Notes under the pieces: generated by a model | Told to the model about the DNA's origin: nothing | What the model saw: only the letters and a program-made list of their open reading frames with translations | Databases searched by the model: none | DNA from: an uncultured Flavobacteriaceae bacterium | GTDB lineage: Bacteria; Bacteroidota; Bacteroidia; Flavobacteriales; Flavobacteriaceae | NCBI GenBank assembly: GCA_963734985.1 | Contig: CAVTJB010000003.1 | Span: 42,807-106,806 of the forward strand | Direction: 5' to 3' | Length of the DNA: 64,000 nucleotides | In this document: one piece after another, positions 1 to 64,000 of the stretch | Position numbering within the stretch: position 1 is the stretch's first letter | How the letters are laid out: every line of letters begins with the position of its first letter | Translations under genes and position numbers: made by a program

Positions 1-1641
1 TCGCTCGTCCTCCTTGTCCTCTGTACTTAAAAATCCGGAAAGCATCGAGAGGTTGCTGGAATGAGATCGCAGGTTATGCGAGACGATATGGGCAAAGTTC
101 AACAGGCTATCGTTCTGTTGGGAGGTAACTTCGACTAATCGGGTCAGCCTCTTTTCAGCATTTATCCGAGGCGAGATATCCATAATCTGGGAAATGAAAT
201 GGGATAATTCGCCATTTCTTTTTCGGACGCCTGTCACAGAAAGAACCGTATGAACAATTTGACCATTTTTATGACAATATCGCTTTTCGATTTGATAGCT
301 TTCCCTTTTTCCCTGGATCAGCTCATTGAGCAACGCCATATCCTTGTCCAGATCCTCGGGATGGGTAATTTGTTGAAAGGTCATCTCCATCAATTCTTTT
401 TCAGTATATCCTATACTGTGGCAAAGACTCGGATTTACCCTTATCCATTTGCCGTCCAGTCCGACCAGGGCCATCCCGATATTGGAACTATCGAAGGCCG
501 CCTGTAAAGATTCCTGGCTTTTTCTGAGCTTGTCCTGAACAATTTTTAGTTCGGTAATATCCCAATTGGTGCCGACCATCTTAAGGGGGTTACCTTCCGC
601 ATCCCTTTGAATTACTGCAATGGCCTTAATGTGCCTTATTTCACCATTGGGCCAAATGACGCGTAATTCGGTATTATATTCTTTTTTCCCCGAGACGAAC
701 AGTTCCTTTTCCTTTTCCCATCGCAGTTTGTCCGCGGGGTGCAAACCGGAATGCCATGCTTCATATTCGCTGCCGAACTCCTTCTTGTCGACGCCGTACA
801 AACGGTACATGTTTTCATCCCATACCAATTTGTTGTTAATAATATCATAGTCCCAAATACCTACGTTAGCTCCTTTAGTGGCGATGGCCAGCCTTTCGGT
901 GGCTTCAAGGGCTTTAAGCTCGTTTTTCTTTTTTTCGTCGATATCTTGAAAGGTGCCATATATGCGCACCGGATTACCCTTAACGGTTTCGACCTCGCCC
1001 TTGACCCTGACCCATATTTCCTTGCCTTTGGCAGTCATGACAATGAGTTCGGCATCCCAGGGCTTACCTTCATTCATGGCATCACTTACCAAGCGCATAA
1101 TTTCTTGCCGGTGCTCACCTTCCTTATAGAAATCGATATCCTCCTCCAAAGTAGGAATATAGCCTTTTGGCACCTCATGTATTTCCTTGGTGACTTCTGT
1201 CCAATACACTTTACCGGTTGCAATATCTATTTCCCAGCCCCCGATACGTGCCACTTGTTCTGCTTTTAGCAACAGTTCTTCCCTGCGTTTGGTTTCGGTA
1301 ATATCCTCTAAGGTTACTATGAGGCCGCCAATCTGCCCGTTATCGTCCTTCCAGTGGTTTATTTTCCAACTGAGCCATTGAATAGAGCCATTGGCCCCTA
1401 TGAATTTTTCCCCCTTGTTGTTGTCACGTGCCCCATTTAGGCATAAACTATGAATTTTTCTAACTGAATCGGGGGTCTCGGGCAGAATGTCGTAATAGGA
1501 TTTGCCGATGATGTTGTTTAAATGCGGTGAAAACTCCTGCAGCCAGATTTCGGAATGGCTGATAAAGCGCATATCCTTATCCAGGATGGCGACCGCGGTC
1601 GGAGAGTCTTTGATAAGGAAGTTTATAGGTACTGTTTCCAA
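1..1641 (-). CDS. PAS-domain sensor histidine kinase, 3' end runs off the window
   Basis: Hand translation from TTG at 1641 (METVPINFLIKDSPTAVAILDKDMRF) shows several PAS/PAC repeats (WDITE, THPEDL) and the H-box LLNFAHIVSHNLRSH near position 100. The frame is the same at 1641, about 1000 and 1. It is missing from the ORF track because it is open at the edge. Confidence 0.88.
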   Translation of the reverse strand, partial: METVPINFLIKDSPTAVAILDKDMRFISHSEIWLQEFSPHLNNIIGKSYYDILPETPDSVRKIHSLCLNGARDNNKGEKFIGANGSIQWLSWKINHWKDDNGQIGGLIVTLEDITETKRREELLLKAEQVARIGGWEIDIATGKVYWTEVTKEIHEVPKGYIPTLEEDIDFYKEGEHRQEIMRLVSDAMNEGKPWDAELIVMTAKGKEIWVRVKGEVETVKGNPVRIYGTFQDIDEKKKNELKALEATERLAIATKGANVGIWDYDIINNKLVWDENMYRLYGVDKKEFGSEYEAWHSGLHPADKLRWEKEKELFVSGKKEYNTELRVIWPNGEIRHIKAIAVIQRDAEGNPLKMVGTNWDITELKIVQDKLRKSQESLQAAFDSSNIGMALVGLDGKWIRVNPSLCHSIGYTEKELMEMTFQQITHPEDLDKDMALLNELIQGKRESYQIEKRYCHKNGQIVHTVLSVTGVRKRNGELSHFISQIMDISPRINAEKRLTRLVEVTSQQNDSLLNFAHIVSHNLRSHSSNLSMLSGFLSTEDKEDER

Positions 1642-1872
1642 GGTAATTTTTGGTTTGGGAGGTTAAAAGTACGACTAATTTGCCAGCGTAAGAAAATACT
1701 TAATTTATCTGAGTCTTTGTATTATTTTTTAGAAGGTTGGAATGCAGCTTTGGGAATAGGAATTTCCTATCATTTAATAATATTTTAATATGGTCTATCT
1801 ATGTATTTCACCCCAGTTTTCTTACTTTTAAACGTATATAATAAACTGCTTATTGCCCTGTGGCAACGCTAA

Positions 1873-4137
<2,265 letters not shown>

Positions 4138-4160
4138 ATATGCTTCCAAAATTGTTAAAT

Positions 4161-4193
4161 AAGAGCTGCGGCATGTACCGTGGCTCTTTTTTT
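4161..4193 (+). terminator. Rho-independent terminator of katG
   Basis: AAGAGC-TGCGG...CCGTG-GCTCTT stem followed by a T run, 24 bp after the stop. Confidence 0.8.
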
Positions 4194-4279
4194 ATCTTTA
4201 TTTCCCCAAAATCTTACGATGGCCAAACAATATAATCTACTCTGGATAGTTTGATAAGTAGGATACAAAAAGAATTAAT

Positions 4280-4708
4280 TTGAAAAAGCGACTTTGGCTA
4301 TGGAATATTTTGGCCGTACTAACCGTCATCGTATGTTTGTTGGCTTTCGCAATGCATTATAAAAACTGGACGAAGACCGAGGGTGACGGCCTTCAGATTC
4401 TCTCCGGATTTTACTATAAGGATATTAAGTATTCCCAATTGGACAGTGTGGTGCTGGTCGATAAGATTCCCCCTATGGAACGGCTCAACGGATTTTCGGC
4501 ATTGGAAAAGGGCAAAGGCATCTACCGGGAGTTTAAAGATTCGCTGACGGACAAGGAAGTCTACGTTTTCGTCGATAATTTTTCGGATCAAAAAATAGCA
4601 TTAACCTATCAAGATTCCCTTAAGGTATATCTAAATTTGAAAGACTCGTTGGAAACCCGAAATATGTACCAGTTCTTGGTAGAGAGTATTCCAAAGGAAT
4701 CCGATTGA
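4280..4708 (+). CDS. Hypothetical membrane-anchored protein
   Basis: 142 aa ORF with a TTG start and an N-terminal hydrophobic helix; it fits between its neighbours. Confidence 0.7.
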   Translation: MKKRLWLWNILAVLTVIVCLLAFAMHYKNWTKTEGDGLQILSGFYYKDIKYSQLDSVVLVDKIPPMERLNGFSALEKGKGIYREFKDSLTDKEVYVFVDNFSDQKIALTYQDSLKVYLNLKDSLETRNMYQFLVESIPKESD

Positions 4709-4745
4709 TTTGGGTCTGATTATCGGGAAAAGTTAAGGATACACT

Positions 4746-5159
4746 ATGGGCGTACCCCTATTTACCATACTCCTATTATTCCCCTTTTTTGCAATGGCCC
4801 AATTCGACCTTACCGTAACCATCGAGAACGTCAAATCGACCGATGGCAAGATCAGCATAGCCGTTTATGACAAGGCAGCCGGTTTTCTAAAATTCGACAA
4901 GGTATATAAAGCAGCGTCAACACCTTCGCAAGAAGGAAGTAGCCAGGTAGTTATCAAAGACTTGCCCCAAGGCACCTATGCCTTGGCGGTCTTTCACGAC
5001 GAAAATGACAACGATAAACTTGATAGGAACATATTCGGTATCCCCAAAGAACCTTTGGGTTTTTCGAAAAGTGGGATGAAAACTTTCGGCCCACCAAGTT
5101 TTGTGGAGTGCTCGTTCGAACTCACTGCAAATCATTCGATATCCGTACCGATTAAATAG
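4746..5159 (+). CDS. DUF2141 family exported protein
   Basis: Signal peptide plus the motifs GTYALAVFHDENDN and GIPKEPLGFS. Confidence 0.88.
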   Translation: MGVPLFTILLLFPFFAMAQFDLTVTIENVKSTDGKISIAVYDKAAGFLKFDKVYKAASTPSQEGSSQVVIKDLPQGTYALAVFHDENDNDKLDRNIFGIPKEPLGFSKSGMKTFGPPSFVECSFELTANHSISVPIK

Positions 5160-5325
5160 GGACCTATCTACCGTTGGATATCCCACCCTTCTCCCCATTG
5201 ATTTTTCGATTTCCTGACGGGCACTATTCGAGGCTGTGTTAGTTTCGGATTAAGTTTTTTCAAGATATTGTTTTTCAATGGAATGTGTTGTATTTTGTAG
5301 TTCTAATCCATTAAGATACACCGTC

Positions 5326-5694
5326 ATGGAAACCAATGAAATCGCTAAAAAACTGGTAGAATATTGCAAACAGGGAAATTTTGAAAAGCCTTATGAAGAA
5401 TTGTACAGCCCTGCAATCGTAAGTATAGAAAACGACGGAAAGGGCGAGGGTGCCTACGTCGAAGGTTTCGAGGGCATCAAACGGAAAGGGGAGTGGTGGC
5501 AAGAAAATTTTGAAGTACACGGCACGGAAGTTTCCGAGCCGCTAGTCGCGAATAATTGGTTCGCGGTCAGGTTCGATATGGACACGACCCATAAAGCCTC
5601 CGGGCAACGGTCAAAAACGTCTGAAATTGCTGTTTATCAGGTAAAGGACGGTAAAATTGTTAAAGAACAGTTTTTTTATGACCAAAATGGGTGA
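5326..5694 (+). CDS. SnoaL-like / NTF2-family protein
   Basis: Motifs ELYSPAIVSIE and SEIAVYQVKDGKIVKEQFFY. The likely start is METNEI at 5326 rather than 5278. Confidence 0.85.
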   Translation: METNEIAKKLVEYCKQGNFEKPYEELYSPAIVSIENDGKGEGAYVEGFEGIKRKGEWWQENFEVHGTEVSEPLVANNWFAVRFDMDTTHKASGQRSKTSEIAVYQVKDGKIVKEQFFYDQNG

Positions 5695-5709
5695 TAAATC
5701 ACAGGAATT

Positions 5710-6096
5710 ATGGTTCTTATTGCTCATGCGTTCGGCGTAGTTTACGGCCTTTTGGCGGTAGTGTTCGGCGCGTTCGGCGCCCACGCCCTTAAAAAATCCT
5801 TTTCGGAAGAACTGCTGAAAAGCTTTGAGACCGGGGTCAGGTACCAGATGTATCACGCTATCGTTTTGCTCATGTTGGGCTTCAATTTCAATTTGGACAC
5901 CTCCATGCAAGAATACATGGTCTATTGTTTCGTAATCGGTACTTTTCTTTTTTCATTCAGTATTTATGGCCTTACGCTTAGCGCCTCCAAGGGAAAAAAG
6001 TGGAAATTCCTGGGGCCTGTCACCCCCTTGGGCGGGCTTCTACTGGTGGCCGGGTGGGGCTTGTTGCTGTATCAATTTGTTGGGCGATACATCTGA
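5710..6096 (+). CDS. DUF423 family small membrane protein
   Basis: Motifs GAFGAHALK, FETGVRYQMYHA and GPVTPLGG. Confidence 0.92.
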   Translation: MVLIAHAFGVVYGLLAVVFGAFGAHALKKSFSEELLKSFETGVRYQMYHAIVLLMLGFNFNLDTSMQEYMVYCFVIGTFLFSFSIYGLTLSASKGKKWKFLGPVTPLGGLLLVAGWGLLLYQFVGRYI

Positions 6097-6120
6097 TGTT
6101 ACCGTGACCCACAAGTTCCT

Positions 6121-8772
6121 TTATAGGATAAATCGATAGGTCGCCTTAACCAGAAAGATATTCTGGGGTTTTTCGTTTCCAAAGATGGTATCGTCCAAAC
6201 TGTCGAAAAGTTTGTCCTGCGGATTGCCATCCCTCGAAATGTCTTGTGACCACACGAGAAAGATTTCCGATCCGGGAATGTATTCCCAGCGAACCACCAA
6301 ATTGGACCTGAACTGTACAAACGAGAAATCGGGATTATCGAAACTAAAATCGGTTACGCCGTCTAAATTTCGATCCACGGAATAGGTGTTCTCCGCCAAA
6401 AAGATACGGTCATCTGTGTAGCGCACTATTCTCTGGTCGAAATCCTTGGCCAAAGGATTGCTGACCTGTTTGAAATCGGAGTATCTTCCCCGAGAAATAA
6501 AAGGCTGTCCCCAATATTGAATCGTCAGATTGGGGTTGATCGTATAGTTAAGGCGAAATGACATGCTCAATGTTTTTTGCTTCACTTTGCCGTTCAGATA
6601 GATAGTCTCGCCGTTCATCTCGATATTCTTCACAAATTGAAGCTTGTCGTTGTTAATGCCGTACGAGGGGGATGCCGAAATTCGCAAGGCATTAAACGGT
6701 TGGTACGAAACCCCTAATTCGGCATTATAATTACTATATGAATTATCCAATGCCTTGGTTCCATTATGGAAAAGGCTAAGCTGTACTTTTTTCCGGCTAT
6801 CCGTCTCGATCCCATTAAAAAAATTAAGGTTGGGAGAGATTCGTAAGCGCGGACCTCCGCGAAGGGCAAAATTGGAATATTGTTTGGGCTGAACGGTAAT
6901 GCCCAAATTCGAGAACCAGTTATTTTTCCAGTTTTGCCAACTATTGGTATTGAACTGTAGGCTATTGTGGTTACCGTCAAAATCCCATGCGCTCCAATGG
7001 TTGTAGTTAATGCCTACCTTTCTAAAGATACTGTCCGGTTTTAGCGTCTGATAGCCGATCCATGTGTAATGGCGAATATCGTCGGCCTGGCGCTGAAAGC
7101 CGATATCGTTCAGCTCCAGTTCCGGGGAGCGCCAAGTGGCACCGGTTTCGAATTTCCAATGGCCATTGCCGATTTTTCCCAATTGCAGATTACCGCCCGT
7201 GCCGGTCAACGAGGTTTTGGCCGTGTCGACGGATACGTGCCCCGCACCGACCCTTTGGAACAGGTGGGTAATGGATTCTTGGGTGTTCCGGATGGCCTCG
7301 GTACTTCCCTTTACAGAGCTGAAAATGACGTTGCCGCCTAGGTACCAATCGCGGTCGTTCCATTGGTGTTTGAAGTCCAGTCCGCCGGTATATGCCGAGC
7401 GATGCAGAAAATCGATACCCTCGGTAGGTCGATTTCTGTTGGTAGCCGTAAAAATTCCGCCAACGAAGGTTTTTTGGTCATTGAAATCTTTTTGTAGGCG
7501 GCCTACGAAGTAATTGGTCAAAGGCTCCACAATTTCTTTTCTCCGCTCGCCGTTGTTATCAATGACCGCATTCTTTTGGGCGGTAAGACTTTCCAACACC
7601 CCGATCGACCAACCGTCTTCCGTTTTGCCGCTGAACTTGGCGGCACCTAAAATGGGGGTGTTTTTGGGTTGATCTACAAACTCCCCGTCGGAGGTAGCCG
7701 GAAATCCTTGCGGACTGCGACCGATTCGTCTCGAATAGAAAAGGTTGTCCGAACCGAACGTATTTCCGGCTTCGGAACGTGATACAGCATAGTCGAAAAT
7801 ATTCTTGTTCTCTACAAAAAAAGGACGTTGTTCTTCGAAGAATATTTGAAATCCGTCCAATGCAATAGCGGAAGGATCTGCCTCTACCTGACCAAAATCG
7901 GGATTGATGGTCAGATCTAAAGTAAGATCGTTGGTGACCCCTATCTTGGCATCAAGGCCGATGGTTATTTGGCTGTCACTGCCGTCGCGGAACGGATTTC
8001 CGCTTTCCGCTTCGAAGGTTTCCAGTTTGGCTACGGTGTAGGGCTGTATTTCCAATTGTTTTTGGGGTTCGATATTTATTAATCCCCTTAATAATCCGAA
8101 TTCGCTAACGAAGCCGGGTGTATCCTGTGGAAGCCGTTGCCAGACCGAACGCTCTTCTTCACGAAATAAGCGGCGCATGAACTGCAGCCCCCATACCAGT
8201 TCGCTCGATTTTGCGAACTTCAACTGACTAAGAGGTATCTTCATTTCCGCGGTCCAGCCTTCTTGGTCGATATTTGTTTTGGTGTACCAAATGGGATTCC
8301 AGCTCTCGTCTTCATTACTGCCGTTGTTCGATTCGAAAATATCGGCTTTAACCCCCGCCGCCGTTACGAGAAAGCCGAATGCCGTGCGTTCGTCGTGATA
8401 GCTGTCGAGAAATATGGCGACCCAATCCCCTTCAAACCCGTCGCGCCTCGATAGCCGTTTTTCGATTTTATCCGGTTCGCTGTCAAACGCACGTATCCCA
8501 ACGTACAGGAATTTTTGGTCATAAACGATCTTGAATTTGGTCTGATGGTCAGGCTGCGTATTTTCGTCGGGACGCTGTTCGATAAAACCGCTTTCCCATG
8601 GGACGATGTCCCAGCCTAAATCGTCAATAATTCCATCGATTTCGGGGGATTCTACCTGTTTTAAAAATTTAGTGGTGTAAATTTTTTTGGGAACGGACTT
8701 GACGGAATCTTGGCAATCACCTGCCGTATGCGCAAGAAGCATTGCGCAACAGGCAAAAAAAGCGGCTCTCAT
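6121..8772 (-). CDS. DUF5916 outer-membrane beta-barrel protein with N-terminal CBM9-like domain
   Basis: 883 aa with a signal peptide, PEIDG/GWTAEMKIP, TINPDFGQVEAD and FFEEQRPFF, ending in KATYRFIL. Confidence 0.85.
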   Translation of the reverse strand: MRAAFFACCAMLLAHTAGDCQDSVKSVPKKIYTTKFLKQVESPEIDGIIDDLGWDIVPWESGFIEQRPDENTQPDHQTKFKIVYDQKFLYVGIRAFDSEPDKIEKRLSRRDGFEGDWVAIFLDSYHDERTAFGFLVTAAGVKADIFESNNGSNEDESWNPIWYTKTNIDQEGWTAEMKIPLSQLKFAKSSELVWGLQFMRRLFREEERSVWQRLPQDTPGFVSEFGLLRGLINIEPQKQLEIQPYTVAKLETFEAESGNPFRDGSDSQITIGLDAKIGVTNDLTLDLTINPDFGQVEADPSAIALDGFQIFFEEQRPFFVENKNIFDYAVSRSEAGNTFGSDNLFYSRRIGRSPQGFPATSDGEFVDQPKNTPILGAAKFSGKTEDGWSIGVLESLTAQKNAVIDNNGERRKEIVEPLTNYFVGRLQKDFNDQKTFVGGIFTATNRNRPTEGIDFLHRSAYTGGLDFKHQWNDRDWYLGGNVIFSSVKGSTEAIRNTQESITHLFQRVGAGHVSVDTAKTSLTGTGGNLQLGKIGNGHWKFETGATWRSPELELNDIGFQRQADDIRHYTWIGYQTLKPDSIFRKVGINYNHWSAWDFDGNHNSLQFNTNSWQNWKNNWFSNLGITVQPKQYSNFALRGGPRLRISPNLNFFNGIETDSRKKVQLSLFHNGTKALDNSYSNYNAELGVSYQPFNALRISASPSYGINNDKLQFVKNIEMNGETIYLNGKVKQKTLSMSFRLNYTINPNLTIQYWGQPFISRGRYSDFKQVSNPLAKDFDQRIVRYTDDRIFLAENTYSVDRNLDGVTDFSFDNPDFSFVQFRSNLVVRWEYIPGSEIFLVWSQDISRDGNPQDKLFDSLDDTIFGNEKPQNIFLVKATYRFIL

Positions 8773-8873
8773 ACTGTTGATTTTGACTGATGTACTATCC
8801 TAAAGACTCCCAAAAAGAGGAATCTGTTACAGTAAAAGAGTTTTTTAACAGCTATGACAAGTATGTAAGTGCA

Positions 8874-10412
8874 CTAATTATCCACTTTAGCTTCCGAGGT
8901 AAATTCCTTAATGGCCTCATTGGGTTCCATAATATTATAACCCTCCCAAAACCCGGGGTCGTAATGGGGCATGTATGTCGGCAGCACTTTATTGTTTTCC
9001 GTAAAAGAGTCGAATTGCTCCTCGCTGATGGGTTCTTCGTCAAAGACCACCAATTCATAGCGGTTAACATTGCCAAAAGCGGCATCCACTTTCAACGATA
9101 GTTCGTTCTGTTTTCTTCGTCCCTTTACGTTTTTGTTCTTTTCAATGATTTTCAAGGGTCTTTTGAACCCTGCCCGTACTCCTTTTATGATGTCGTAATA
9201 CCTTAAGTGGTATTTTTGGTCGTTGCCCTTAGCGAACAGTATGCTGCCCTTGGCCAAATATTCGTTGATCGATACCCCGAGCAGTTTGAAGTCCCGAAGT
9301 GGTTCGGTGTTTTGGAAATCCATTCGGATCAGCGCAAAATCGTCTGCGTTGATATAGAGTTTTCCCTTGAATTCCGGTGAACCATCGGGCACAAAAGCGA
9401 TGACGTATACCGCTTGGTCGCCGAGATAGGTAAAGTTTTCCAGTGTGAGATTGTATCTTCCGGGTTTGAAGATGACGTCATAGTCGGTATCGTCGAAAAT
9501 CGGGAGGTTTTCGAACAGGTTGCCCAAGGTTTTCCTTTTGTAGCCTGAAAAGTTCTTCCGGCGTTCATCCTTCTGCTTCTTTTCCTCTTCGAGACGTTGC
9601 TTAAGTGCGGCCACATCGGTAGAATCGACCTCTTCATCAAATAAATCACCCATTTCGTCGGAATCTATTTTGGTCCCGAAAAACCATCCGGATTTAATCT
9701 TGAAATACGAATCGGACTTGATGTTTTCCTTTACGATTTTATTGAACTTTTCTTCCAATTTTTCCACATCGAGGTTTTTGTCCTTGTCGTACATTTCCGA
9801 GGCCTTGATGAGATTCAGTTTTTGGTCGTCGGCATCATCATTGCCGTATAGGTCGCCCAGCATTTCGGTGTAGTAAACGTTGCTTTTTGGTATAGTACTC
9901 ACCACACTGTCCAGAAAATTTTTGTTGAAGGCCGCAATGGTCGATTCCTTCAGCTCGTAATCGGTCTTCAGGATTTCGTTTTGATAAGTTTCCCGCAGGA
10001 ACAGCCGTTTTCTGGTAAAATCCGTACGGTAGTTTTTTCCGAGATTGTCCTCGACTTTTTCGATGATTTCCCGGGATGTGTATTCCTTGTTCGAAACGAT
10101 GACCTCTTTTAGCTCGATAGCCTTGGGTCGTAAAAGGATTACGCTATCGGTGAACTCCGACAATGGCTTTCCGATGGATTGGTAGCCGATACTAGAAATA
10201 AAGAGGGAGTCGGTCTCCTTGATGTTTTCGTCAAGTGAAAATTTGAAACGGCCTTCCTCGTTCGTGATCAGGCCCCGGTTGTTCAACTGCACAGTGGCAT
10301 ACGGAACGGGTTTTTTAGAAATGGAATCGACGACTACCGCGCCTAGGTTCTGCGCATTTGCCGTAGTGACCATAAAAATGAAAAATACTGAGAGTTTAAG
10401 GGTACTAGGCAT
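8874..10412 (-). CDS. Carboxypeptidase-regulatory-like domain-containing exported protein
   Basis: Signal peptide followed by KPVPYATV...ITNEEGRF...SSIGY...LKEVIV. Confidence 0.8.
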   Translation of the reverse strand: MPSTLKLSVFFIFMVTTANAQNLGAVVVDSISKKPVPYATVQLNNRGLITNEEGRFKFSLDENIKETDSLFISSIGYQSIGKPLSEFTDSVILLRPKAIELKEVIVSNKEYTSREIIEKVEDNLGKNYRTDFTRKRLFLRETYQNEILKTDYELKESTIAAFNKNFLDSVVSTIPKSNVYYTEMLGDLYGNDDADDQKLNLIKASEMYDKDKNLDVEKLEEKFNKIVKENIKSDSYFKIKSGWFFGTKIDSDEMGDLFDEEVDSTDVAALKQRLEEEKKQKDERRKNFSGYKRKTLGNLFENLPIFDDTDYDVIFKPGRYNLTLENFTYLGDQAVYVIAFVPDGSPEFKGKLYINADDFALIRMDFQNTEPLRDFKLLGVSINEYLAKGSILFAKGNDQKYHLRYYDIIKGVRAGFKRPLKIIEKNKNVKGRRKQNELSLKVDAAFGNVNRYELVVFDEEPISEEQFDSFTENNKVLPTYMPHYDPGFWEGYNIMEPNEAIKEFTSEAKVDN

Positions 10413-10609
10413 GAACGTTTGGCGTTAACATTCCAAAAAAAGCGATACCGATCCAACAATGCCTACTGTTTTGGAATTTTTTAGTACGGATTTATTGTTT
10501 TTTTAACGGAAGTAGAGGCTAAAGCTTGTGCAGGTTTCGACAAAGGATGACGAAATATTGGGGAGCGTATTGGCTTTTAAAAAGTAAAAACCGACTTTTG
10601 GAAGCTGTC

Positions 10610-10759
10610 TCAGTGACACCCACAATCATCTTTCCCGCAGGCTTTTGCATCCCCTTTTCCTGAAGCGAACGATGATTTGGGGAGCAAAAACTTCTTCGCC
10701 AAATATCCAACGGCAACCGCGAGAACAACGTAAACCAATATGTTTTGAAGAAAATCCAT
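10610..10759 (-). CDS. FeoB-associated Cys-rich small membrane protein (49 aa)
   Basis: Hand translation: MDFLQNILVYVVLAVAVGYLAKKFLLPKSSFASGKGDAKACGKDDCGCH*. It lies directly downstream of feoB and is below the ORF-track cut-off. Confidence 0.88.
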   Translation of the reverse strand: MDFLQNILVYVVLAVAVGYLAKKFLLPKSSFASGKGDAKACGKDDCGCH

Positions 10760-10864
10760 TTTAATAAGTTTAGTTACAAAAATTACAGGTCAAAAAGAAC
10801 CTTAAACTGCCTATCGCTACTGTAACTGGCCTCTTTTTTAAGTCTCCGTTCTACTCTCCTTTTG

Positions 10865-13102
10865 CTATTTAAGAACCTGATAGGCCGCCAATGCAACAAT
10901 ATACGCAAAAGCACTCATAAAAACCAATTGTGCGAGGGGCCATTTCCAACTATTGGTTTCCCTTTTGACGATAGCCAAGGTACTCATACACTGCATGGCA
11001 AAGGCATAGAATAATAATAGCGATATGCCCGATGCCAGATTGAAAAGGGGCTCACCTGTTTTGGGATTCGTTTCCGCGGCCATCCGGTTTTGGATGGTCT
11101 CTTCTTCATCGCTGCCCACACTGTATATAGTCGCTAGGGTACCGACAAAAACTTCTCGGGCGGCAAAGGAGGTCAAGACGGCAATGCCTATTTTCCAATC
11201 GTATCCCAAGGGCTTTACAACGGGTTCAATGGCCTTTCCCATATTACCGATATAGGAATTTTCGAGTTTATAACTGGATATTTCCTGTTCAAGCGCCTTT
11301 TGTTTAAGTACATCCTCCTTTTGCATTAGAGAATCTTCAATGGCGGGAGGCTCGATGTGATAACGATCGGCAGAAATACTATCCTGCAAGGCTATTTGGT
11401 AATCGGATAGTTCAGCGGCGATATTAGACCGGTTAAAGGCGGAAAATCCATCCTCCTGTACACGCTCCGTAATTATTTCCTCGGCATTCTTGAATCGGTC
11501 GGAATAGCCGTTGGACCCCAAAAACCAAAGGACGATCGAGATGGCCAAAATGATCTTTCCCGCACCGAGAACAAAACTTTTGGTCTTTTCCCAAACCGTA
11601 TAGGCTACGTTTTTAAGGAGTGGCAGTTTGTAATTAGGCATTTCCACCACAAAAAACGAACGCCCCTTAATTTTTAAAATTTTGTTCAACATCATCGCGG
11701 CGAGTACAGAGGTGGCGAAACCGATCAGATAAAGCAGCATCAGGGTCAGTGCCTTGTAGCCAAGACCTAAAAACGTGCCTTCGGGAATGACAAGGGCAAT
11801 GATTATTAGATATATGGGCAAGCGGGCGGAACACGTGGTAAAAGGGATGACCAATATGGTAATCAAGCGTTCCTTCCAGTTTTCAATCGTACGTGTGGCC
11901 ATCACGGCAGGAATGGCACAGGCGGTGCCTGACATCAGGGGTACGACGCTTTTACCGCTAAGACCGAACGGACGCATCAAACGGTCCATCAAAAAGACCA
12001 CTCGGCTCATATATCCGGTTTCTTCCAAAAGGGAAATAAAAAGGAAAAGAAAGGCAATCTGGGGTATGAAAATCACGATGCCACCGATACCGGCCAATAT
12101 TCCCTCAGCGATCAGGTTGGTGAACACCCCTCCCGGAAGGGTGTTTTTTACCCATTCGCTGGCTGCTGCGAAAAGCTCGTCGATGAGGTCCATGGGATAT
12201 TCGCTCCAGGAATAGATGGCCTGGAAGATGGTCAACAATATCAAAAAGAAAATCAGGTAGCCGAAGACTTTGTGCGTCAATATTTTATCAAGGGTCGCCC
12301 GAAACCCTTTGGCCGCAGCGGGATCGACTTTGTAGGTCTCCTTAAGAATGCCGTTGATGAACTGATAACGGAGAATGGTCTCCTTTTGCTGTAGGCGTTT
12401 TAGTTCCGATTTAGATTTGGTGTTGAAAGAAGAGGTATCCTTGACCCCCTTTTTTTCAATGGGCATAAAATTAACGTCCTGAGTAATGACCAGCCATAGC
12501 TTGTAGAGATCTTGTTTGGGAAACGTCGTCTTTAGCTTTTCGAAATATTCTGGGGCAATCAGCGTTATGTCCACATTTTTTGTGGTAGAAAGTGACCGGT
12601 AATCCGAAATCAGTTCCTTTAGTTTTTCGATACCGGTGCCCTTTCGTGTACTGACAAGGGCTATTTTGGTGTCGAGTTTTTCCTCGAGCAGATCGACATC
12701 CAAGGAAATACCTTTGCGTGACATGCGGTCCGCCATATTGATGACCAGAATAGAGGGAATATTCAGGTCCTTCACCTGGGTAAAAAGCAGAAGGTTGCGC
12801 TTCAGATTTTCGATATCGGAAATCACAACGGCCACATCGGGGTGGTCCTTGTCATTTTTGTTCAGCAAGAGTTCGACGGCGACGCTTTCGTCTAAAGAAG
12901 TTGTGTTCAGGCTATAGGAACCGGGGAGGTCGAGAATATGCGCCTTTACGCCCCGCGGAAGTTTACAGATGCCCTCTTTTTTCTCCACGGTGATCCCAGG
13001 ATAATTGCCGACCTTCTGTTTCAGGCCGGTCAATGCGTTAAAAACGGAAGTCTTTCCGGTATTGGGATTTCCTATAAGGGCTACGTTGATCTGCTTGCTC
13101 AT
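10865..13102 (-). CDS. feoB: Ferrous iron transporter B
   Basis: GTPase motifs GNPNTGKT, GNYPGITVE, DLPG and NMAD, followed by a polytopic membrane domain. Confidence 0.97.
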   Translation of the reverse strand: MSKQINVALIGNPNTGKTSVFNALTGLKQKVGNYPGITVEKKEGICKLPRGVKAHILDLPGSYSLNTTSLDESVAVELLLNKNDKDHPDVAVVISDIENLKRNLLLFTQVKDLNIPSILVINMADRMSRKGISLDVDLLEEKLDTKIALVSTRKGTGIEKLKELISDYRSLSTTKNVDITLIAPEYFEKLKTTFPKQDLYKLWLVITQDVNFMPIEKKGVKDTSSFNTKSKSELKRLQQKETILRYQFINGILKETYKVDPAAAKGFRATLDKILTHKVFGYLIFFLILLTIFQAIYSWSEYPMDLIDELFAAASEWVKNTLPGGVFTNLIAEGILAGIGGIVIFIPQIAFLFLFISLLEETGYMSRVVFLMDRLMRPFGLSGKSVVPLMSGTACAIPAVMATRTIENWKERLITILVIPFTTCSARLPIYLIIIALVIPEGTFLGLGYKALTLMLLYLIGFATSVLAAMMLNKILKIKGRSFFVVEMPNYKLPLLKNVAYTVWEKTKSFVLGAGKIILAISIVLWFLGSNGYSDRFKNAEEIITERVQEDGFSAFNRSNIAAELSDYQIALQDSISADRYHIEPPAIEDSLMQKEDVLKQKALEQEISSYKLENSYIGNMGKAIEPVVKPLGYDWKIGIAVLTSFAAREVFVGTLATIYSVGSDEEETIQNRMAAETNPKTGEPLFNLASGISLLLFYAFAMQCMSTLAIVKRETNSWKWPLAQLVFMSAFAYIVALAAYQVLK

Positions 13103-13344
13103 CGGGCGTGTTTATCTTCAAAAACCTCAAGTTCGATGAGCAGGGCCGTTTCCCGGCGGATGGCGATATGGCATCCGTTGACGTTGATATAGAGGGGGTC
13201 TTTGAAGGGAGCGATATGGAGAAGTTCAATTACGTTGCCCGGAAGGCAGCCCAGTTCCAGTAGTTTTATCGGGAGAATGTCATCGGTAAATTCTTTGATG
13301 ATTCCCTTTTGACCCCTTTTCAATTGTGCGACTGTTATCGTCAA
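13099..13344 (-). CDS. feoA: Ferrous iron transport protein A
   Basis: 81 aa with KLLELGCLPG...APFKDP...IAIRRE; overlaps the feoB start. Confidence 0.95.
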   Translation of the reverse strand: MTITVAQLKRGQKGIIKEFTDDILPIKLLELGCLPGNVIELLHIAPFKDPLYINVNGCHIAIRRETALLIELEVFEDKHAR

Positions 13345-13347
13345 TTT

Positions 13348-13381
13348 TTATTTAGATTGATTATAAGTAAGGACAAATTTA
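13348..13381 (-). promoter_or_regulatory. feoAB promoter with a palindromic metal-repressor box
   Basis: TAAATTTG -7 element on the minus strand (13374-13381). Imperfect palindrome TTATTTAGA-N5-TATAAGTAA at 13348-13370, just upstream of feoA. Confidence 0.6.
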
Positions 13382-13450
13382 AGGGAAAAATGTTGAATCG
13401 AAGGATGTTTGACGGAAAAATTAGATACTCGCATTTACTTCTACCATTGC

Positions 13451-14134
13451 CTACCTACCTTCTTGCCGATAAGACTTTTCCAAAATCGCCACATCTTTCA
13501 TCAGCTTATCGACATCCGCTTTCTTGGTTCCGTCGTAAAACCCGCGAATACGCCGTTGCTTGTCTACCAAAATAAAGTTTTCGGTATGAATCATGTCGAA
13601 GGGGCCACCGTTGCCATCCTCTTTTACGGCCAGATATGATTTTCGGGCCAGATCGTAAATCTGTTTCTTATCCCCGGTGACGAGATTCCATTTGGAGTCA
13701 TCGACCCCTTTTTCCAAGGCGTATTTTTTAAGCTGGGCGACGGAATCGATTCGCGGGGTGACAGAGTGGGATAATAGCATGACGTCATCATCATTTTCTA
13801 TTCGTTCTTGTATATCGACCATGTTCTTGGTCATGATGGGGCAAATCGAAGGACAGGTGGTATAGAAGAAATCCGCAATGTATATCTTACCCTTGTAATC
13901 TTCCTGCGTTACCGTCTTTCCGTTCTGGTTAATCAAAGAAAAGTCGGCAACGGTATGGTATTTTCTGACGCCTTGAAGGGTACTGTCAACCAGTTCGGCG
14001 TTTACCATCGAGGGTTGGTAGACCGCCAAAGTTTTTTCGGGTTGCAGCGCATTATAGAATAGGTAAATGATAATAGCGGACAGGCAGAAAAATACGATTC
14101 CGAAAATTTTGAACTTGCCGAAGAACGAACGCAT
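13451..14134 (-). CDS. SCO1/SenC family copper chaperone
   Basis: FFYTTCPSICP (CxxxC) and the conserved His in MIHTENF. Confidence 0.95.
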   Translation of the reverse strand: MRSFFGKFKIFGIVFFCLSAIIIYLFYNALQPEKTLAVYQPSMVNAELVDSTLQGVRKYHTVADFSLINQNGKTVTQEDYKGKIYIADFFYTTCPSICPIMTKNMVDIQERIENDDDVMLLSHSVTPRIDSVAQLKKYALEKGVDDSKWNLVTGDKKQIYDLARKSYLAVKEDGNGGPFDMIHTENFILVDKQRRIRGFYDGTKKADVDKLMKDVAILEKSYRQEGR

Positions 14135-14145
14135 ACGCTTTTTGA

Positions 14146-14267
14146 CAAAGATACGTTAGTAAGGTCTGACGTTCAAATGCTGGCCGAGACGGTGCTGCCA
14201 AATGTTTCTTAAAAACCGCCGCCCGTTCAGGATTCTTTTTCTAAGAGGTGTTAAAAGCGTACTTTTG
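14146..14267. promoter_or_regulatory. Divergent Bacteroidota sigma-A promoters for SCO and rseP
   Basis: TATCTTTG on the minus strand (14146-14153) and TACTTTTG on the plus strand (14260-14267), both matching TAnnTTTG. Confidence 0.6.
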
Positions 14268-14312
14268 TGCGCTGAATTCGCAAAAAGTTTACTTTAACCA
14301 TATACTATATCG

Positions 14313-15671
14313 ATGAGTCCCCTTTTAATAAAGACCATACAGTTTTTCTTAAGCCTATCGTTGCTGATCGTACTGCATGAGCTGGGCCATTTCATTCCCG
14401 CCAAACTTTTTAAGACCCGGGTCGAAAAATTCTACCTCTTTTTTGATGTTAAATTTTCCCTTTTCAAGAAGAAGATCGGAGAGACGGTCTATGGCATCGG
14501 ATGGCTTCCTTTGGGCGGCTATGTGAAGATTGCCGGTATGATCGACGAGAGTATGGACACCGATGCGATGAAGGAAGAACCCAAAGATTGGGAGTTCCGC
14601 AGCAAACCGGCCTGGCAGCGTTTGATCATCATGTTGGGCGGGGTTACCGTCAACTTTATTCTCGCTTTCATTATTTATGTCGGACTGGCCTACGCCTACG
14701 GGGATCAATATATACCTGCGGATAGCCTAAAAGATGGGGTTTCGGTGACGGAAAAGGAAATCGGCGACGAAATCGGAATACAGACAGGCGATAAGATTCT
14801 TGCAGTCGACGGGGAAAAGATTAAAGATTTTCAAAGTGTTTTCATGCATATCATCAATGGTAACTCAATTACCATTGAAAGAGACGGCCAAACCATCGAG
14901 CGGGATATACCGGTGGATTTTATCAATACGCTCATCGATGATACGGACAAAGCGCAGTTTTTGGCCCCGAGGTTCCCTTTCGTGGTTGCTGAAGTTTCCC
15001 CGGAATCGTTAAATAAGGATTCAGGGTTGCAAAAAGAGGATGAAGTGGTTGCCATAGCAGGTCATCAAATTAAATATTTTGATCAGGTCAAGCCGATCTT
15101 GGAAAATTATAGAAACCAAAAGATAGATTTGACCGTAGTTCGCGACAAAAATGTTAAAAAAGAAATTCCCGTAACTATCAACGACTCAGCATTGATCGGG
15201 ATTCGCCCCTACATACCGACCATGAAAGAAATGGAAGAAAGGGGCTTGTTACGCGTAGAAACCGTGAATTACTCGTTGATGGAATCCATTCCCGCTGGCA
15301 TTAATAAAGGGGCAAGCACGTTGACCGGCTATCTAAAACAGTTAAAGAAAATTTTTAATCCCGATACGGGAGCTTACAAGGGGGTCGGAGGTTTTGCCGC
15401 CATCGGCGGCCTATTTCCTGATGTATGGAACTGGCAGGTTTTTTGGGGCACAACCGCTTTTCTGTCCATAATGTTGGCCGTTTTGAACCTGTTGCCTATT
15501 CCGGCCTTGGACGGGGGGCATGTCATGTTCCTGCTCTATGAAATGGTTACCGGAAGGGCGCCCAGCGACAAATTCCTGGAATACGCCCAAATGGTGGGAT
15601 TTTTTCTATTGTTGGCCCTTATACTCTTTGCTAACGGTAACGACCTGTACCGCTGGCTGACGGATAAATAG
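14313..15671 (+). CDS. rseP: RIP metalloprotease RseP
   Basis: HELGH zinc motif, PDZ region and LNLLPIPALDGG. Confidence 0.97.
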   Translation: MSPLLIKTIQFFLSLSLLIVLHELGHFIPAKLFKTRVEKFYLFFDVKFSLFKKKIGETVYGIGWLPLGGYVKIAGMIDESMDTDAMKEEPKDWEFRSKPAWQRLIIMLGGVTVNFILAFIIYVGLAYAYGDQYIPADSLKDGVSVTEKEIGDEIGIQTGDKILAVDGEKIKDFQSVFMHIINGNSITIERDGQTIERDIPVDFINTLIDDTDKAQFLAPRFPFVVAEVSPESLNKDSGLQKEDEVVAIAGHQIKYFDQVKPILENYRNQKIDLTVVRDKNVKKEIPVTINDSALIGIRPYIPTMKEMEERGLLRVETVNYSLMESIPAGINKGASTLTGYLKQLKKIFNPDTGAYKGVGGFAAIGGLFPDVWNWQVFWGTTAFLSIMLAVLNLLPIPALDGGHVMFLLYEMVTGRAPSDKFLEYAQMVGFFLLLALILFANGNDLYRWLTDK

Positions 15672-15684
15672 TAATCGAAATTTG

Positions 15685-15715
15685 TTTGGGACAATTAAAA
15701 AAACAATTATATTTG
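15685..15715 (+). promoter_or_regulatory. tRNA promoter
   Basis: TTTG (15685-15688), a 19-nt spacer, then TATATTTG (15708-15715), matching the Bacteroidota -33/-7 consensus. Confidence 0.75.
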
Positions 15716-15784
15716 CACCCTCTTAAGCTGTTTCGCCTAATACAAAGGGCTTAAGTCCTCGAAGAGACGGTGATTGACATATTT

Positions 15785-15858
15785 TCCTCCATAGCTCAGT
15801 TGGTTAGAGCACCTGACTGTTAATCAGGGTGTCGCTGGTTCGAGTCCAGCTGGAGGAG
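15785..15858 (+). tRNA. tRNA-Asn(GTT)
   Basis: TCCTCCA/TGGAGGA acceptor stem, CCTGA-CTGTTAA-TCAGG anticodon arm and a GGTTCGAGTCC T arm. Confidence 0.97.
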
Positions 15859-15870
15859 CTAAGTGATAGC

Positions 15871-15905
15871 AGGCCTTTCGAGAAATCGAGAGGCTTCTTC
15901 TTTTA
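15871..15905 (+). terminator. Terminator hairpin after tRNA-Asn
   Basis: GCCT-TTCGA-GAAA-TCGAG-AGGC followed by a T-rich tail. Confidence 0.7.
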
Positions 15906-16062
15906 GGGTCTGTACTACATCTGTACAACAAATCGGTTATTTTTGAAACAGCCGTTATGGCCAGTATGTATATCAACTATTGTCCGAAACTTTTGAGAAA
16001 TTAACATACAAGTGAAGAATTCTTGAGCAAAATTATGGATATCCAGAATCTTCTCTAAAATC

Positions 16063-16113
16063 TGCCTGTCACGTCACGCAGGGGGTCGCGGGTTCTAGTC
16101 CCGTCCAGACCGC
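16063..16113 (+). pseudogene. 3' half of tRNA-Asp(GTC), att-like remnant
   Basis: TGCCTGTCACG[TCACG]CAGGGGGTCGCGGGTTCTAGTCCCGTCCAGACCGC covers the anticodon arm to the acceptor 3' strand. There is no 5' half, a 5-bp duplication is present, and the T loop reads TTCTA instead of TTCGA. Confidence 0.8.
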
Positions 16114-16123
16114 TAGTAAAACA

Positions 16124-16153
16124 AGGGCCTCCGAGATATCGGAGACCTTTTTT
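16124..16153 (+). terminator. Terminator hairpin after the tRNA-Asp remnant
   Basis: GG(C)CTCCGA-GATA-TCGGAGACC followed by T6; it resembles the hairpin after tRNA-Asn. Confidence 0.7.
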
Positions 16154-16407
16154 GTTTTCAAATTTCTGCTTATACTCTCGAAATTGAGAATTAATACAAT
16201 TTTTCTTTACGGAAATTTAGATGATTTGATTTTGATTGAATTATATATAAATGAGAGAGGTCATTAGTTAGCCATACCCACGGTTTTCAAAGAAGCAAGT
16301 ACCTTTTTGAAGATTATAGAATCAAATGAATATACTATTTACAGATGGAGCAGACGAAAACTGGCTTAGAATTCTGAAAAGGTATAGGTTCAGCGTATTT
16401 AATAGAA

Positions 16408-17838
16408 TCAAATTTTTGGTACCGAATCCGCCGCCACAAAAAACGCTTCGGTCGGGGGGTCGATTCCGTTATTGATCAAGAGACCGGGCCTTTCCTTTTT
16501 TAGGGATGCCACTGCGTTTTCGGTCACCCCGGTATCCCAAAGATACAGGCTTTTCAGGTTGGGCAAATCTTTAAAGGTAGAAATGCTCTCGTCGGTGATC
16601 GCCGTGCCGTAGATCTTCAACAGCTGCAGGTTCTTCAGGGAGGATAGTTTCCGTACCTCGGTATCGCCCACCGGGGTCCTGTCCAGCTCGAGCCTTTCCA
16701 GGTTGGCAAATGTCGCTATCGCATCGATCTCGTTCCCGCCGACCGGGATCCCGCTCAGGTCGAGTTCCACGATGTTGTCGGCCACCCGCCCGAGATCGGC
16801 AAGGGTCTTGGGGTCATATTCGGGGGGCGGGAAGAATACGGCCCCCAACGCGTCGGAGTTGCCCGCGATACGCGTTATGCTCAAATAGTCGGAAGCCAGG
16901 TTCCGTAGCGTACTGTCCGCCACCTGGGGCAACCTCGCCCATTTTTCCGCGGGGTCGGGCGCCATCATGTCCTTTATAAGACCTGCCAGGGGCTCTCCAT
17001 CGGCCAGCCCGTCGAGCCGCAGCGTATCGGAGGCGCCCGTGGCGATCCACCGTTCCAGGATGGCGATCTCGTTTTCTTCGAGTTGCCTCTTGTCCTCCGG
17101 CGGCATATGGTCCTCGTCGTCCAAAGGCAAATGCACCCTTTTGATCATCTCGCTTTCCTCCGGGCTTCCCGCTACCCATATAGGCCCGTTTTCCCCGCCC
17201 TGCGACAATCCGTCAAAACTGGTCATTACCAGTTCGCCCTTCTGTTTGTTCGGGTTGTGGCACGATACGCACTTGTCGTCCAAGATCCGGAAGACCACGT
17301 CCTTATAAATAATCGGGTTTTCGGGGATCTTATCGTCGGGCCCCTGCGTAGGAAGTGCGAGAAATTCCTCGCCGTGGGTGACCATTCCCCCGTAATGCCC
17401 CGTAAGGCCGATCGTTCCGATCAACAGAACCTGCAATGCCTTGGTGTACATCGCCCTTTCCAGTCCCATGGAGTCCAGGGCGTACCATAGGGCCGCGATC
17501 AGGGCCGTTGCCCCGCCCAACCATTGGTGCCAAAAGAGCAGGTCGCCCTTTATCGGCACCTCCTTGCCCAAAAAGAATCCCAGGATGGCCGTTACCAGGG
17601 CGGACAGAACGGCGACCGTCAGCAGGGGTCCCGGGACCGACCTTCCCGTCAGGCCCAGAAAAATGGCGATCAACAGAAGTACGATGGGAAAGTGCAGTAC
17701 GAGCGGATGCCACCTCCCCAGCCAGGCCACCAGGTCCGGGAGCTCGATATAGGGCTCGAACAACAGGCAGAAGATCAGGAATACGGAGAGCCCGAGGACG
17801 GTGTAGTCGGCCAGGCGATGTTCAGTGGCTGTGGTCAT
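16408..17838 (-). CDS. Membrane-anchored planctomycete-type cytochrome c protein with C-terminal LRR-like domain
   Basis: Four N-terminal TM segments (GRWHPLVLHFPI; GHYGGMVTHG), heme motif CVSCH, HMPP, and leucine-rich repeats (LERLELDRTPV, LKSLYLWDTGV). Confidence 0.88.
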   Translation of the reverse strand: MTTATEHRLADYTVLGLSVFLIFCLLFEPYIELPDLVAWLGRWHPLVLHFPIVLLLIAIFLGLTGRSVPGPLLTVAVLSALVTAILGFFLGKEVPIKGDLLFWHQWLGGATALIAALWYALDSMGLERAMYTKALQVLLIGTIGLTGHYGGMVTHGEEFLALPTQGPDDKIPENPIIYKDVVFRILDDKCVSCHNPNKQKGELVMTSFDGLSQGGENGPIWVAGSPEESEMIKRVHLPLDDEDHMPPEDKRQLEENEIAILERWIATGASDTLRLDGLADGEPLAGLIKDMMAPDPAEKWARLPQVADSTLRNLASDYLSITRIAGNSDALGAVFFPPPEYDPKTLADLGRVADNIVELDLSGIPVGGNEIDAIATFANLERLELDRTPVGDTEVRKLSSLKNLQLLKIYGTAITDESISTFKDLPNLKSLYLWDTGVTENAVASLKKERPGLLINNGIDPPTEAFFVAADSVPKI

Positions 17839-17959
17839 ATAATCGGTATGGGGCGTTTAGTCGTTATCACAAAGTTTTTGGTAGGCGAAGGGCGGTGGGG
17901 GGCGATGGGCCGTACCTCATGGTTCGGCACGATCGGTCCGGTAAGGTTTCGAGCCTTTA

Positions 17960-18961
17960 TCATTTGGCGCCCACTACCGATTCCCCCTCCATATATTCCT
18001 CCCTCACGACCCTGGCGGTCCTATGGTCACCGGTATGGCTCCAACCGGGCGGCATTACGATATACAGGAGTTTGTTCTTGAGGCCCGGGGCGTTCCATAC
18101 GTCCTTGGCCAAGATCACGAATTCCCCGAAATAAACATCCAAAAAGTTACCGGAGTCCACAGGGCGGGTGATGCCGTATTCTACCTTTTCCCCTTTTTTC
18201 TCCTCTTGATAGGTGCCGAAGACACGGTCCCATATATTCAAGAGATTGCAAAAGTTGGTATCGATATACAATGGATTTCTGGCATGGTGTACCCGATGGT
18301 GCGATGGGGTAAGGATAAATTTGCCCACGGCACCGAACCGGGCGTCCCTGACCATATTTTCCCCGACATGTATGAAGGCGCCATAGGTACCGTCAATGAA
18401 CATTATGGCGAACAGCATGGCCGGTTCGACCCCCGCCAAAATGCATACGGTCGTCCTGATGGTATCGGCATAGGGCGCCTCGAGAAAGAAATGGGCATAG
18501 GTCACCGAAAGGTTCATGTTCTCGGGGGCGTGGTGCGTGGAGTGCAGGCACCAGAACAGCCGTACCTTGTGGCCCCAATAGTGGTACAAAAAATGTCCGA
18601 ACTCCCAAACGATATATCCATAGATGAACCAGTACCAGGTAGGGGAGGTCCGTAAAAGCGCATAGGGCTGCAGCCAACCGATGATCAATACGACCATGGC
18701 GATGGCGATAAAACGGCCTACGAACCGGTTGAATATATAGATAAGGAAGGTGACCTTATAGACCTTGGTCTGGGGCTTTTTGTAGACCAGGCCCAAAATA
18801 AACTCCAATAGCACCAATAAGGGGATAATCGGTAGAATAAAGGCGGTAAAGCCATCATACGTGAGGAGTACGCTGTAATCACCTTCCCGTAGAATTTCCC
18901 AGGCATTTTCGATGCCCAGAAAACCGATGATCTCGTCGTATAGGGTTTTAAGGATGTCCAT
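17960..18961 (-). CDS. Sterol desaturase / fatty-acid hydroxylase family membrane di-iron enzyme (alkylglycerol monooxygenase-like)
   Basis: His boxes HFLYHYWGH, HSTHH and HHRVHH, plus DRVFGTY. Confidence 0.88.
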   Translation of the reverse strand: MDILKTLYDEIIGFLGIENAWEILREGDYSVLLTYDGFTAFILPIIPLLVLLEFILGLVYKKPQTKVYKVTFLIYIFNRFVGRFIAIAMVVLIIGWLQPYALLRTSPTWYWFIYGYIVWEFGHFLYHYWGHKVRLFWCLHSTHHAPENMNLSVTYAHFFLEAPYADTIRTTVCILAGVEPAMLFAIMFIDGTYGAFIHVGENMVRDARFGAVGKFILTPSHHRVHHARNPLYIDTNFCNLLNIWDRVFGTYQEEKKGEKVEYGITRPVDSGNFLDVYFGEFVILAKDVWNAPGLKNKLLYIVMPPGWSHTGDHRTARVVREEYMEGESVVGAK

Positions 18962-19097
18962 AGGGGCGTTGCTATTTATCGGATGAAAGTAATTTCACTG
19001 TTAAAAGGCCTCAGCCTTGATGAGCGGGCGGTATGCGGTCGGCATAGTTTGATTTTTTGATATCTTTTCACTAAATACTTATTGCCCATTACTACCC

Positions 19098-20561
19098 TCA
19101 TGCCAACAGGTCCTCGACTACGTTGCCCGCCACATCGGTCAGGCGAAAGCGCCGGCCCTGGTACTTGTAGGTCAGCTGCTCGTGGTCGAGCCCCATGGCA
19201 TACAGCAGGGTGGCGTGGAAATCGTTGATGTGCACGGGGTTTTCCACCACGTTGTACCCGAACTCGTCGGTCAGGCCGTAATTGAGCCCAGGTTTGATGC
19301 CGCCGCCGGCCATCCAGATGCTGAAGGCCCGCGGGTGGTGGTCGCGGCCGTAATTGGTCGGGTCGAAATTGCCCTGGCAGTAGTTGGTACGGCCGAACTC
19401 GCCGCCCCAGACGACCAGGGTATCGTCGAGCATACCGCGCTGTTTAAGGTCGAGCACCAGGGCGGCGGAGGCCTGGTCGACGTCCCTGGCCTGCCCCGCC
19501 ATCTCGTTGGGCAGGTTGCCGTGCTGGTCCCAGCCCTGGTGGTAGAGCTGTACAAAGCGCACGCCGTTCTCGGCCAGCCGCCTTGCCTGAAGGGCGTTGG
19601 CCGCATAGGTGCCCGGCACCTGGCAGTCCTCGCCGTAGAGCCTGATGATGGATTCCGGTTCCTTGGAGATGTCCATCACGTCCGGGACGGACATCTGCAT
19701 CCGGTAGGCCATCTCGTACTGTGCGATGCGCGATTCGATCTCGTCGTCGCCGGTCTCCACATGGTGCAGTCTGTTCAGGGACGATACCTCGTCCAACAGG
19801 TGCCTTTTGTCGGAGCGCGATATGCCGTCGGGGTCGTTCAGGTAGAGTACCGGGTCCTTGCCGGAGCGCAGCAGCACGCCCTGGTGCTTGGAGTCCAAAA
19901 ACCCGCTGGACCAGAGTTTGGAGTACAGCCCCTGGCTGTTGCCCTTGCCCCTTGAGGTCAGCACCACGAAGGAGGGCAGGTTCTTGTTCTCGCTGCCCAG
20001 CCCGTAGCTCATCCACGATCCCATGCTCGGGCGGCCGGACTGTTGGCTGCCGGTCTGGAAAAAGGTGATGGCCGGGTCGTGGTTGATGGCCTCGGTGTGC
20101 ATGCTGCGCACCACGGTGATCTCGTCGGCGATCTTCCCGATATGCGGAAAGTAGTCGCTGACCCAGGTACCGCTCTGCCCGTACTGTTTGAAATCCACCG
20201 CGGGCGGCATCAGGGGGAACCTGTCCTGATCGGCGGTCATACCGGTCAGGCGCTGGCCGTCACGGATCGATGCGGGCAGGTCCTCGCCCATACGCTTGCG
20301 CAGGGCGGGCTTATGGTCGAAGGTCTCGAACTGCGAGGGGGCACCGGCCTGGAACAGGTAGATGACCCGTTTCGCCCTGGGCGCAAAATGCGGAATGCCC
20401 AGCGGTCGGGAAGCCATTTCTTCCGCAGCCTTCCCCTTGAACAGGTCGGGGATCAGCAAGGAACCGAGCGCCAGCGAGCCGATGCCCACGCTCAGCTGCC
20501 CGAAGAAATGGCGCCGGTTGACCTTTAGGGGGTTTTCGTTTTTGTTCTTGCTTTCTTCCAT
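19098..20561 (-). CDS. DUF1501 family protein (Tat-exported, sulfatase/alkaline-phosphatase-like)
   Basis: Tat motif NRRHF, plus AKRVIYLFQAGAPSQFETFD, INHDPA, GWDQH, WGGEFGR and GRDHH. Confidence 0.93.
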   Translation of the reverse strand: MEESKNKNENPLKVNRRHFFGQLSVGIGSLALGSLLIPDLFKGKAAEEMASRPLGIPHFAPRAKRVIYLFQAGAPSQFETFDHKPALRKRMGEDLPASIRDGQRLTGMTADQDRFPLMPPAVDFKQYGQSGTWVSDYFPHIGKIADEITVVRSMHTEAINHDPAITFFQTGSQQSGRPSMGSWMSYGLGSENKNLPSFVVLTSRGKGNSQGLYSKLWSSGFLDSKHQGVLLRSGKDPVLYLNDPDGISRSDKRHLLDEVSSLNRLHHVETGDDEIESRIAQYEMAYRMQMSVPDVMDISKEPESIIRLYGEDCQVPGTYAANALQARRLAENGVRFVQLYHQGWDQHGNLPNEMAGQARDVDQASAALVLDLKQRGMLDDTLVVWGGEFGRTNYCQGNFDPTNYGRDHHPRAFSIWMAGGGIKPGLNYGLTDEFGYNVVENPVHINDFHATLLYAMGLDHEQLTYKYQGRRFRLTDVAGNVVEDLLA

Positions 20562-20695
20562 ATATTTATCCGTTTATCCTCTCATTACGCTTTGGGAAAC
20601 TAGGCCGTTCCGACCGCCTTCCCTACAGGCTACAAGAGCCGAGGTTCAAGAATACATCGACCTGTAAACTGTTAGTACGGGAAGTCCGGACAGTT

Positions 20696-23125
20696 CTATC
20701 TTTTCCCATTGCTCCTTGCTCCTCTCGCCTCCTGTCTTCTGCCTCTTTCTCCTGTCCCCATTCTTAAACTACTCTTTGTTATCGTTTCGTCCAGATTATA
20801 GATGACCTGGGCCGTCAGCATGAGCGCGGCGGTCCGGGCCGGATCGGTACCGCGCTGTTGGTACTCCCCTACCGCGACCAGCTTTTCGGCGTCCGCGATA
20901 TCGTCGCGGTACAGTTCCAGCGCATCGTGGTAATAGTTTTCGAGCGTCAGGAGCTCTTCCTTTTTGGGCGTACGGATCAGGATGCGCCGGAACACCTCCC
21001 CGACCAGGTCCGTATTCTCGGATCCATTGGCCAAGATGTCCTGTGCCATGACCCGGGCGGCCTCCAGTACCTGTACGTCGTTCTGCAGCACCAGGGCCTG
21101 CAGGGGCGTGTTCGTCTTCTGGCGGCGTACCTCCGAGAAATCCCTGGTCGGGGCGTCGAAAATGGTCATGTTCGGCGGGGGCAGGGTACGTTTCCAGAAG
21201 GTGTACAGCGAACGGCGGTACAGGTCGTCGCCACTATCGGGTATGTATTGCGTCAAAATGCCCCGATCGGCACCCGCATTGGTCTCTTCCCACAGTCCCG
21301 CCGGCTGGTAGGGCTTTACGCTGGGGCCCCCGATCTCGTCATTGAGCAGGCCGCTGGTGGCAAGGATGTAGTCGCGTATCATTTCCCCGCTCATCCTAAA
21401 GCGCGGTGCACGGGCCAATAACCTATTTTCGGGATCGGCCCTTTCCAGTTCCGGGCGCATCTCGGAGCGCTGTTGGTAGGTGGCCGAGAGCATTATCTTT
21501 TTGAGCAGGTACTTGGTGTCCCACCCGTGTTCCATAAAGTCCACCGCCAGCCAGTCGAGAAGCTCCGGATGGGTGGGCAGGCTGCCCTGCACCCCGAAGT
21601 CCTCCGAGGTCTCCACGATGCCCCTGCCGAACAGCATGGCCCAGAGCCGGTTCACATAGACCCGGGCGGTCAGGGGGTTTCTGGTATCGGTCAGCCATCG
21701 GGCGAGCCCTAGCCTATTTTTTGGCAGGGTGTCCGAAAAGGCGAAGATGGCGGCCGGCGTACCCGGGCGCACCGAGTCCGTCGGCCGGTCGTATTCGCCC
21801 CGGTCCAGGACATAGGTGGTCCTGGGGGCGGAATCGTTCATGACCATCACGTTGATCTTTTCTTTCCCCTCCAGGTTGACAAAGGAGAGCACGCCTTCCG
21901 TTTCTTCCCTCGAAATGGTCATAAAGGGCGGATCGGCGTAGAACTTCTGGTTCTTGGCCTGCACGGCGTCCATCTGCAGGCCCTTCTCGTCGACCTGGTC
22001 GAAGAACGCGAACATCCCGTAATAGTCCCTCTGCGTAATGGCATCGTACTTATGGTCGTGGCAGCGGGCGCATTCCAGGGTGATCCCCAAAATGCCCTTT
22101 CCCAGGGTATTGGTACGGTCCATCACGTAATTCGTGCGATATTCCTCCTGTATCACCCCGCCCTCCTGCGTGATCGGATGGTTGCGGTTGAACCCGGTCG
22201 CCAGGAGCTGTTCCCTGTTGGCATCGGGCAACAGGTCGCCGGCCAGTTGCCAGGTCAGGAACTTGTCGTAGGGCAGGTTCTCGTTGAAGGCGTGGATGAC
22301 CCAGTCGCGCCAGGGCCACATGGTACGGTAGCTGTCGTCTTGGTAGCCATGGGAATCGGCATAGCGCGCCACGTCGAGCCATGCCTGTGTCATGCGCTCA
22401 CCGTAGGCGGGGGAGGCCAGGAATCCGTCGATGACCTTGGCAATGTCCGCTTCGGATCCGTCCCCCAAAAATTCCTTGACCTTTTCTGGACCGGGGGGCA
22501 GTCCGGTCAGGTCGAGGCTTATCCGGCGGATCAGGGTCTCGTTGGAGGCCCTTTCGGAAGGGTGCAGACCGTTCTCCACCAGTTTCGCCAAAATAAAGGC
22601 ATCGATCTCGTTCTCGCCCCACTCCCTATCCTCCGCATCCGATGTTCCGGTCTTGGGGACCTCGGCCTTTTCGGGGGCCAGGAAGGCCCAATGCTTTTCG
22701 AACCGGGCGCCCTGCTCGATCCATTTCCTGATCAGTTTCTTCTCATAGGAATTCAGGGCCAATTTGGAACCCGGCGGGGGCATCATCCGGTCGGCCTCCT
22801 CCGAAATGATATGTTGGTAGGCACTGCTTGCCCGCAGGTCTCCGGGAACTATCGCAAACTCCCCGGGCGTTTCGGGAAGTTCCCCGAAGGCGGCTTCCTC
22901 AAGGTCCAGTCTCAGCTTTGCCTTGCGCTTGTTGGCGTCCGGCCCGTGGCAGGTATAGCAGTTGTCGGAAAGGATGGGCTTGATATGGAAGTTGTAGTCC
23001 ACCGTCTCGGGCAGTTTCAGCTTCGCATACTCGTCGTCGCCGGAATCAAACAGTCCCTTCTTATAGGTAAAGAGCAATACTAATAGACCTGTAAGTATTA
23101 AAATTATGGCAATTTTTGACTTCAT
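20696..23125 (-). CDS. PSCyt1 cytochrome c + DUF1549 (PSCyt2) + DUF1553 (PSD1) protein
   Basis: CYTCHGPD and CARCHDHKYD heme motifs, WLDVARYADSHG, and RRSLYTFWKR. The natural end is probably NLDETITKE* near 20770, extended by a 1-nt deletion. Confidence 0.93.
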   Translation of the reverse strand: MKSKIAIILILTGLLVLLFTYKKGLFDSGDDEYAKLKLPETVDYNFHIKPILSDNCYTCHGPDANKRKAKLRLDLEEAAFGELPETPGEFAIVPGDLRASSAYQHIISEEADRMMPPPGSKLALNSYEKKLIRKWIEQGARFEKHWAFLAPEKAEVPKTGTSDAEDREWGENEIDAFILAKLVENGLHPSERASNETLIRRISLDLTGLPPGPEKVKEFLGDGSEADIAKVIDGFLASPAYGERMTQAWLDVARYADSHGYQDDSYRTMWPWRDWVIHAFNENLPYDKFLTWQLAGDLLPDANREQLLATGFNRNHPITQEGGVIQEEYRTNYVMDRTNTLGKGILGITLECARCHDHKYDAITQRDYYGMFAFFDQVDEKGLQMDAVQAKNQKFYADPPFMTISREETEGVLSFVNLEGKEKINVMVMNDSAPRTTYVLDRGEYDRPTDSVRPGTPAAIFAFSDTLPKNRLGLARWLTDTRNPLTARVYVNRLWAMLFGRGIVETSEDFGVQGSLPTHPELLDWLAVDFMEHGWDTKYLLKKIMLSATYQQRSEMRPELERADPENRLLARAPRFRMSGEMIRDYILATSGLLNDEIGGPSVKPYQPAGLWEETNAGADRGILTQYIPDSGDDLYRRSLYTFWKRTLPPPNMTIFDAPTRDFSEVRRQKTNTPLQALVLQNDVQVLEAARVMAQDILANGSENTDLVGEVFRRILIRTPKKEELLTLENYYHDALELYRDDIADAEKLVAVGEYQQRGTDPARTAALMLTAQVIYNLDETITKSSLRMGTGERGRRQEARGARSNGKR

Positions 23126-23218
23126 TTTGCGAAAATTTTACGTCCCTGTAATTGGTATTACTAGAAATTATCCTCTGAAACCGGAATTTCTCTTAATTTA
23201 AGACTTAAATAAATATAG

Positions 23219-23251
23219 AAAATAATTATGTATAGACATATAAACAAGTAT
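23219..23251. repeat. 33-bp direct repeat, copy 1 (contains operator ATGTATAGACAT)
   Basis: AAAATAATTATGTATAGACATATAAACAAGTAT, identical to 24975-25007. Confidence 0.95.
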
Positions 23252-23435
23252 AATTTAATCTCAATTGGGTTCAATACCCCTAGGTTTTCCTAGTAAGTTA
23301 GAGGAAAGTTTAACAACGGATAGTTTTCATCAATCAAAAAAATATGTTCCTCTAAATGCCTCCGTGGGCTTGCCCCGAACTTATTCTCTACGACCGAAAT
23401 TTATTTGGGTCTCTTTAGAATTGACCTTAAACTGA

Positions 23436-24737
23436 TTAGTATTTTATTTTACGGTCTGCCCATTCTTTGAACATCATACTGGATTTTGCCAGAACGCCAG
23501 CTGACCCTTTAAAATCTGCTGATCCAGCTGGTGTTCCATCTATTTTATACCATTCATAAAAACCATCATTTTTCAGTACTCTTTCAAACATGGGTTCTGC
23601 CAAGGTATAGGCTTCTTCAACAAAGTCATTGGCAATCAATTGTTGTATCATTCTTCCTCCAAACCAAGTCCAGTCTCGCCATTTTGGTATTCATACGAAG
23701 CGGAAACATTTTTACCCAAAACTTCAGTCGGATAGGGCGGATACAACGTTAGCCCAATGGATGGTGCTCCTGAAAACTTTACATTGTTTACCATATCAGG
23801 TCAAACGTGGGCTATTTCTTGCTTGCTAAGATACCGGCCTCAATCGCAACTGCCGTACCACCATGGTAGTGAATGGCAGTTTCATCAAAATCTTCTGGAA
23901 AAGGGGAGTCCTTCACATAGATGTGGGGAATAAATTGTTATTCTTCGCATCCATTAGATACTTTTTGCAATTAAGTTTTTATTTTTTCATAGAGATTATC
24001 CCACCTTTGTTTATCCTTGGTTTCAAGTGCAAATTCCTTCATGTTTTTCAAGGCTATGACGAACATTGCGTTGTCATAGATGTCTACTCTCCAGTGGGTA
24101 AGTTCATCAACATCGACTACCGCTCCACCTTCTACTTGCACATCCCCCCCAGTCAAAAGTGGTTGCCCCAATAATGAGGCCATAATCTTCTGAATATCTC
24201 TCCTTTAAGAGATATTCGATTGCCATTGTTAACCTTTCATATATTGTTTTTTCGGCTATTTTTTCATTTAATATGGAACGATTTTTGGTTTTGGCGATAT
24301 ATTTTGAGATTGCCTGGATCAAGGAGGGTTCCTGATCTGTTTCAACCGTATTCTTAAAGCCAATGTGGCCGCGTCGCAGATAGAGAGGTATAGGTGTTTG
24401 GATCTCGCCAAGTAAAGGCTTCTTTGGGGACATAACCATCTAATAGTTCTCCATTTTCTTGTTGAAAATGAAAGAACATTAATAAATTTTCACGAATAAT
24501 TTTTATATCATATTCTTCACAGGATAATTCTATAAAGGTATTCATATCACGTGACCAAACCATTTGATAACCAGAGCCGGCATAAAATCCGTTTTTCATT
24601 AATTTTCTAGCTCTATTCTCGACTTCCTGCATAGATTGATCAGACAATATTTTTTTTGCCAAATCTGATTTTTTGTCATCTTTAGAAATGCATGATACTA
24701 TAAGAAAACACAATATGGCAATACTAACTATTTTCAT
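23436..24737 (-). pseudogene. Six-hairpin (alpha/alpha)6 glycosidase-like lipoprotein, disrupted
   Basis: Lipobox LIVSC, YQMVWSRDMNTF, GATTFDWGD, YQNG.DWTWFG and GFYEWY spread over several frames. In-frame TGA at 23801-23803. Confidence 0.75.
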
Positions 24738-24974
24738 TTTGGAAGAATTAATCGTTCGAAACCAAAGCGCTTCTCTGATTGCCCAGTTTGAAGTCTTACG
24801 TTTGGAAGTCAAACCAGTCTTTGTCTCTTCATACGTTTTCATAAAATCAACCTTAGAAATTATATTTAATCTCTAAGGGTTTAATTCCCCGATGCTCTGC
24901 CTCGAAATTGAAAAATTGTTTCATATCATACCTCGTGTGTTTGCACCGAGGTCGTTGATTCAGATAAATATAAA

Positions 24975-25007
24975 AAAATAATTATGTATAGACATATAAA
25001 CAAGTAT
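24975..25007. repeat. 33-bp direct repeat, copy 2 (contains operator ATGTATAGACAT)
   Basis: Identical to 23219-23251; lies between the divergent glycosidase and DUF5005-like genes. Confidence 0.95.
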
Positions 25008-25039
25008 TTTTAACAGATATTGCTTAAATTACCCTAGCT

Positions 25040-26174
25040 ATGCAAGTCAAGTATTTGATATCAAAAATTTCAATATTGATTCTTTCATGTTTCATTTTTT
25101 CTTGCGCAAATGAAAAAAAGAAATCCCAATCGAAGCCTAAAGAGGAAATTGAAACGCGCACCGTTACCGCTGCCGCAAATTTCGAAGATTTGGTCATTGT
25201 CGATAGTCTGGGCGTCACCGGTGCCGATGGGGTAATTTCCTTTCCCTTGGATAGTACTACCTCCATTTTTATGATGGGCGATTCATTCCTAGCACCGGTT
25301 CGCCATAAAAAGAGAGATGTAGATAGCAAGATGATCAATAATACCTTCATCTTGATCAATAAAAATAAGCGCACCCATAAAGCCATATATAGAGGAACCA
25401 TTGAGAATGCCCACGCATTGCTGAAACCTGCTTATGACAATCCTCAAGAATATTATTGGCCAGGTGATGGATTTGAAAAGAACGGAACAATACATATTTT
25501 TATGTCCCGGTTTTTACATGATCACACGGCCTGGGGCTTTGAATTTTCAGGAACGGATTACATTCGAATGGATTCAAAAACATTTGAAATATCTTCGCAA
25601 GAGGACTTCCCCTATTCAAATAGGAACCAAGTGCATTATGGACATTCCGTACTTCATCAGGATGATTATACCTATATCTATGGGGCTTGGAGTACAAAAG
25701 ACTAATCCGCTCTTCATATAGCAAAAGCCACACTTAATCCCGATATCAAAAAACTGGAGCGATTTGAATTTTTCGATGGCAACCATTGGACTTCCGACCC
25801 GGTTAAGAGTGCTCCTTTGGGTGGAATCGAACAACAAATACCGGAACAGTTTTCGGTCTTTAAATATGGTGATTTATACGTTTTGCTTTTACAGGCGAGG
25901 GAACTGGGCAACGGAAATATCTTTTCCTACCTTTCAGATAGCCCGGCGGGGCCATGGCGCAACGAAAAATTACTTTATCATACCACCAAACAAGAAAATA
26001 TCGAGGATTAGTATTACCTACAACGCGATGGCCCATCCCCAATACATAAAAGATAACAAACTATTGGTTTCCTTCTGTGTGAATAGTTTTGAAGTATCGA
26101 AGATTCACGAGGTCAATACCGATTATTATCGCCCCAGGTTCATCTGGGTGCCTTTGGAAATGATTTTGGAGTAG
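25040..26174 (+). pseudogene. DUF5005/DUF4185-like beta-propeller lipoprotein, disrupted
   Basis: Lipobox IFSC, GADG...MGDSF, YYWPGDG, SPAGPW and TYNAMAHP. In-frame TAA at 25703-25705 plus frameshifts. Confidence 0.7.
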
Positions 26175-26185
26175 TTATTTGGTGA

Positions 26186-29100
26186 CTAATTTAGAAGTTT
26201 AAAAATTTTAGGATATGCATTGTTTACGCCCGCGAGTATAAATTGGTCCCCTTGCACACTTTTAAGACTATGGAGATTCCGTACCGCCCCTTTTAGGAAA
26301 AAACCGGAAATCTTTGGTTCAATTACCGAATATTTGCCATCTTTATTGCTAAGCAAAGTGATTCCATAATTGGCATCCAGCCTTCCAAATTGCGGTTTTA
26401 AATCAAAATCGTTTCCTGCCAACAAAATATCCAAAATTCCGTCCTTATTCAGGATATAATGTTTCGATGGCATGAATGCTGGAAAATTGGACCCTCGGCG
26501 GAAGGTCCAACACCTGAAATTCATTATTCCCATGATTATATGCAATCACACTTTTAAAAGTTGAAATATTTTTAACCACGGCACTATTCATAACTTTTTT
26601 TGAAAATAGTTTCTCCATCGATTTCGTTGCGTATTCTGTAGATTTTAAATTGTGTTTATTGAGAGAAGCAATTTCCTTGGTAAGTTCACGGCGAAGATGA
26701 ATGGGAACATCCTTTCCATTGATGGTTCGAGTGAAGTTTGCTCTATTGTACCATTTCCCGTCAAAATCACTTATAAAAACCTTGACCGGTCTATTTTCTT
26801 CCACGTTATAAAATGAATTTGTACCTCGGTTGCCAAGTACAAGGTTTAGGTACAGTTAATCATTGTTAAGATCGGCAATTCGGAGGGAATTCCAAGCTCC
26901 ATTGAGGGAATCCAGATTGCTTGCAATTCTTTTTGCAGTGATTCACCACTGTTCTTGTAGATTTTTGGCGCCTCCCAGTCGCCCACAATTATTAGATCTT
27001 TAATTTTATCCCCATCGATATCTGCCCATGCAGCCTCTGTGACCATCCCTGCTTGACTCAAATCAGCAGCTTTTGCTTTGGGTAACATCACTGTAACTAC
27101 CATTTCCGTCATTTTCAAGAAGTTTATGTTTAGGATTTTGACCCATACTTTCCCGGAACACTTCTACTCCCGATAGAAGAGGTCAATATCGCCATCTCCA
27201 TCATAATCGGCTGCAGCGACTCTAAGAGAAGTATCAGTATTGGAAACAGAGTTATTGGAAGGCAAGAACTTATTTTTTCCTGCGTTTTGATAAATCCGAA
27301 TCGGAAGATTATTTTTATCCTTAGAGGGTATATTTCCTCCGGAAACCACGACTAAATCTAGCATTCCATCGTTGTTGGTATCTTTGAACACAGCGTTTGT
27401 GTCTTCAAATACACTATCTTTTTCAATAGTGGGATTTGTAATAGGTTCGAATTTTCCTGAATCGGTCTGTATATAGATTCTACCGGCCTGATTTTTAGCC
27501 CCGCCCAGAAAGATATCCTCATTCCCGTCGCCGTTAATATCGCCAACAGCAATAGCCGGGCCTTCCCGGGATAGCATTTGCGATACCAAACCTTCATAAT
27601 CGTAATCGATATAATTATCTTCTTCATGCTTCTGAAGATTAATTTCAACGGATGTCATAAGGGTTTCAACTTTTCCCTTTTTACTGTTTGAAAATTTGTC
27701 GACAGGCATCCCGTTGATTAAGACCTCAAGTCCGGTCCACATCGATGTTCTTGATTGATTGGTACGACCCATCGGCCCATATAACCGCAAGGGAATCCAA
27801 TTTTTTTGTGTTTCCGAGACCGAAGGTCAAATTATAATCTACGGAAGACTGAAATCCCCGTGTGCGGATAGATTCCTTGACCAAAAATTGTATCCCCCTT
27901 GTACAATTTAATTTTACTGCCAATTCCAAATTTATTTTTACCGCTTCCCTCTAGTTTGATTTTGATAAAATGATTACTTTCTATTATCTCCGAATTATTT
28001 CTAATACAAATACTTCTTGATTCACATTATTTACCACCAAGTCCAAATCCCCATCATTATCTAAGTCTCCATCGAGGATCCATTAAAAAAACTCGGTTCG
28101 GCGAGACCCCAATCTTTGGTTTTATTGGAAAAAGTCAAATCCTGATTATTATGAAATGCGTAATTCGGAATGGGTGTTGAAGGCATTTTGTTAGTAAGTA
28201 CCTTTACTTGTGGCTCAGAATCAAAGGGCGTCTGGCGAAAGACGTTGTTCGCAAAGAAATCCATAAAATCATTATTGGTAATATCCCTATATATGCCATT
28301 GCTTACGTATAGGTCTTTAAACCCGTCATTATCCATGTCGAAAATAAGGGCGCCCCAGCTCCAATCGGTATATCCATCCCCAAAAATAAGCCGTTTCCGA
28401 AAAACTCCCATCTCCGTTATTTATTTGCAGGGTGTTCTGCATGTATTGGTTATAGAAATCCCGACCCTGTTTCAGTCTAAGAACATTATATGTTTCGAAT
28501 CCTCCGTTTTCTTTGAGCCTTTTATCCTCTTTAGGCCGCATGTCTGTGGCAAAAACTTCTGGAAGTCCGTCGTTGTTCAAATCTGCCATGTCCGACCCCA
28601 TGGAAGAAAAACTCAGATGCTGCATATAGCCTTCAATTTCTTCCTTAAAAGTGCCGTCTCCTTGGTTAACATATAAATAATCGCGTTCATAAAAATCATT
28701 TGAGACATAAATATCCGGAAGATTATCATTATTGACATCCCCTACGGTAACTCCCAATCCAAAACCAATTAAACTACCATATATTCCAGCTTCTTCACTA
28801 ACATCGACAAATTTATCATCATCATTGCGCAAAAGTTTGTCGCCACCGCCTTTTAGAACTTCCGGAACATTCCAATTTTCGCTTCTTAGATTTCGTTTGT
28901 TCACATAATTGAGGCTGCTTCCCGGAATGAAGCTATTGTTCAAGATATATACATCCAGATCCCCATCCCCATCATAATCAAAAAAAGCCGCATAGGTAAT
29001 GAAGCCATTCTCGTCCAAATTCTACTTTGGCCGCCGATTCGCTGAAGGTAAGGTCGCCAGTGATTAATAAAAAGTTCATTCTTTTTATCGGCATTACCGG

Positions 29101-29572
29101 CGTTGCAAACATAGATATCCAATAACCCGTCCGAATTTATATCGACCATGGCAACCCCCGTGGACCAAGACTTTGTTCCCCCCGTACCAGATACATTGGT
29201 GATGTCTTTAAACTCAAAATTTCCTTTATTCAAATAAAGTCTATTTTACTGATTTTTGGTTAGATAAATGTCGGGGAGGCCATCGTTATTGATATCACCG
29301 ATCCCAACACCACCACCATTATAAAAATTCCGATATTTAAAGATGTGAAAATCACCCTGAACATGAACGTCATTTGAAAATGCGATACCTGTTTGTTGTG
29401 AGTCAATTTTTGTAAACAGTGTTCCCGGAGCATTCTCTTTAGAACAGCAAAGCATTAAGGAGGCAAGTGTCATTGATGGCAAAAGTGTTCTTAATGAATT
29501 TAATCTCCATAAATTACATTTAGAAAAACGCTGGAATAATTCGTGAAATATGTCTTGCTTTATGAAACCCAT
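26186..29572 (-). pseudogene. FG-GAP/VCBS repeat + ASPIC/UnbV protein, many frameshifts
   Basis: FYNGGGVGIGDINNDGLPD, repeated DxDxDGxxD motifs, the ASPIC segment RGFQSSVD..LTFGLG and GRLDANYG, spread over at least 7 ORF pieces. Confidence 0.88.
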
Positions 29573-29592
29573 TATACGATTGTAAATAGTAA

Positions 29593-29626
29593 GACCACAG
29601 ATTTGTAGGAGTACAAACCTGTGGTC
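29593..29626. terminator. Stem-loop between susD and the ASPIC gene
   Basis: GACCACAG-ATTTGTA-GGAG-TACAAAC-CTGTGGTC inverted repeat. Confidence 0.6.
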
Positions 29627-29661
29627 AAATTTAAACTAAACAAACTAACTCAACTCTACTA

Positions 29662-31503
29662 TTAATATCCAGGGTTTTGTTCTATGCTATTATTGCTTCG
29701 CTGAACTTCTTCCCGAGGTATTGGAAACAGGTAGTAGTAATCCCCGGGCCATCGACTTCTCGGATCAACAGCAGTGATTTCCCCGTAAGTATAGTTTAAT
29801 TCACCTAACAGGTCCCCTTCTTTCGCATCGCTCCAGTCCATAGTTACCTCGGTAAGCCCTCTTATGGGGTTCAAGTCTATATTACCTGGAGCCGCTTTCC
29901 AACGCAAAAGGTCAAAAAATCGGGTATCCTCCAAATGCAATTCGACGGCCCTTTCATTTCTATAATCACGAATCAAATCTGCACCTGTACTAGTTATTTC
30001 CGGCATATTGACAGAAGGGCGTTGTCGAACGAGATTGATATATTGCCTTGCCACATCTTCATTGCCCAATGCAATTTGAATCTCTGCATAATTTAGGTAA
30101 AATTCTGCAAGTCTCATATAGACAGTCACCTGATTATAATCGTAGTCAAAACTGGCCCTTGGCCCAGAAAAATCTAATAATTTTCTAAAAGTATAACCCG
30201 TTTGCACCCGCCAGTGAAAAGGGGTTAGCCCTTTTATCCAATAGGTTTCTGAGTCCCGACCGAAGTCGAAGAGTTCTTGATTGTTAAGGGGATCTATTTT
30301 GTTAGGATTTTCATAGGGCCCTACGTTATCCGGGTTGGGATTGGCATCTTCCCAATACTCGTAAAGGCGGGTCGTACTTTTTGCCCCATCTATTATGGAT
30401 ACCGGTCCCGCACCTGGGTATATAATATAGCTGTAGTACCGGGGATCTGTCAAGGTTGGGATTTTGCGGGTCGTAGCCAGAAGCGGGGTTTACGGTAGTG
30501 CCATCTTCCAAATACGGATATTCCCCATTGGTCATTTCAAACATGTTTACAAAGGTCTGTGTCGGCATTACCCGTTGCCGTGCATCAAAACCGCTGGGCC
30601 AATAATCATAGTTATAGCCCCAATCGGGGATTCTAGAACCAGCAGTAAAGGTTCGGCCAAAAATAATCTCATCTGTTTTCAAAGGTTGAATGAACAAGTC
30701 TTCATGGGTATCGTGCAATGTAAAACCGGCGTCGATAACCGCTTTGGTCGCAACTTCGGCTGATTGCCATTTTTCCTGATCATTGGAAGGATTATTTAGG
30801 GGACTGGCCATATACAAGAGCATTCTTGCCTTTAATGCTGTTGCCGCTCTTTTGTCAATTTTACCCGCGGCTGGGGCGACACCATCCAATAAACCAATGG
30901 CCAGATCGCATTCGTTTACCACAAATTGCGCCACTTCATCAAAAGAATTTCTGGTTACATCGAAAGACTCTTCATTAAGTCCGAAGGTTCTTGTAATCAA
31001 GGGAACACCACCAAAATGCCGACTTAAATCGAAATACATCCAAGCTCTTATAAAATGCATCTCGCCTCTTGGGGATCTAATTCTTCTTTGCTTATTTCTG
31101 AATCCTCGATTTCTTCGAAGAATGTATTGACCCGTTTTATGTAATCGTACTGATAGTTCCAAATGTTCGTAACATCGGTGACATTATCAGAAGTCATATT
31201 TGCTGATAGGTACTCTCTGATGCCACCGGCCCTATCGTGTGTATCCGGAGCAATAGTGGCAATATCCGTCATGCCAATATAACCTCCAGTTCCCGGATTC
31301 CATGGCGGTCTGATACCATTGTAGGAATTATAGACATACCCTTGGAGGAAAACGGGGTCTGTAAATACGTTCGTCTCTGAAATGGCATCCAAGGGCTCTT
31401 TGTCTAATATGTCATTATTGCACGAAGTAGCTAAAAACATTACAGTCAGTATTGCGAAAGCTCTATGAATCATTACCGGTGTATTAAAAATTTGGTTTCT
31501 CAT
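29662..31503 (-). pseudogene. SusD/RagB family lipoprotein, frameshifted
   Basis: Lipobox LATSC, YFDLSRHFGGVPLIT, RLAEFYLNYAE, ERAVELHLEDTRFFDLLRW and the C-terminal QNPGY; three pieces. Confidence 0.92.
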
Positions 31504-31509
31504 AATTTT

Positions 31510-34500
31510 TTAGAAAGAAATGTTAAGACCCAAACCCAAATTGCTCATATTTGGGTAGGTAGCTCCTTTACCGCTTGCACGGGCATAATTTGAATCGTTA
31601 GGGCTTAAACCGTTGTCCAAAAATTCAGGATCGCCCGCACCGAACTTAGCTAAGCTGTTGTACAGCATAAATAAGTTTTGACCGGAAATATAGAGCCTCA
31701 AGTTGGAAATCCCAACTGTTGAAAGTACGTCTTCCGGCAAACTGTAGCCTAATTCAAAAGACTTAAATCGGACAAAGGCGACATCATGATACCAAAAATC
31801 ACTATCCGATGACGCTAATCCTACTGGCCTGATTCTCGGTAATTCGGCATTGGGGTTGGTTAAGCTGTAACTTCTGTTCGCCACGTAGGTCAGTCCATTT
31901 CCGTTTGCTGCAGTATCAAAACCGTTATCCAAACGCCATTTGGCACCGGCCTGACCTTGAAGAAGCATGTTAAGATCAAAACCTTTAAAATTAAAGGTCA
32001 AATTCAAACCAAACTGGGTAGTGGGAAACGCACTTGCATTGAAACGATACCTGTCATTGCCATCGATGATGCCATCCCCGTTAAGGTCGGCAAAGATTAA
32101 GCCGCCCAACGCGGCATTGTCATAGTTTACATTGTTGTCCAAATCTGCCTGGGTCCTGTAGATGCCGATTGCATCGTAGACCAGTATCGACCCCAAAGGC
32201 ATTCCCTCCAGTTTTTGATATACCTCAGACTGTGGTACCTCATCAAAAAATATGATTTTGTTTTTGTTATAAGAGGCATTCCCGCTGGCACTAAAGAATA
32301 ACTCGCCGAAATTATTCTTATAGGTAAGTTGGAATTCTATTCCTTTGTTTTCCATCTCCCCGATGTTTTCATCGGGAAGCACCAGCCCGGTATAATTAGG
32401 GATGGAGGCCTGACGCTCTCCTAAAATATCGGAGGTCTTACTTTTGAAAACATCGACCTCCAAAGCCAACCGGTTTTCCAAAAGCCCTATTTCTAAGCCA
32501 ATATCGGTGGTTTCCGTAACCTCCCAAGTTATATTGGGGTTGGGTGTCGTAGAGGCTTCGATGCCGCGAACATCTTGGCCGTCGACGACCCAGCTCCCGG
32601 CACCATTGCTATAATTAAAAGCACCGATATATTGAAAAGGAGCGACCCTGTCATTGCCTAATTGCCCCCAAGAAGCTCTTAACTTAAAAGTGCTAAACAG
32701 CTCCGGCATAAATGATTCCCTGCTTAAGACCCACCCCGCCGATACTCCCGGGAAGAAACCCCAGCGCGTCTCTTTCGGGAAAATCGGGGAACCATCATAT
32801 CGGAAATTGAAACCTAAAAGATATTTTTTATCAAAATCATAGGCCAATCGGCCAAAATAGTTTTGGCGCGCGTTTTCGCTTGCGCTGCCATCGGTAATCC
32901 AATTAGAACGATCTGTGCTACCAGCAAAAATTTGATCAATTTGCGGGGAATCGAAGCCCAACCTTCCTACTTCAGAAAAATTATCCTTATACTCGCTTTG
33001 TTCATAAGCCAAAAAGGCATCGATGCTATGCTTTTCGGCGATGGTTGTCACATAACCCAACTTGGCATTTAGGGTAAACCTATTGCTACGGGCATTTCTT
33101 TCTGTCAAACCGATATCTTCGATTGTTCTAGAAGGTCTTCTAACGATTTCACCATCGGAATTCTTTTCAAAATAAAACCAGGTATAATTAAACGCTTTGT
33201 CAAAATTGAAAGTCTTTATTACCGAAGCAAAGCCTTCAAGCGTCAGGCCATTTATGGCGGGAATATTGTATTTATATCTCAGAGTTCCGTTCAATACATC
33301 CGAGGTATATTTTCGATAACCAGGACTAAGAATTCTTGCCGCTGGATTGGACTGTGACCAACCCTCACCTGGGTAATCATAATTTCCATCGATATAGGCG
33401 GGCCGAAGCGGACTAGTGGTTGCAATTGATCCCAATCCACCACCACCACCGTTCTGTGGTGTTTGGGTATATTTTTGTCGGTAAGAGAGGTCCAAACCTA
33501 CTTCAAAGTTGTCGGAGATGTCTACATCCAAATTGCTACGTACATTATATTGTCTCAATTTCGTGGTATTATCGCCCCGAAGAAGACCGTCTTGCGAAGC
33601 GGTTCCCAACGAGGTGAAATAGCGGACTCTTTCGGAACCTCCCCGAACGGTCACAGATTGTCTGGACTGCTCCACAGGTGCATCTACAAGCGCATCCCAC
33701 CAATCTTCGGATATTAATTGCCCATTTCTGTATTGATCGACCAATTCTTGGGGGTAATCAGGATCTGTACCATCCAGGGCCCGACTGAAATTTAGGACTC
33801 CTATATATTCGAGAGCGTTTGCCGTTTCCGGTTTTTTGGTCGGAAACTGAAACGATTGTGTTGTGCTAATATCTATCGTTGGCTTTCCGTGCTTTTTCCT
33901 CGTTTGGTAGTGACCAGAGTAACGCCTCCTGCCGATTGCGCGCCGTAAATGGCCGCGGAAGCATCTTTTAATACTGAAATAATTCAATGTCACTTCAAAT
34001 GAGGTCTCTTGAGTGCCATTAGGATAGGCATTCGCAACACCATCGATTACGATCAGGGCCGAATTTTTCCTTGTTGTATTGAAGCCCCGCACCAAAATTT
34101 GGGCATCATCGAACCCCGGTACGGAACTCCTTTGGTTCACATAAAGACCTGCCAACCGACCGGACGGGGAATCAACAGCAATACCGAAGGCGATTTTTCA
34201 ATAGTCTCACCTGAAGTTTATTTACACCACTTGGTTGCGTAACTTCGGACTTCTTTTTTGTACCGTAGCCTAAAACTACCACCTCATCCAATTCGCTGGC
34301 GTCAGGTTCCAATTGAACATTGAGGGTGGTGGATGTCCCCACTTCCCTTTCCTGCCTGGAATAACCAATATAAGAGAAGACCAAGATGCTATTTTCATTG
34401 GCTACGCTGATGGAATAGTTGCCATCAAAATCAGAAGTTGTACCGTTTCCCGTACCTTTTTCGACAATACTTGCCCCGGGTAGGGGAGTACCGTTTTCAT

Positions 34501-34698
34501 CGGTCACCATACCGGTAATACTTGTTTGAACGCTGAGTTACTAATCTGCAGGCTAAAATAGGCCCCTTATTTGTGGTGCGGGATACATAATAGATTTGAT
34601 TGGCAAATGAGGCGACATTTCACAAGTCCAAGGATACTTCCAACTAACTTATTTCTCGGGAAGGAGCGCAGTTTCTGTGGTAAGAATTTACACTTCAT
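31510..34698 (-). pseudogene. SusC/RagA TonB-dependent transporter, frameshifted
   Basis: GMVTDENGTPLPGASI, LDEVVVLGYG, KDASAAIYG, RYDGSPIF, LRASWGQLGND, NPNITWE and a C-terminal Phe. The N-terminal ~250 codons are split by frameshifts; 31510-34155 is one open frame. Confidence 0.92.
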
Positions 34699-34886
34699 AT
34701 AGTTGATTATAATTGGAATTTGGTTTAGTTATAGCTTATGTATTGATTGTAATGTTGATATGTAGTCCACTATCGAATATATCTTGAATAATATGCATTT
34801 TTTAATATACCCATAACTTTTTTTATCAAAATCTTTATATTCATGTTGTTGACGCATGTTTGATTTACAGCGTAGACTATTCCAAA

Positions 34887-34906
34887 GAGAGAGAGAGAGA
34901 GAGAGA
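34887..34906. repeat. (GA)10 dinucleotide microsatellite
   Basis: Read directly, about 190 bp upstream of the susC start. Confidence 0.9.
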
Positions 34907-35504
34907 AAGGACGAACTGATTAAATTTTTTTCCAATTATTTAAAGAAAGGGTTGCGTTTATTTGGGTTGCAAAAAATAAAGTGCGCGAAAACAATCCTGC
35001 ATGGAAATGTTTTTGCTCAAAGCTATGCTAGTAAAGGAAATCGTGGCTTAGTTCCAATAATGGATCGGGCTGGCTGCCCCCTTGGGAACGGAATGTCTAT
35101 ATGTCGATGCCCCCTCCATACTTTAAGCTCATCGGGGGAGAGTACCCCCTCGCTAAGCGTGCGCGACCTTGTGAAGAAGTTGAGGGGCAGAGTCAAGGAC
35201 TCCAACAACAGTTCGCGGAATTGAAAAAGAAATACCGGGGCGCCATTTTTGGACAATTGGTTTCGGGTGCTGTAGCGCGGGTAAAATATCGGATGAAATG
35301 GTAAACGCATATTTGGAAAATGACAGAAACGTGAAGATGGACCGAACCGCGGAGGCGACTTTGATCGCTAAACCGAAATTATGGATTCAAGTTCATAGTT
35401 CTTGATGGGTCTTTATTAATAAATTGCTTTTTAATTTGGTAAAGTCACTGAGGTCAGGAATATCACGCGTATAAAAGTTCACTAAAATTTTTTTTGAAGG
35501 TTAT

Positions 35505-37783
35505 CTAGGGGCGAATCTTGCCAATTCCCCAAGTTTTGTTGGGATTCTTCCCCATATCTAGTTCGAGATTTCCACCACCTACTATATCCTTAAATTTTAT
35601 CCTGCATAATGGTTTTCCATTTAGCCTAGCGGATTGAATATAATAATTATCCTTTGAATTATTTGTGGTCTCGATTACAAAGGATTTCCCCGAATAATAA
35701 TTATTATCCAAATGAATTATGATTTTGTCAAATATCGGACTCCCAATCTCCATCAATGGTTCCACGGCTACCCCCGTCCATCTCAAAAAAGCCCATTGCG
35801 CTCATCACAAACCATGCACCCATCTGGCCCTCATCCTCATCGCCCAGCCAACCGTGAAGCGGGGTTGCACCATAATATATGTCCATAATTTTCCGAGCCC
35901 ACTTTTGTGTTAGCCAAGGTTCTTCAGAAAAATTAAATAAATATGCGGCCTTCATATTCGGTTGGTTACCGTGATTGATGTAATGTGCGGCCATTCTATC
36001 TCCAGTCGCATTAAAATTATCGTTTTTTGACTTTTCAAATCCTTGGTTAAGCCTTTGATTAAATTCTTCTTTACCTATTAGGCCAACAAGCATTTTACGT
36101 CTTCGGGAACAAAAAATGTGTATTGCCATGCATTACCCTCTACATACTCATTCCTTGGGGAGCTAAAAGGAGAAATCTTGCCTCCAGCTCCCATCTTTCG
36201 TTTTTGGTTGATATATTTTAATTCGGGATTGAATATATTCTTGTAATTCTCCGACCTTTTCATGAACAATTTATATTCCTTGTTTTTCCCCATAGCTTTG
36301 GCGAGTTGCGCTACACACCAGTCATCATACGCATATTCAAGGGTATTGGAGATATAAACCGATTCGGTGGGTACGTAACCTAACTCTAGATAAGGTTCAA
36401 TTTGCATATTTCCAACGGCCCCACCACATTTATATTTATGCCCTGGTACGGTTTGCTGGTGGACTATGGACTCCCAAGCCATGTCCACATCATAATTTCG
36501 AATGCCCTTTTGATAGGCACTTACAATAAGTGGTATTGAGTGGGATGCAACCATAATGCTCGAATATTCCAATCCCGCCGGCCCCTTGGGCAACCAGCCG
36601 CCGTCACTGTACATTTGAAGGAAAGATTTTACCATATTGACACAAGGTATGGTTTTACCAATGTCCAAAGTTGATTCAAGTTCCAAAAGGTATTCCAAAA
36701 CGCATCACTTCCTAGCATGGGCGATTCTGAATTTTTCAATTGTTTTATTCTTCACATTGGATCTGATATTTACCATTATTCACTCAATATAGCTCGCGCC
36801 ATATCGGAGCGGTACAAATTCGTATAGAATTTTGTTTTGTTCTTCTCAGTGCCACCACTTACTTCAATTTTGCCTAACAAATTGTTAAGTTACCTTAGAC
36901 TTCTCTAATGCATTAAAGTCCCAACCAAAAGGTTCGATCAGCTCTTTTTCAAGATTCAACCGTGCTTGTCCATACTTACTAGTGATATTCCCGTCTGTAG
37001 AAGTACCTTTTCCCCATCTTTTGTTTCGAAATCGACATAGGCGCCCACATCTCCATTTCCATTAATTTCCAGCACCTTGCTTACGATGTTTTTTTCTTTC
37101 CATCCACCAAACAATTTAAAAGATTTGTTAAAACGTGCGACAAAATGCACAGTGTAATCATTCCACCCCGCACTTGTTTGCTTTGAATACCCCTCAATTT
37201 CAGTATCATTACCTTCGTAATCTTCGCATCTTGGATTTTTGTTTCATATTCCTGGGGGAAAAGCAAATTGAAGAACACATGACCTTCATTCGTTTCAGGG
37301 AAGGTAAACCTGAAAAACCCACATCGAGTAGTGCTTGTCACTTCAGTTTTTATGTCGAAATCCACCAGATCCACCGAATAATAACCCGGACTAGCCTTTT
37401 CGGTATCCTTGTCTATTCGCGACCGGTGGCCTGCAGTGCTCCCAGTACTGATGGGTACATCGGCATGCGGATAAATGTATCGAGTTCAACACGCCCTTGG
37501 TGGGCATTACCGACAATCCGGACATCGTCCATGCATGGATATGACTGAATCCAAAGACACTCCCTATGGTATATTCGTATCCGGATTTCCAGTACTGACT
37601 CTGGTTATCGGGACTCAATTGCACCATCCCAAAAGGCAACGCTGCACCAGGATTCAACATCCACCTGGATTCGGAAGTGCCAATGAGCGGATCCGCATAA
37701 TCGACAGGCGATTTTTGCTGGGCATATATTCCGGTCGCACAAACCCCACAAATAAATAATGCGAAAAAAATACTTTTATTCAT
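35505..37783 (-). pseudogene. GH92 alpha-mannosidase no.1, multiply frameshifted
   Basis: PFGMVQLSPDN, FSHIH, TTRCGFFRFTFP, EYAYDDW, YVEGNAWQY and GDEDEGQMGAWF. Confidence 0.9.
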
Positions 37784-37841
37784 GGTTTTTCTTTCTTTAT
37801 CTATTAATCACATTTTAAAAGAGGTGCATTTACATGTTCTT

Positions 37842-37853
37842 ATGTGTAAACAT
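37842..37853. promoter_or_regulatory. Putative GntR/HutC operator ATGTGTAAACAT
   Basis: Palindrome 59 bp upstream of GH92 no.1; one of six copies. Confidence 0.75.
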
Positions 37854-37979
37854 ACGTATCTCAATATATTAAAAAATCCATATCAAAAATGATAGTCGCC
37901 ATTTTTATTAGTTTTTCCTTGATATTTGGTCGAGTCAAGCTATTTGAATTTAAAAGTTGTTGGCCCATTTAGCTATTCT

Positions 37980-39087
37980 CTATACCCGCTCCAATTTCAC
38001 AGGGGGTGTGAAATGAGCGTTCCACTGACAAACGTATAGATTTTTGTCTCCGTCTACACAAACATCATGACCATGGTTAAAAATCGCGGGATCTGCTTGA
38101 TACATTTTCTGCAATTCACCCTTAACATAAACCGGTGCTTCTCCCCAGGATTGGAGACCACCTTATTCTTTTGGTCCAAAATGGTTACAAAACCTGTATT
38201 TGGAACCCATTTTTCCCCCATCCCTGGTTTCTGACCAGCATACTCCCGAATAGATATTGTAGTCATCAAGTACAGGGCGACAGACAAAAGCCCCTGGAAG
38301 GTTGAGGGTTTTTATATATTTCCCATTAAGAGTGAAAAATTTAAAAGCATTTTCCGTTCTTGAAGTAACGATCAAAAGGGGATTGTTTTTGTCGCGGTAG
38401 TCCAGTGCCACACCATGAGCATTTACTAGGTTATAATTTTCATTCGTATTGTCATGTCCGCCCCATTTTGCGAATAAATTCTCCTTTGTGGCTATACTGT
38501 AAAATATAATCGGAGCCATATCCGTCGGCGACATAGATATCTCCATTGGGGCCAATTGCAGTCTCGGTTGGGCGATAAGCTTCATCTTGCTCATAAATCC
38601 CAATGGTATAGGGGTGTGGAAGAGAAAAGATAAGACGTCCGTCAATAGTGGTCTTGAATACTTGACCGGCCTGGGCCTGATTCTTGCCAGTTCTATCCAA
38701 ATAATATCCACAATCCACGATGTAGAGGACATCCTCCCCACCTTCATTGTGTAAGGTAAGGCCATGCCCTCCCGGATATCCCGTGCCCCAATAATCCAAC
38801 AACTTTCCCGATTTATCGAACACTAAAATATTATTGGCAGTATGGTCTCCAAGCATGAGCAAGCGACCCTTACTGTCCATCTGCATTTCATGGCAATTGA
38901 GAAGGGGATTGTGAGCAACACTCATTTTAGCCCAATTCTTTATTACCTTATACTTATAATCCCCTTGACCGATTATGTCCTTCTCAGGGGCATTTCTTTT
39001 TGATATAGCAAAGCTCAAAGAAGGAGTTGATGCCAGAGCGGTACCCGCCAAAGCTGTTTTTCCAATAAATTGTCTTCTTGTACCCAT
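37980..39087 (-). pseudogene. Tat-exported NHL-repeat (6-bladed beta-propeller) protein, frameshifted
   Basis: TRRQFI Tat motif, plus PTETAIGPNGDIYVADGYG, NAHGVALD and NLYVCQWN. Confidence 0.85.
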
Positions 39088-39221
39088 TTTATCTGATTTA
39101 ATTAGAAATTTTGTATTATTCGTGTAGGACTTATTACTTCGTTCGCTGATGAAATATTATTTTTCATTATTACCGTTTAATCATAATATACTGATAGTCT
39201 GTAATATCATTTTCACAACCG

Positions 39222-40139
39222 CTATAAATCTTTTTTAACTCGGTTCCAAAATTCGGGGTTGAACAATTTGGCACTTCCTATAATCGCGGCATCTTCCATT
39301 AGTTCCGATATTTCAAATTCTACTTTTAGACCCGCGTCCTGAATTTTCTCTTTAAGAACCGGTAGAAACATCTTTTTGGCTTTTGATATTTTACCTCCTA
39401 GTACGATGAGTTCCGGCTGATAGCGTTTTAGAAAAGGAAGCATAAATTCAGCCATGTTAGCACCAAATTCCGTGAAGACGGCTCGGGAATGTTGGTCATT
39501 CGCCTGGGCAATTTCTTTCACACCCTCAACTGTCCTTGACGAAATTTCATAATATCTTTTTAAACACCATCTAGTGGAAAAATAGTCATCGCTTATGCTT
39601 TGCCTGAAGCGTTTGTCCCATAACCATCCACTTTTGGGAACATCATGGGAATGTAGCTGTGGTACTCCCTCCTCTATAAAGGCCGAACCAAAACCCGTTC
39701 CTAGGGTGAGGGCGATTATTTTACGAAAAGTTTTAGCCTTTCCAATTGTAGAGACCCCGACCCCGAAGGCCATGGCATCGTTTAAAAACCTGAATTCTAC
39801 CTCTCGGGTTTTCAAGTATTTATTGAGTTCATCGGGAATGGATACCCCGTATAACCCTTCATATTTATCGTTACCATGGAACATGGCGGTCCCGGTTTTA
39901 TAATGGAAGGGTCCCGGCATCGCGAAACCAAGCTTGACGTTGCCCCTGATGGTTGCCTTCATTATGGTCCTGTTGATGGCTTGGCTCCAACTTTCAAGAA
40001 TAGCGTCCCTATCCACCTTGTTGTTTACCATGACCGAACAGCTGGTCTTAGGAACTATTTTAAGCTGTTGAAGGTCAACAGCGGCACTGGTGATGTGGCT
40101 TCCCCCGATATCTATCCCTACTACGATTTGCTTTTCCAT
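39222..40139 (-). CDS. ROK family sugar kinase (intact)
   Basis: GIDIGGSH, AMPGPF, LNDA and TLGTGFGS. Confidence 0.92.
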   Translation of the reverse strand: MEKQIVVGIDIGGSHITSAAVDLQQLKIVPKTSCSVMVNNKVDRDAILESWSQAINRTIMKATIRGNVKLGFAMPGPFHYKTGTAMFHGNDKYEGLYGVSIPDELNKYLKTREVEFRFLNDAMAFGVGVSTIGKAKTFRKIIALTLGTGFGSAFIEEGVPQLHSHDVPKSGWLWDKRFRQSISDDYFSTRWCLKRYYEISSRTVEGVKEIAQANDQHSRAVFTEFGANMAEFMLPFLKRYQPELIVLGGKISKAKKMFLPVLKEKIQDAGLKVEFEISELMEDAAIIGSAKLFNPEFWNRVKKDL

Positions 40140-40146
40140 CCTTGCG

Positions 40147-42518
40147 TTATTTGAGTTGCTTGTTGGGGGCGTCCGACATATAAAATGTTAGTTGACCACC
40201 ATCGGCTACTTTCTGAAAGGGAATACTTAAATGAGGATAAGGTTTGCCGATTAAGGTATCCTGTCTATAAAAAAATTATTTGGTGAGTTGTTGACCGTTT
40301 TGATAATGAAAGGTTTTTTCCGGTCGTTGACCTAAATCACACCCGGTCAAAAATGGGGCTCCCAAATTGGAAACTAGGGTCGGGTTCCGTCAGACCTTTG
40401 ATATCGAAAAGGCCGAGAGATGACATAATGTACCAGGCACCTAATTGTCCCTGATCTTCGTCTTGCCCATACCCGTAGCCATGTTTTTTTCGGTACCATA
40501 GAATTTTTGTCCAATCCGCCGGGTCCATTTTTGCGTGAGCCAAGGTTTACTCGAAAAGTTGAATAGCCATGAAATGTGTAGACTTGGTTGATTACCGTGG
40601 TTGTACAAGGTTTTTACCCCGGCAAAGGCGTCGATGCCCTCTCCTCCGAAGGCGGTTTTTTCAGAAATGGTAAAAATAGAATCCAAACGGGCATTGAATG
40701 TTTTCTTGCCAATCCGTTGGGCCAAGCCCTCGGGGTTATGGGGAACATAGAAAGTATACTGCCATGCGTTCCCTCTTGAAATAGGATCCAAGGGGCCAAT
40801 GGGTCGAAATCTTTTATGAATTGTCCATCTTTGAATCTGGGCCTAAAGAATCCTGTTTTAGGATCATAAAAATCTTTCCATGCATCCGATGACTTCATTA
40901 ACCGCTTATAGTCCTCTGTTTTTCCCATTTTCTTTGCCATTTGAGCCACCGCATAACTGCTAAATGCATATTCCAATGAATGCGAGACTGAAAATTGCGA
41001 TCCTTCAGGGACATTCGATCTTTGGTTTCTTTTAGCGGGGATATATGGTACAAATCCATTTTCAATAAAACTCTTTAAATCCATTTTTCCCGCCCCTTCT
41101 TTTCTGTCACGGTATTCAATTTCATTTTTTAAAGCGGCTTCATAGGCCAGGTTCACATTATCCTTTAGGACTCCCGTTTGGTAACCGGCGGCTATTACCA
41201 GTCCTGTAAAGTTGGTTCCCACGCCGGAGACGTACCGGCCATTTGCAATGCCGTCGCCCAGCCATCCCGCATTTTTATACACCTCCAATTGGGATTGTAT
41301 AAAATCGTTATAATATTCCGGCCAAACCAAGGCCCATAACTGGGTTAAATTCCAAAACGCTCCCCAGACCGAATCGGTATTGTATACATTATATTCGGGC
41401 TTTCCATTTTCATCCAAAGGGATATGGCCAAGGGTTCCATCATTTTGAGGGAAATCGCCATTAATATCATTGGAAAGCCCACGGCCCAACAGGGCATGAA
41501 AAAGAGCGGTATAGAATTTGACCTTGTTTTGAGTGGAGGAATCGGTTACCCTAATTTTACCTAGTTCGGTTTCCCAAGTTTTTTTTGCATTATTTAATAC
41601 TGTATCGAAATCCAAATTGGTCGTCTCGCTGGTCAAATTGTCCTTTGCGTTGGATATGGAAGTATAGGATAGTCCAGTTTTAAGGGTAATTTGTTCGTCT
41701 TTGACGGTATTATATTTTAGGTACATTCCTGCACCGATGCCCATAATGGAATCCTTCTTTGCCCTAACCTCCTCTCCCTTAAAGACACCGACCTCCACAG
41801 GTTTTTTATCCGCCTTGGCGAAAAAATACATCTTAATTTTCCCGTCGGATTGGTATTTTTTTACATATTCGGGATAGGTGATTACATAGCCCTCGATAGT
41901 TCCATCGGCATTATGCTTAACCTTTGCGTCCTCTACTTTTCCACTTTCGCCCAACTGATTACCAATATCAAGTATAAGGTAGGACTGATCCGATTTCGGA
42001 AACGTATAGCGCTGCCATCCCGTCCTGTTGGTTGCCGTCAGCTCCACTTGAATGTTATAATCCTTTAACAGGACTTTGTAATAGCCCGGTTCGGCCGTTT
42101 CATCCTTTTTGTCGAAGCGGGAGCGGTACCCTTCGTCCGGATGTTCCAAGGTTCCGGGTACGGTTTTCAGTTCTCCAGTAAGCCCAGTAAAAAGAAAACC
42201 TCCAATTTGAAATTCGTGCAGGTTTGCAAAGCCTTCGATGCTGCTATGCCTAGCATCGTCTCCGACCGCCTCCCATCCATTTTTGTTGCCGTACGAGCCG
42301 TTGGTGGAAGGTGCCAGTTTGGCCATACCAAAGGGCATGGCGGCGGGGGTGTAAAAGAACCATCGGCTATGGGCCGTACCTATGTTTGGCTCGACATATT
42401 GGGAAAGTTGTTCTTTGTGCTGGGGGTTTTCAAGGTGTGCCTCCTGTGATATTCCCATAAGAGGAAACAGTAACCAACAAAAGCATAATCTTCGGAGAAT
42501 TGGAGAGGTGGTGTTCAT
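40147..42518 (-). pseudogene. GH92 alpha-mannosidase no.2, C-terminal part frameshifted
   Basis: PAAMPFGMAKL, SLEYAFSSY, EG/NAWQYTFYVPH and GQDEDQGQLGAWY. The stop is at 40147, next to the ROK start; the likely start is MNTTSP at 42518. Confidence 0.9.
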
Positions 42519-42530
42519 GATTATGTTAAA

Positions 42531-42542
42531 ATGTTTATACAT
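42531..42542. promoter_or_regulatory. Putative GntR/HutC operator ATGTTTATACAT
   Basis: Palindrome (AATGT-TTAT-ACATT) 13 bp upstream of the GH92 no.2 / ROK unit. Confidence 0.72.
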
Positions 42543-42702
42543 TATAAAAATAAAAAAATTGGTATTACTATAAATCAAAGAAGTAATCCGGCCGTGGCTC
42601 TTGGCAAATCCAGCTATCACTGAGAGATAACCGAATAAATTTTTAGGAAACTGCGTTTTTTAAAAAGTTTCAGTGTTGTATATTACCGATGACTTGTGTA
42701 AT

Positions 42703-43446
42703 CTATACCTCCCTCTTAATATCAATGTCATAGGTGAAATGGTCGGTGTGATAGAAAACGATGTTGTATTCAACGGGTCTCTCTCCTACGTCCAACACTA
42801 GTCTTTCTCTTCTTAATATTGCCATTCCCGTATCGAGGTCTAGCATTGCCGCCATTTTATTATCGGCTTTTATAGCCCGTAATTTTTCTTTTGAGGTGGT
42901 CACGATAACATTGTGCTCCTGCTCCAATAGCTCGTACAAGGGCCTTCTAAAGTTATCATCGCTCTTGATGCCTATCCTAGGATGAAAATAGGAGACCGAA
43001 TAGAGATATTTGGCGTCCTTGGAACCTCTTATTTTTTCCAATTTCCAGACTTTTTTGGATTTGTCAATAGACAATGCCTTTTGAACTTCGCTGTCCGGAA
43101 TTACCAAAACGGCGTTGACCAAATAGTTGACAACCTCTATGCCTTGATTCCGCATTTCCTTCGTAAAACTGATCCAATTATCCAGTCTTGTGGAAATTCT
43201 TTGGGTCGCTACCTTGGTTCCTACTCCTTTTTTCCGTTCTATAAGTCCTTCATGGACTAACTTATTGATGGCCTGCCGAATAGTGTTTCTCGAAACCCCA
43301 AGTTTCATGGACATGGCCACCTCCTTCGGTAGAAATTTATCTCCATTTCGGTATTCTTTCCGGGTTATGAGTTCACGCAAATATTCTTCGATCTGCGCAT
43401 GTAAAGGTATAGGACTGTCTTGGTCTAACTTAAAATCCATAGGCAC
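42703..43446 (-). CDS. GntR family regulator, HutC/UTRA subfamily (intact)
   Basis: wHTH with LPKE...VSRNTIRQA...GVGT and a C-terminal UTRA domain (LYELLE, RERL, PVEY). Confidence 0.95.
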   Translation of the reverse strand: MPMDFKLDQDSPIPLHAQIEEYLRELITRKEYRNGDKFLPKEVAMSMKLGVSRNTIRQAINKLVHEGLIERKKGVGTKVATQRISTRLDNWISFTKEMRNQGIEVVNYLVNAVLVIPDSEVQKALSIDKSKKVWKLEKIRGSKDAKYLYSVSYFHPRIGIKSDDNFRRPLYELLEQEHNVIVTTSKEKLRAIKADNKMAAMLDLDTGMAILRRERLVLDVGERPVEYNIVFYHTDHFTYDIDIKREV

Positions 43447-43590
43447 TAAATGATGTCAAAAAACTCATATTCGACCCAATATAATACAATTATACCATAT
43501 TGACGATGAAGGTCTGCGATTATGGATATCATTATTTAATTCAGGTCAAATAGACATGGGATTATGATGGAATTCAAACTTAACTAAAAC

Positions 43591-45357
43591 CTAACATGCC
43601 TCATCCTTTACAAAGGCGACAATCACCTTGGCCGTGTTTTTTCCAATATTCCTTAATTTATAGCGTTTGGTTGCCGCCGGAACCGCAAATGTTTCTGCGT
43701 AATGAAATTGTTTGGATTCTCCAATAAGGTTCAATTCTACAGTAGTACCTTCCACCAGCATACATATATGGCATTGACCTGCTGTTTCGATAACAACGTT
43801 CCTATCGAATTCATAACGATAGATATCATAAAAATGATCCGGATGAGTAGGCAAATGGATTTTTTTCCACTGATCCCCGGAGGTTTCCAATATGGGTTTT
43901 GAAACCAAGGATTCTTTTACCACTTTGCCCTTGCGTTCAAAATTCAGATTGTCGAAGGCCCGTTCAATGTTGATAGGTCTCGGTTTGCCTTCGAGGTCCA
44001 GGCGTTGCCAATCGTACATTTTAAAGGTAAAAATATAGGGCGTAGCACTGATTTCAAGAACCATCGTGTTCTTTCCCGAGCAATGAATGGTGCCATGGGG
44101 AATTAGAAATAAATCGTGTTTTTTCGCCGGCAGTTTCATGACGTATTTTTCCACATCCAGTTCTTCTCCGGTATCCTGGCTTTGTTGTAAGGCTTCCCTA
44201 AATTTTCTGGGATCAATATTTTCCTGAAATCCTAAATAGACATTCGCGTTGTCCTCTGCATCCAAAATATAATAAGTCTCGTCCTGGGTGAAATTTTCAC
44301 CGAATTCTTTCTCGATATAATCTGGTTTGGGATGACATTGTACAGATAAATTATCACCTTGAAAGGTGTCCAGAAAATCAAAACGGATTGGAAATTCGTC
44401 CTCGAAGCGTTCTGCCGCTTTTCCTAGTATATTTTTCCGTTCGTGGAACATCAGCATATCGAACGAGACCTCTAAAAGCGTCCCCCCCTCCTCAAAAACG
44501 AGTCCATTCTCGGGAACGATCATTTCGAAGGACCAGGCATAATTTGGAGCGTCTGGATTCAATCCTGAAAATCTCTCCTTCATCCATTGCCCCCCCCAGA
44601 CGCCTGGCTCGAACCATGGGCGTACCCGAAAGTAGCTTTTCGACATTTTGGAAAGGTTACTCCTCAGAAGCTCGCCTTCCATCCACGTGGGTTCTTGAGG
44701 TCTTTGTTGATCTACTATGATCGATATTTTTGGAAGTAGTTGTTTCTTTTCCCTGTTGAGTACGATCCAGTCTACAAAATAGAAATGTTTGTACATTAGT
44801 TTGGGGCTTTTGGCCGTAGTAAATCCTAAATTGGCACAGGCCTTGGCGCGACTTCGAAATTGTAGTTCATTTTTTGGTAGATCAAAATAGACCAGGAAAC
44901 CATCTATACCTGACTGATGGGCACCAGTACCGTAAATTAGCTGTATATCGGCAGTGTCGTCGATTTGGATAGTGTCTATTTTTTTTGGGTCAAAATAATC
45001 CCTGAGCGTCAAGGTGGTCCTATGTCCGAATATAGGGTCGTCGCCTCCTAAATAGGGTGCTACCATCGTTTCGATTTCCTCTTCTTGCTTTAAGCATTTA
45101 CGTATATCGAAAGCGTTTACCGAAAGACCTTTTTCTTCCAAACCGAAAACCAGGGCTGATAGTACTTCGCTCCAATCCACACCTATGTAACCATCGAGCA
45201 GAATAGTTTTTTCCCCTGAAATCCTGTCGGCCAAAGTGTCGTAGCCAATTTCAATCTTTCCTTTTCTTATAGGATGCGACGGATTTATATCATACGAATC
45301 GACGCGTGGATCCTCTTTTTTAATTGGCATTAGATATTGGCTGGTATTTCGTTTCAT
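43591..45357 (-). CDS. Class I mannose-6-phosphate isomerase-like protein with a long N-terminal domain (intact)
   Basis: Cupin motifs GVWGG, LSVQCHP, QDETYYI, GTIHCSG and LEISATP, preceded by about 240 extra residues. Confidence 0.82.
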   Translation of the reverse strand: MKRNTSQYLMPIKKEDPRVDSYDINPSHPIRKGKIEIGYDTLADRISGEKTILLDGYIGVDWSEVLSALVFGLEEKGLSVNAFDIRKCLKQEEEIETMVAPYLGGDDPIFGHRTTLTLRDYFDPKKIDTIQIDDTADIQLIYGTGAHQSGIDGFLVYFDLPKNELQFRSRAKACANLGFTTAKSPKLMYKHFYFVDWIVLNREKKQLLPKISIIVDQQRPQEPTWMEGELLRSNLSKMSKSYFRVRPWFEPGVWGGQWMKERFSGLNPDAPNYAWSFEMIVPENGLVFEEGGTLLEVSFDMLMFHERKNILGKAAERFEDEFPIRFDFLDTFQGDNLSVQCHPKPDYIEKEFGENFTQDETYYILDAEDNANVYLGFQENIDPRKFREALQQSQDTGEELDVEKYVMKLPAKKHDLFLIPHGTIHCSGKNTMVLEISATPYIFTFKMYDWQRLDLEGKPRPINIERAFDNLNFERKGKVVKESLVSKPILETSGDQWKKIHLPTHPDHFYDIYRYEFDRNVVIETAGQCHICMLVEGTTVELNLIGESKQFHYAETFAVPAATKRYKLRNIGKNTAKVIVAFVKDEAC

Positions 45358-46103
45358 GTGGGCTAAACTATTAAAGATATGAGGTTGCTAAGGTAATGAT
45401 TCTATGTTTATTTGTATGAACAATCATTTGATAGGTTGTTTTATCGATGGATGATTTGGATTTGTTGTACAGGAATTTCAGCACAGTAGAGAGGGAACAA
45501 TGGTAAAATTATTAGCTATGAGTTTTTTTTACTGGCAGCTATACTGAACAAGCCTCTCGCGCTCCTCATGCCGAAGGTAAAGGTGTTGGATGTTTTAGTT
45601 TTGATGAAATTGAAGGTACTATCGAGTGCCTTCGTTATACGAGATAAAGAAAACCAAGCTCTATCACAATTTTCGGGTAGGGACCTTCTTGATATGCGGT
45701 GGAAGAATTGCCGGTTGATCAAGAATCTTAGGCGTATTTGGATAAAATTGACGAAAATGGTGAACTGGCCAACATCAATTTACAACCTTTGAAAGTTGAA
45801 TAGTCCGTCATCTGGTCAATTATCAAGCTCGATTGATCTTTGCCAATCAGAATTCCAACTAATTGATGGTTTTTGAAATCGACCAAAATAATGGCGCATT
45901 GAATCTTCATCCAAAAACTGAGGTTGCTACTCCCGTCAATATCCGCTGGTCGTCCGAAGTGATATAGAAATATATGGGGGTAGGTAAAATTTTGTCTTTA
46001 TCCGTAAGAAATATCAGTCCGAGTTAACTCGGGAACTTCCTAATATCCCCTGGACAGGCTAGTTGATTGGATTGAAAGATACTGAAATTATTTGATGGGG
46101 CCC

Positions 46104-46115
46104 ATGTGTAAACAT
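46104..46115. promoter_or_regulatory. Putative GntR/HutC operator ATGTGTAAACAT
   Basis: Palindrome about 90 bp upstream of GH92 no.3. Confidence 0.75.
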
Positions 46116-46205
46116 ATTAACATTATATTTCTTATTTTAGTCACGGTAGTTCCCCTTTTTCATTTTTTGAAGCCCATATTTAGGATGAGAATATAAAATA
46201 TTTCA

Positions 46206-49200
46206 ATGTTGAAAAAATACAGTTTGGTTTTGTTGCTTTCTATGGTGACCGTATTGGTTTTTGGCCAGAAACCCGTTTGGGAGATAGGCAAAGGGGATAA
46301 CAGTGCTTCTGAATTTACCTTGGCACCCTCGGACTACAGCAAGTTTCTCGCAAAGGACTTCGGATGGGAGGACCGATTTTTTGCTTTAGGCTTTTCTAAA
46401 CAGAAAAGGATTTTCCTTATGTTTTACCAGGTGCGGTGGACTATTGGGGAGGAACATCTGGCCTATCGGGAATCCGTCCGCATGAACTGAATCTTTTATT
46501 TTCATTGAAAGGGCAACTAGCTGCCGGCAACTGGCAATTGGTAATCGATATTTTGGACTGCAGCCCTGAAAATCCGCCACTCTTAAAGGTAACCGTAAAT
46601 GGGCACTCATGGAAATTCAGGTTGGACAAGGGTAGTAGTAACGAAGATGCACTAAAGGGTTCCGGTACCCGTTATAAAGAACAGAAACTGGAAATTCCGC
46701 TAGCTCCCGAGCTTCTAAAAAATGGGGGCAATGAAATACAATTGACGAGCCTTGAGGGCAGTTGGTTGGTCTTCGACCAGATCCAACTTAAGGGACCCGA
46801 AAATGTGGAGCTGTAACCCCAAATAAACTTTTTCTTCGCAATACCGAGGCGGCCGATTATGAAATTGATGTGGCCGGTAAACGTTTTCAACCTTTTTTGG
46901 TAGACGTTCAGTATTTGGAAGGCCTACCCAATCTTAGCGTAACCTTGGATGGCAAGAAGATTTTCAGGAAAAACGTGGCAAACGGCAGCCCGATTTTTGA
47001 GGTACCTATGGACGCCGTTACTGAAAATAGGCTTAGCGAATTTGAAGTATTGGTGGACAATGAACCTGTGAAAAAAGGCCAGGTTTTGCGGGCCCCACAA
47101 AAGCCGGTTTCCCTTTCGGATTACATAGACACAAAAATCGGGACAGGTCATTCACGGTGGATGATCGCACCTGGCCCGTGGATGCCGTTTGGCATGGTCA
47201 AAATCAGCCCCGATAATCAAGACAGCGGCTGGCAAGCGGGCTATCAACCAACCTTTGAAAATGTGGGCGCGTTCAGTCATATCCATGAATGGACGATGGC
47301 CGGCCTAGGTACCCTGCCGACAAACGGACTGTTAAAGACCAAAGTCGGAAAGCCTGAAAATCCGGATGGTGGTTATCGATCGAGGGTCAATAAGGTGACG
47401 AAAAAGCTCCTTTGGGATATTATTCCGTTGTTTTAAGCGATTACGATATAAAGACCGAACTTACAGCCACCACTCGTTGTAGCTTCCAACGCTACACTTA
47501 CCCCAAAAATGTGCCGCACTCTAGAATTCTGATCAACCTGAAAATACCTGCAGAATACGATTATCGCATCGAGAAGGCCTATATAGAAAAAGTGGGCTCG
47601 AATAAAATCGTGGGGTATAGCCGGCAGATTACCCCGTCGGTCTGGGGGGAACGGCATTATCGGAAACAAATGGTCGAGAACGGTGATGAATCGAAAGCGT
47701 GGGACGATATCGAACAGGATTACACCGTAAATTTTGTAATGGAGTTTGATAAGCCTATTAAGAAGTTCGGGATTTGGGTCGATGGAGAGAAAAAAGGTAC
47801 AAGCGATTCAATTTTGATAGAGAACCAGAACGGATTAACCATTGAAAAACCCGAGGATGTGGTTGTCTTCGCTGAGTTCGATACTACAGAAAACCAGGTA
47901 ATACAAACCAGAACGGGCTTATCTTATGTAAGTATAGATAATGCGGCGCTGAACTTAAAGACGGAGATTGGACAGCCTTTTGGTTGGGATTTTGAAAAAG
48001 TAAGGAAAAACCACGAAAAGGTCTGGAACGATCTATTGAAAAGAGTGCTGATTACCACTCAAGATAGAAAGGAAAAGACCCGCTTTTATTCCAATATGTA
48101 CCGCGCCATCGTAAGCCGGAATATTTTTAGCGATGTGGACGGAAACTGGATGGATGCTACCGAAAACCCCCAAAAATTCGAAGATGCCAATGGAGTGGCC
48201 CTAGGTTGCGACGCTTTTTGGAATACCTTTTGGAACCTGAACCAGTTTTGGAACCTGGCCGTTCCCGAACTGTCTTCTAAATGGGTCAATTCCCAATTGG
48301 CCATGTACGATGCGAACGGCTGGCTGGCCAAAGGGCCCGCAGGTATGGAGTATATCCCTGTGATGGTGGCCGAACATGAAATTCCATTGATTGTGGGTGC
48401 CTATCAAATGGGTGTTGACGATTTTGATGCCGAAAAGGCTTTCGAGGCAGTCCATAAAATGCAGACGGTTCATGGTGAGACCGTGGGCCATGGATACGCA
48501 GGAAACCGTGATTTGGAAGCTTATTTGAAATACAGCTACGTACCATACAATAAAGGAAGGTTTTCCAATACGTTGGAATATACTTTTGACGATTTCGCTG
48601 TATCCCAGATGGCCAAGGCCTTAGGCAAAAAGGATGTTTTTGAACAGTTTATCGACCGCGCCTACTGGTGGAAAAATGCCATAGACCCCACAATAGGTCT
48701 TGCAAGGCTCCGGCATTCGGACAGCTCTTGGTACAAAGAATTCGACCCACTGAAAACAGGGGGCAACCATCAATATGTAGAAGGGAACGCCTGGCAACTT
48801 TCCTTTTTTGTGCCTCAGGATGTTCCCGCCTTGGTTGAAATAATAGGAGAGAAACTGTTTGTGGATCGATTGGACGGAGGTTTTAAGGTTAGTAGCCCTT
48901 GGCGTTATAATGCTCCCAATGAACTCTATTGGGATTTTCCGGTGATACAGGGCAACCAACAGTCGATGCACTTTTCCTATTTGTTCAATTGGGCAAAACA
49001 TCCATGGCTAACCCAAAAATGGAACCGTGATATCATGGAGCGGTATTATGGTTTCGGGGTTTCGAACGCCTATCTCGGTGATGAGTATCAAGGCCAGATG
49101 AGCGCATGGTTCGTCATGTCGGCCTTGGGCCTTTTTCAGACTGACGGCGGAACCAGGGAAACACCCATATATGAGATTGGCAGCCCTATATTCGAAAAAA

Positions 49201-49433
49201 CGGTTATCGACCTAGGGAACATTTACGGAAGGGGAAGCACCTTCACAATCGAAGCAAAAAATGTGTCGTACCTTAACAAATACGTTCAGAATGCCAAATT
49301 GAACGGAAAAGAGCTTAGGAACTTTTGGTTCCCGGCTTCCGAACTGCTGCGGGGTGGTAAACTGGAACTGGTCATGGGGCCGGACCCGAATAAGAACTGG
49401 GGAGTAGGTACTATGCCGAAAAGCCCGAAATAA
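46206..49433 (+). pseudogene. GH92 alpha-mannosidase no.3 with N-terminal beta-sandwich module, frameshifted
   Basis: SRWMIAPGPWMPFGMVKISPDN, TLEYTFDDF, YVEGNAWQL and GDEYQGQMSAWF; frameshifts near 46400, 46815 and 47400. Confidence 0.9.
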
Positions 49434-49510
49434 ACCGACAACCAAATAAATTAAAACTCTTACGGTCAAAAAAATTGATACCCTTCTAGCACTAATTTTG
49501 TTGCTCGGAC

Positions 49511-49813
49511 ATGCCTCATTTCAGAAATGCAAAGCCTTGGCGAATGCCATCTAAAACAATCAGAATTTTTCCCAAGTCAAGAGAATGGCCAAGAAAGCGG
49601 AGAAGGCGGATTTTAATACCGGTGAGGGATGTAGAGAAGTTCCTGTCAAATAGGGGATTTTTACACGGCAGATGCCATTCGAATTTTAAAGAAGAACGGG
49701 TATGATGGGATACTAATTCCGAATCCCAGCCCTGCGATTATTTGCGACCCTCCTGGCACGCCAGCATAACTTATTCGATGGGTGATATGAAAATCTTGCT
49801 CGACACGGTATGA
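49511..49813 (+). pseudogene. uxuA: Remnant of D-mannonate dehydratase (UxuA/ManD), C-terminal part
   Basis: Hand translation: PHFRN...AIRILKKNGYDGILIPNP...CD/PSWHASITYSMGDMK. This resembles the UxuA C-terminus (HFRNV...GVLIPDHTP.MTC.A.WHAGMAY.LGY) as recalled, with the metal-binding PDH degraded. Confidence 0.65.
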
Positions 49814-50823
49814 CGAAAAATTGCAACATAAACGACAAATGGACCTATAACAATATGAGGGTCGTTTTTATGGAGAACGAATCCCGCAAGATTGGCATTC
49901 GAAGCAGGGCGTGGCAGCGACATTTTCCAAGTTCGTCTATAAGCCTGTCGGCATTGATCTCATGTTGCGATTGGACAAGGATATCCTAAATCCCCAAGAG
50001 GTATTTTCCCAACTGGTGATAAATACCAAAAACCAATTTAGGAGGATTACGATTATGGGGGATGGCAAGAGGTTTTGCCGAATAGCTCGCCACAAATTAT
50101 CACGGGGCAGAATTGGGGCAGCACGGAGAAGTTTCTTTGATTCCTTGGGATTATGCGGTTATTAAAAATTCGGACGCTGAGGTAGCGGTCAAATTATGGA
50201 CGCGGCCATTGCGTTATCCAATTTTAAATCGAAAAGACCTTGACCTTAGAAAAAGGAAGCCAGAGTTTGCAGATCGATGAAACTCTTACCAACGAATCGG
50301 AAACCGAGTTGCATATGATGTGGGGGCACCATATTGCCTTTGGTATGCCATTTTTGAAGGAAGGTGCTTGTATTGAAACCTCCGCGAAAAAATTCAGGGC
50401 GGAACAGGCGATGTGAGGCCATCGCATATTTAAGCCGGGAACTGAGCAAGATTGGCCGATAGTCGCAACCTTTGACAATCAAAAAATCGACGCAAGTAAG
50501 GTTTTGACTGCAACGGAAGGCAAATTTTCGGATTTGGCCTATTTGTCCAAGTTTAAGGAGAATGCATTTTATAGGATTGCCACAGATCGCATGTCTTTTA
50601 CGATAGCGTGGGACAAGGCAATTTTCAAATCTCTCTGGTATTGCAGGAACGATACGCTATCCAGGATGCCCCGTGGTGGGGCAAGACTTATGCTGTTGCC
50701 CGGCAACCATGGGCCAATGATTGGAAAGAGAACCCAACAGTGGAAAATATCGAAAAAGAATGGTTAAAACTGGAACCCAGACAGATTTTGGAAACGACGA
50801 TATCAACAACTTGTACACATTAG
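49810..50823 (+). pseudogene. Aldose 1-epimerase-like (DUF4432-type) protein, disrupted
   Basis: Pieces MENE..KIGI, YYGGWQEVLPN, LGQHGEVSLIPW, MWGHHIAFG and LWYC. In-frame TGA at 50414-50416 plus frameshifts. Confidence 0.72.
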
Positions 50824-50826
50824 CTT

Positions 50827-51693
50827 ATGAAAGCGGCAACTATTTTAGATATAAAGCCTGTTCACGGTGAAGCCTTATCGGGTGCCCCATCGAACAAAAA
50901 TTTTATTGTGTCGATTTGTTGAAAGGCTCCTACTTTAAGGTGGATTGGGCATCCAAAAAAGCCGAAGAATACAATGTAGGCCAAGAACTAGGCGTGATGG
51001 CATTACGCGAAAATGGTGGGATAGTGGCAGGAGTTCGCGATGGTTTGGATTTTATCATGAGCATACCAACGAACTACGGCTTATTGAAAATTCACCGAAC
51101 TACATGTCTCTGACCGACGTATGAACGACGGGGCGGTAGATCCGGCAGGAAGGTTTTTGGCTGGTACCATGGAGTATGACGGTGCCAACCATACTGGCAA
51201 TCTTTACCGTTTGAATCCGGACCACAGTATAGATCATCTTGAAAACAACATCTTTATTACCAACGGAATGGGCTGGAGCCCCGATAAGTGCACCTACTAT
51301 ATGATCGATACAAATAGAAATGTATGTTATGCCTACCATTACGATTTGGAAACAGGAAACATTTCCAATCGGAGAAAGCATATCAAATGGAAAAAAAATG
51401 AATATCCCGATGGCATGACGGTCGATTCGGATGGAGGTTTGTGGGTCGCCCTGTGGGGTGGGCATAAAGTAAGCCATTTCAATGCCGGTGGCACATGGAT
51501 CGAGGATATTGAAATTCCCGTGCTGCATGTGACGAGCTGTTGTTTCGGCGGCGAGGATTTGAAAACCCTTTTGGTAACTACTTCGCGCCTAAACCTATCG
51601 GAAAAGGAGCAGGAACAAAATCCATTGGCCGGAAGATGTTTTGCCATTGAAACGGATGCGATTGGACAAATAGAACCACGTTTTAAAGGATAA
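50827..51693 (+). pseudogene. SMP-30/gluconolactonase family protein, 5' frameshifted
   Basis: RMNDGAVDPAGR, ITNGMGWSPD, YPDGMTVDSDGGLWVA and VTSCCFGG. Confidence 0.88.
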
Positions 51694-51698
51694 CGAAA

Positions 51699-52450
51699 AT
51701 GAAGAAAAGAAATATAATAGTAACCGGAGGTGCAAAGGGAATCGGTAAGGCCTGTACCGAATATTTTTTGGAGAATGGCGACCATGTCATCGCCTTGGAT
51801 GTCGACCGGGACGCGTTGAAAAAACTTGAAAATCCACAAGGTAGGTTGCTTGGACTTGCCTGTGACGTTTCGAAATCGAAAGAAGTCGAGCAGGCCATTC
51901 AAAAAGGGATAGACAGGTTCGGAGAAATCGATATACTTGTCAACAATGCGGGAATCCAAAGGTATTCGACGGTCACGGAAACCTCCGAGGAAGAGTGGGA
52001 TCTGGTCATGAACGTCAATTTAAAAAGTGCTTTTCTTTGTGCAAAGTATGCGGTGCAATCGATGCAAAAAAAGGGAAAGGGTGTAGTAATTAATGTGTCT
52101 AGCGTTCAGGCCTTTGTCAGTCAGGAACGGGTGGCGCCCTATACCACCTCGAAAACGGCTATGTTGGGATTAACAAGAAGTATTGCCGTTGATTATGCCC
52201 CGAATATAAGATGCGTTGCAGTGTGTCCAGGAACGGTGGATACCCCCATGTTACGTGATGCCATAGCCACCATGGATAATCCTGAAGCCGTATATCAGGA
52301 ATGTATCGATATGCATTTGAGCAAACGTATCTGTCCGCCCGAAGAGGTGGCGGCCCTCGTCGGGTTTCTAAGCAGCGATATGGCAGGTCTATTACGGGAC
52401 AGGCCTTTCGGGTCGATGGAGGATTGGGGATTCTTTGTGAAGGAAATTAA
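51699..52450 (+). pseudogene. SDR oxidoreductase resembling archaeal aldohexose (mannose) dehydrogenase AldT; frameshift near the C-terminus
   Basis: TGGAKGIG, VNNAGIQRY, NVSSVQA, YTTSK, SIAVDYAPNIRCVAVCPGTVDTP. The natural end ITGQAFRVDGGLGILCEGN* is in another frame after about 52389. Confidence 0.85.
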
Positions 52451-52520
52451 GGCCACGGCCCCATGCATTTCCCTTACCGTTAAATTGCGTTTCTTCGGAT
52501 GGGAGAAGGGGAGGGGAGTT

Positions 52521-54487
52521 TCAAAATGCATGGGATCGTAAAAATACTTTTCCTTGGCCGTACCCAATTCAAAATCATCCGTTCGGAATGGAAAAGCAGG
52601 CAACCCATCCGTATTGTATAAATTTAAGGCTCCGGGATTATCGGACCAAGCATAGCGCACGAATTTAGGGTCGGAAACCTGATTGGAATACACGGTCACC
52701 TCATCGGCACCAGACAGTTCTGCTTTCGCCCAAACGAATTTCCCATCTTCGCCGGCAATGGCAAAACCTCTCAGATAACCGAATTTATCGGTGCTTTTGA
52801 GAGTGCTCCCGTAGGTATCGAACTTGATTTTAATCGTATTCCCATCCACCGACTGACTTTTATAGGTCGGCGCCTTGTGTAAAGGCTTCCCATATTCATC
52901 GTGCAGGGCCAAAAGCGAGAGCCGTCTTCCTACTTCCAATTTGTTGTAGGGATGGATGTCGTTTGCATTCCCGATATCGATGGCCGTCATAATATCAACA
53001 TTCGGCAGCTGCGTAGCTTTCATTTGCGAGTTACGGACTTCGGCCCATTTACTGTTTCCGGGGATGGAATCTTCTTGTCTATAATTGGCCAACTGCACTA
53101 TATAAAATGGCATGTCGGGATCCTTCCACTTTTTGCGCCAATCGGTGATCATGCCCTTTAACAGGGATTCATATTCGACCGCCCTCTTTTCGTTCGATTC
53201 CCCTTGGTACCAAATTACGCCGGTAATGGGAAGACCTAGTAAAGGAGCGATGCCCCCGTTGTACAACAACATCGGGTGCGAAAATACACTGCCGTTCGGC
53301 ACCTTTGGTTTCGGGAATTTTTTTGCATCTATGGATCTTCCTTTTTTATATTTCCATTGTCCGACCAAGATGGGGTTGCCCCAAAAGGCATTGGTATAGA
53401 TTCCGCCTTTGCCACCGGAATCAAAAACGCGGACGGTGAGGGTATTGTCTTTTGCCAGTAAAATCTCCTTGGGTACGGTGTAGTTCCTGAAGTTGCTATT
53501 GCCAAAGGTTTCTCCCACCTTTTGGCCGTTGACCCATGTGATGTCATAGTCATCGATTTGATTTAAGGCCAAAGGGAAATCCTTGTCGAGTCGGGTGGAA
53601 TCGAGGTCGAACGTCTTACGGAACCAAAAACTACCGTCGTGGTCGGCATAGCCAAAATCTTCCCAGAAGGAGGGAAGCGTAATTTCCTGCCAATCGGAGT
53701 CATCGTAATCATCGGTATACCACTTTTCTTCGAGTCCGGGCCCTTTTAGGTATTGCCTGTCCCATTTCTTACGGTACTTTTCAAATTCCCTGTTCAAGGT
53801 CGCAAAATCCTTTTTGGTTTTTTCGATGTTGGAGGTGACTTCATCAAATTGGGGGAATTTTTTCAGGGCATCCATACTCATCCACGTTTCGATGGTGGTC
53901 GCCCCCAGGTTACTGCTGATTAATCCGATCGGAACCTCCTGGTTTTCGGCCAATTCCCTTCCAAAAAAATATCCGACGGCACTAAAGTTCCGAACGGTCT
54001 CCGCATTCGCCTCTGCCCAAATGGCCATGGAAACTTCGTCCTGTGGAAGATAATCGGATGCGATTCCTATCGAGCATAAACGCAGGTTGGGATATGCGAT
54101 GCGACTTGTATCCTTTTCCACATAGTCCAACATGTTCAAGGTATATTGCATGTTCGATTGGCCCGCGCAGAGCCATAGGTCGCCGACCAGAATATTCTCC
54201 AAGTTCAGCTCCTCCTTGCCTTTGAACGATAAGGTGAAGGGCCCGCCATAGTCCATTGGTTCAAGAACTACTTTCCAGTTTCCCTTCTTATCGGCTGTTT
54301 CCGAATGCAATTGATCGCCAATGGAGATCTGTAGGGTTTCCATGGGTGCGGCCGTCCCTTCTATGGGAATAGATTTGTTTCTGGGCAACACCATATTGGA
54401 CGCGAATATTTTGGGGAGTTCTATCTGCCCGAGTACCAAATTGTGCGGTATAAAGGCGAATAGGAAAATGACCAAAAATTTCTTCAT
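52521..54487 (-). CDS. Sialate O-acetylesterase (SASA)-family esterase with inserted beta-sandwich
   Basis: GDLWLCAGQSNM, VIWYQGESN, DIHPYNK and VRYAW. The probable natural stop is at 52521; the ORF reads on to 52295 through a terminal frameshift. Confidence 0.88.
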
Positions 54488-54494
54488 TGTAATT

Positions 54495-55851
54495 TCAGTT
54501 TAATTCTTCATCGGCCGTCCAGCTCAGTTCAATTTCCTCCAAGGTTTTTCCTTTAGTTTCCGGGATTACGTTATAGGTGAAAATCAATAGGATAATCGCA
54601 TTGGCCATAAAGAGCCAAAAGGTGTATGCGCCGCCGATTTTATCCAGAAGCACGGGAGTGAACTGGGATATAAACCAGACCCCTACCCACAGTACCATAA
54701 TCGATAACGACATGGCAATGCCCCGGGTCTTGGTCGGAAATATTTCCGAGATCAATACCCATGGGATCGGACCCAAGGAGGTTGCAAAGCATCCGACGAA
54801 ACCTAAAATAAAGATCAATACCCAAGGCCCAGTGGTCAATCCGAGATAAAACAGGGTGCCGACCGCCAATAAACAGATCGCCATTCCGGAAACTCCCCAT
54901 AACAACAAAGTCCTACGGCCCAGCTGATCGATGTATTTTATGGCAACGAACGTGAAAATAGTGTTGATGACCCCAATGATCACGGTCTGCATCAAGGCGG
55001 AATCTACCCCGAAACCGGCTCCTTTTAAAATTTCAGGGGCATAGTACATGATAGCGTTGATCCCGGTAATCTGGGAAAAAAGCGCAAGTACGATCCCGAT
55101 AATCATGGCGATACGGAGCCCGGGAGCGAAAAGTTCTTTGAGCGTTCCCTTTTCTTGCCCTAGCGTCAGCTTGATTTCGTTATGCACCTTTTTTGCCAAC
55201 TCATCGGAATTTACCCTGCCCAAAATATCGAGCGCTTCGTCGTGTCTGCCCACTTTGGATAGCCATCTAGGACTTTCCGGTACAAAAAACAACGCAATGA
55301 GGAACAAAACCGCGGGAACTGTTTCGGAGCCCAACATATAACGCCATCCCATTTCAATGTTCCACTGTTCCCCATACATTCCCGCAATGATATAATTAAG
55401 GAAGAACACAATGTTGATGCCCACTACAATGGCCAGTTGATACAGCGAGACTAACATGCCCCGCTTGTTCGCGGGAGCGATTTCGGAAATGTACAAAGGC
55501 GACAACATCGAAGCCGCCCCGACCCCAACACCGCCTATCATCCTCGCTATTACCAATTGGTTGAATGTTTCCGCCAAGGCACAGCCAATGGCCGAAATGG
55601 CAACAAAAAGGCGGTAATGATCAGTGTTTTCTTTCTTCCATTTTATCGGCAACATAACCGGCGACGGCGACCCCTCCGATACACCCCAAAATGGCGCAGG
55701 AAACGGCCCACCCTTTCAGGTCTGGGCTCAAGGAAAATTTGGTTTCCATAAAACCGATCGCCCCGGATATTACAGCGGTGTCATACCCGAACAGTAATCC
55801 GCCCAAGGCACCGATGATTGTTATTAACAATAAATACCTTGATTTTTTCAT
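54495..55851 (-). pseudogene. Sugar porter family MFS transporter, frameshifted near the 5' end
   Basis: GGLLFGYDTAVISGA, YISEIAP, PESPRWL, QITGINAIMYY and PETKGKTLEEI. Confidence 0.92.
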
Positions 55852-55931
55852 GTTGTTTTGGTTTGGTTCATTGAACTCGAAGCGAGTCCATTTCCTAAAA
55901 ACCCAAGCTTCATGCGATACGTTGATGAATA

Positions 55932-58748
55932 TTATAAAATCTTTAATCCCCGACCCTTCATTGTGGAACAGGTTGGGGAATGTTCACTCCTTGCCCCAAT
56001 TTTTATTGGGTTCGAACCAAGAACAATTTCCAATTTGCCTCCTTTTTCATAGTCCTTCTGGGAAAACCAATACGTTTCCAGAGCTTTGTTATTTAATTTG
56101 GCACTATGGATATATCTGTTTTCTTCGGAGTTGTTGTCCGTGGTAATCCTAAACTCCCAGCCCGATAGTATTTGTTGTCCAAAGAAATAACGATCTCATC
56201 AAAAACGGGACTTGTTAATTCATATCTCGGTTCCAACGAGTTGGTTCCTGTGAGACTGAATAAACCCAATGACATTAGGGCACTTACCCCACCCATCTGA
56301 CCTTGGTCTTCATCATGCCCACCATACCCTTTGTCAATACTAGTAGCCCCGTAAGCCTGTTCATTGACCTTTCGAACCCAATATTGGGTCAGCCATGGTT
56401 TGCCTGCATGATTGAAAACATGTGCATTGGAACAGCCCGGTTGATTGGCATAGCTTACATAACCGCTACCATAACCAAAGACAAAATCTTCGGCATCCGC
56501 TTGTTCAAAAGCATAGTTCAATTTGTTGCAAAGCACATCATTGCCTCCCATTAATTTGGCAAGCTCATGGATACCATGGGAAACGGACCATGTTCCCTGC
56601 CAAGAATTTGCCTCGACCCACCCGCTGTTACTTGAGGGGTCGTCATGGGTCCATTTACCGTTCGCGTCTTTTGGAAAAATCAAGTTTTGTGAAGGTTTGA
56701 ATAAGTTCTTCCATCCTTCTGATCTATTTAAAAAATAGTTGTAGTCCTTGTGCTTCCCCAATTTTTTGGCCATTTGGGACAAGGACGAGTCCTGGAACGT
56801 CCATTCTATGGTTTTCCCAGCGTTACCCGGGCACCAGCCGTGGTCGATATAAAATTGAAGTTCTTCCGGGGTGTCGCCAATCATCCGCCCGGCATATGGT
56901 TTTGTTTCATTTCTTTAAAGGCCTGGTGCGGGTCGACCTTGGTCATCAAATCTTTCATGTACGTGCTCGCGATCATATTCGTCGCCGGGCAGCCTGTCAT
57001 AATATAGGAATATCCACCGGCGATAGCTCCCCGAGGGAGAAGACCGCCATTTTTTGAATATTGCACCAAAGAAGCAGAAAAATCGTCCAAGATTTCAGGC
57101 CATGCTAGTCCCCATAGAATATTGAGGTTCCATTGGGTAAGCCATAAGGCATCAAAATTGTACATATTGAACTTGGCATTGCCATCGGCGTCCATAGGAA
57201 GTTTCCGTACCTTTAGGTTCGCTTTTGTGAAATTGGCATAGCGCTCGCCTTGGGTGTAGTCTGGATAATCACCACTTACATCGTTCAAAATTCGTCTTCC
57301 CAATAACACATGCCAAAGATCGGTGTAGAATTTTACTGTTTGATCGTGTGTACCGCCTTTTACCTTGATTTTGCCCAGTTTGTCGTTCCAAACGGACAAC
57401 GATTTGTTCTTATATGCTTCAAAATTCCAATCGGGTGCTTCGGCTTCCAAATTCTTTCTAGCATTTACGATAGAGGTATACGATATGGAAATTTTCATTT
57501 GTATTTCATCGCCGGCCTCGACATCGTATTGGGCGGAAACACCGGTTGTTGGGGCATTCCAATAACTCTGTGTCAAACTGGGGAAGACAATGGAGTCACG
57601 TCGTGTCATTTCGGTCGTTCCCTTGAGGTTTTCGATGTTCGATAGAATTTCGTTCTCGTTCCAACCATTAAAGGCTTTGAATGGTTTATCAAATTTCGCG
57701 ACAAAAAATATCTTTACATTTTCTGGACCGCCCCAAAATCTTCCGGACAAATCAAAGTAACCTTCAAATGCGGTTTGGCCTACCTTTCGAACATCGGCAT
57801 TGATCATCGTCGAATTCCCCAGATAACCCCCCAAGTTGGTCAGGATATTGGCTTCCGCTTTTTCGGTAAAGTTAAAACGATAGAACGTAGTTCTTTCCGT
57901 ACTGGTATAGTCGACCCACATATGATAGTCCTCGAGATAGACCCGCTGATAGCCGGGGATGGCAATCTCGTCATCATGACTAAAGCTCGATTTCCAAGCT
58001 GCGGCACCATGGGTGGATCAACCTCGCCTGTTGTTGGCATTACCTGAATACCCGATAGGCACCAACCATGAATCTGTTCAAAGCCCAGTATTTCGGTTGA
58101 ATTGTAGTTATAACCGCCCCCGTATTGGTTCTTGTTCCGGGTTATCGGTGCTGCGGCCACCATGCCCATGGGCCTAGCACCAGGGGTAAAGAAAAAGTAC
58201 CTGCCCTTGGCAGATTCTATGAAGGGGTCTACCCAAGTAAGTGGGGCATCATCCTGACCACGTGCGGCAAAGACCTCGATTTCGGAAAGGCCCATTCCCA
58301 ATCCCTCTCCATCGGTGACATCAAAACGCACCCATTCCACTTCCTTGGCGGGAAAGGTAACCATTTTTGGGGAACCGTCATTTGGAATGGCGGTCACCGA
58401 AATTTTACTGCCATCGCTAAAAACCAGGGTGCCACTACCGATTTGGGTTTGGACGCCGGGGCGATCGTACAAGGTAATTTTCTCGATGGATCGCTTTATA
58501 GGCCATTCCAGTTTTATCCAAGGCAATTCAAAAAAACCCCAAGCCCTGTGATCACCCTGACTTGCCCATTCCCCCAATCCCTGTATGCGGATTATTCCAT
58601 CCGTTATATTGGATACAGGATGTTCTGATTGTTCCGTAGATGCACTTATTTTTGCTTGCGGCGCTATATTTTGGGACACAACAAAGATCGAACCCGCAAG
58701 GCAGAATAAAACGGTGAAAATAATTTTTATATGTTTTCCTATCATCAT
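55932..58748 (-). pseudogene. GH92 alpha-mannosidase no.4 with N-terminal discoidin (F5/8C)-like module, frameshifted
   Basis: RYFFFTPGARPMG, FYTDLWHVLLGR, WVEANSWQ and GHDEDQGQMGG; three main pieces. The 3' end is approximate. Confidence 0.88.
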
Positions 58749-58822
58749 ATTTAGCGGGATTTGGTGTTAGGCTTTAATGTCATGTTACCGCTTTGGAATC
58801 GGCAATACTTTATTATATGGTC

Positions 58823-59059
58823 CTAAACGGCATAGGGTTTGGCAACCTTAACTGAACAACATAATCTCAAATTTTCTTTTATGGGCGAATTACATCCCTT
58901 GTTTCCATGCGATGGACCAATAGCGGCCCGACAACCATCGATCACCAAACTCTGTCCCGTGGTATGTCGGGCGTCTCTCGAAACCATAAACAGAACCGCA
59001 TGTGTGATATCTTTGACTGAGGCGTGCCACATAGGGGTCAGGCTTTCCCATATTTCCAT
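58823..59059 (-). pseudogene. C-terminal remnant of an SDR oxidoreductase
   Basis: DITHAVLFMVSRDARHTTGQSLVIDG, a typical SDR C-terminus; there is no N-terminal Rossmann motif. Confidence 0.6.
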
Positions 59060-59301
59060 TCAATGACCCAGATTTAAATACTCCGATTGATTAGCTTTCC
59101 GAGGTTAGAAGGAGTGAATCATAAATACTAGCGGCAACAACAAAATTAACCAGATACCTTTTGGTCGAAATCAATTTGCTTTTATTAGTTGTAGAATAGT
59201 CCATTGCATAAATAATAAAAACAAGTCGCTCATAAAATAATATCCTCAATATATCCCCCAAAATAGGATTTCTATACCAAAAGTACGAATATAATGTTTA
59301 T

Positions 59302-59313
59302 ATGTTTACACAT
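59302..59313. promoter_or_regulatory. Putative GntR/HutC operator ATGTTTACACAT
   Basis: TATGTTTACACATA is the exact reverse complement of the 14-mer at 37841-37854. It lies upstream of the minus-strand SDR-remnant / GH92 no.4 / MFS / esterase unit. Confidence 0.75.
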
Positions 59314-59427
59314 AAGGTGGTTTGTCTACAATTTTATTAAATTATCAGACGGAATTTTGGGCCGACATCTCCAAAAAGGGGGTTTTATTTTAAAGTTGAG
59401 GAGAACTTCAAGTTGCCATTTGTAGAT

Positions 59428-60146
59428 GAAGTGATTTAAACTTTTTTCTTGTTCTTTTCCAAATTTTTTGAGGGCCATCACGATGAATGCCAGATAGTTG
59501 AACCCTTTCCAACTTTCGACTGTCGTGTCGAACCTGTTCAGCAGGGAACGGTAGCTGTCCATCCAAGCGTTCGTACGCTCCACCGCATAGCGTTCACCGT
59601 ATAGTTCCTCGTCGAAATATTCGTCCCTGTCCGCTCTGCCATTGCGCTTGTTGAAGCATACATTGGTGTTGATCTCATTTTTCCCGCAGGACCTCCGGAA
59701 GTCCTTGGAATCGAATCCGGCATCGGCGTTGAGGAACAGTCCGTCTACCGGTATGTTGGCCTTTTCCAATGTAGCAGTTACCACCTCGAACTGCACCTCG
59801 ATATCATAGAGGTCGTTATGGTTTCCCGCCACGGGCTCGGACATGGCCAAGGGCAGCCACTGACTATCGGTCAGGTACAGGGCGTTGGTCGTTTTCAGCT
59901 TCTTCCTCCCTTGGTAGGCGACGCTCCCGCCGCCCCGCTTGGCAGGCGTATGGCTGCCGTCAAGGTCTACGCTGGAGAGGTCGAGCGCCCTGTGCCTGTC
60001 GTGGAGCGTCACCCAGCAGTCCTTCCAGAAATCCGCCCTGCACCATTTGCGGTAATGGTGGTAGACCGACTGCCAGCTCAACGCATTTTCGGAAAACAGG
60101 TAGGTAACGGGAAGATGTTCCCAATGTACGCCCGTTTTCAGCCTGT
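59428..60146 (-). mobile_element. IS5-family transposase, 5'-truncated
   Basis: YRLKTGVHW, SVYHHYRKW, DLDGSHTPAKRGG, ADAGFD and RYAVERTNAWM. About the first 40 codons are missing; the end begins GAAGTGATTTAAA. Confidence 0.85.
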
Positions 60147-60271
60147 AGGGTGTATCGGATTTCTGTCATTTCTTCTTTTCATGCTTATGGTTAAAATGGG
60201 TTAAACAGATTCCCTTCTTTTATTTACCTTTAAAAAGCATACAATTGGTTCAATGTGCAAAAAACGGATAT

Positions 60272-62072
60272 AGTATACCACCAGCGGCGGGTCAAAGTGG
60301 ACCACCCACAGCGGGTGAAAGTGAGCCACTAAAAACCGATTCTATTTGAGGGTTATGTCAATGGTCTTTTTTTTGTTAAAAAGATCATGGCCAACAAACA
60401 AATAGAAATGCGAAAAGTAAAACGAATATTCAAGCTATATAGCATTGGCGTCAGCAAGCGCCAAATAATCAAGCAGCTTGGTCTTTCCAGAAATACGGTA
60501 ACGAAGTATATAGCGTTCTTCAAGCGTTATAAGTTGACAGCCTATGAAGTCGATGCACTGACCCTTGAAGAGCTGCACAAGCTGTTCAAGTCGGAACAAC
60601 GCACGAAAAGTGAGCAGCTACAGACCTTAGAAAGGTACTTTTCCTATTTCGACAAAGAGCTACGAAAAACAGGTGTGACCAAACAGTTGCTTTGGCAGGA
60701 GTACTATCCCAAGCACCCTGACGGGTTCCAGCTATCACAGTTCAGGTATTGGTACAGGGAGTGAACCAAGGAGGTCTCCCCGGTAATGCATTTTACGCAT
60801 AAGGCCGGGGACAAACTGTTCATCGATTACACGGGCAAGAAACTTCATACAGTAGATAAACATGCGGGAGAAATACAGGACCTAGAGGTCTTCGTGTGTG
60901 TTTTGGGCAGTAGCCAATATACCTATGTGGAGGCCCGCGCAAGTCAAAAGAAAGAAGATTTTATCCAATGTGTAGAAAATGCACTTTGGTATTATGGCGG
61001 TGTACCACAGGCTCTGGTGCCCGACAACCTAAGGGCGGCGGTAACCAAAAGTAGCCGTTACGAGCCAAAGGTAAATGAGACCTTTGCCGACTTTGCCGAG
61101 CATTACGAAACAGCAGTACTGCCTACAAGGGCCTACAGGCCAAGGGATAAAGCTATTGTCGAGAATACCGTCCGTATCATTTACACAAGGGTGTTCGCAC
61201 CTCTTAGAGACCAGACCTGCCATAGCGGGGCCGATCTCAACAAGGCCATTCTAGAACTTTTGGACGTCCATAATAAAATGCCCTTCAGGGGCAGGGAATA
61301 CTCTCGTTATTCTCTTTTTAAGGAAATCGAAAGTTTAGAGTTGAAACCTTTGCCGGTAAAGCGGTACGAGATAAAATTTTACGCCAAGGCAACGGTCCAC
61401 AAGAACAGCCACATCTACCTGAGCAAGGACAAACACTACTACAGTGTGCCCTACCAACACATAGGCAAGCACGTGAAAATTATATTCTCCAATAGTCTGG
61501 TAGAGATTTTTTATAAGGAGGAAAGACTTGCGGCACATGGGCGTGAGAAAAGGAACAAATGCCCTCGCACCACCGGTTCATAAGTGAATGGAACTCTGAT
61601 AAATTCATAGACTGGGCAAGCAATATCGGGATCCATTGTAAAGAATATATCATAGAGATCTTGGATAAAAAACAGCATCCGGAGCAATCGTACAAGTCGT
61701 GCCTTGGGATATTGCACCTGGCCAAAAGGGCGGGCAACGAAAGATTGGACAAGGCCTGTAAAAGAGCTTCGGGCTACCAAGCTTACAACTATAACATGAT
61801 CGATAGGATACTCAAAAAGGGCTGGGACAAACTTGATGAAGACCCGGAAGAGGATATAGAGATTCCCGGCCATAACAATATAAGGGGAGGCAATTACTAC
61901 AAATAGAAATCATTAAAAACACCAATATGAATACACAAACATTGGAACAGATGAAACAATTAAGGTTCTACGGTATGCTCAGGGCCTTTAACACCAGCTT
62001 GGCACCAAATAGTATCGGCTACACCAATGACGAGCTGATAGCCTATTTAATGCAATCGGAATGGGACGAAAG
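60272..62072 (+). mobile_element. IS21-family element: disrupted istA (60387-61906) and truncated istB (61927-about 62072)
   Basis: End repeats GCGGGTCAAAGTGGACCAC (60287-60305) and GCGGGTGAAAGTGAGCCAC (60311-60329). IstA motifs FIDYTG, VPDNLRAAV and PRDKAIVE; nonsense TGA at 60762; frameshift near 61560. istB stops after QSEWDE. Confidence 0.9.
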
Positions 62073-62516
62073 CTCTTTTTGACAATATAACCGCTTTTGA
62101 ACAGAGCCAAGAAAGAAAACTTTAGGCGTTGGTGAAAGTAAATTACTAGAAAGATCAATGAGCGGTGTTTCAAATAATGTTTTTTATGGAACTCAAATAG
62201 CAATTAAATTAATAATACAACTACCTGTCTAGACTCAAAAGCATGTAAAAAAATTAGACGATTCATGTAAATATATTTTACACATTTCATACTTTTTTCA
62301 AAAAATATTTGATTAATTATTTAATGTTCAATAAGTTAACTATTTGGTACAATTTTGGGTAAGTTATTCAAATGCATTAGATTGGAGATAGTCAATTGTA
62401 GGCCGACTTAAATTCGCCAACCCATCCATTTAAAACGAGAATAGCCTTTTGGGATTATCTCAAAGTAGATTTCAAATACTTAAAAGTCATCCTACAACCC
62501 TATTATCAACTGGACC

Positions 62517-64000
62517 ATGATCGGAAACTATATCAAAACCTCGGGACGCAACCTAATGCGCAACAAGCTATTCTCGTCCATCAATATTGTTGGCCTTGCC
62601 ATCAGTATGTCCGTCGGACTACTACTGATCGCGTTCATCCTGGACCTGTATTCGTACGACAAGTTCAATAAGAATGGTGATAGAATCTATCGCATCACCA
62701 ACGTAACTACTTCCAATAATGAACAGGACAGCAAGTTTGCGACCACATCGATCAAGACCGGAAAGCTTATCCGGGAGAAAGTGACCGGCATTGAAGAAGT
62801 GGCCATTGTGCGCAACGATTTTTCGCAGGATGCGAAGGTCGGGGACCAAATTCTTCCCATCAAGGGCATCTGGGCGGAGCCGTCTTTGTTCAGGATATTT
62901 ACATTTCCGATGTTGGAAGGCAATCCTGACACGGCGCTCAAAAATCCTTATTCGATCGTGCTGACGGAGACAGCAGCGCAAAAGCTGTTCGGTAATGAAT
63001 CTGCGCTCGGCAAAGCGATCCTATTCGATTCGTCCAATTATCAGGTGACCGGCGTAATGAAGGACGTTCCTTTCTTTTCGCATATGAACTTCGAAGCACT
63101 GGTATCGTTCTCCACCGCTGAGCAAATAAATAAAAACGATACTGGTTTTGAGGCATGGACAAACATGTCGTCGAACTACGTGTACGTCCTCAAACAGGAA
63201 AATGCCGACATGGCATCGATTCAGTCGCAGCTCGACGTATTGGCAAAGGAGGAAAATGGTGCCGACGAAAGTACCGAAATCCAACTCGAGCTTCTTCCTT
63301 TATTTGATATCGTAGTCGGGGAAGATCTTCCTCTCTATGGGTCGCGTGGGCCCTCATATACCTCCGGTCGTGCTTTGGATACTTGGTGCGCTAGCACTCA
63401 TTGTGATATTGTCGGCATGTTTTAATTATACTATTCTTACGATAGCACGTGCCATGCGCCGCTTTAAGGAAGTGGGCCTTCGCAAAGCAATCGGTGCCGG
63501 AAAGGGCCAGGTACGGCAGCAATTCATGGCAGAGGCAATCATAATCTCCCTGACGGCCCTTTTTCTTTCCTTTTTCCTATTTCTCGTATTGCGGCCGCAA
63601 CTGATAAACATGGCACCGGAGATGCAGCAACTAGTGAAGCTCGAGCTCTCCCCACCTATGGTTTTGGCTTTTATCATATTTTCGGTGATCGTAGGTGTTA
63701 TTGCCGGTTTCATACCTGCACTATTCTTTTCGAAAGTCAGCGCAATCAATGCACTCAGAAATGTGCAGTCGGTGAAAGTATTCAAACATATACCTCTTAG
63801 ACGCGCCTTGGTGGTTATTCAATACACGCTCACACTAATATTTATAACAGCGACCGCTGTGGGCTATGTGCAGTATAAGAACATTCTTGTGTTCGACCTG
63901 GGGTTCAAAACAGAAAATATCCTGAACATCGATATGCAGGGTAATAAACCCGTGGGGCTTCTCAACGAACTGAGCGGGATGCCGGAAGTGACAGCACTGT
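62517..64000 (+). pseudogene. MacB/FtsX-type ABC transporter permease, frameshifted near 63340, runs off the window
   Basis: RNKLFSSINIVGLAISM, periplasmic MacB domain, then ACFNY...KEVGLRKAIGA...QFMAEA in another frame. Confidence 0.88.

Follow-up and report, generated by a model that had tools for sequence, protein, structure and literature searches.

A putative membrane-wired DUF1501-cytochrome c module and its second copy in a decayed alpha-mannoside island of a Flavobacteriaceae bacterium

The PSCyt and PSD domains were first named in Rhodopirellula baltica. Modules in which a DUF1501 protein accompanies PSCyt1, PSCyt2 and PSD1 domains are conserved in Planctomycetota, Verrucomicrobiota and Lentisphaerota; they have been described as targeted to the membrane and of unknown function, with a probable part in electron transfer that is proposed to be tied to carbohydrates (Kamneva et al. 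2012, PMC3542564; He et al. 2017, PMC5615132). The 64,000-nt stretch of DNA analyzed here (GCA_963734985.1 CAVTJB010000003.1:42807-106806; hereafter, the window) derives from an uncultured Flavobacteriaceae bacterium and carries four co-oriented ORFs on the minus strand between positions 16408 and 23125 (P0001 to P0004; Table 1). The unit of P0001, P0002 and P0004 is of the already-described type, the chemistry of which is still to be assigned in the literature. As in the module of Kamneva et al. (2012), the DUF1501 and PSCyt1-PSCyt2-PSD1 genes are adjacent and co-oriented, in the window as well as in about 60 related loci, and the DUF1501 protein bears a twin-arginine signal and its partner CxxCH motifs. 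Unlike it, the Flavobacteriaceae version has a third constant partner, a cytochrome c-LRR protein with a DUF2231-type domain; further, this sublineage carries an inserted fatty-acid hydroxylase, and the module occupies two loci apparently homogenized by gene conversion, one of which lies behind the HutC-type operator of a mannoside island. We consider it somewhat probable that the locus encodes a membrane-wired redox module in an island-type second copy, overwritten from or exchanged with a copy on contig C1 of the same genome.

A preliminary description of this DNA had listed the four ORFs with their domains and motifs, all of which were recovered at its coordinates, and had placed the products outside the cytoplasm, which is borne out by a Tat motif, a signal anchor and a membrane domain followed by c-type heme motifs. 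Its 4-TM cytochrome has to be corrected, as five hydrophobic segments were counted in P0004 (an N-terminal helix plus a four-helix DUF2231-type domain), and its "four-gene system" overstates conservation: only the PSCyt1-DUF1549-DUF1553, Tat-DUF1501 and DUF2231-cytochrome c-LRR genes are kept together. Synteny of these three extends over about 60 loci of Flavobacteriaceae, with gaps that mostly measure 1-9 nt, and reaches Saprospiraceae, Chitinophagaceae and Flammeovirgaceae.

Table 1. Features of the window, in window coordinates
Feature	Position	Strand	Basis or remark
tRNA-Asn (GTT), island edge on the P0004 side	15785..15859	+	ARAGORN, Rfam
P0004: N-terminal helix, four-helix DUF2231-type domain, periplasmic PSCyt1, C-terminal LRR	16408..17838	-	Pfam, segments
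Tract common to the window and G000 C1:798333-804988	16424..23076		blastn, MAFFT
P0003: membrane di-iron fatty-acid-hydroxylase/sterol-desaturase family	17960..18961	-	PF04116, 80.7 bits (cut-off 31)
P0002: Tat-exported DUF1501	19098..20561	-	Pfam, 522.6 bits
P0001: N-terminal membrane anchor, PSCyt1 heme-c, DUF1549/PSCyt2, DUF1553/PSD1	20696..23125	-	Pfam
HutC/GntR-type palindromic candidate operator, TATGTCTATACATA	23227..23240		~100 nt ahead of the start codon of P0001
c80 pseudogene, at least 5 fragments, ~430-aa glycosidase-like protein	23454..24731	-	tblastn
Second operator copy, ancestral divergent promoter region beside c33	24983..24996		Palindrome match
c33: DUF4185/DUF5005-like lipoprotein gene, interrupted near 26008	25037..26171	+	tblastn
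GntR/HutC-family regulator (GntR HTH and UTRA), presumed operator binder	42703..43446	-	Pfam

The heme motifs of the two cytochrome partners are universally conserved. P0001 (Pfam scores of 344.6, 290.6 and 51.6 bits, the last for PSCyt1, PF07635, with a cut-off of 22) contains CYTCH at residue 56, in the PSCyt1 context CYTCH...MPP, and CARCH at residue 352, within ECARCHDHKYD of DUF1549/PSCyt2; both CxxCH motifs, and CxxCH...MP, are present in 55 of 55 homologs. The PSCyt1 domain of P0004 (53.5 bits, same family and cut-off) has the motif CVSCH...MPP, its CxxCH...MP pattern recurring in all 67 homologs, and LRR_4 matches the C-terminal part with 27.8 bits. DUF2231 (PF09990) is only weakly matched by P0004 itself (E=0.37), while paralogs reach 46.9 and 25.1 bits at a cut-off of 26.4; two shared His motifs, HPxxxHxP (67/67) and GHxGGxxxHG (66/67), are retained among the homologs. 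Elsewhere in the genome, a paralogous module (C6:810870-813710) has DUF2231, PSCyt1, DUF1549 and DUF1553 fused in one protein, which argues that the DUF2231-cytochrome protein and the DUF1549-DUF1553 protein would act together; a third module is located on C1, and sugar-binding inserts are present in paralogous modules. The unit had been called essentially undamaged, which holds for the presence of its ORFs but not for the end of P0001, where a 1-nt deletion at about position 20778 shifts the frame in the last codon and replaces the C-terminus ...ETITKE*, invariant in the homologs and in the C1 copy, by a non-native tail of 24 residues. Errors of assembly could lie behind such single-nucleotide indels (the last codon of P0001 here; codon ~53 of P0004 in the C1 copy).

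P0002, the presumed catalytic subunit, carries the twin-arginine motif NRRHFF together with GWDQH and GRDHH; RRxF is found in 65 of 65 DUF1501 homologs, and DUF1501 is the most constrained partner, with a median identity across genera of 88% vs 74% and 60% for the others. The proposed resemblance to the sulfatase/alkaline-phosphatase fold was upheld: the top 50 PDB matches in a Foldseek search with the AF2 model (pLDDT 87.8) all belong to the alkaline phosphatase (AP) superfamily with a probability of ~1.0, among them S1 sulfatases, LtaS, PMH and AP, and hhalign matched sulfatases with 72% probability (E=3e-5) over 96 columns. DUF1501 is thus predicted to have an AP/sulfatase-class fold, at TM-scores that are low (0.26-0.37). 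With the S1 sulfatases (choline sulfatase, 6FNY; carbohydrate sulfatases, 8DI0 and 6PSM) it would share the core fold and a motif preceding the metal site (...TLVxWGGEFGR aligned to ...TIVxFTSDNG), but identity is 8-13%, there is no PF00884 match in P0002, and of 65 DUF1501 proteins in the alignment just 3 show the formylglycine signature C/S-x-P-x-R, which does not coincide with any conserved column. Unlike the sulfatases, DUF1501 is also Tat-exported, has obligate cytochrome partners and has its own set of invariant (K84, H161, D345, H347, E388, R391, R406, H408) and near-invariant (S76, D82) residues.

In the mechanism we propose, the three components would form a module on the periplasmic side of the inner membrane. 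DUF1501, as a putative metalloenzyme, would convert a small periplasmic substrate derived from carbohydrate, and the c-type hemes of both partners together with the His-rich DUF2231-type domain would link the reaction electronically to the membrane and the respiratory chain; the module would accordingly be a membrane-wired redox enzyme, not a plain hydrolase. Enzymes of the AP superfamily are hydrolases or transferases, so that a redox role for DUF1501 would be without precedent. No solved structure of, or experiment on, DUF1501, DUF1549, DUF1553 or DUF2231 was found on record, and heme attachment and electron flow are for this reason read from motifs only. It is unlikely, in our judgment, that DUF1501 is an ordinary periplasmic hydrolase (a phosphatase, phosphodiesterase or non-formylglycine sulfatase) trimming substituted glycans, an activity of the kind suggested in the preliminary description, the cytochromes serving only to anchor, mature or regulate it. 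Such an enzyme would fit the fold class, the conservation of Ser, Asp, His and Glu residues as is usual in the metal-dependent hydrolases of the AP superfamily, and the position of the window copy within a glycan island, but three universal CxxCH motifs, the Met-Pro of PSCyt1 and a His-rich membrane domain are ill-suited to mere anchors, Tat export suggests cofactor loading in the cytoplasm, and DUF1501 is devoid of the formylglycine signature. The neighbors speak on both sides as well: 6 loci have true sulfatases within 10 kb of the unit and 28 have an FGE-like gene, the latter, however, resembling PvdO/GldK-type proteins and scoring below any true-FGE cut-off. Most orthologous units sit among FGE-like, YceI, SDR, FAH and Gfo/Idh/MocA genes, and neighbors in the canonical context are of the sugar-oxidation type, mostly soluble sugar-metabolism genes. 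The neighborhoods are heterogeneous, with no single substrate emerging.

The remaining gene of the four, P0003, is a different matter. Like other members of PF04116 (OlsE, sterol desaturases, sphingolipid hydroxylases), its product has three His boxes (HFLYH, HSTHH, HHRVHH) and membrane segments (three to four hydrophobic stretches) and scores above the family cut-off; unlike OlsE, it falls far short of the OlsE equivalog NF052566 (50.6 vs 475 bits), and its ancestral neighbor is a lipid A late acyltransferase gene. Apart from the window, the C1 copy, L001 and L023, no locus has a hydroxylase between the DUF1501 and cytochrome c/LRR genes. Orthologs elsewhere lie downstream of a Lip_A_acyltrans gene, beside glmM, a site that is empty in this genome; in Flagellimonas sediminis the hydroxylase is linked to the module in a second, different arrangement. 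P0003 is a native gene of envelope-lipid type and not part of the core; it would have moved from the ancestral lipid A late acyltransferase neighborhood into the unit in this Pricia sublineage, and because the hydroxylase is such a lineage-specific relocation, the four genes do not make up one conserved system. In an alternative reading the module modifies envelope lipids or glycolipids as an LtaS/EptA-like head-group transferase or hydrolase, with the hydroxylase as a true functional partner. This we hold to be quite improbable, even though all the proteins are membrane-associated, the once lipid A acyltransferase-linked hydroxylase has become connected to the module in two arrangements in two genera, and LtaS ranks high among the matches by sequence profile as well as by Foldseek (2W8D, 2W5Q), in keeping with an extracytoplasmic AP-fold domain as in LtaS and the phosphoethanolamine transferases. 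The sequence matches to these enzymes are non-significant (E=0.009-0.26), DUF1501 is without their large, fused multi-helix N-terminal membrane domain, no more than 4 of 69 loci have the hydroxylase next to the unit, and the soluble sugar-metabolism neighbors and the sugar-binding inserts of the paralogous modules point away from lipids.

Returning to the module, nearly all of the unit is present a second time in the genome. The window and C1 copies share 98.24% identity across 6657 nt as a mosaic, in which runs of 100% of up to ~1.6 kb are interspersed with patches of 88-96%, and the common tract ends inside the terminal genes, 16 nt from the stop codon of P0004 and 49 nt from the start codon of P0001. 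The identical stretches and the position of the edges indicate that the window copy has probably been kept nearly identical to the C1 copy by gene conversion. The C1 copy stands in the canonical context on another contig, colinear with the nearest relative, L001, across 13.7 kb. The same pattern is seen in a second genome, in L040/L042 (5.2 kb at 99.66%), and a tree groups the unit copies by genome, not by context. The window copy would then be a second, island-type locus behind the HutC-type operator, a placement it would share with F. sediminis and two other lineages, and would have been overwritten from, or exchanged with, the canonical C1 copy; for the direction we rely on the GC content and on L001 also having the P0003 insert. 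Conversion with the C1 copy would explain why the unit is intact and GC-rich within a decayed, AT-rich island. Two other explanations can be confronted with these data. That one locus was assembled twice from two strains, an assembly or binning artefact that 11 contigs and 92% completeness might invite, is given very little credence: the flanks of the two copies differ and are unique, the contigs are large (845 kb, 379 kb), each flank shows synteny to its own set of related genomes, and a further genome carries both copies ~340 kb apart on a single 1.4-Mb contig. Equally hard to credit is the recent acquisition of the GC-rich block as a foreign island at tRNA-Asn. GC content does step from 0.38-0.44 in the flanks to 0.51-0.63 exactly over the block (GC3 0.67-0.86), and the tRNA gene is 550 nt from its end, but the same GC-rich sequence is present in the canonical, vertically inherited C1 locus, in L001 and in P. 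antarctica, the tree agrees with Pricia clade taxonomy (a native, not a foreign phylogeny), both edges of the block fall within homologous genes, and its flanks show synteny to Flagellimonas; no integrase ORF, direct repeat of the tRNA end or mobile-element gene was found. The P. antarctica unit, of which one locus was recovered, is also high in GC3, so that conversion between two copies would account for the GC3 only in part.

Decay of the locus adjoining the unit, as had been reported, is real and region-specific: SusD, FG-GAP/ASPIC, GH92, NHL-propeller, c33 and c80 genes are in pieces, and open-frame coverage there is 0.52-0.65 vs a genome median of 0.88. The c80 pseudogene, located between c33 and P0001 with proteins of two other loci as queries (L047:11464-12756, L042:1037-1858), has no Pfam or NCBIfam family. 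The c33 gene matches proteins of L002, L042 and L047 with 57-67% identity in two HSPs, its DUF4185 hit (Pfam E=1.3e-7) being under the cut-off, and it is the divergent neighbor of the unit in every operator-bearing locus. Of these loci, L047 is syntenic with the window. The operator in front of P0001 is a partial duplicate (~33-bp core) of the c33-side operator region; the wider flank of the latter can be aligned to the DNA between c33 and P1 in L002 and L042. Of the mannan link put forward earlier, it is this operator, also retained ahead of the unit in L002, L042 and L047, that stands; the expected co-occurrence with GH92 does not, just 2 of 69 loci having a GH92 gene within 10 kb. The tie of the window copy to the mannoside island thus appears real but narrow, and since the island copy is nearly identical to the one in the canonical context, specificity cannot be mannan-specific. 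The operator is presumably bound by the GntR/HutC regulator of the island, an ortholog of which (75% identity) is encoded in L042. Six perfect 12-nt operator cores are present in the window vs 1.8 expected, and the 4.5-Mb genome has no palindromic operator match outside it. Both the regulator, with its GntR-HTH and UTRA domains, and the palindromic GT-N-TA-N-AC core repeated at the heads of island genes recall the HutC/GntR repressors NagR/YvoA and DasR with their dre-like operators; unlike theirs, the putative regulon would comprise an alpha-mannoside island instead of amino-sugar genes.

The four open reading frames that the preliminary description had outlined lie at the same coordinates here, on the minus strand (see table), and the motifs quoted for them are all present: CYTCH at residue 56 and CARCH at 352 of P0001, the twin-arginine NRRHFF of P0002, three His boxes in P0003, and CVSCH at residue 190 of P0004. 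The last protein, taken there for a four-helix cytochrome, shows five hydrophobic segments, the final four of which correspond to a DUF2231-type domain that scores significantly in the paralogues from the same genome. The block they form has a GC content of 0.51–0.63 against 0.38–0.44 in its flanks, and at the third codon position (GC3) the unit genes (16408-23125) reach 0.75–0.86 versus 0.45–0.57 in neighbouring genes. In the gap between P0004 and the adjacent tRNA-Asn, 42 nt (16073-16114) are 97.6% identical to another contig of the genome (C6:846481-846522).

Features of the window and of two further modules of the source genome; positions are those of the window unless a contig (C1, C6) is named
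Feature	Location	Strand	Description
tRNA-Asn	15785-15859		beside the four-gene block
P0004	16408-17838	minus	476 aa; PSCyt1 (53.5 bits) and LRR models
P0003	17960-18961	minus	333 aa; FA_hydroxylase (80.7 bits)
P0002	19098-20561	minus	487 aa; DUF1501 (522.6 bits)
P0001	20696-23125	minus	809 aa; PSD1/DUF1553 (344.6 bits), PSCyt2/DUF1549 (290.6 bits), PSCyt1 (51.6 bits)
c80	23454-24731		glycosidase-like pseudogene in at least 5 fragments, between c33 and P0001
c33	25037-26171		interrupted DUF4185/DUF5005-like lipoprotein gene
GntR/UTRA protein	42703-43446		presumed binder of TATGTNTANACATA sites
C6 module	C6:810870-816375		946-aa fusion of DUF2231, PSCyt1, DUF1549 and DUF1553, then DUF1501 and a Tat-type NHL/PAL-like propeller
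Third module	C1:586620-595003		DUF1553, DUF1501, xylose-isomerase-like TIM barrel, DUF2231-PSCyt1, Na/sulfate-symporter-family gene

A scan with one genome per species yielded 69 loci with a relative of P0004, mostly from Flavobacteriaceae (Pricia, Arenibacter, Maribacter, Zobellia, Ulvibacterium, Kriegella and others), the remainder from Saprospiraceae, Chitinophagaceae and Flammeovirgaceae. The order DUF1553, DUF1501, cytochrome c/LRR is kept in nearly all of them, with usually 1–9 nt from the DUF1501 stop to the start of the P0004 homolog. What had been described as a four-gene system is thus a conserved unit of three genes; a P0003 homolog separates DUF1501 from P0004 in just four cases: the window, a second copy of the unit on contig C1, the nearest relative (L001, a metagenome-assembled genome) and one further locus (L023). 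Both CxxCH motifs are found in all 55 P0001 homologs, the second reading ECARCHDHKYD; 66–67 of 67 P0004 homologs carry CxxCH...MP, HPxxxHxP and GHxGGxxxHG, and all 65 DUF1501 proteins have RRxF. The three proteins differ in constraint: relative to the window sequences, the median identity is 88% for DUF1501, 74% for DUF1553 and 60% for P0004. Some genomes have tandem or additional DUF1553 genes alone beside a single DUF1501 gene (L007:3705-8525; L051:6561-8525 and 14325-16667), and in L001 (4885-7194) the DUF1553 gene has lost its frame in the N-terminal half and retains only a 440-aa ORF, owing either to genuine damage or to faulty assembly.

The entire unit is repeated at C1:798333-804988 with 98.24% identity over 6657 nt. 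This C1 copy is colinear with L001 across 13.7 kb and sits in the canonical context, with genes for an LRR protein, Gfo/Idh/MocA, an FGE-like protein and YceI upstream, and an SDR gene 12 nt downstream followed by a Tat-exported Gfo/Idh/MocA protein. The shared tract ends 16 nt within P0004 and 49 nt within P0001, and its identity is a mosaic in which 100% runs of up to ~1.6 kb are interspersed with patches of 88–96%. Another genome repeats this situation: two of its loci (L040 and L042), on one 1.4-Mb contig, have a 5.2-kb block in common at 99.66% identity, with edges at the ends of the unit. In an IQ-TREE phylogeny of DUF1553 proteins the window and C1 copies pair with 100/100 support, and L040 and L042 are joined by near-zero branches. 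Since the copies group by genome rather than by context, and since the tract shared by window and C1 is mosaic, the two loci evidently evolve in concert. Each copy carries one apparent lesion: the window P0001 has lost a G from its last codon (~20778) and ends in a 24-residue tail instead of the invariant ...ETITKE, and P0004 of the C1 copy is frameshifted near codon 53 (corresponding to window 17678).

The preliminary description had further reported the unit to be essentially undamaged beside a decayed locus. The decay is borne out by fragmented genes for SusD (29662-31162), FG-GAP/ASPIC (26195-29485), two GH92 enzymes (35.5–37.7 kb and 46.3–49.4 kb), an NHL propeller (37983-39081), c33 and c80, and by coverage with open frames of at least 150 codons, which is 0.52–0.65 in the island against a genome median of 0.88 (5th percentile 0.64); with such a difference, uniform sequencing error is unlikely. 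An 881-aa ORF at 31510-34155, the place upstream of the SusD fragments where a SusC-like gene would be expected, gave no Pfam match at E≤0.001. The intactness of the unit, which holds except for the last codon of P0001, is explained by concerted evolution with the C1 copy. Conversion between the two loci is a clean bacterial case of a paralog preserved intact in a decaying locus, and a caution that "intact among pseudogenes" need not mean selection on local context.

An arrival of the block as a foreign island at the tRNA-Asn is rejected as very unlikely: no integrase or tRNA repeat was found, the tree is native, and the sharp GC step is accounted for by the same GC-rich sequence in the C1 locus, in L001 and in Pricia antarctica. 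The GC3 of the unit is 0.65–0.78 in P. antarctica (L004:5595-11440) and 0.41–0.42 in Flagellimonas and Zobellia. It is possible that GC-biased gene conversion accounts for the high values, but P. antarctica gave just one locus. Within and around the unit there are no mobile-element repeats of note; a dispersed MITE/REP-like repeat of ~165 nt (L001:3991-4159 and 12974-13137; for example C1:796620-796780) is present in dozens of copies with 76–95% identity on all large contigs of the genome and in its nearest relative.

The two loci differ in regulation and encode the same product. The HutC/GntR-type palindrome TATGTCTATACATA precedes the start codon of P0001 by about 100 nt and recurs at 24983; six instances of its 12-nt core, ATGTNTANACAT, lie in the window (23228, 24984, 37842, 42531, 46104, 59302; 1.8 expected), and duplicated cores flank c80 on both sides. 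This operator was spotted by eye and then followed by pattern search; a 14-mer scan for motifs upstream of P0001, one mismatch allowed, returned nothing. The C1 copy has no such motif upstream, and palindromic matches are confined to the window within this genome. In three related loci (L002, L042, L047) it lies 89–126 nt upstream of the DUF1553 gene, with alignable intergenic sequence around it and c33 as the divergent neighbour each time; at the same stringency, 1.2 Mb of related loci contained no other occurrence. L047 and the window are syntenic (FG-GAP/ASPIC, hydroxylase, c33, operator, three-gene unit, c80, GH92, MFS, ROK, GH92 and an MPI-like gene), and L042 has GH92, ROK and a GntR regulator with 75% identity. 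Together, the operator and the synteny of c33, c80, FG-GAP, GH92 and ROK with L047 and L042 mark the window site as an old second locus, and a random recent segmental duplication without a link to mannan is rejected. The tie to mannosides is real and narrow: it stands for the window and these three loci, whereas just 2 of the 69 loci have a GH92 gene less than 10 kb away from the unit. As the island and canonical copies are kept nearly identical, the specificity of the enzyme cannot be peculiar to mannan.

Two further, more distant modules of like design are encoded in the same genome (see table). The fusion protein of the C6 module, which also carries a GH2_N/rhamnosidase-N-like sugar-binding insert, argues, in the manner of a Rosetta stone, for a joint action of P0001 and P0004; in the third module the TIM-barrel gene takes the place held by P0003 in the window. 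The NHL (six-bladed propeller) gene of the island, of the Tat-type kind accompanying DUF1501 modules elsewhere, is 80% identical to one of Arenibacter echinorum and is split by a frameshift near 38470.

Sequence searches of the PDB with P0001 and P0002 gave no matches, no solved relative of DUF1549/DUF1553 was found, and PSCyt1 matched the cytochrome FoxE marginally (E=0.29). For DUF1501, whose clusters at 50% identity number 26,998 in an exhaustive search, a resemblance to the sulfatase/alkaline phosphatase (AP) fold had been suggested, and this was upheld. A first AF2 model from a shallow alignment (36 sequences, 69–88% identity) reached pLDDT 57 and was kept out of the fold search, and hhalign with that alignment gave 9% probability. 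With 65 sequences, hhalign against true sulfatases from related loci gave 72% (E=3e-5, columns 352–455), pairing ...TLVxWGGEFGR with the sulfatase ...TIVxFTSDNG; profile matches in the PDB were weak and all to the AP superfamily (LtaS, E=0.009; S1_8 sulfatase, 0.04; GALNS, 0.11), with an arylsulfatase as another marginal match (E=0.29). The 65-sequence model has pLDDT 87.8, and AP-superfamily members make up all of its 50 best Foldseek matches, at probability ~1.0, with TM-scores of 0.26–0.37 and 8–13% identity. The C/S-x-P-x-R signature occurs in 3/65 members, at no fixed column, so DUF1501 belongs to the AP/sulfatase fold class and is no formylglycine sulfatase. Invariant are G73, K84, H161, D345, H347, E388, G390, R391, G405, R406 and H408, and nearly so S76 and D82.

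From their sequences P0001, P0002 and P0004 would all be located on the periplasmic side of the inner membrane, where an N-terminal helix would anchor P0001 and five helices P0004, and which P0002 presumably reaches by Tat export. The simplest interpretation is that the three form a complex whose chemistry, on a small sugar-derived substrate, is done by DUF1501; c-type hemes and the His-rich DUF2231 domain may link it to the quinone pool and the respiratory chain. Most of the 69 loci have neighbours other than GH92, among them FGE-like proteins (28), YceI (28), the SDR 12 nt downstream (25), DUF2807 (20), M20 amidohydrolases (19), FAH-family proteins (15), Gfo/Idh/MocA proteins (13 and 8), ApbE (9), NHL propellers (7) and sulfatases (6); the FAH neighbour is similar to 2,4-didehydro-3-deoxy-L-rhamnonate hydrolase, and the Gfo/Idh/MocA protein with Tat export to glycoside 3-dehydrogenase (NCBIfam, both below the curated cut-off). 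The fold would also suit DUF1501 as an ordinary periplasmic hydrolase, which we consider unlikely; an electron-wired complex agrees both with the sugar-oxidation flavour of many neighbours and with the electron transfer proposed for the PVC module (PMC3542564), which the mechanism envisaged here matches. Our tentative proposal is that the triad may constitute a new class of membrane-wired periplasmic redox enzyme with a sulfatase-type fold but without formylglycine. It would act on sugar-derived substrates by oxidation or reduction and deliver the electrons to the respiratory chain, a non-hydrolytic glycan processing common to the ~27,000 DUF1501 clusters; here it would be encoded at two differently regulated loci, one mannoside-inducible, held identical by gene conversion.

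The DUF1501-PSCyt/DUF1553 system has been flagged since 2004–2012 in Planctomycetota and Verrucomicrobiota, hosts that are genetically hard to work with, and ranks among the largest conserved but uncharacterised protein systems. The compact three-gene version is found in culturable Flavobacteriaceae (Pricia, Flagellimonas, Maribacter, Zobellia, Arenibacter), the C6 fusion argues for a physical complex, the invariant residues are targets for mutation, and the HutC operator of the alpha-mannoside island, albeit in a minority of loci, offers a concrete inducer hypothesis, which together make the function of the module directly testable. A 2012 paper (PMC3542564) described DUF1501 with PSCyt/PSD as a conserved module of unassigned function, as did another from 2017 (PMC5615132); the literature found on DUF1501, DUF1553, DUF1549 and DUF2231 is comparative genomics, with no later functional work. 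The present locus is of this published kind, and adds a constant third partner in Bacteroidota, a natural fusion, a relocated hydroxylase, two-locus conversion and, for a minority of loci, the tie to a HutC operator.

Orthologs of the hydroxylase P0003 (75–92% identity) are common across the family, and in P. antarctica and Maribacter flavus the gene lies directly 3′ of a co-oriented Lip_A_acyltrans gene (PF03279), adjoining glmM. That setting might suggest that the module modifies envelope lipids with the hydroxylase as a partner, which is improbable; hydroxylase and unit adjoin in just 4/69 loci. Its position within the unit here and that in Flagellimonas sediminis, which has a single, operator-bearing locus and where the sole ortholog adjoins the unit elsewhere, between the FG-GAP gene and c33, show that the hydroxylase joined the module in two separate arrangements, which, despite that rarity, hints at a functional or regulatory connection. 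In the source genome the ancestral site is empty (C2:719855-719952), the gap of ~97 nt between the lipid A late acyltransferase gene and glmM being without a hydroxylase, and the sole close copies are the two within the units. P0003 is thus a native gene moved from its ancestral site, and has a GC3 of 0.67 versus 0.53 for the P. antarctica ortholog that stayed there.

Follow-up and report, generated by a model that had tools for sequence, protein, structure and literature searches.

Does a palindrome that recurs ahead of alpha-mannosidase genes in an uncultured Flavobacteriaceae genome mark a mannose regulon, and does that regulon take in a DUF1553/DUF1501 unit, as a sequence-only reading of the locus had proposed? 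Within the 64,000-nt stretch analysed here (the window), six copies of the motif probably serve as operators for the HutC/UTRA-type GntR repressor encoded in the island, both binding and repression being predicted from sequence. The predicted regulon is new, HutC-type regulation is already known, and the DUF1553/DUF1501 link is a useful lead.

Putative operator sites and the genes behind them

The window contains six copies of the palindrome ATGTnTAnACAT (0.03 expected; six were reached in 0 of 100 shuffles), and the whole genome (4,518,591 bp) has no others. Each belongs to a site with three parts over 21 nt, ATGTnTAnACAT-n4-ACA[T/A], in which ACAT or ACAA forms a third half-site, and the orientations are 23228+, 24984+, 37842-, 42531-, 46104+ and 59302-. 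The sites at 23228 and 24984 lie within an exact 33-nt duplication (23219-23251 = 24975-25007), outside which the sites have just the 21-nt core in common. When the genome was scanned with a weight matrix (PWM) trained on 28 sites, all from other genomes, the window's six sites ranked 1 to 6 with scores of 24.5-30.9, the next best match scoring 16.8. The coordinates and sequences first reported for the six copies were all confirmed, every copy is intergenic and upstream of the unit that had been named for it, and the genome scan excludes the concern that the motif might be common in AT-rich DNA.

23227..23247, + strand: operator 1, TATGTATAGACATATAAACAA, PWM 27.1, left copy of the 33-nt duplication
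24983..25003, + strand: operator 2, the same 21 nt as operator 1, PWM 27.1
37834..37854, - strand: operator 3, upstream of GH92 no.1, PWM 24.5
42523..42543, - strand: operator 4, in the gap from the regulator stop codon to GH92 no.2, PWM 26.8
45404..45424, - strand: degenerate operator, ATTGTTCATACAAATAAACAT, ~45 bp upstream of the PMI-like gene, PWM 12.9
46103..46123, + strand: operator 5, upstream of CBM-GH92 no.3, PWM 25.8
59294..59314, - strand: operator 6, upstream of the DUF7402-GH92 no.4/MFS/SASA esterase unit, PWM 30.9

Operator 1 precedes the start of the DUF1553 gene by 103 bp, operator 2 lies between the divergent six-hairpin-like and DUF4185-like pseudogenes, and operator 3 precedes GH92 no.1, behind which come the SusC, SusD and FG-GAP/ASPIC genes. 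Operator 4 adjoins the likely ATG of GH92 no.2, while operator 6 is ~550 bp away from GH92 no.4, an interval that contains an SDR C-terminal remnant, and has an IS5 fragment immediately on its other flank. Two weaker sites had been proposed earlier. The one at 45412 (three palindrome mismatches, third half-site intact) is a degenerate orthologue of the site ahead of the PMI-like gene, which of all sites in the regulon is conserved best. The other, a 7-nt half-site at 43551, carries no statistical weight: it gave no PWM match, and chance alone would produce a 7-mer several times in the window. The genes of the island and its edges are as follows.

15785..15858, + strand: tRNA gene, left edge of the island, where synteny with a same-genus genome stops
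16408..23125, - strand: four-gene DUF1553/DUF1501 unit, all frames open
23439..24737, - strand: unclassified glycosidase-like gene, pseudogene in 5 frame pieces
25034..26177, + strand: DUF4185-like lipoprotein gene, pseudogene (in-frame stop and frameshift)
26189..29635, - strand: FG-GAP/ASPIC (UnbV) protein gene, heavily fragmented
29665..31503, - strand: SusD-like gene, pseudogene (2 frameshifts; intact orthologue matches SusD_RagB, PF07980)
31513..34537, - strand: SusC/RagA-type TonB-dependent transporter (TIGR04056, 579 bits), frameshift near the N-terminus
35508..37807, - strand: GH92 no.1, pseudogene, ~6 frame pieces
37983..39087, - strand: Tat-signal NHL-like beta-propeller, pseudogene (1 frameshift)
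39222..40139, - strand: ROK-family sugar kinase without HTH, intact
40153..42485, - strand: GH92 no.2, pseudogene (at least 1 frameshift)
42703..43446, - strand: HutC-subfamily GntR regulator (wHTH + UTRA), intact, the genome's only orthologue
43591..45357, - strand: PMI-like protein, 588 aa, intact; last 300 residues similar to class I mannose-6-phosphate isomerase
46206..49430, + strand: CBM-like + GH92 no.3, pseudogene (3 frameshifts; orthologue 1076 aa)
49479..52541, + strand: eroded genes downstream of GH92 no.3, including unidentifiable fragments
51088-51690, + strand: SMP-30/gluconolactonase gene, truncated
51699-52541, + strand: SDR aldose-dehydrogenase-like gene, intact
52295..58733, - strand: operator 6 unit (DUF7402-GH92 no.4, MFS sugar transporter, SASA-type carbohydrate esterase)
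59326..61583, no strand given: IS5-family transposase fragment and split IS21-like transposase, right edge of the island

The gene at 23439..24737 has no Pfam or PDB match, "six-hairpin" being the label of the sequence-only reading, and the PMI-like protein matches 1qwr at E 2.9e-16. Adjacent SusC-like and SusD-like genes together with glycoside hydrolases make the island a PUL, with susC and susD both frameshifted here. The proposed mannose/alpha-mannoside character of the regulon is borne out by the four GH92, PMI-like, ROK, MFS and SusC/D genes behind the sites.

Comparison with other genomes showed that the motif accompanies regulator orthologues in Flavobacteriaceae, Cytophagales and one Victivallales genome, with 29 exact palindromes across 855 kb of regulator loci. 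The core operon typical of these genomes is PMI-like/GH92/regulator/ROK with a site ahead of the PMI-like gene, located 55-65 bp upstream in nearly all regulator loci having that gene. The exceptions are Algoriphagus loci: genome G229 carries an exact site on the regulator's contig, and G230 and G231 carry one exact site each away from it. In the Victivallales locus the regulator is 45% identical and the site lies 38 bp upstream of the regulator gene. Phylogenetic footprinting of homologous loci, suggested earlier as a check, finds sites at orthologous promoter positions across genera and phyla. The motif is over-represented, lies in promoter regions and is conserved at orthologous positions, as expected of a regulon. 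Cytophagales and some, but not all, Flavobacteriaceae share the predicted regulon.

The DUF1553/DUF1501 unit

The unit behind operator 1 encodes a PSCyt1-DUF1549-DUF1553 protein (809 aa), a Tat-signal DUF1501 protein (487 aa, RR motif NRRHFF), an FA_hydroxylase-type membrane protein (333 aa) and a membrane cytochrome c-LRR protein (476 aa). Its domains (PF07635, PF07583, PF07587 and PF07394) and CxxCH motifs at residues 56 and 352 identify a PSCyt/DUF1553 + DUF1501 pair, and its GC content is 0.53-0.60 versus 0.46 for the genome. DUF1501 as a formylglycine-dependent sulfatase was considered and rejected: the C/S-x-P/A-x-R motif was not found in the 487-aa protein, whose only arylsulfatase match has E = 0.13.

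Several observations argue that the unit belongs to the regulon. An operator between a DUF4185-like gene and a divergent type A DUF1553 unit is found in five genomes of four genera (the window's, L014, A. hampyeongensis, an Arenibacter MAG and a Sediminicola MAG), and in all five a canonical -7 box toward the unit directly follows the palindrome. The Sediminicola MAG has no DUF1553 gene other than its island copy, and two genomes keep an island copy plus a second copy of the unit. Moreover, three paralogous unit (DUF1501) lineages occur in or beside the island across genera, some inside co-directional GH92 operons, and type B units stand behind strong sites or within operator-controlled operons in Snuella sedimenti, S. 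lapsa and A. palladensis.

These same observations count against the strongest alternative, which accepts the operators and the HutC regulon as real and takes the unit for a passive neighbour, functionally unrelated to mannoside use and placed beside the operator of the DUF4185-like gene by inherited island architecture. We regard this as unlikely, though it draws on evidence of its own. None of the 16 sampled type A orthologous units from other genera has a site scoring above 15 or mannose genes within 10 kb; such unlinked units adjoin YceI, SDR, FAA-hydrolase, DGOK and MauG-like genes. A same-genus genome retains the unit and lacks the regulator, and the third half-site of the divergent sites, a site-specific ACAA in the DUF4185-like/type A arrangement, faces the DUF4185-like gene, away from the DUF1553 unit. 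There is also a twin: 16424-23076 is 98.2% identical, patchily, to C1:798333-804988 on another contig, a copy that has no operator and whose neighbours are YceI, FGE-sulfatase, GFO/IDH/MocA and SDR genes. A second genome likewise carries twin units, with 99.66% identity beginning at the start codon, and the coding region of the window's unit has apparently been homogenised with its operator-less copy by gene conversion.

Membership of the unit in the regulon, as originally claimed, therefore stands in part: the operator and -7 box in five genomes and the three lineages speak for it, while the 16 of 16 unlinked units, the operator-less twin and the regulator-less relative speak against it and together imply that the unit is not mannose-specific in general. 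In a sub-clade comprising the window's genus, Arenibacter, Sediminicola and one uncultured genus, the regulon would add a promoter toward the DUF1553-DUF1501-cytochrome c/LRR unit, with an operator in common with the divergent DUF4185-like gene. We tentatively suggest that this trio may be a periplasmic haem-linked accessory of sugar catabolism that is plugged into different regulons and that, in a clade of marine Flavobacteriaceae, would serve a mannose- or mannoside-derived substrate under the HutC-type mannose repressor, two differently regulated copies in some genomes being homogenised by gene conversion with their promoters kept distinct. If so, the culturable Arenibacter and Snuella would be the first hosts with a defined inducer and a tractable phenotype.

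The DUF1553/DUF1501 family is large, orphan and abundant in Planctomycetes and Verrucomicrobia. The PSCyt/DUF1549/DUF1553 + DUF1501 pairs of those phyla (PMC3542564, PMC5615132) have the same Pfam set and pairing as the window's unit, and He et al. suspected a carbohydrate-related role for them, stating their function as unknown. By contrast, the window's pair is found in Flavobacteriaceae, comes with a membrane cytochrome c-LRR gene (the FA_hydroxylase gene being an addition in the window's genus) and in several genera stands behind an identifiable putative sugar-responsive operator. The shared operator gives this orphan system a testable sugar context.

Apparent decay of the island in the window's strain

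Judged from its reading frames, the island between the tRNA gene and the IS remnants is decaying in the window's strain and consists mostly of pseudogenes. Relative to intact orthologues, frameshifts disrupt every one of the four GH92 genes as well as SusC/D and the MFS gene (in the operator 6 unit, GH92 no.4 twice and the MFS gene once, the 730-aa esterase remaining open), whereas the regulator, PMI-like, ROK and DUF1553-operon genes are still open. With 4/4 GH92 genes broken, the earlier wording that the unit is "co-induced with alpha-mannosidases" cannot hold literally in this strain.

It is improbable that the apparent pseudogenes reflect assembly or sequencing indel errors in an island that is functional in the living strain. 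The frameshifts were called from the assembled sequence, genome completeness is estimated at 92.4% versus ~99% in most relatives, and a MacB-like permease outside the island (62517-63999) also looks frameshifted; however, the disruptions are clustered, with at least 20 in ~36 kb of island and none in the adjoining 23 kb, long-ORF coverage across the genome is normal, the frameshift junctions lie away from long homopolymers, and there are also in-frame stops, eroded unrecognisable stretches, gene remnants and IS fragments.

Regulator, promoter geometry and known systems

The regulator combines a GntR winged-helix domain (PF00392, E 1.7e-17, residues 17-79) with a UTRA effector domain (PF07702, E 2.1e-24, residues 101-237); its closest solved structures by PDB sequence match are YvoA/NagR and DasR, and its NCBIfam scores fall well under all equivalog cut-offs. 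The HutC-subfamily operator consensus is NyGTMTAKACNy, with GT and AC 4 nt apart (PMC4494728), and all six sites contain GT-nTAn-AC, which fits this GT-N4-AC layout with a TA centre, the M and K positions varying. Among transcription factors, the HutC protein alone is conserved in the compared loci, and at least two matches to the strict pattern, whose background equals that of a reversed-pattern control, occurred in 5/6 sampled genera with the regulator compared to 2/195 without. This operator architecture and cross-genus co-occurrence uphold the proposal that the motif is a HutC-type operator and make the intact regulator its most likely predicted binder. That a non-HutC regulator binds the motif, or that it is a dispersed repeat element, is very improbable: HutC binding is itself a prediction and two of the six copies fall within the 33-nt duplication, yet the GT-N4-AC architecture, the sole conserved transcription factor and the rarity of the pattern in genera lacking the regulator argue against both readings, as do the restriction of similarity to the 21-nt core and the occupation of orthologous promoter positions across genera and phyla.

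For the HutC-type repressor, the promoters suggest a mode of action. The -7 boxes (TAnnTTTG) lie 7-20 nt downstream of the sites, and a site just upstream of a Bacteroidetes -7 box implies repression: the operator would either cover the -33/spacer region of a promoter of the Bacteroidetes type or lie just ahead of it. Bound repressor would then block transcription until released by a mannose-derived effector, for which mannose-6-phosphate is a plausible candidate because the core operon encodes a ROK kinase and a PMI-like enzyme. Besides the regulator gene, the regulon would comprise the four GH92 genes, SusC/D, the PMI-like and ROK genes, the MFS transporter and the esterase. The identity of the effector and any contribution of the DUF1553 unit to mannoside metabolism are parts that we infer within this explanation, which as a whole we judge likely. 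One observation that speaks against it is that, in the window's strain, the operon containing the regulator gene is preceded by a degenerate operator.

NagR/YvoA of Bacillus subtilis and DasR of Streptomyces (dre sites) have the same GntR wHTH + UTRA architecture as the window's regulator, a similar tGTnTAnACa-type palindrome and a similar location in or beside the sugar-catabolic genes that they control. In this family, a phosphorylated sugar lifts repression. Unlike these GlcNAc systems, the window's regulon concerns alpha-mannosides and mannose (GH92, PMI-like, ROK, SusC/D), its operator has in addition a third half-site, a direct repeat separated from the palindrome by 4 nt, and its host belongs to the Bacteroidota, with -33/-7 promoters. 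MngR (FarR) of Escherichia coli is a HutC-subfamily repressor whose locus also holds an alpha-mannosidase gene; it controls a PTS and a GH38 enzyme for mannosyl-glycerate, whereas the window's regulator would control a PUL-type island. FarR is listed among the HutC members and recognises direct repeats, TGTATTAWTT (PMC4494728). AusR, from the alginate system of Zobellia galactanivorans (PMC7641319), is also a GntR-family repressor of marine-flavobacterial polysaccharide utilisation genes; the likeness is drawn at the level of the GntR family, and AusR differs from the window's system in substrate and regulon.

The operator and its probable HutC-type regulator

A pattern scan of the window located the palindrome ATGTNTANACAT at 23228, 24984, 37842, 42531, 46104 and 59302, exactly the six positions named in the sequence-only reading (0.03 copies expected; none of 100 dinucleotide-preserving shuffles gave six), and a scan of the whole genome (4.52 Mb on 11 contigs, the window being C3:42807-106806) returned these six copies and no others. 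Since each palindrome is accompanied, 4 nt away and on one side only, by a third half-site (ACAT at four sites, ACAA at 23228 and 24984), the full operator is approximately 21 nt long, with the consensus TATGTTTAAACATATGAACAT. We discarded a strict rule by which the orientation of the third half-site would indicate the regulated gene, as '-' sites precede '+' strand genes in Snuella sedimenti. With an operator weight matrix (PWM) trained on 28 sites, all from genomes other than this one, the window's six sites took ranks 1-6 genome-wide (24.5-30.9) and the runner-up scored only 16.8, which excludes that the motif is simply common in AT-rich intergenic DNA. The weaker site proposed at 45412 (45404; PWM 12.9) proved to be a degenerate orthologue of the regulon's best-conserved site, and the 7-nt half-site at 43551 before the regulator gene, also put forward, carries no weight. 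The only degenerate operator in the set (45404-45424) is the one before the regulator's own operon, which encodes the PMI-like protein and the HutC regulator. Across 401 scanned genomes of the phylum, a different HutC palindrome, CTTGTATATACAAG, gave only three single hits and no genome with several sites.

Pfam, NCBIfam and PDB searches, together with comparison to intact orthologues, yielded the following gene map, in agreement with the genes first assigned to each site.

Genes behind each operator site (window positions), with damage counted against intact orthologues in brackets
Site 23228: 16408-23125 (-), operon of PSCyt1-DUF1549-DUF1553, DUF1501, FA_hydroxylase and cytochrome c-LRR genes (the unit)
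Site 24984: divergent pair of an unclassified glycosidase-like gene (at least 4 frameshifts) and a DUF4185-like gene (one stop and one frameshift)
Site 37842: GH92 no.1 (many pieces), SusC (1 frameshift), SusD (2 frameshifts), FG-GAP/ASPIC protein (many pieces)
Site 42531: GH92 no.2 (at least 1 frameshift), ROK kinase, NHL-like Tat propeller (1 frameshift)
Site 45404, degenerate: 588-aa PMI-like protein, then 42703-43446 (-), the HutC regulator
Site 46104: CBM-GH92 no.3 (3 frameshifts), then eroded genes, a truncated SMP-30 lactonase gene and an SDR gene
Site 59302: DUF7402-GH92 no.4 (2 frameshifts), MFS sugar transporter (1 frameshift), SASA esterase

The C-terminal part of the 588-aa protein resembles mannose-6-phosphate isomerase (PDB 1qwr, E 2.9e-16), and Pfam and PDB searches with the intact orthologue of the glycosidase-like pseudogene gave no match. 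Two intergenic stretches stand out: approximately 550 bp between the sixth operator and GH92 no.4 (58750-59290) hold a candidate SDR C-terminal remnant (...TGQSLVIDG...), and approximately 1 kb between GH92 no.1 and SusC (34540-35500) shows neither a recognisable coding frame nor an Rfam match.

The sole transcription factor in the locus is the 247-aa GntR + UTRA protein of the HutC subfamily, whose nearest solved relatives are NagR/YvoA and DasR (PDB), and the palindrome matches the GT-N4-AC architecture of HutC-subfamily operators (PMC4494728). We collected 52 loci that carry regulator relatives (Flavobacteriaceae, Saprospiraceae, Cytophagales and one Victivallales genome), and found 29 exact palindromes within their 855 kb and 67 PWM hits above 15. 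These loci share a conserved order (site, PMI-like, CBM-GH92, glycosidase-like gene, regulator, sometimes GH92, and ROK). In loci with the PMI-like gene the site almost always precedes this gene by 55-65 bp; the Victivallales locus, whose regulator shares 45% identity, has it 38 bp ahead of the regulator gene. In an even sample of 200 other Flavobacteriaceae genera plus this genome, regulator orthologues (at least 68% identity) occurred in five of the 200 and in this genome, and two or more hits of the strict three-part pattern were present in 5/6 genomes with the regulator versus 2/195 without it, the latter having the same hit rate as a reversed-pattern control.

The canonical -7 box of Bacteroidetes promoters has the consensus TAnnTTTG, and such boxes lie 7-20 nt downstream of the sites, so that a bound protein would cover the -33/spacer region, as in repressor geometry. 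We infer that the regulator binds at the operators and, by covering this region, would block transcription, and mannose-6-phosphate is a plausible candidate for the effector that would release it, because a kinase and an isomerase sit in the core operon. The proposal that this regulator controls the island, and with it the regulator-operator-mannose interpretation, is well supported at the comparative level.

Regulator and operator constitute a new HutC regulon, a well-known class to which NagR/DasR (with their dre sites) and MngR also belong, but it differs from these in its third half-site, its alpha-mannoside PUL content and its Bacteroidota promoter context. Titles and abstract openings of the top-ranked matches for GH92/GntR/mannan/Flavobacteri- and HutC/mannosidase/operator/Bacteroidetes included no paper describing this regulon. 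A comparison of GntR motifs (PMC4494728) includes a single HutC regulator from Bacteroidetes, and AusR of Zobellia is presented as a characterised GntR example (PMC7641319); going by these two papers, GntR-type PUL control in marine Flavobacteriaceae appears little described. With its clean 21-nt operator, defined regulator and compact size, this regulon offers a model for the switching on of alpha-mannan/mannose use.

Proposed association of the DUF1553/DUF1501 unit with the regulon

The sequence-only reading had tied the DUF1553/DUF1501 unit to the mannose regulon, and this link stood in part. In its favour, the arrangement in which a single site separates a DUF4185-like gene from a divergent DUF1553-DUF1501-cytochrome c/LRR unit recurs in the genome of locus L014, in Arenibacter hampyeongensis, in an Arenibacter MAG and in a Sediminicola MAG whose island DUF1553 gene is the only one of that genome, and the ACAA third half-site is common to every such arrangement. 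Moreover, a -7 box facing the unit lies 9-20 nt past the palindrome in the window, in L014, in both Arenibacter genomes and in Snuella sedimenti. Paralogous units (approximately 52% identity for DUF1553 and 63% for DUF1501) occur in the island in other genomes: behind a site scoring 34.1 of a maximum 35.2 in Snuella sedimenti, downstream of an operator-controlled DUF7402-GH92 gene in A. palladensis, within a ROK...GH92 gene string in S. lapsa, and close to a GH92 gene and preceded by a weak site in Aestuariivivens insulae. A DUF1501 tree resolves three lineages with members in or beside the island, namely type A (orthologous to the window's unit) and the paralogous B1 and B2, and the type A sequences linked to the island are not monophyletic. 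Among the six regulator-bearing genera of the even sample, the unit stands behind an operator in 3, does not in 2, and is uncallable in 1.

Against a general link, the genome carries a twin of the unit on contig C1 (window 16424-23076 is 98.2% identical to C1:798333-804988) from which the operator is absent and whose neighbours are YceI, FGE-sulfatase-like, GFO/IDH/MocA and SDR genes. The orthologous three-gene unit was found in 16 other genera at 68-82% protein identity, in none of which (0/16) did a PWM hit above 15 or a mannose gene lie within 10 kb of it, and the regulator is entirely absent from 6/8 of these genomes that were tested. Taken together, these comparisons suggest that the link between DUF1553 and the regulon is recurrent and likely genuine where present, though not universal, and that the unit is likely co-regulated with the regulon where it sits behind an operator. 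Our reading is that the unit has been repeatedly recruited into this regulon and is itself not mannose-specific.

No functional study of DUF1553/DUF1501 was found in the literature searched, nor any paper there with both terms; He et al. describe the function of the family as unknown and suspect a carbohydrate role. PDB sequence searches gave nothing significant for either domain, the family having no solved structure, and we rejected DUF1501 as a classical sulfatase, as it has no formylglycine motif. The neighbours of non-linked units (YceI, SDR, FAA-hydrolase, 2-keto-3-deoxy-galactonokinase and MauG-like peroxidase genes) give only a hint of oxidative sugar-acid metabolism. In several culturable species an operator whose specificity can be predicted precedes the unit, so that a simple induction experiment could give it a first physiological context, which makes this the more valuable consequence of the regulon.

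A YceI-like gene of approximately 180 aa upstream of type A units is Pfam-confirmed on C1 of this genome (L053 10159-10701) and in L085, an ORF of similar size occupies its position in L086, L088, L090 and L092, and the gene is missing beside island-linked copies. A 77% identical homologue of the Tat-signal NHL-like propeller (37983-39087) immediately precedes a type A unit without linkage to mannose genes (L099 10154-11278), and a 45% homologue lies within a type B unit (L109 3960-4541); the propeller is a candidate fourth partner in the DUF1553 system. In A. hampyeongensis (C1:1.088-1.131 Mb of that genome; L106, L002 and L107), DUF1553-type units lie on both island flanks: the left flank holds a type B2 trio and a solitary type A DUF1553 gene shortly before the PMI-like operon, the right flank holds the operator-linked type A trio, and the two type A DUF1553 genes share 83% nt identity.

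Paired copies of the unit

The tract of identity between the window and C1 begins approximately 17 codons into the DUF1553 gene and runs to 16 nt short of the last gene's stop codon. Its differences are mainly synonymous (57 codons versus 24) and its mismatches are patchy, 1.5 kb being free of them and another 500 nt having 29, a pattern that gene conversion would produce. The L014 genome likewise has an island copy and, 340 kb off, a second copy that is 99.66% identical over 5.2 kb (L014 13631-18840 and L108 7581-12791), the identity beginning with the DUF1553 start codon and the upstream regions being unrelated, and in the DUF1501 tree within-genome pairs are sisters (100/100). These patterns look like two differently regulated copies in concerted evolution, which would also explain a coding block of GC 0.53-0.60 within an AT-rich island. 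On the question of which copy is native, comparison of the type A locus of a same-genus genome (G106) with the C1 locus matched only the four genes.

An exact 33-nt duplication brackets the glycosidase-like gene. As the main story, recent capture of the GC-rich unit into the regulon was rejected, because three other genera have the same arrangement and ACAA half-site without the duplication; in Arenibacter the glycosidase-like gene is placed elsewhere in the island, and the duplication therefore reflects relocation of this gene into the divergent promoter region.

In both two-copy genomes the promoters of the copies are unrelated and identity goes no further than the last gene. In this genome the island copy has a 1-nt indel close to the DUF1553 stop codon (20696-20780), which extends the protein from approximately 785 to 809 aa, and the C1 copy has another that splits its cytochrome c-LRR gene (C1:798314-799748).

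Boundaries and decay of the island

The island is bordered on the left by a tRNA gene (15785-15858), the single RNA element returned by an Rfam scan, and on the right by an IS5 fragment and a split IS21-like transposase (59326-61583). The window is syntenic with G106, which has no orthologue of the regulator, as far as the tRNA but is unrelated to it beyond that point, which suggests that the island is an accessory insertion. Outside it, a MacB-like ABC permease (62517-63999) is split into two overlapping frames, so that gene decay, or error, extends past the island; the estimated completeness of the genome is 92.4%.

We read the frameshifts in the island as real pseudogenes, since alternative genetic codes (table 4, TAG=Q, TAA=Q) leave all fragmented frames closed, the window's first 23 kb holds 13 genes, all with open frames, and long-ORF coverage is normal across the genome. 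Homopolymer sequencing errors were dismissed, as the junctions lie away from long runs and the damage is local. Open frames remain for the regulator, the PMI-like protein, ROK, the esterase, the SDR gene and the four-gene DUF1553 unit. On this reading the accessory island is decaying and most of the regulon is dead in this strain, in which regulatory DNA and cytoplasmic mannose genes outlast all outer-membrane and glycosidase genes.

Follow-up and report, generated by a model that had tools for sequence, protein, structure and literature searches.

A decayed UxuA-DUF4432-lactonase-SDR cassette in a flavobacterial alpha-mannosidase locus and its possible role in D-mannose oxidation

Introduction

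Bacteria are assumed to channel the mannose of algal, fungal and glycoprotein mannans into their metabolism by way of a kinase and phosphomannose isomerase (PMI). [quoted passage not shown] 2019, Catalysts 9:234; Nishiya et al. 2004). A similar cluster in Coxiella burnetii and other Coxiellaceae (CBU_1275-CBU_1277) has been predicted to catabolise mannose by an AldT-like short-chain dehydrogenase (SDR) and UxuA, followed by KdgK and Eda and hence by a semi-phosphorylative lower part (bioRxiv 2026, PMC13252051). L-rhamnose (LRA1-6), L-fucose and pentoses (Route III) can be broken down by non-phosphorylative diketo-hydrolase routes, which share a logic of dehydrogenase, lactonase and dehydratase, followed by an SDR that acts as keto-deoxy-acid 4-dehydrogenase and a hydrolase of the fumarylacetoacetate hydrolase (FAH) family (PMC6336799, PMC11199699).

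Here we describe the remains of a four-gene cassette in a 64-kb stretch of DNA (64,000 nucleotides, hereafter the window) from an uncultured Flavobacteriaceae bacterium, together with its intact relatives in other bacteria. Like the Thermoplasma genes, the cassette encodes an SDR of the aldohexose dehydrogenase type beside a mannonate-dehydratase-type gene, Ta0753 being likened here by description; the adjacency in Thermoplasma, which the original prediction had noted, is stated in PMC6901390. The chemistry proposed below, from mannose through mannonolactone and mannonate to KDG, is also the same. The bacterial cassette differs in adding genes for a mutarotase-fold protein and an SMP-30 lactonase, the lactone in the archaeal scheme being left to hydrolyse spontaneously, and downstream its loci offer an SDR and an FAH hydrolase where Thermoplasma has KDG aldolase. 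The copy in the window, unlike the Thermoplasma system, is dead. The label of an "archaeal-type route" given to this locus from its sequence is loose: the cassette is widespread among bacteria and has the additional mutarotase-fold and lactonase genes, and the diketo-acid hydrolase branch that is frequent in its loci is missing from the archaeal scheme.

The Coxiella cluster, again likened by description, follows the same logic of AldT plus UxuA, and both are predictions; it belongs to an intracellular pathogen of another phylum, whereas the cassette lies in a polysaccharide-utilisation locus, and the word "lactonase" is absent from the Coxiella text, in whose examined passages no mutarotase is named. 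Compared with the diketo-hydrolase routes, to whose hydrolase 8GSR the hydrolase beside the cassette is most similar, the cassette has a UxuA-family dehydratase and an alpha-mannosidase context. Our literature searches returned no paper on the Bacteroidota cassette, and nothing relevant on mannose dehydrogenase together with mannonate in Bacteroidetes or on mannose, mannonate and lactonase in connection with GH92.

Results and Discussion

Remains of the cassette in the window

Positions 49511-52450 of the window carry, in order and on the forward strand, the 3' end of a UxuA-family gene, a DUF4432 gene, an SMP-30 lactonase gene and an SDR gene. Lesions were called by DNA alignment against three intact orthologs, and the three full-length genes contain 10 frameshifting indels and one TGA in all. 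The DUF4432 gene (49810-50823) carries six of the indels (at 49901, 49931, 50040, 50089, 50226 and 50642), a premature TGA at 50415-50417 that arose from a cluster of substitutions, and a replacement of an otherwise invariant glutamate, Glu297, by Gln (E297Q). The lactonase gene (50827-51693) has three 1-bp deletions, at 50872, 51043 and 51096. The SDR gene (51699-52450) has a lone 1-bp deletion at ~52387, which displaces its last 21 codons (ITGQAFRVDGGL...) and leaves all cofactor and catalytic motifs in place.

In the dehydratase remnant (49511-49813), all but the final ~95 of 354 codons have been lost, and those left carry at least four frameshifting indels (at 49540, 49578, 49655 and 49748); a conserved PDH motif has become PNP, and HFRN survives. 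The ~770 bp of its 5' end are gone, and a search of the whole genome assembly found no other fragment of the ortholog. Where this 5' part should be sits the third of the GH92 alpha-mannosidase genes (46206-49433, forward strand), which was recognised from its ORF fragments, a Pfam GH92 match to the last of them and tblastn, and is itself split over at least four frames (46206-46490, 46436-46816, 46870-47436 and 47412-49433). Judged by these lesions, all four cassette genes are pseudogenes; with none of them unbroken and ~770 bp of the dehydratase missing, the cassette cannot work in the source genome.

Downstream, on the reverse strand and syntenic with intact loci, lie a SASA-type carbohydrate esterase (52523-54487; tblastn and Pfam) and an MFS sugar transporter of the Sugar_tr family (54495-55851; ORFs and tblastn). 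The esterase is full length and has lost its stop codon, so that its frame continues to 52295 with a 73-aa extension antisense to the 3' end of the SDR gene. The transporter has one frameshift near 55620, and its two pieces (ORFs 54495-55655 and 55621-55851) match the Arenibacter ortholog in tblastn at 88% and 77% identity. In all, four genes of family GH92 surround the cassette in the window, along with genes for a ROK kinase, a GntR regulator and a PMI-like protein; the frames of the kinase and the PMI-like gene are still open. The second SDR and the FAH hydrolase found near many intact cassettes are absent from the window.

The intact cassette in other bacteria

The cassette is intact in loci L013-L020 and L022 and in more distant Bacteroidota, and all four genes were found together in 29 of the 79 loci examined. 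The intact carriers include Arenibacter, Cerina, Winogradskyella, Algibacter, Portibacter, Saprospiraceae, Lewinellaceae and Cyclobacteriaceae; the cassette is a widespread bacterial one, found mainly in Bacteroidota from marine, freshwater and soil habitats. Culturable strains with the intact cassette include Arenibacter sp. F20364, Winogradskyella bathintestinalis APC 3343, Cerina litoralis F89 and Portibacter lacus YM8-076. The cassette encodes proteins of 354, 335, 290 and 250 aa. The order dehydratase-DUF4432-lactonase-SDR is kept across several families and phyla with the genes overlapping or nearly abutting, and the ATGA overlap that had been pointed out at 49810-49813 is present in the window and common to the intact orthologs. 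In related Flavobacteriaceae, intact orthologous operons have a UxuA-family dehydratase at exactly the position of the remnant. In 14 of the 29 complete loci, alpha-mannosidase genes of family GH38 or GH92 are found no more than 6 kb from the cassette, and an MFS porter and a PMI-like gene also belong to the context of intact loci.

A divergent UxuA-family dehydratase

The original prediction had placed a heavily eroded UxuA C-terminus at 49511-49813 and held that ORFs would not reveal it. Both points were borne out: Pfam and NCBIfam searches of the small ORF fragments of 49511-50823 returned almost nothing, and the Pfam UxuA model detected the remnant neither in these fragments nor in a search of the genome, so that comparison with orthologs was needed. 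When two intact orthologs (L014:4700-5764 and L013:4706-5767) were used in tblastn against the window, they matched 49653-49754 (ortholog residues 302-335 at 68% identity, E 4.5e-9) and, in a different frame, 49718-49810; the E-values obtained with the orthologs were 4.5e-9 and 5e-8. DNA alignment with three orthologs agrees, and in it the homology begins near 49520. The three UxuA paralogs of the same genome gave only a weak match to the remnant (E 0.006-0.036). The remnant is too short and eroded for the Pfam model and is tied to the UxuA family, as a C-terminus, only through its orthologs.

Against PF03786 (UxuA; gathering cut-off 23.7), the intact ortholog L014:4700-5764 reaches 167 bits, and its three clear matches in the PDB are all mannonate dehydratases (3BAN at 1.3e-29, 1TZ9 and 4EAC). 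Its HPDDPP, C-x-G, H-x-R-N and PDH motifs, which we take to be metal or catalytic ligands of UxuA, align with those of 3BAN. It misses the equivalog or subfamily cut-offs for mannonate dehydratase, however, with 104.2 bits vs 199.55 for TIGR00695 and 133.1 vs 191 for NF003027/PRK03906. Canonical UxuA of hexuronate catabolism (3BAN, 1TZ9, 4EAC) belongs to the same Pfam family but is ~394 aa long, in contrast to the 354 aa of the cassette protein, which scores low against the solved enzymes (107 bits to 3BAN); it is also encoded with UxuB and UxaC, whereas the cassette dehydratase is encoded with an aldose dehydrogenase. By these sequence comparisons, the cassette dehydratase is a divergent UxuA subfamily. 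To our knowledge, every characterised enzyme of the UxuA family is a D-mannonate dehydratase.

The mutarotase-fold protein and the lactonase

The second gene had been described as aldose-epimerase-like, and it proved to belong to DUF4432: PF14486 matches both the window fragment (2.7e-9) and the intact ortholog. Structure prediction was needed because a sequence search of the PDB with the DUF4432 protein gave no match. The AlphaFold model of the ortholog (pLDDT 89.6, pTM 0.89) retrieved galactose mutarotases in Foldseek (4BZE, E 8.2e-17; 3MWX; 3TY1, TM 0.73), and the protein as modelled has the beta-sandwich fold of mutarotases (GalM). His103, His171/His172 and Glu297, a candidate catalytic His/His/Glu set, do not vary among 60 sequences, and their positions resemble those of GalM. 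A literature search on DUF4432 found nothing relevant.

The third gene is an SMP-30/gluconolactonase-family lactonase, as had been claimed. PF08450 matches its largest fragment (51121-51693) at 1.3e-57, and ortholog tblastn matches are spread over three frames. The intact ortholog scores 248 bits to PF08450 across the full propeller, and its best solved relatives are regucalcin (4GN7, 1.3e-42) and 7PLB, an SMP-30/Cgr1 protein (3.5e-41).

An SDR related to AldT

The fourth gene encodes a classical SDR (PF00106, 1.5e-54) whose likeness to AldT, claimed from motifs, is supported by the ranking of PDB matches, by NCBIfam and by phylogeny. The best solved relatives of the window sequence are 3VTZ (3.7e-48) and 2DTD, which is T. 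acidophilum AldT (3.5e-42); the intact ortholog scores 191 bits to 3VTZ and 185 bits to 2DTD, with the next entry at 158 bits. The top NCBIfam model is "aldose dehydrogenase" PRK06398/NF005007, the cut-off of which (341) is missed both by the intact ortholog (278.7 bits) and by the truncated reading of the window (243.6). In a tree with a limited outgroup sample, the cassette SDRs are united in a single clade (100/98), and AldT and its T. volcanium homolog 3VTZ make up the sister group (91/86). From these comparisons, the SDR groups with AldT more closely than with other characterised SDRs.

The window copy retains TGGAKGIG, ALDVD, NNAG, SSVQ and Y..TSK, that is, the cofactor motifs and the N-S-Y-K set of classical SDRs. 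The acidic residue that closes beta-2, in SDRs a sign of NAD preference, is likewise present. The likeness to AldT is moderate (185-191 bits) and the C-terminal tail of the cassette protein is shorter. A further difference concerns the residue after NNAGI, presumably the counterpart of AldT Glu84: AldT reads NNAGIES and 3VTZ NNAGIEQ, whereas the window reads NNAGIQRYST, and NNAGIQ occurs in 22 of the 23 cassette SDRs that have the motif. Glu84, as Yasutake et al. reportedly found in 2007, contacts the axial C2-OH of D-mannose; a Gln at this position could still form a hydrogen bond.

A putative oxidative route and its substrate

We read the locus as a recently inactivated copy of a cassette whose intact form, to judge from the genes and their context, most likely oxidises free D-mannose to KDG, and give this reading a probability of about 0.6. 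The intact cassette is conserved and mannosidases lie nearby, and mannose to mannonolactone to mannonate to KDG is therefore the best-supported reading; D-mannose as the substrate, like every catalytic step that follows, is what we infer. The neighbouring GH92 and GH38 alpha-mannosidases would release free D-mannose, which the adjacent MFS porter would then take up. The DUF4432 protein would equilibrate the anomers, the SDR with NAD+ would oxidise C1 to give mannonolactone, the SMP-30 lactonase would open the lactone to D-mannonate, and the UxuA-family enzyme would dehydrate D-mannonate to KDG. If this is true, an oxidative cassette in mannan-degrading Bacteroidota loci would be a second entry for mannose with a different energy and redox balance, DUF4432 would gain a function and a new UxuA subfamily would be defined. 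The window copy would then show a single genus losing the oxidative route with the kinase-type genes of the locus still open, a natural experiment on which mannose route is dispensable.

The neighbours of the intact cassette bear on the choice of sugar. A second SDR and a hydrolase of the FAH family are encoded no more than 6 kb away in 15 of the 29 complete loci. The best solved relative of the hydrolase is 8GSR, an L-2,4-diketo-3-deoxyrhamnonate hydrolase (1.7e-66), and its top NCBIfam model is NF053535; this likeness fits routes for 6-deoxy sugars or pentoses at least equally well. In the tree, the SDRs beside the FAH hydrolase fall with DHRS6/BDH2, which PMC11199699 describes as the mammalian homolog of L-KDF 4-dehydrogenase. 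The commonest neighbours are pairs of DUF5005/DUF4185-like genes (18 of 29 complete loci) and not mannosidases; characterised relatives of these proteins are D-arabinanases, which cleave D-arabinan. A paper on D-arabinan utilisation loci draws no link between DUF4185 neighbours and such a cassette, and the organism studied there uses a fucose-isomerase-like enzyme. Together with the Gln at the presumed Glu84 position, these observations are consistent with a cassette of the same identity and decay that in its intact form acts on a 6-deoxyhexose, a pentose (such as D-arabinose or D-lyxose) or another hexose, its keto-deoxy acid undergoing oxidation at C4 and then cleavage by the hydrolase, as happens in the L-rhamnose, L-fucose and pentose routes. 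We regard this as possible but on balance unlikely. The three clear PDB matches of the dehydratase are all mannonate dehydratases, the nearest characterised relatives of the SDR prefer D-mannose, and the neighbouring GH38, GH92, GH130 and PMI-like genes suggest mannose. The known routes for rhamnose, fucose and pentoses, moreover, rely on dehydratases of the enolase or IlvD/EDD families and are not known to employ a UxuA-family enzyme.

The hydrolase branch also fits mannose, with KDG going to pyruvate and glycerate. On the D-mannose reading, the second SDR and the FAH-family enzyme, present in about half of the intact loci, may take the keto-deoxy acid to pyruvate without phosphorylation. A fully non-phosphorylative route from mannose through mannonate, KDG and 2,4-diketo-3-deoxygluconate to pyruvate and D-glycerate is a tentative extension that we consider doubtful. 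It would make the cassette, the second SDR and the FAH hydrolase the enzymes of a hexose version of the diketo-hydrolase routes known for rhamnose, fucose and pentoses, and would include a direct tie to alpha-mannan loci and a dedicated mannose mutarotase in DUF4432, points that we hold equally doubtful.

It is very improbable that the four genes adjoin without forming one pathway, for instance with the SDR and lactonase serving general aldose oxidation or detoxification and the UxuA-family protein hexuronate metabolism. Parts of the cassette do occur separately: a second lactonase-SDR pair in a congeneric genome (G010:C196) lacks the other two genes and lies behind MFS_2, GH130 and AGE epimerase genes in a beta-mannoside-type context, Chitinophagaceae encode DUF4432 in an operon of quite another make-up, alongside a CoA-transferase, an enoyl-CoA hydratase, a 7-bladed lactonase and a ROK kinase, and the source genome keeps a separate canonical uxuA at C2:684465-685649. 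Against this stand the gene order and tight spacing conserved across families and phyla, the chemically complete sequence formed by the four activities, and conserved neighbours among which no cluster of uronate isomerase or mannonate oxidoreductase was found.

Decay of the cassette and sequencing error

The ~2.6 kb of the cassette hold 10 frameshifts vs one in 5.4 kb of its neighbours (ROK, GntR, PMI-like and esterase genes), a clustering for which we calculate a Poisson P of ~2e-8 under a uniform error rate. In the genome as a whole, 85% of bases lie within stop-free frames of at least 150 aa. Uniform sequencing error was rejected because of the distribution and kind of the lesions, and the decay appears genuine from the sequence. 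The least credible of the alternatives is that the frameshifts stem from errors of assembly or sequencing and that the living organism has three functional full-length genes: in the ortholog frame these genes do encode proteins 68-73% identical to those of L014, equal to the identity among the intact orthologs themselves, and all their lesions but one are 1-2-bp indels, but no cassette indel sits in a long homopolymer, the lesions are concentrated in certain genes and spare others interleaved with them, the TGA, E297Q and PDH to PNP are substitutions, ~770 bp of the dehydratase gene are missing from the whole assembly, and the same cassette has suffered independent large deletions in a congener.

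This congener, a Pricia sp. MAG (G010), is the closest relative, and its locus is likewise decayed. It is of limited use for comparison, as its contig begins inside DUF4432 and the lactonase is deleted. The lactonase deletion affects one of its copies, and in the other the SDR is truncated.

Remains of a four-gene cassette

Past the end of GH92 at 49433, the only long open frames are 51121-51693 and 51699-52541, and three-frame translation of the region yields protein sequence that is recognizable but switches frames. The first frame (+) encodes an SMP-30/gluconolactonase propeller that lacks its N-terminal third (PF08450, 1.3e-57), the second (+) an SDR (PF00106, 1.5e-54), and a DUF4432 fragment lies at 50240-50416 (+; Pfam, 2.7e-9). 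ORF fragments from 49511-49813 had no Pfam match; the dehydratase remnant that the original prediction had placed there, hidden from the ORF track, was seen through intact orthologs. In a tblastn search of the whole window, residues 302-335 of UxuA-family orthologs matched 49653-49754 (68% identity, E 4.5e-9), with a second-frame match at 49718-49810. DNA alignment with three orthologs traced the homology from about 49520 to a shared GTATGA at 49808-49813; 5' of ~49520 the window sequence is unrelated to them. Because homology starts only near 49520, about 95 of the 354 dehydratase codons are left, interrupted by four frameshifting indels, and a PDH conserved in the orthologs is PNP in the remnant. 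Ortholog matches and alignment identify 49511-49813 as a UxuA-family C-terminus and, together with Pfam, confirm the predicted four-element relic at 49511-52450 (+).

An ortholog search of the genome assembly found no further pieces of the cassette dehydratase. Its remaining UxuA-family genes are one canonical uxuA (C2:684465-685649) and two paralogs with twin-arginine-like N-termini, 26-28% identical to the cassette dehydratase, which encode 403 aa (C3:107893-109101, about 1.1-2.3 kb past the window end) and 409 aa (C2:670163-671389).

Lesions in the other genes were scored by DNA alignment to three intact orthologs. DUF4432 carries six frameshifting indels (49901, 49931, 50040, 50089, 50226, 50642) and an in-frame TGA (50415-50417), and its Leu296-Glu297, invariant in orthologs, is Arg-Gln; single bases are missing from the lactonase at three points (50872, 51043, 51096) and from the SDR at one (52387). 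None of these indels falls in a long homopolymer. The TGA lies inside a substitution cluster at 50409-50420, where 6 of 9 bases are unlike those of G010, a congeneric Pricia sp. MAG (ATGTGAGGCCATCG vs ATGCCGGAACACCG); the length is the same and the flanks are conserved. Sequencing error is an unlikely source of the lesions because the indels concentrate in the cassette and are accompanied by substitutions and a large deletion: there are ten indels in 2.6 kb of cassette vs one in 5.4 kb of interleaved genes (ROK kinase, GntR, 588-aa PMI-like gene, esterase), a contrast with a Poisson P, by our own arithmetic, of about 2e-8 if the rate is assumed to be uniform. In the genome as a whole, 85% of bases fall in frames that stay free of stops for 150 aa or more. 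Judged from sequence, the window copy appears to be dead. Its decay appears recent, since DUF4432, lactonase and SDR, read in the orthologs' frame, are 68-73% identical to the intact reference locus L014, the same as between intact orthologs.

An intact cassette in other genomes

The interest of the dead copy lies in the intact, widespread cassette to which it points. Among 40 related genomes, a close relative of the window SDR was found only in G010 (89% identity); in nine further genomes from the genus the SDR is wholly absent. When species-representative genomes were scanned with the DUF4432 fragment of G010, 80 loci came up. The closest, from Arenibacter, Flavobacteriaceae MAR_2010_72, Cerina, Winogradskyella, Algibacter, Aquaticitalea, a Saprospiraceae MAG and Portibacter, encode a UxuA-family protein (354 aa), DUF4432 (335 aa), SMP-30 lactonase (290 aa) and SDR (250 aa) in the order of the window, with the DUF4432 start in an ATGA overlap with the UxuA-family gene. 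Intact orthologous operons headed by a UxuA-family gene, for which the original prediction had proposed a search, thus occur in Flavobacteriaceae and beyond. The order is kept in more distant Bacteroidota, but with a more divergent SGL-family lactonase, and the complete set is present in 29 of 79 loci. The Arenibacter cassette is followed by a SASA-type esterase and an MFS sugar porter, matching the window; Cerina has the MFS porter and a GH92 gene on the 3' side.

DUF4432 also occurs in a quite different conserved operon in Chitinophagaceae and others (L047, L056, L059, L061, L063, L067, L069, L075, L076). There it lies between a 7-bladed lactonase and a 420-aa protein, in a gene order that opens with an MFS porter, SDR, family III CoA-transferase, enoyl-CoA hydratase and solute-binding-like protein and closes with a ROK kinase.

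Family assignment

The intact SDR ranked closest in PDB to 3VTZ (191 bits) and to the Thermoplasma acidophilum aldohexose dehydrogenase AldT (2DTD/2ZK7, 185 bits), with the next match at 158 bits; 3VTZ is deposited under glucose 1-dehydrogenase, and we take it to be the T. volcanium AldT homolog. The top NCBIfam model was PRK06398 'aldose dehydrogenase' (278.7 bits, below its 341-bit cut-off). In a tree of SDRs from all fetched loci and four PDB sequences, with a small outgroup sample, cassette SDRs form one clade (100/98) whose sister is AldT plus 3VTZ (91/86), followed by Chloroflexota SDRs placed after DUF4432 (97/94). These results bear out the proposed kinship with AldT, and the prediction also came through the other computational comparisons that it had named. 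One difference is conspicuous: where AldT and 3VTZ have Glu directly after NNAGI, 22 of 23 cassette SDRs have Gln; in AldT this Glu presumably contacts the axial C2 hydroxyl of mannose.

The intact dehydratase matched PF03786 UxuA at 167 bits, yet fell below NCBI equivalog cut-offs, and all three of its clear PDB sequence matches are mannonate dehydratases. A PDB sequence search with DUF4432 gave no match; a confident structural model of the intact ortholog (pLDDT 89.6) matched galactose mutarotases as well as putative aldose 1-epimerases, with E 8e-17 and TM scores reaching 0.73. The lactonase matched regucalcin and 7PLB, an SMP-30/Cgr1 protein.

The route through AldT and the mannonate dehydratase ManD has been rebuilt in vitro with Thermoplasma enzymes, whose genes adjoin (PMC6901390), and has been invoked in a haloarchaeal genome paper. 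A 2026 preprint predicts the route in Coxiellaceae and describes it as lacking characterization outside archaea (PMC13252051). A literature search on DUF4432 function or such a cassette in Bacteroidota found nothing.

Substrate of the cassette

We favor D-mannose as the substrate, at a probability of roughly 60%, because three independent lines point to it: the UxuA family, the nearest dehydrogenases and the mannosidase neighbors. To our knowledge, the UxuA family is known for D-mannonate alone; the nearest characterized dehydrogenases, of AldT type, prefer D-mannose; and alpha-mannosidases of GH38 or GH92 neighbor 14 of the 29 complete loci, where sugar porters and a PMI-like gene are also found. 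At L011 (G010:C196), 5689-10630 (-), G010 has a second lactonase-SDR pair (78% identity) fused behind a beta-mannoside-type operon of MFS_2 symporter, GH130 phosphorylase and AGE-family epimerase on its 5' side.

Two other neighbors weaken a simple mannose reading. The commonest is a tandem pair of DUF5005/DUF4185-like genes, about 400 aa each and transcribed divergently from the cassette, at 18 of the 29 complete loci (L014:2328-4781 and 17 others); characterized DUF4185 enzymes are endo-D-arabinanases (GH183). The other, beside 15 of the 29, is a second SDR with an FAH-family hydrolase (L014:8546-10161; also L016-L019, L026, L030, L036, L037, L040, L044, L048, L053, L062, L065), whose best PDB match is 8GSR, an L-2,4-diketo-3-deoxyrhamnonate hydrolase (1.7e-66). 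In the SDR tree these hydrolase-adjacent SDRs stand apart, with DHRS6/BDH2. The pair may oxidize a keto-deoxy acid and then hydrolyze it to pyruvate and a C3 acid; alternatively, it may signify a substrate other than mannose. It is absent from the window, and the sole similar hydrolase in the genome is at C5:143626-144474 (50% identity). A frameshifted DUF5005/DUF4185-like relative lies in the window at 25028-26144.

The surrounding locus

From its reading frames, the alpha-mannan locus around the cassette also appears to be decaying. The third GH92 gene, directly before the cassette, is broken into four frames and that at 56001-58709 into at least three; one further GH92 is truncated and the MFS porter is split. 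In G010, one cassette copy has lost about 690 bp of lactonase, and the SDR of the second pair is truncated after residue ~192.

The SASA-type esterase (52295-54487, -) is without its stop codon: orthologs finish ...YDPHAF*, and the window continues ...YDPMHFETPL... for 73 extra residues, antisense over the 3' end of the SDR pseudogene. The 588-aa protein at 43591-45357 (-), named PMI-like in the prediction, is intact and had no Pfam match at E <= 1e-4; over its C-terminal ~290 residues it shares 56% identity with an end-truncated Arenibacter ORF (L013) that comes after the esterase and MFS porter on the 3' side of the cassette. A mobile-element gene, an integrase-core/Mu-transposase-C ORF at 60786-61583, borders the decayed locus.
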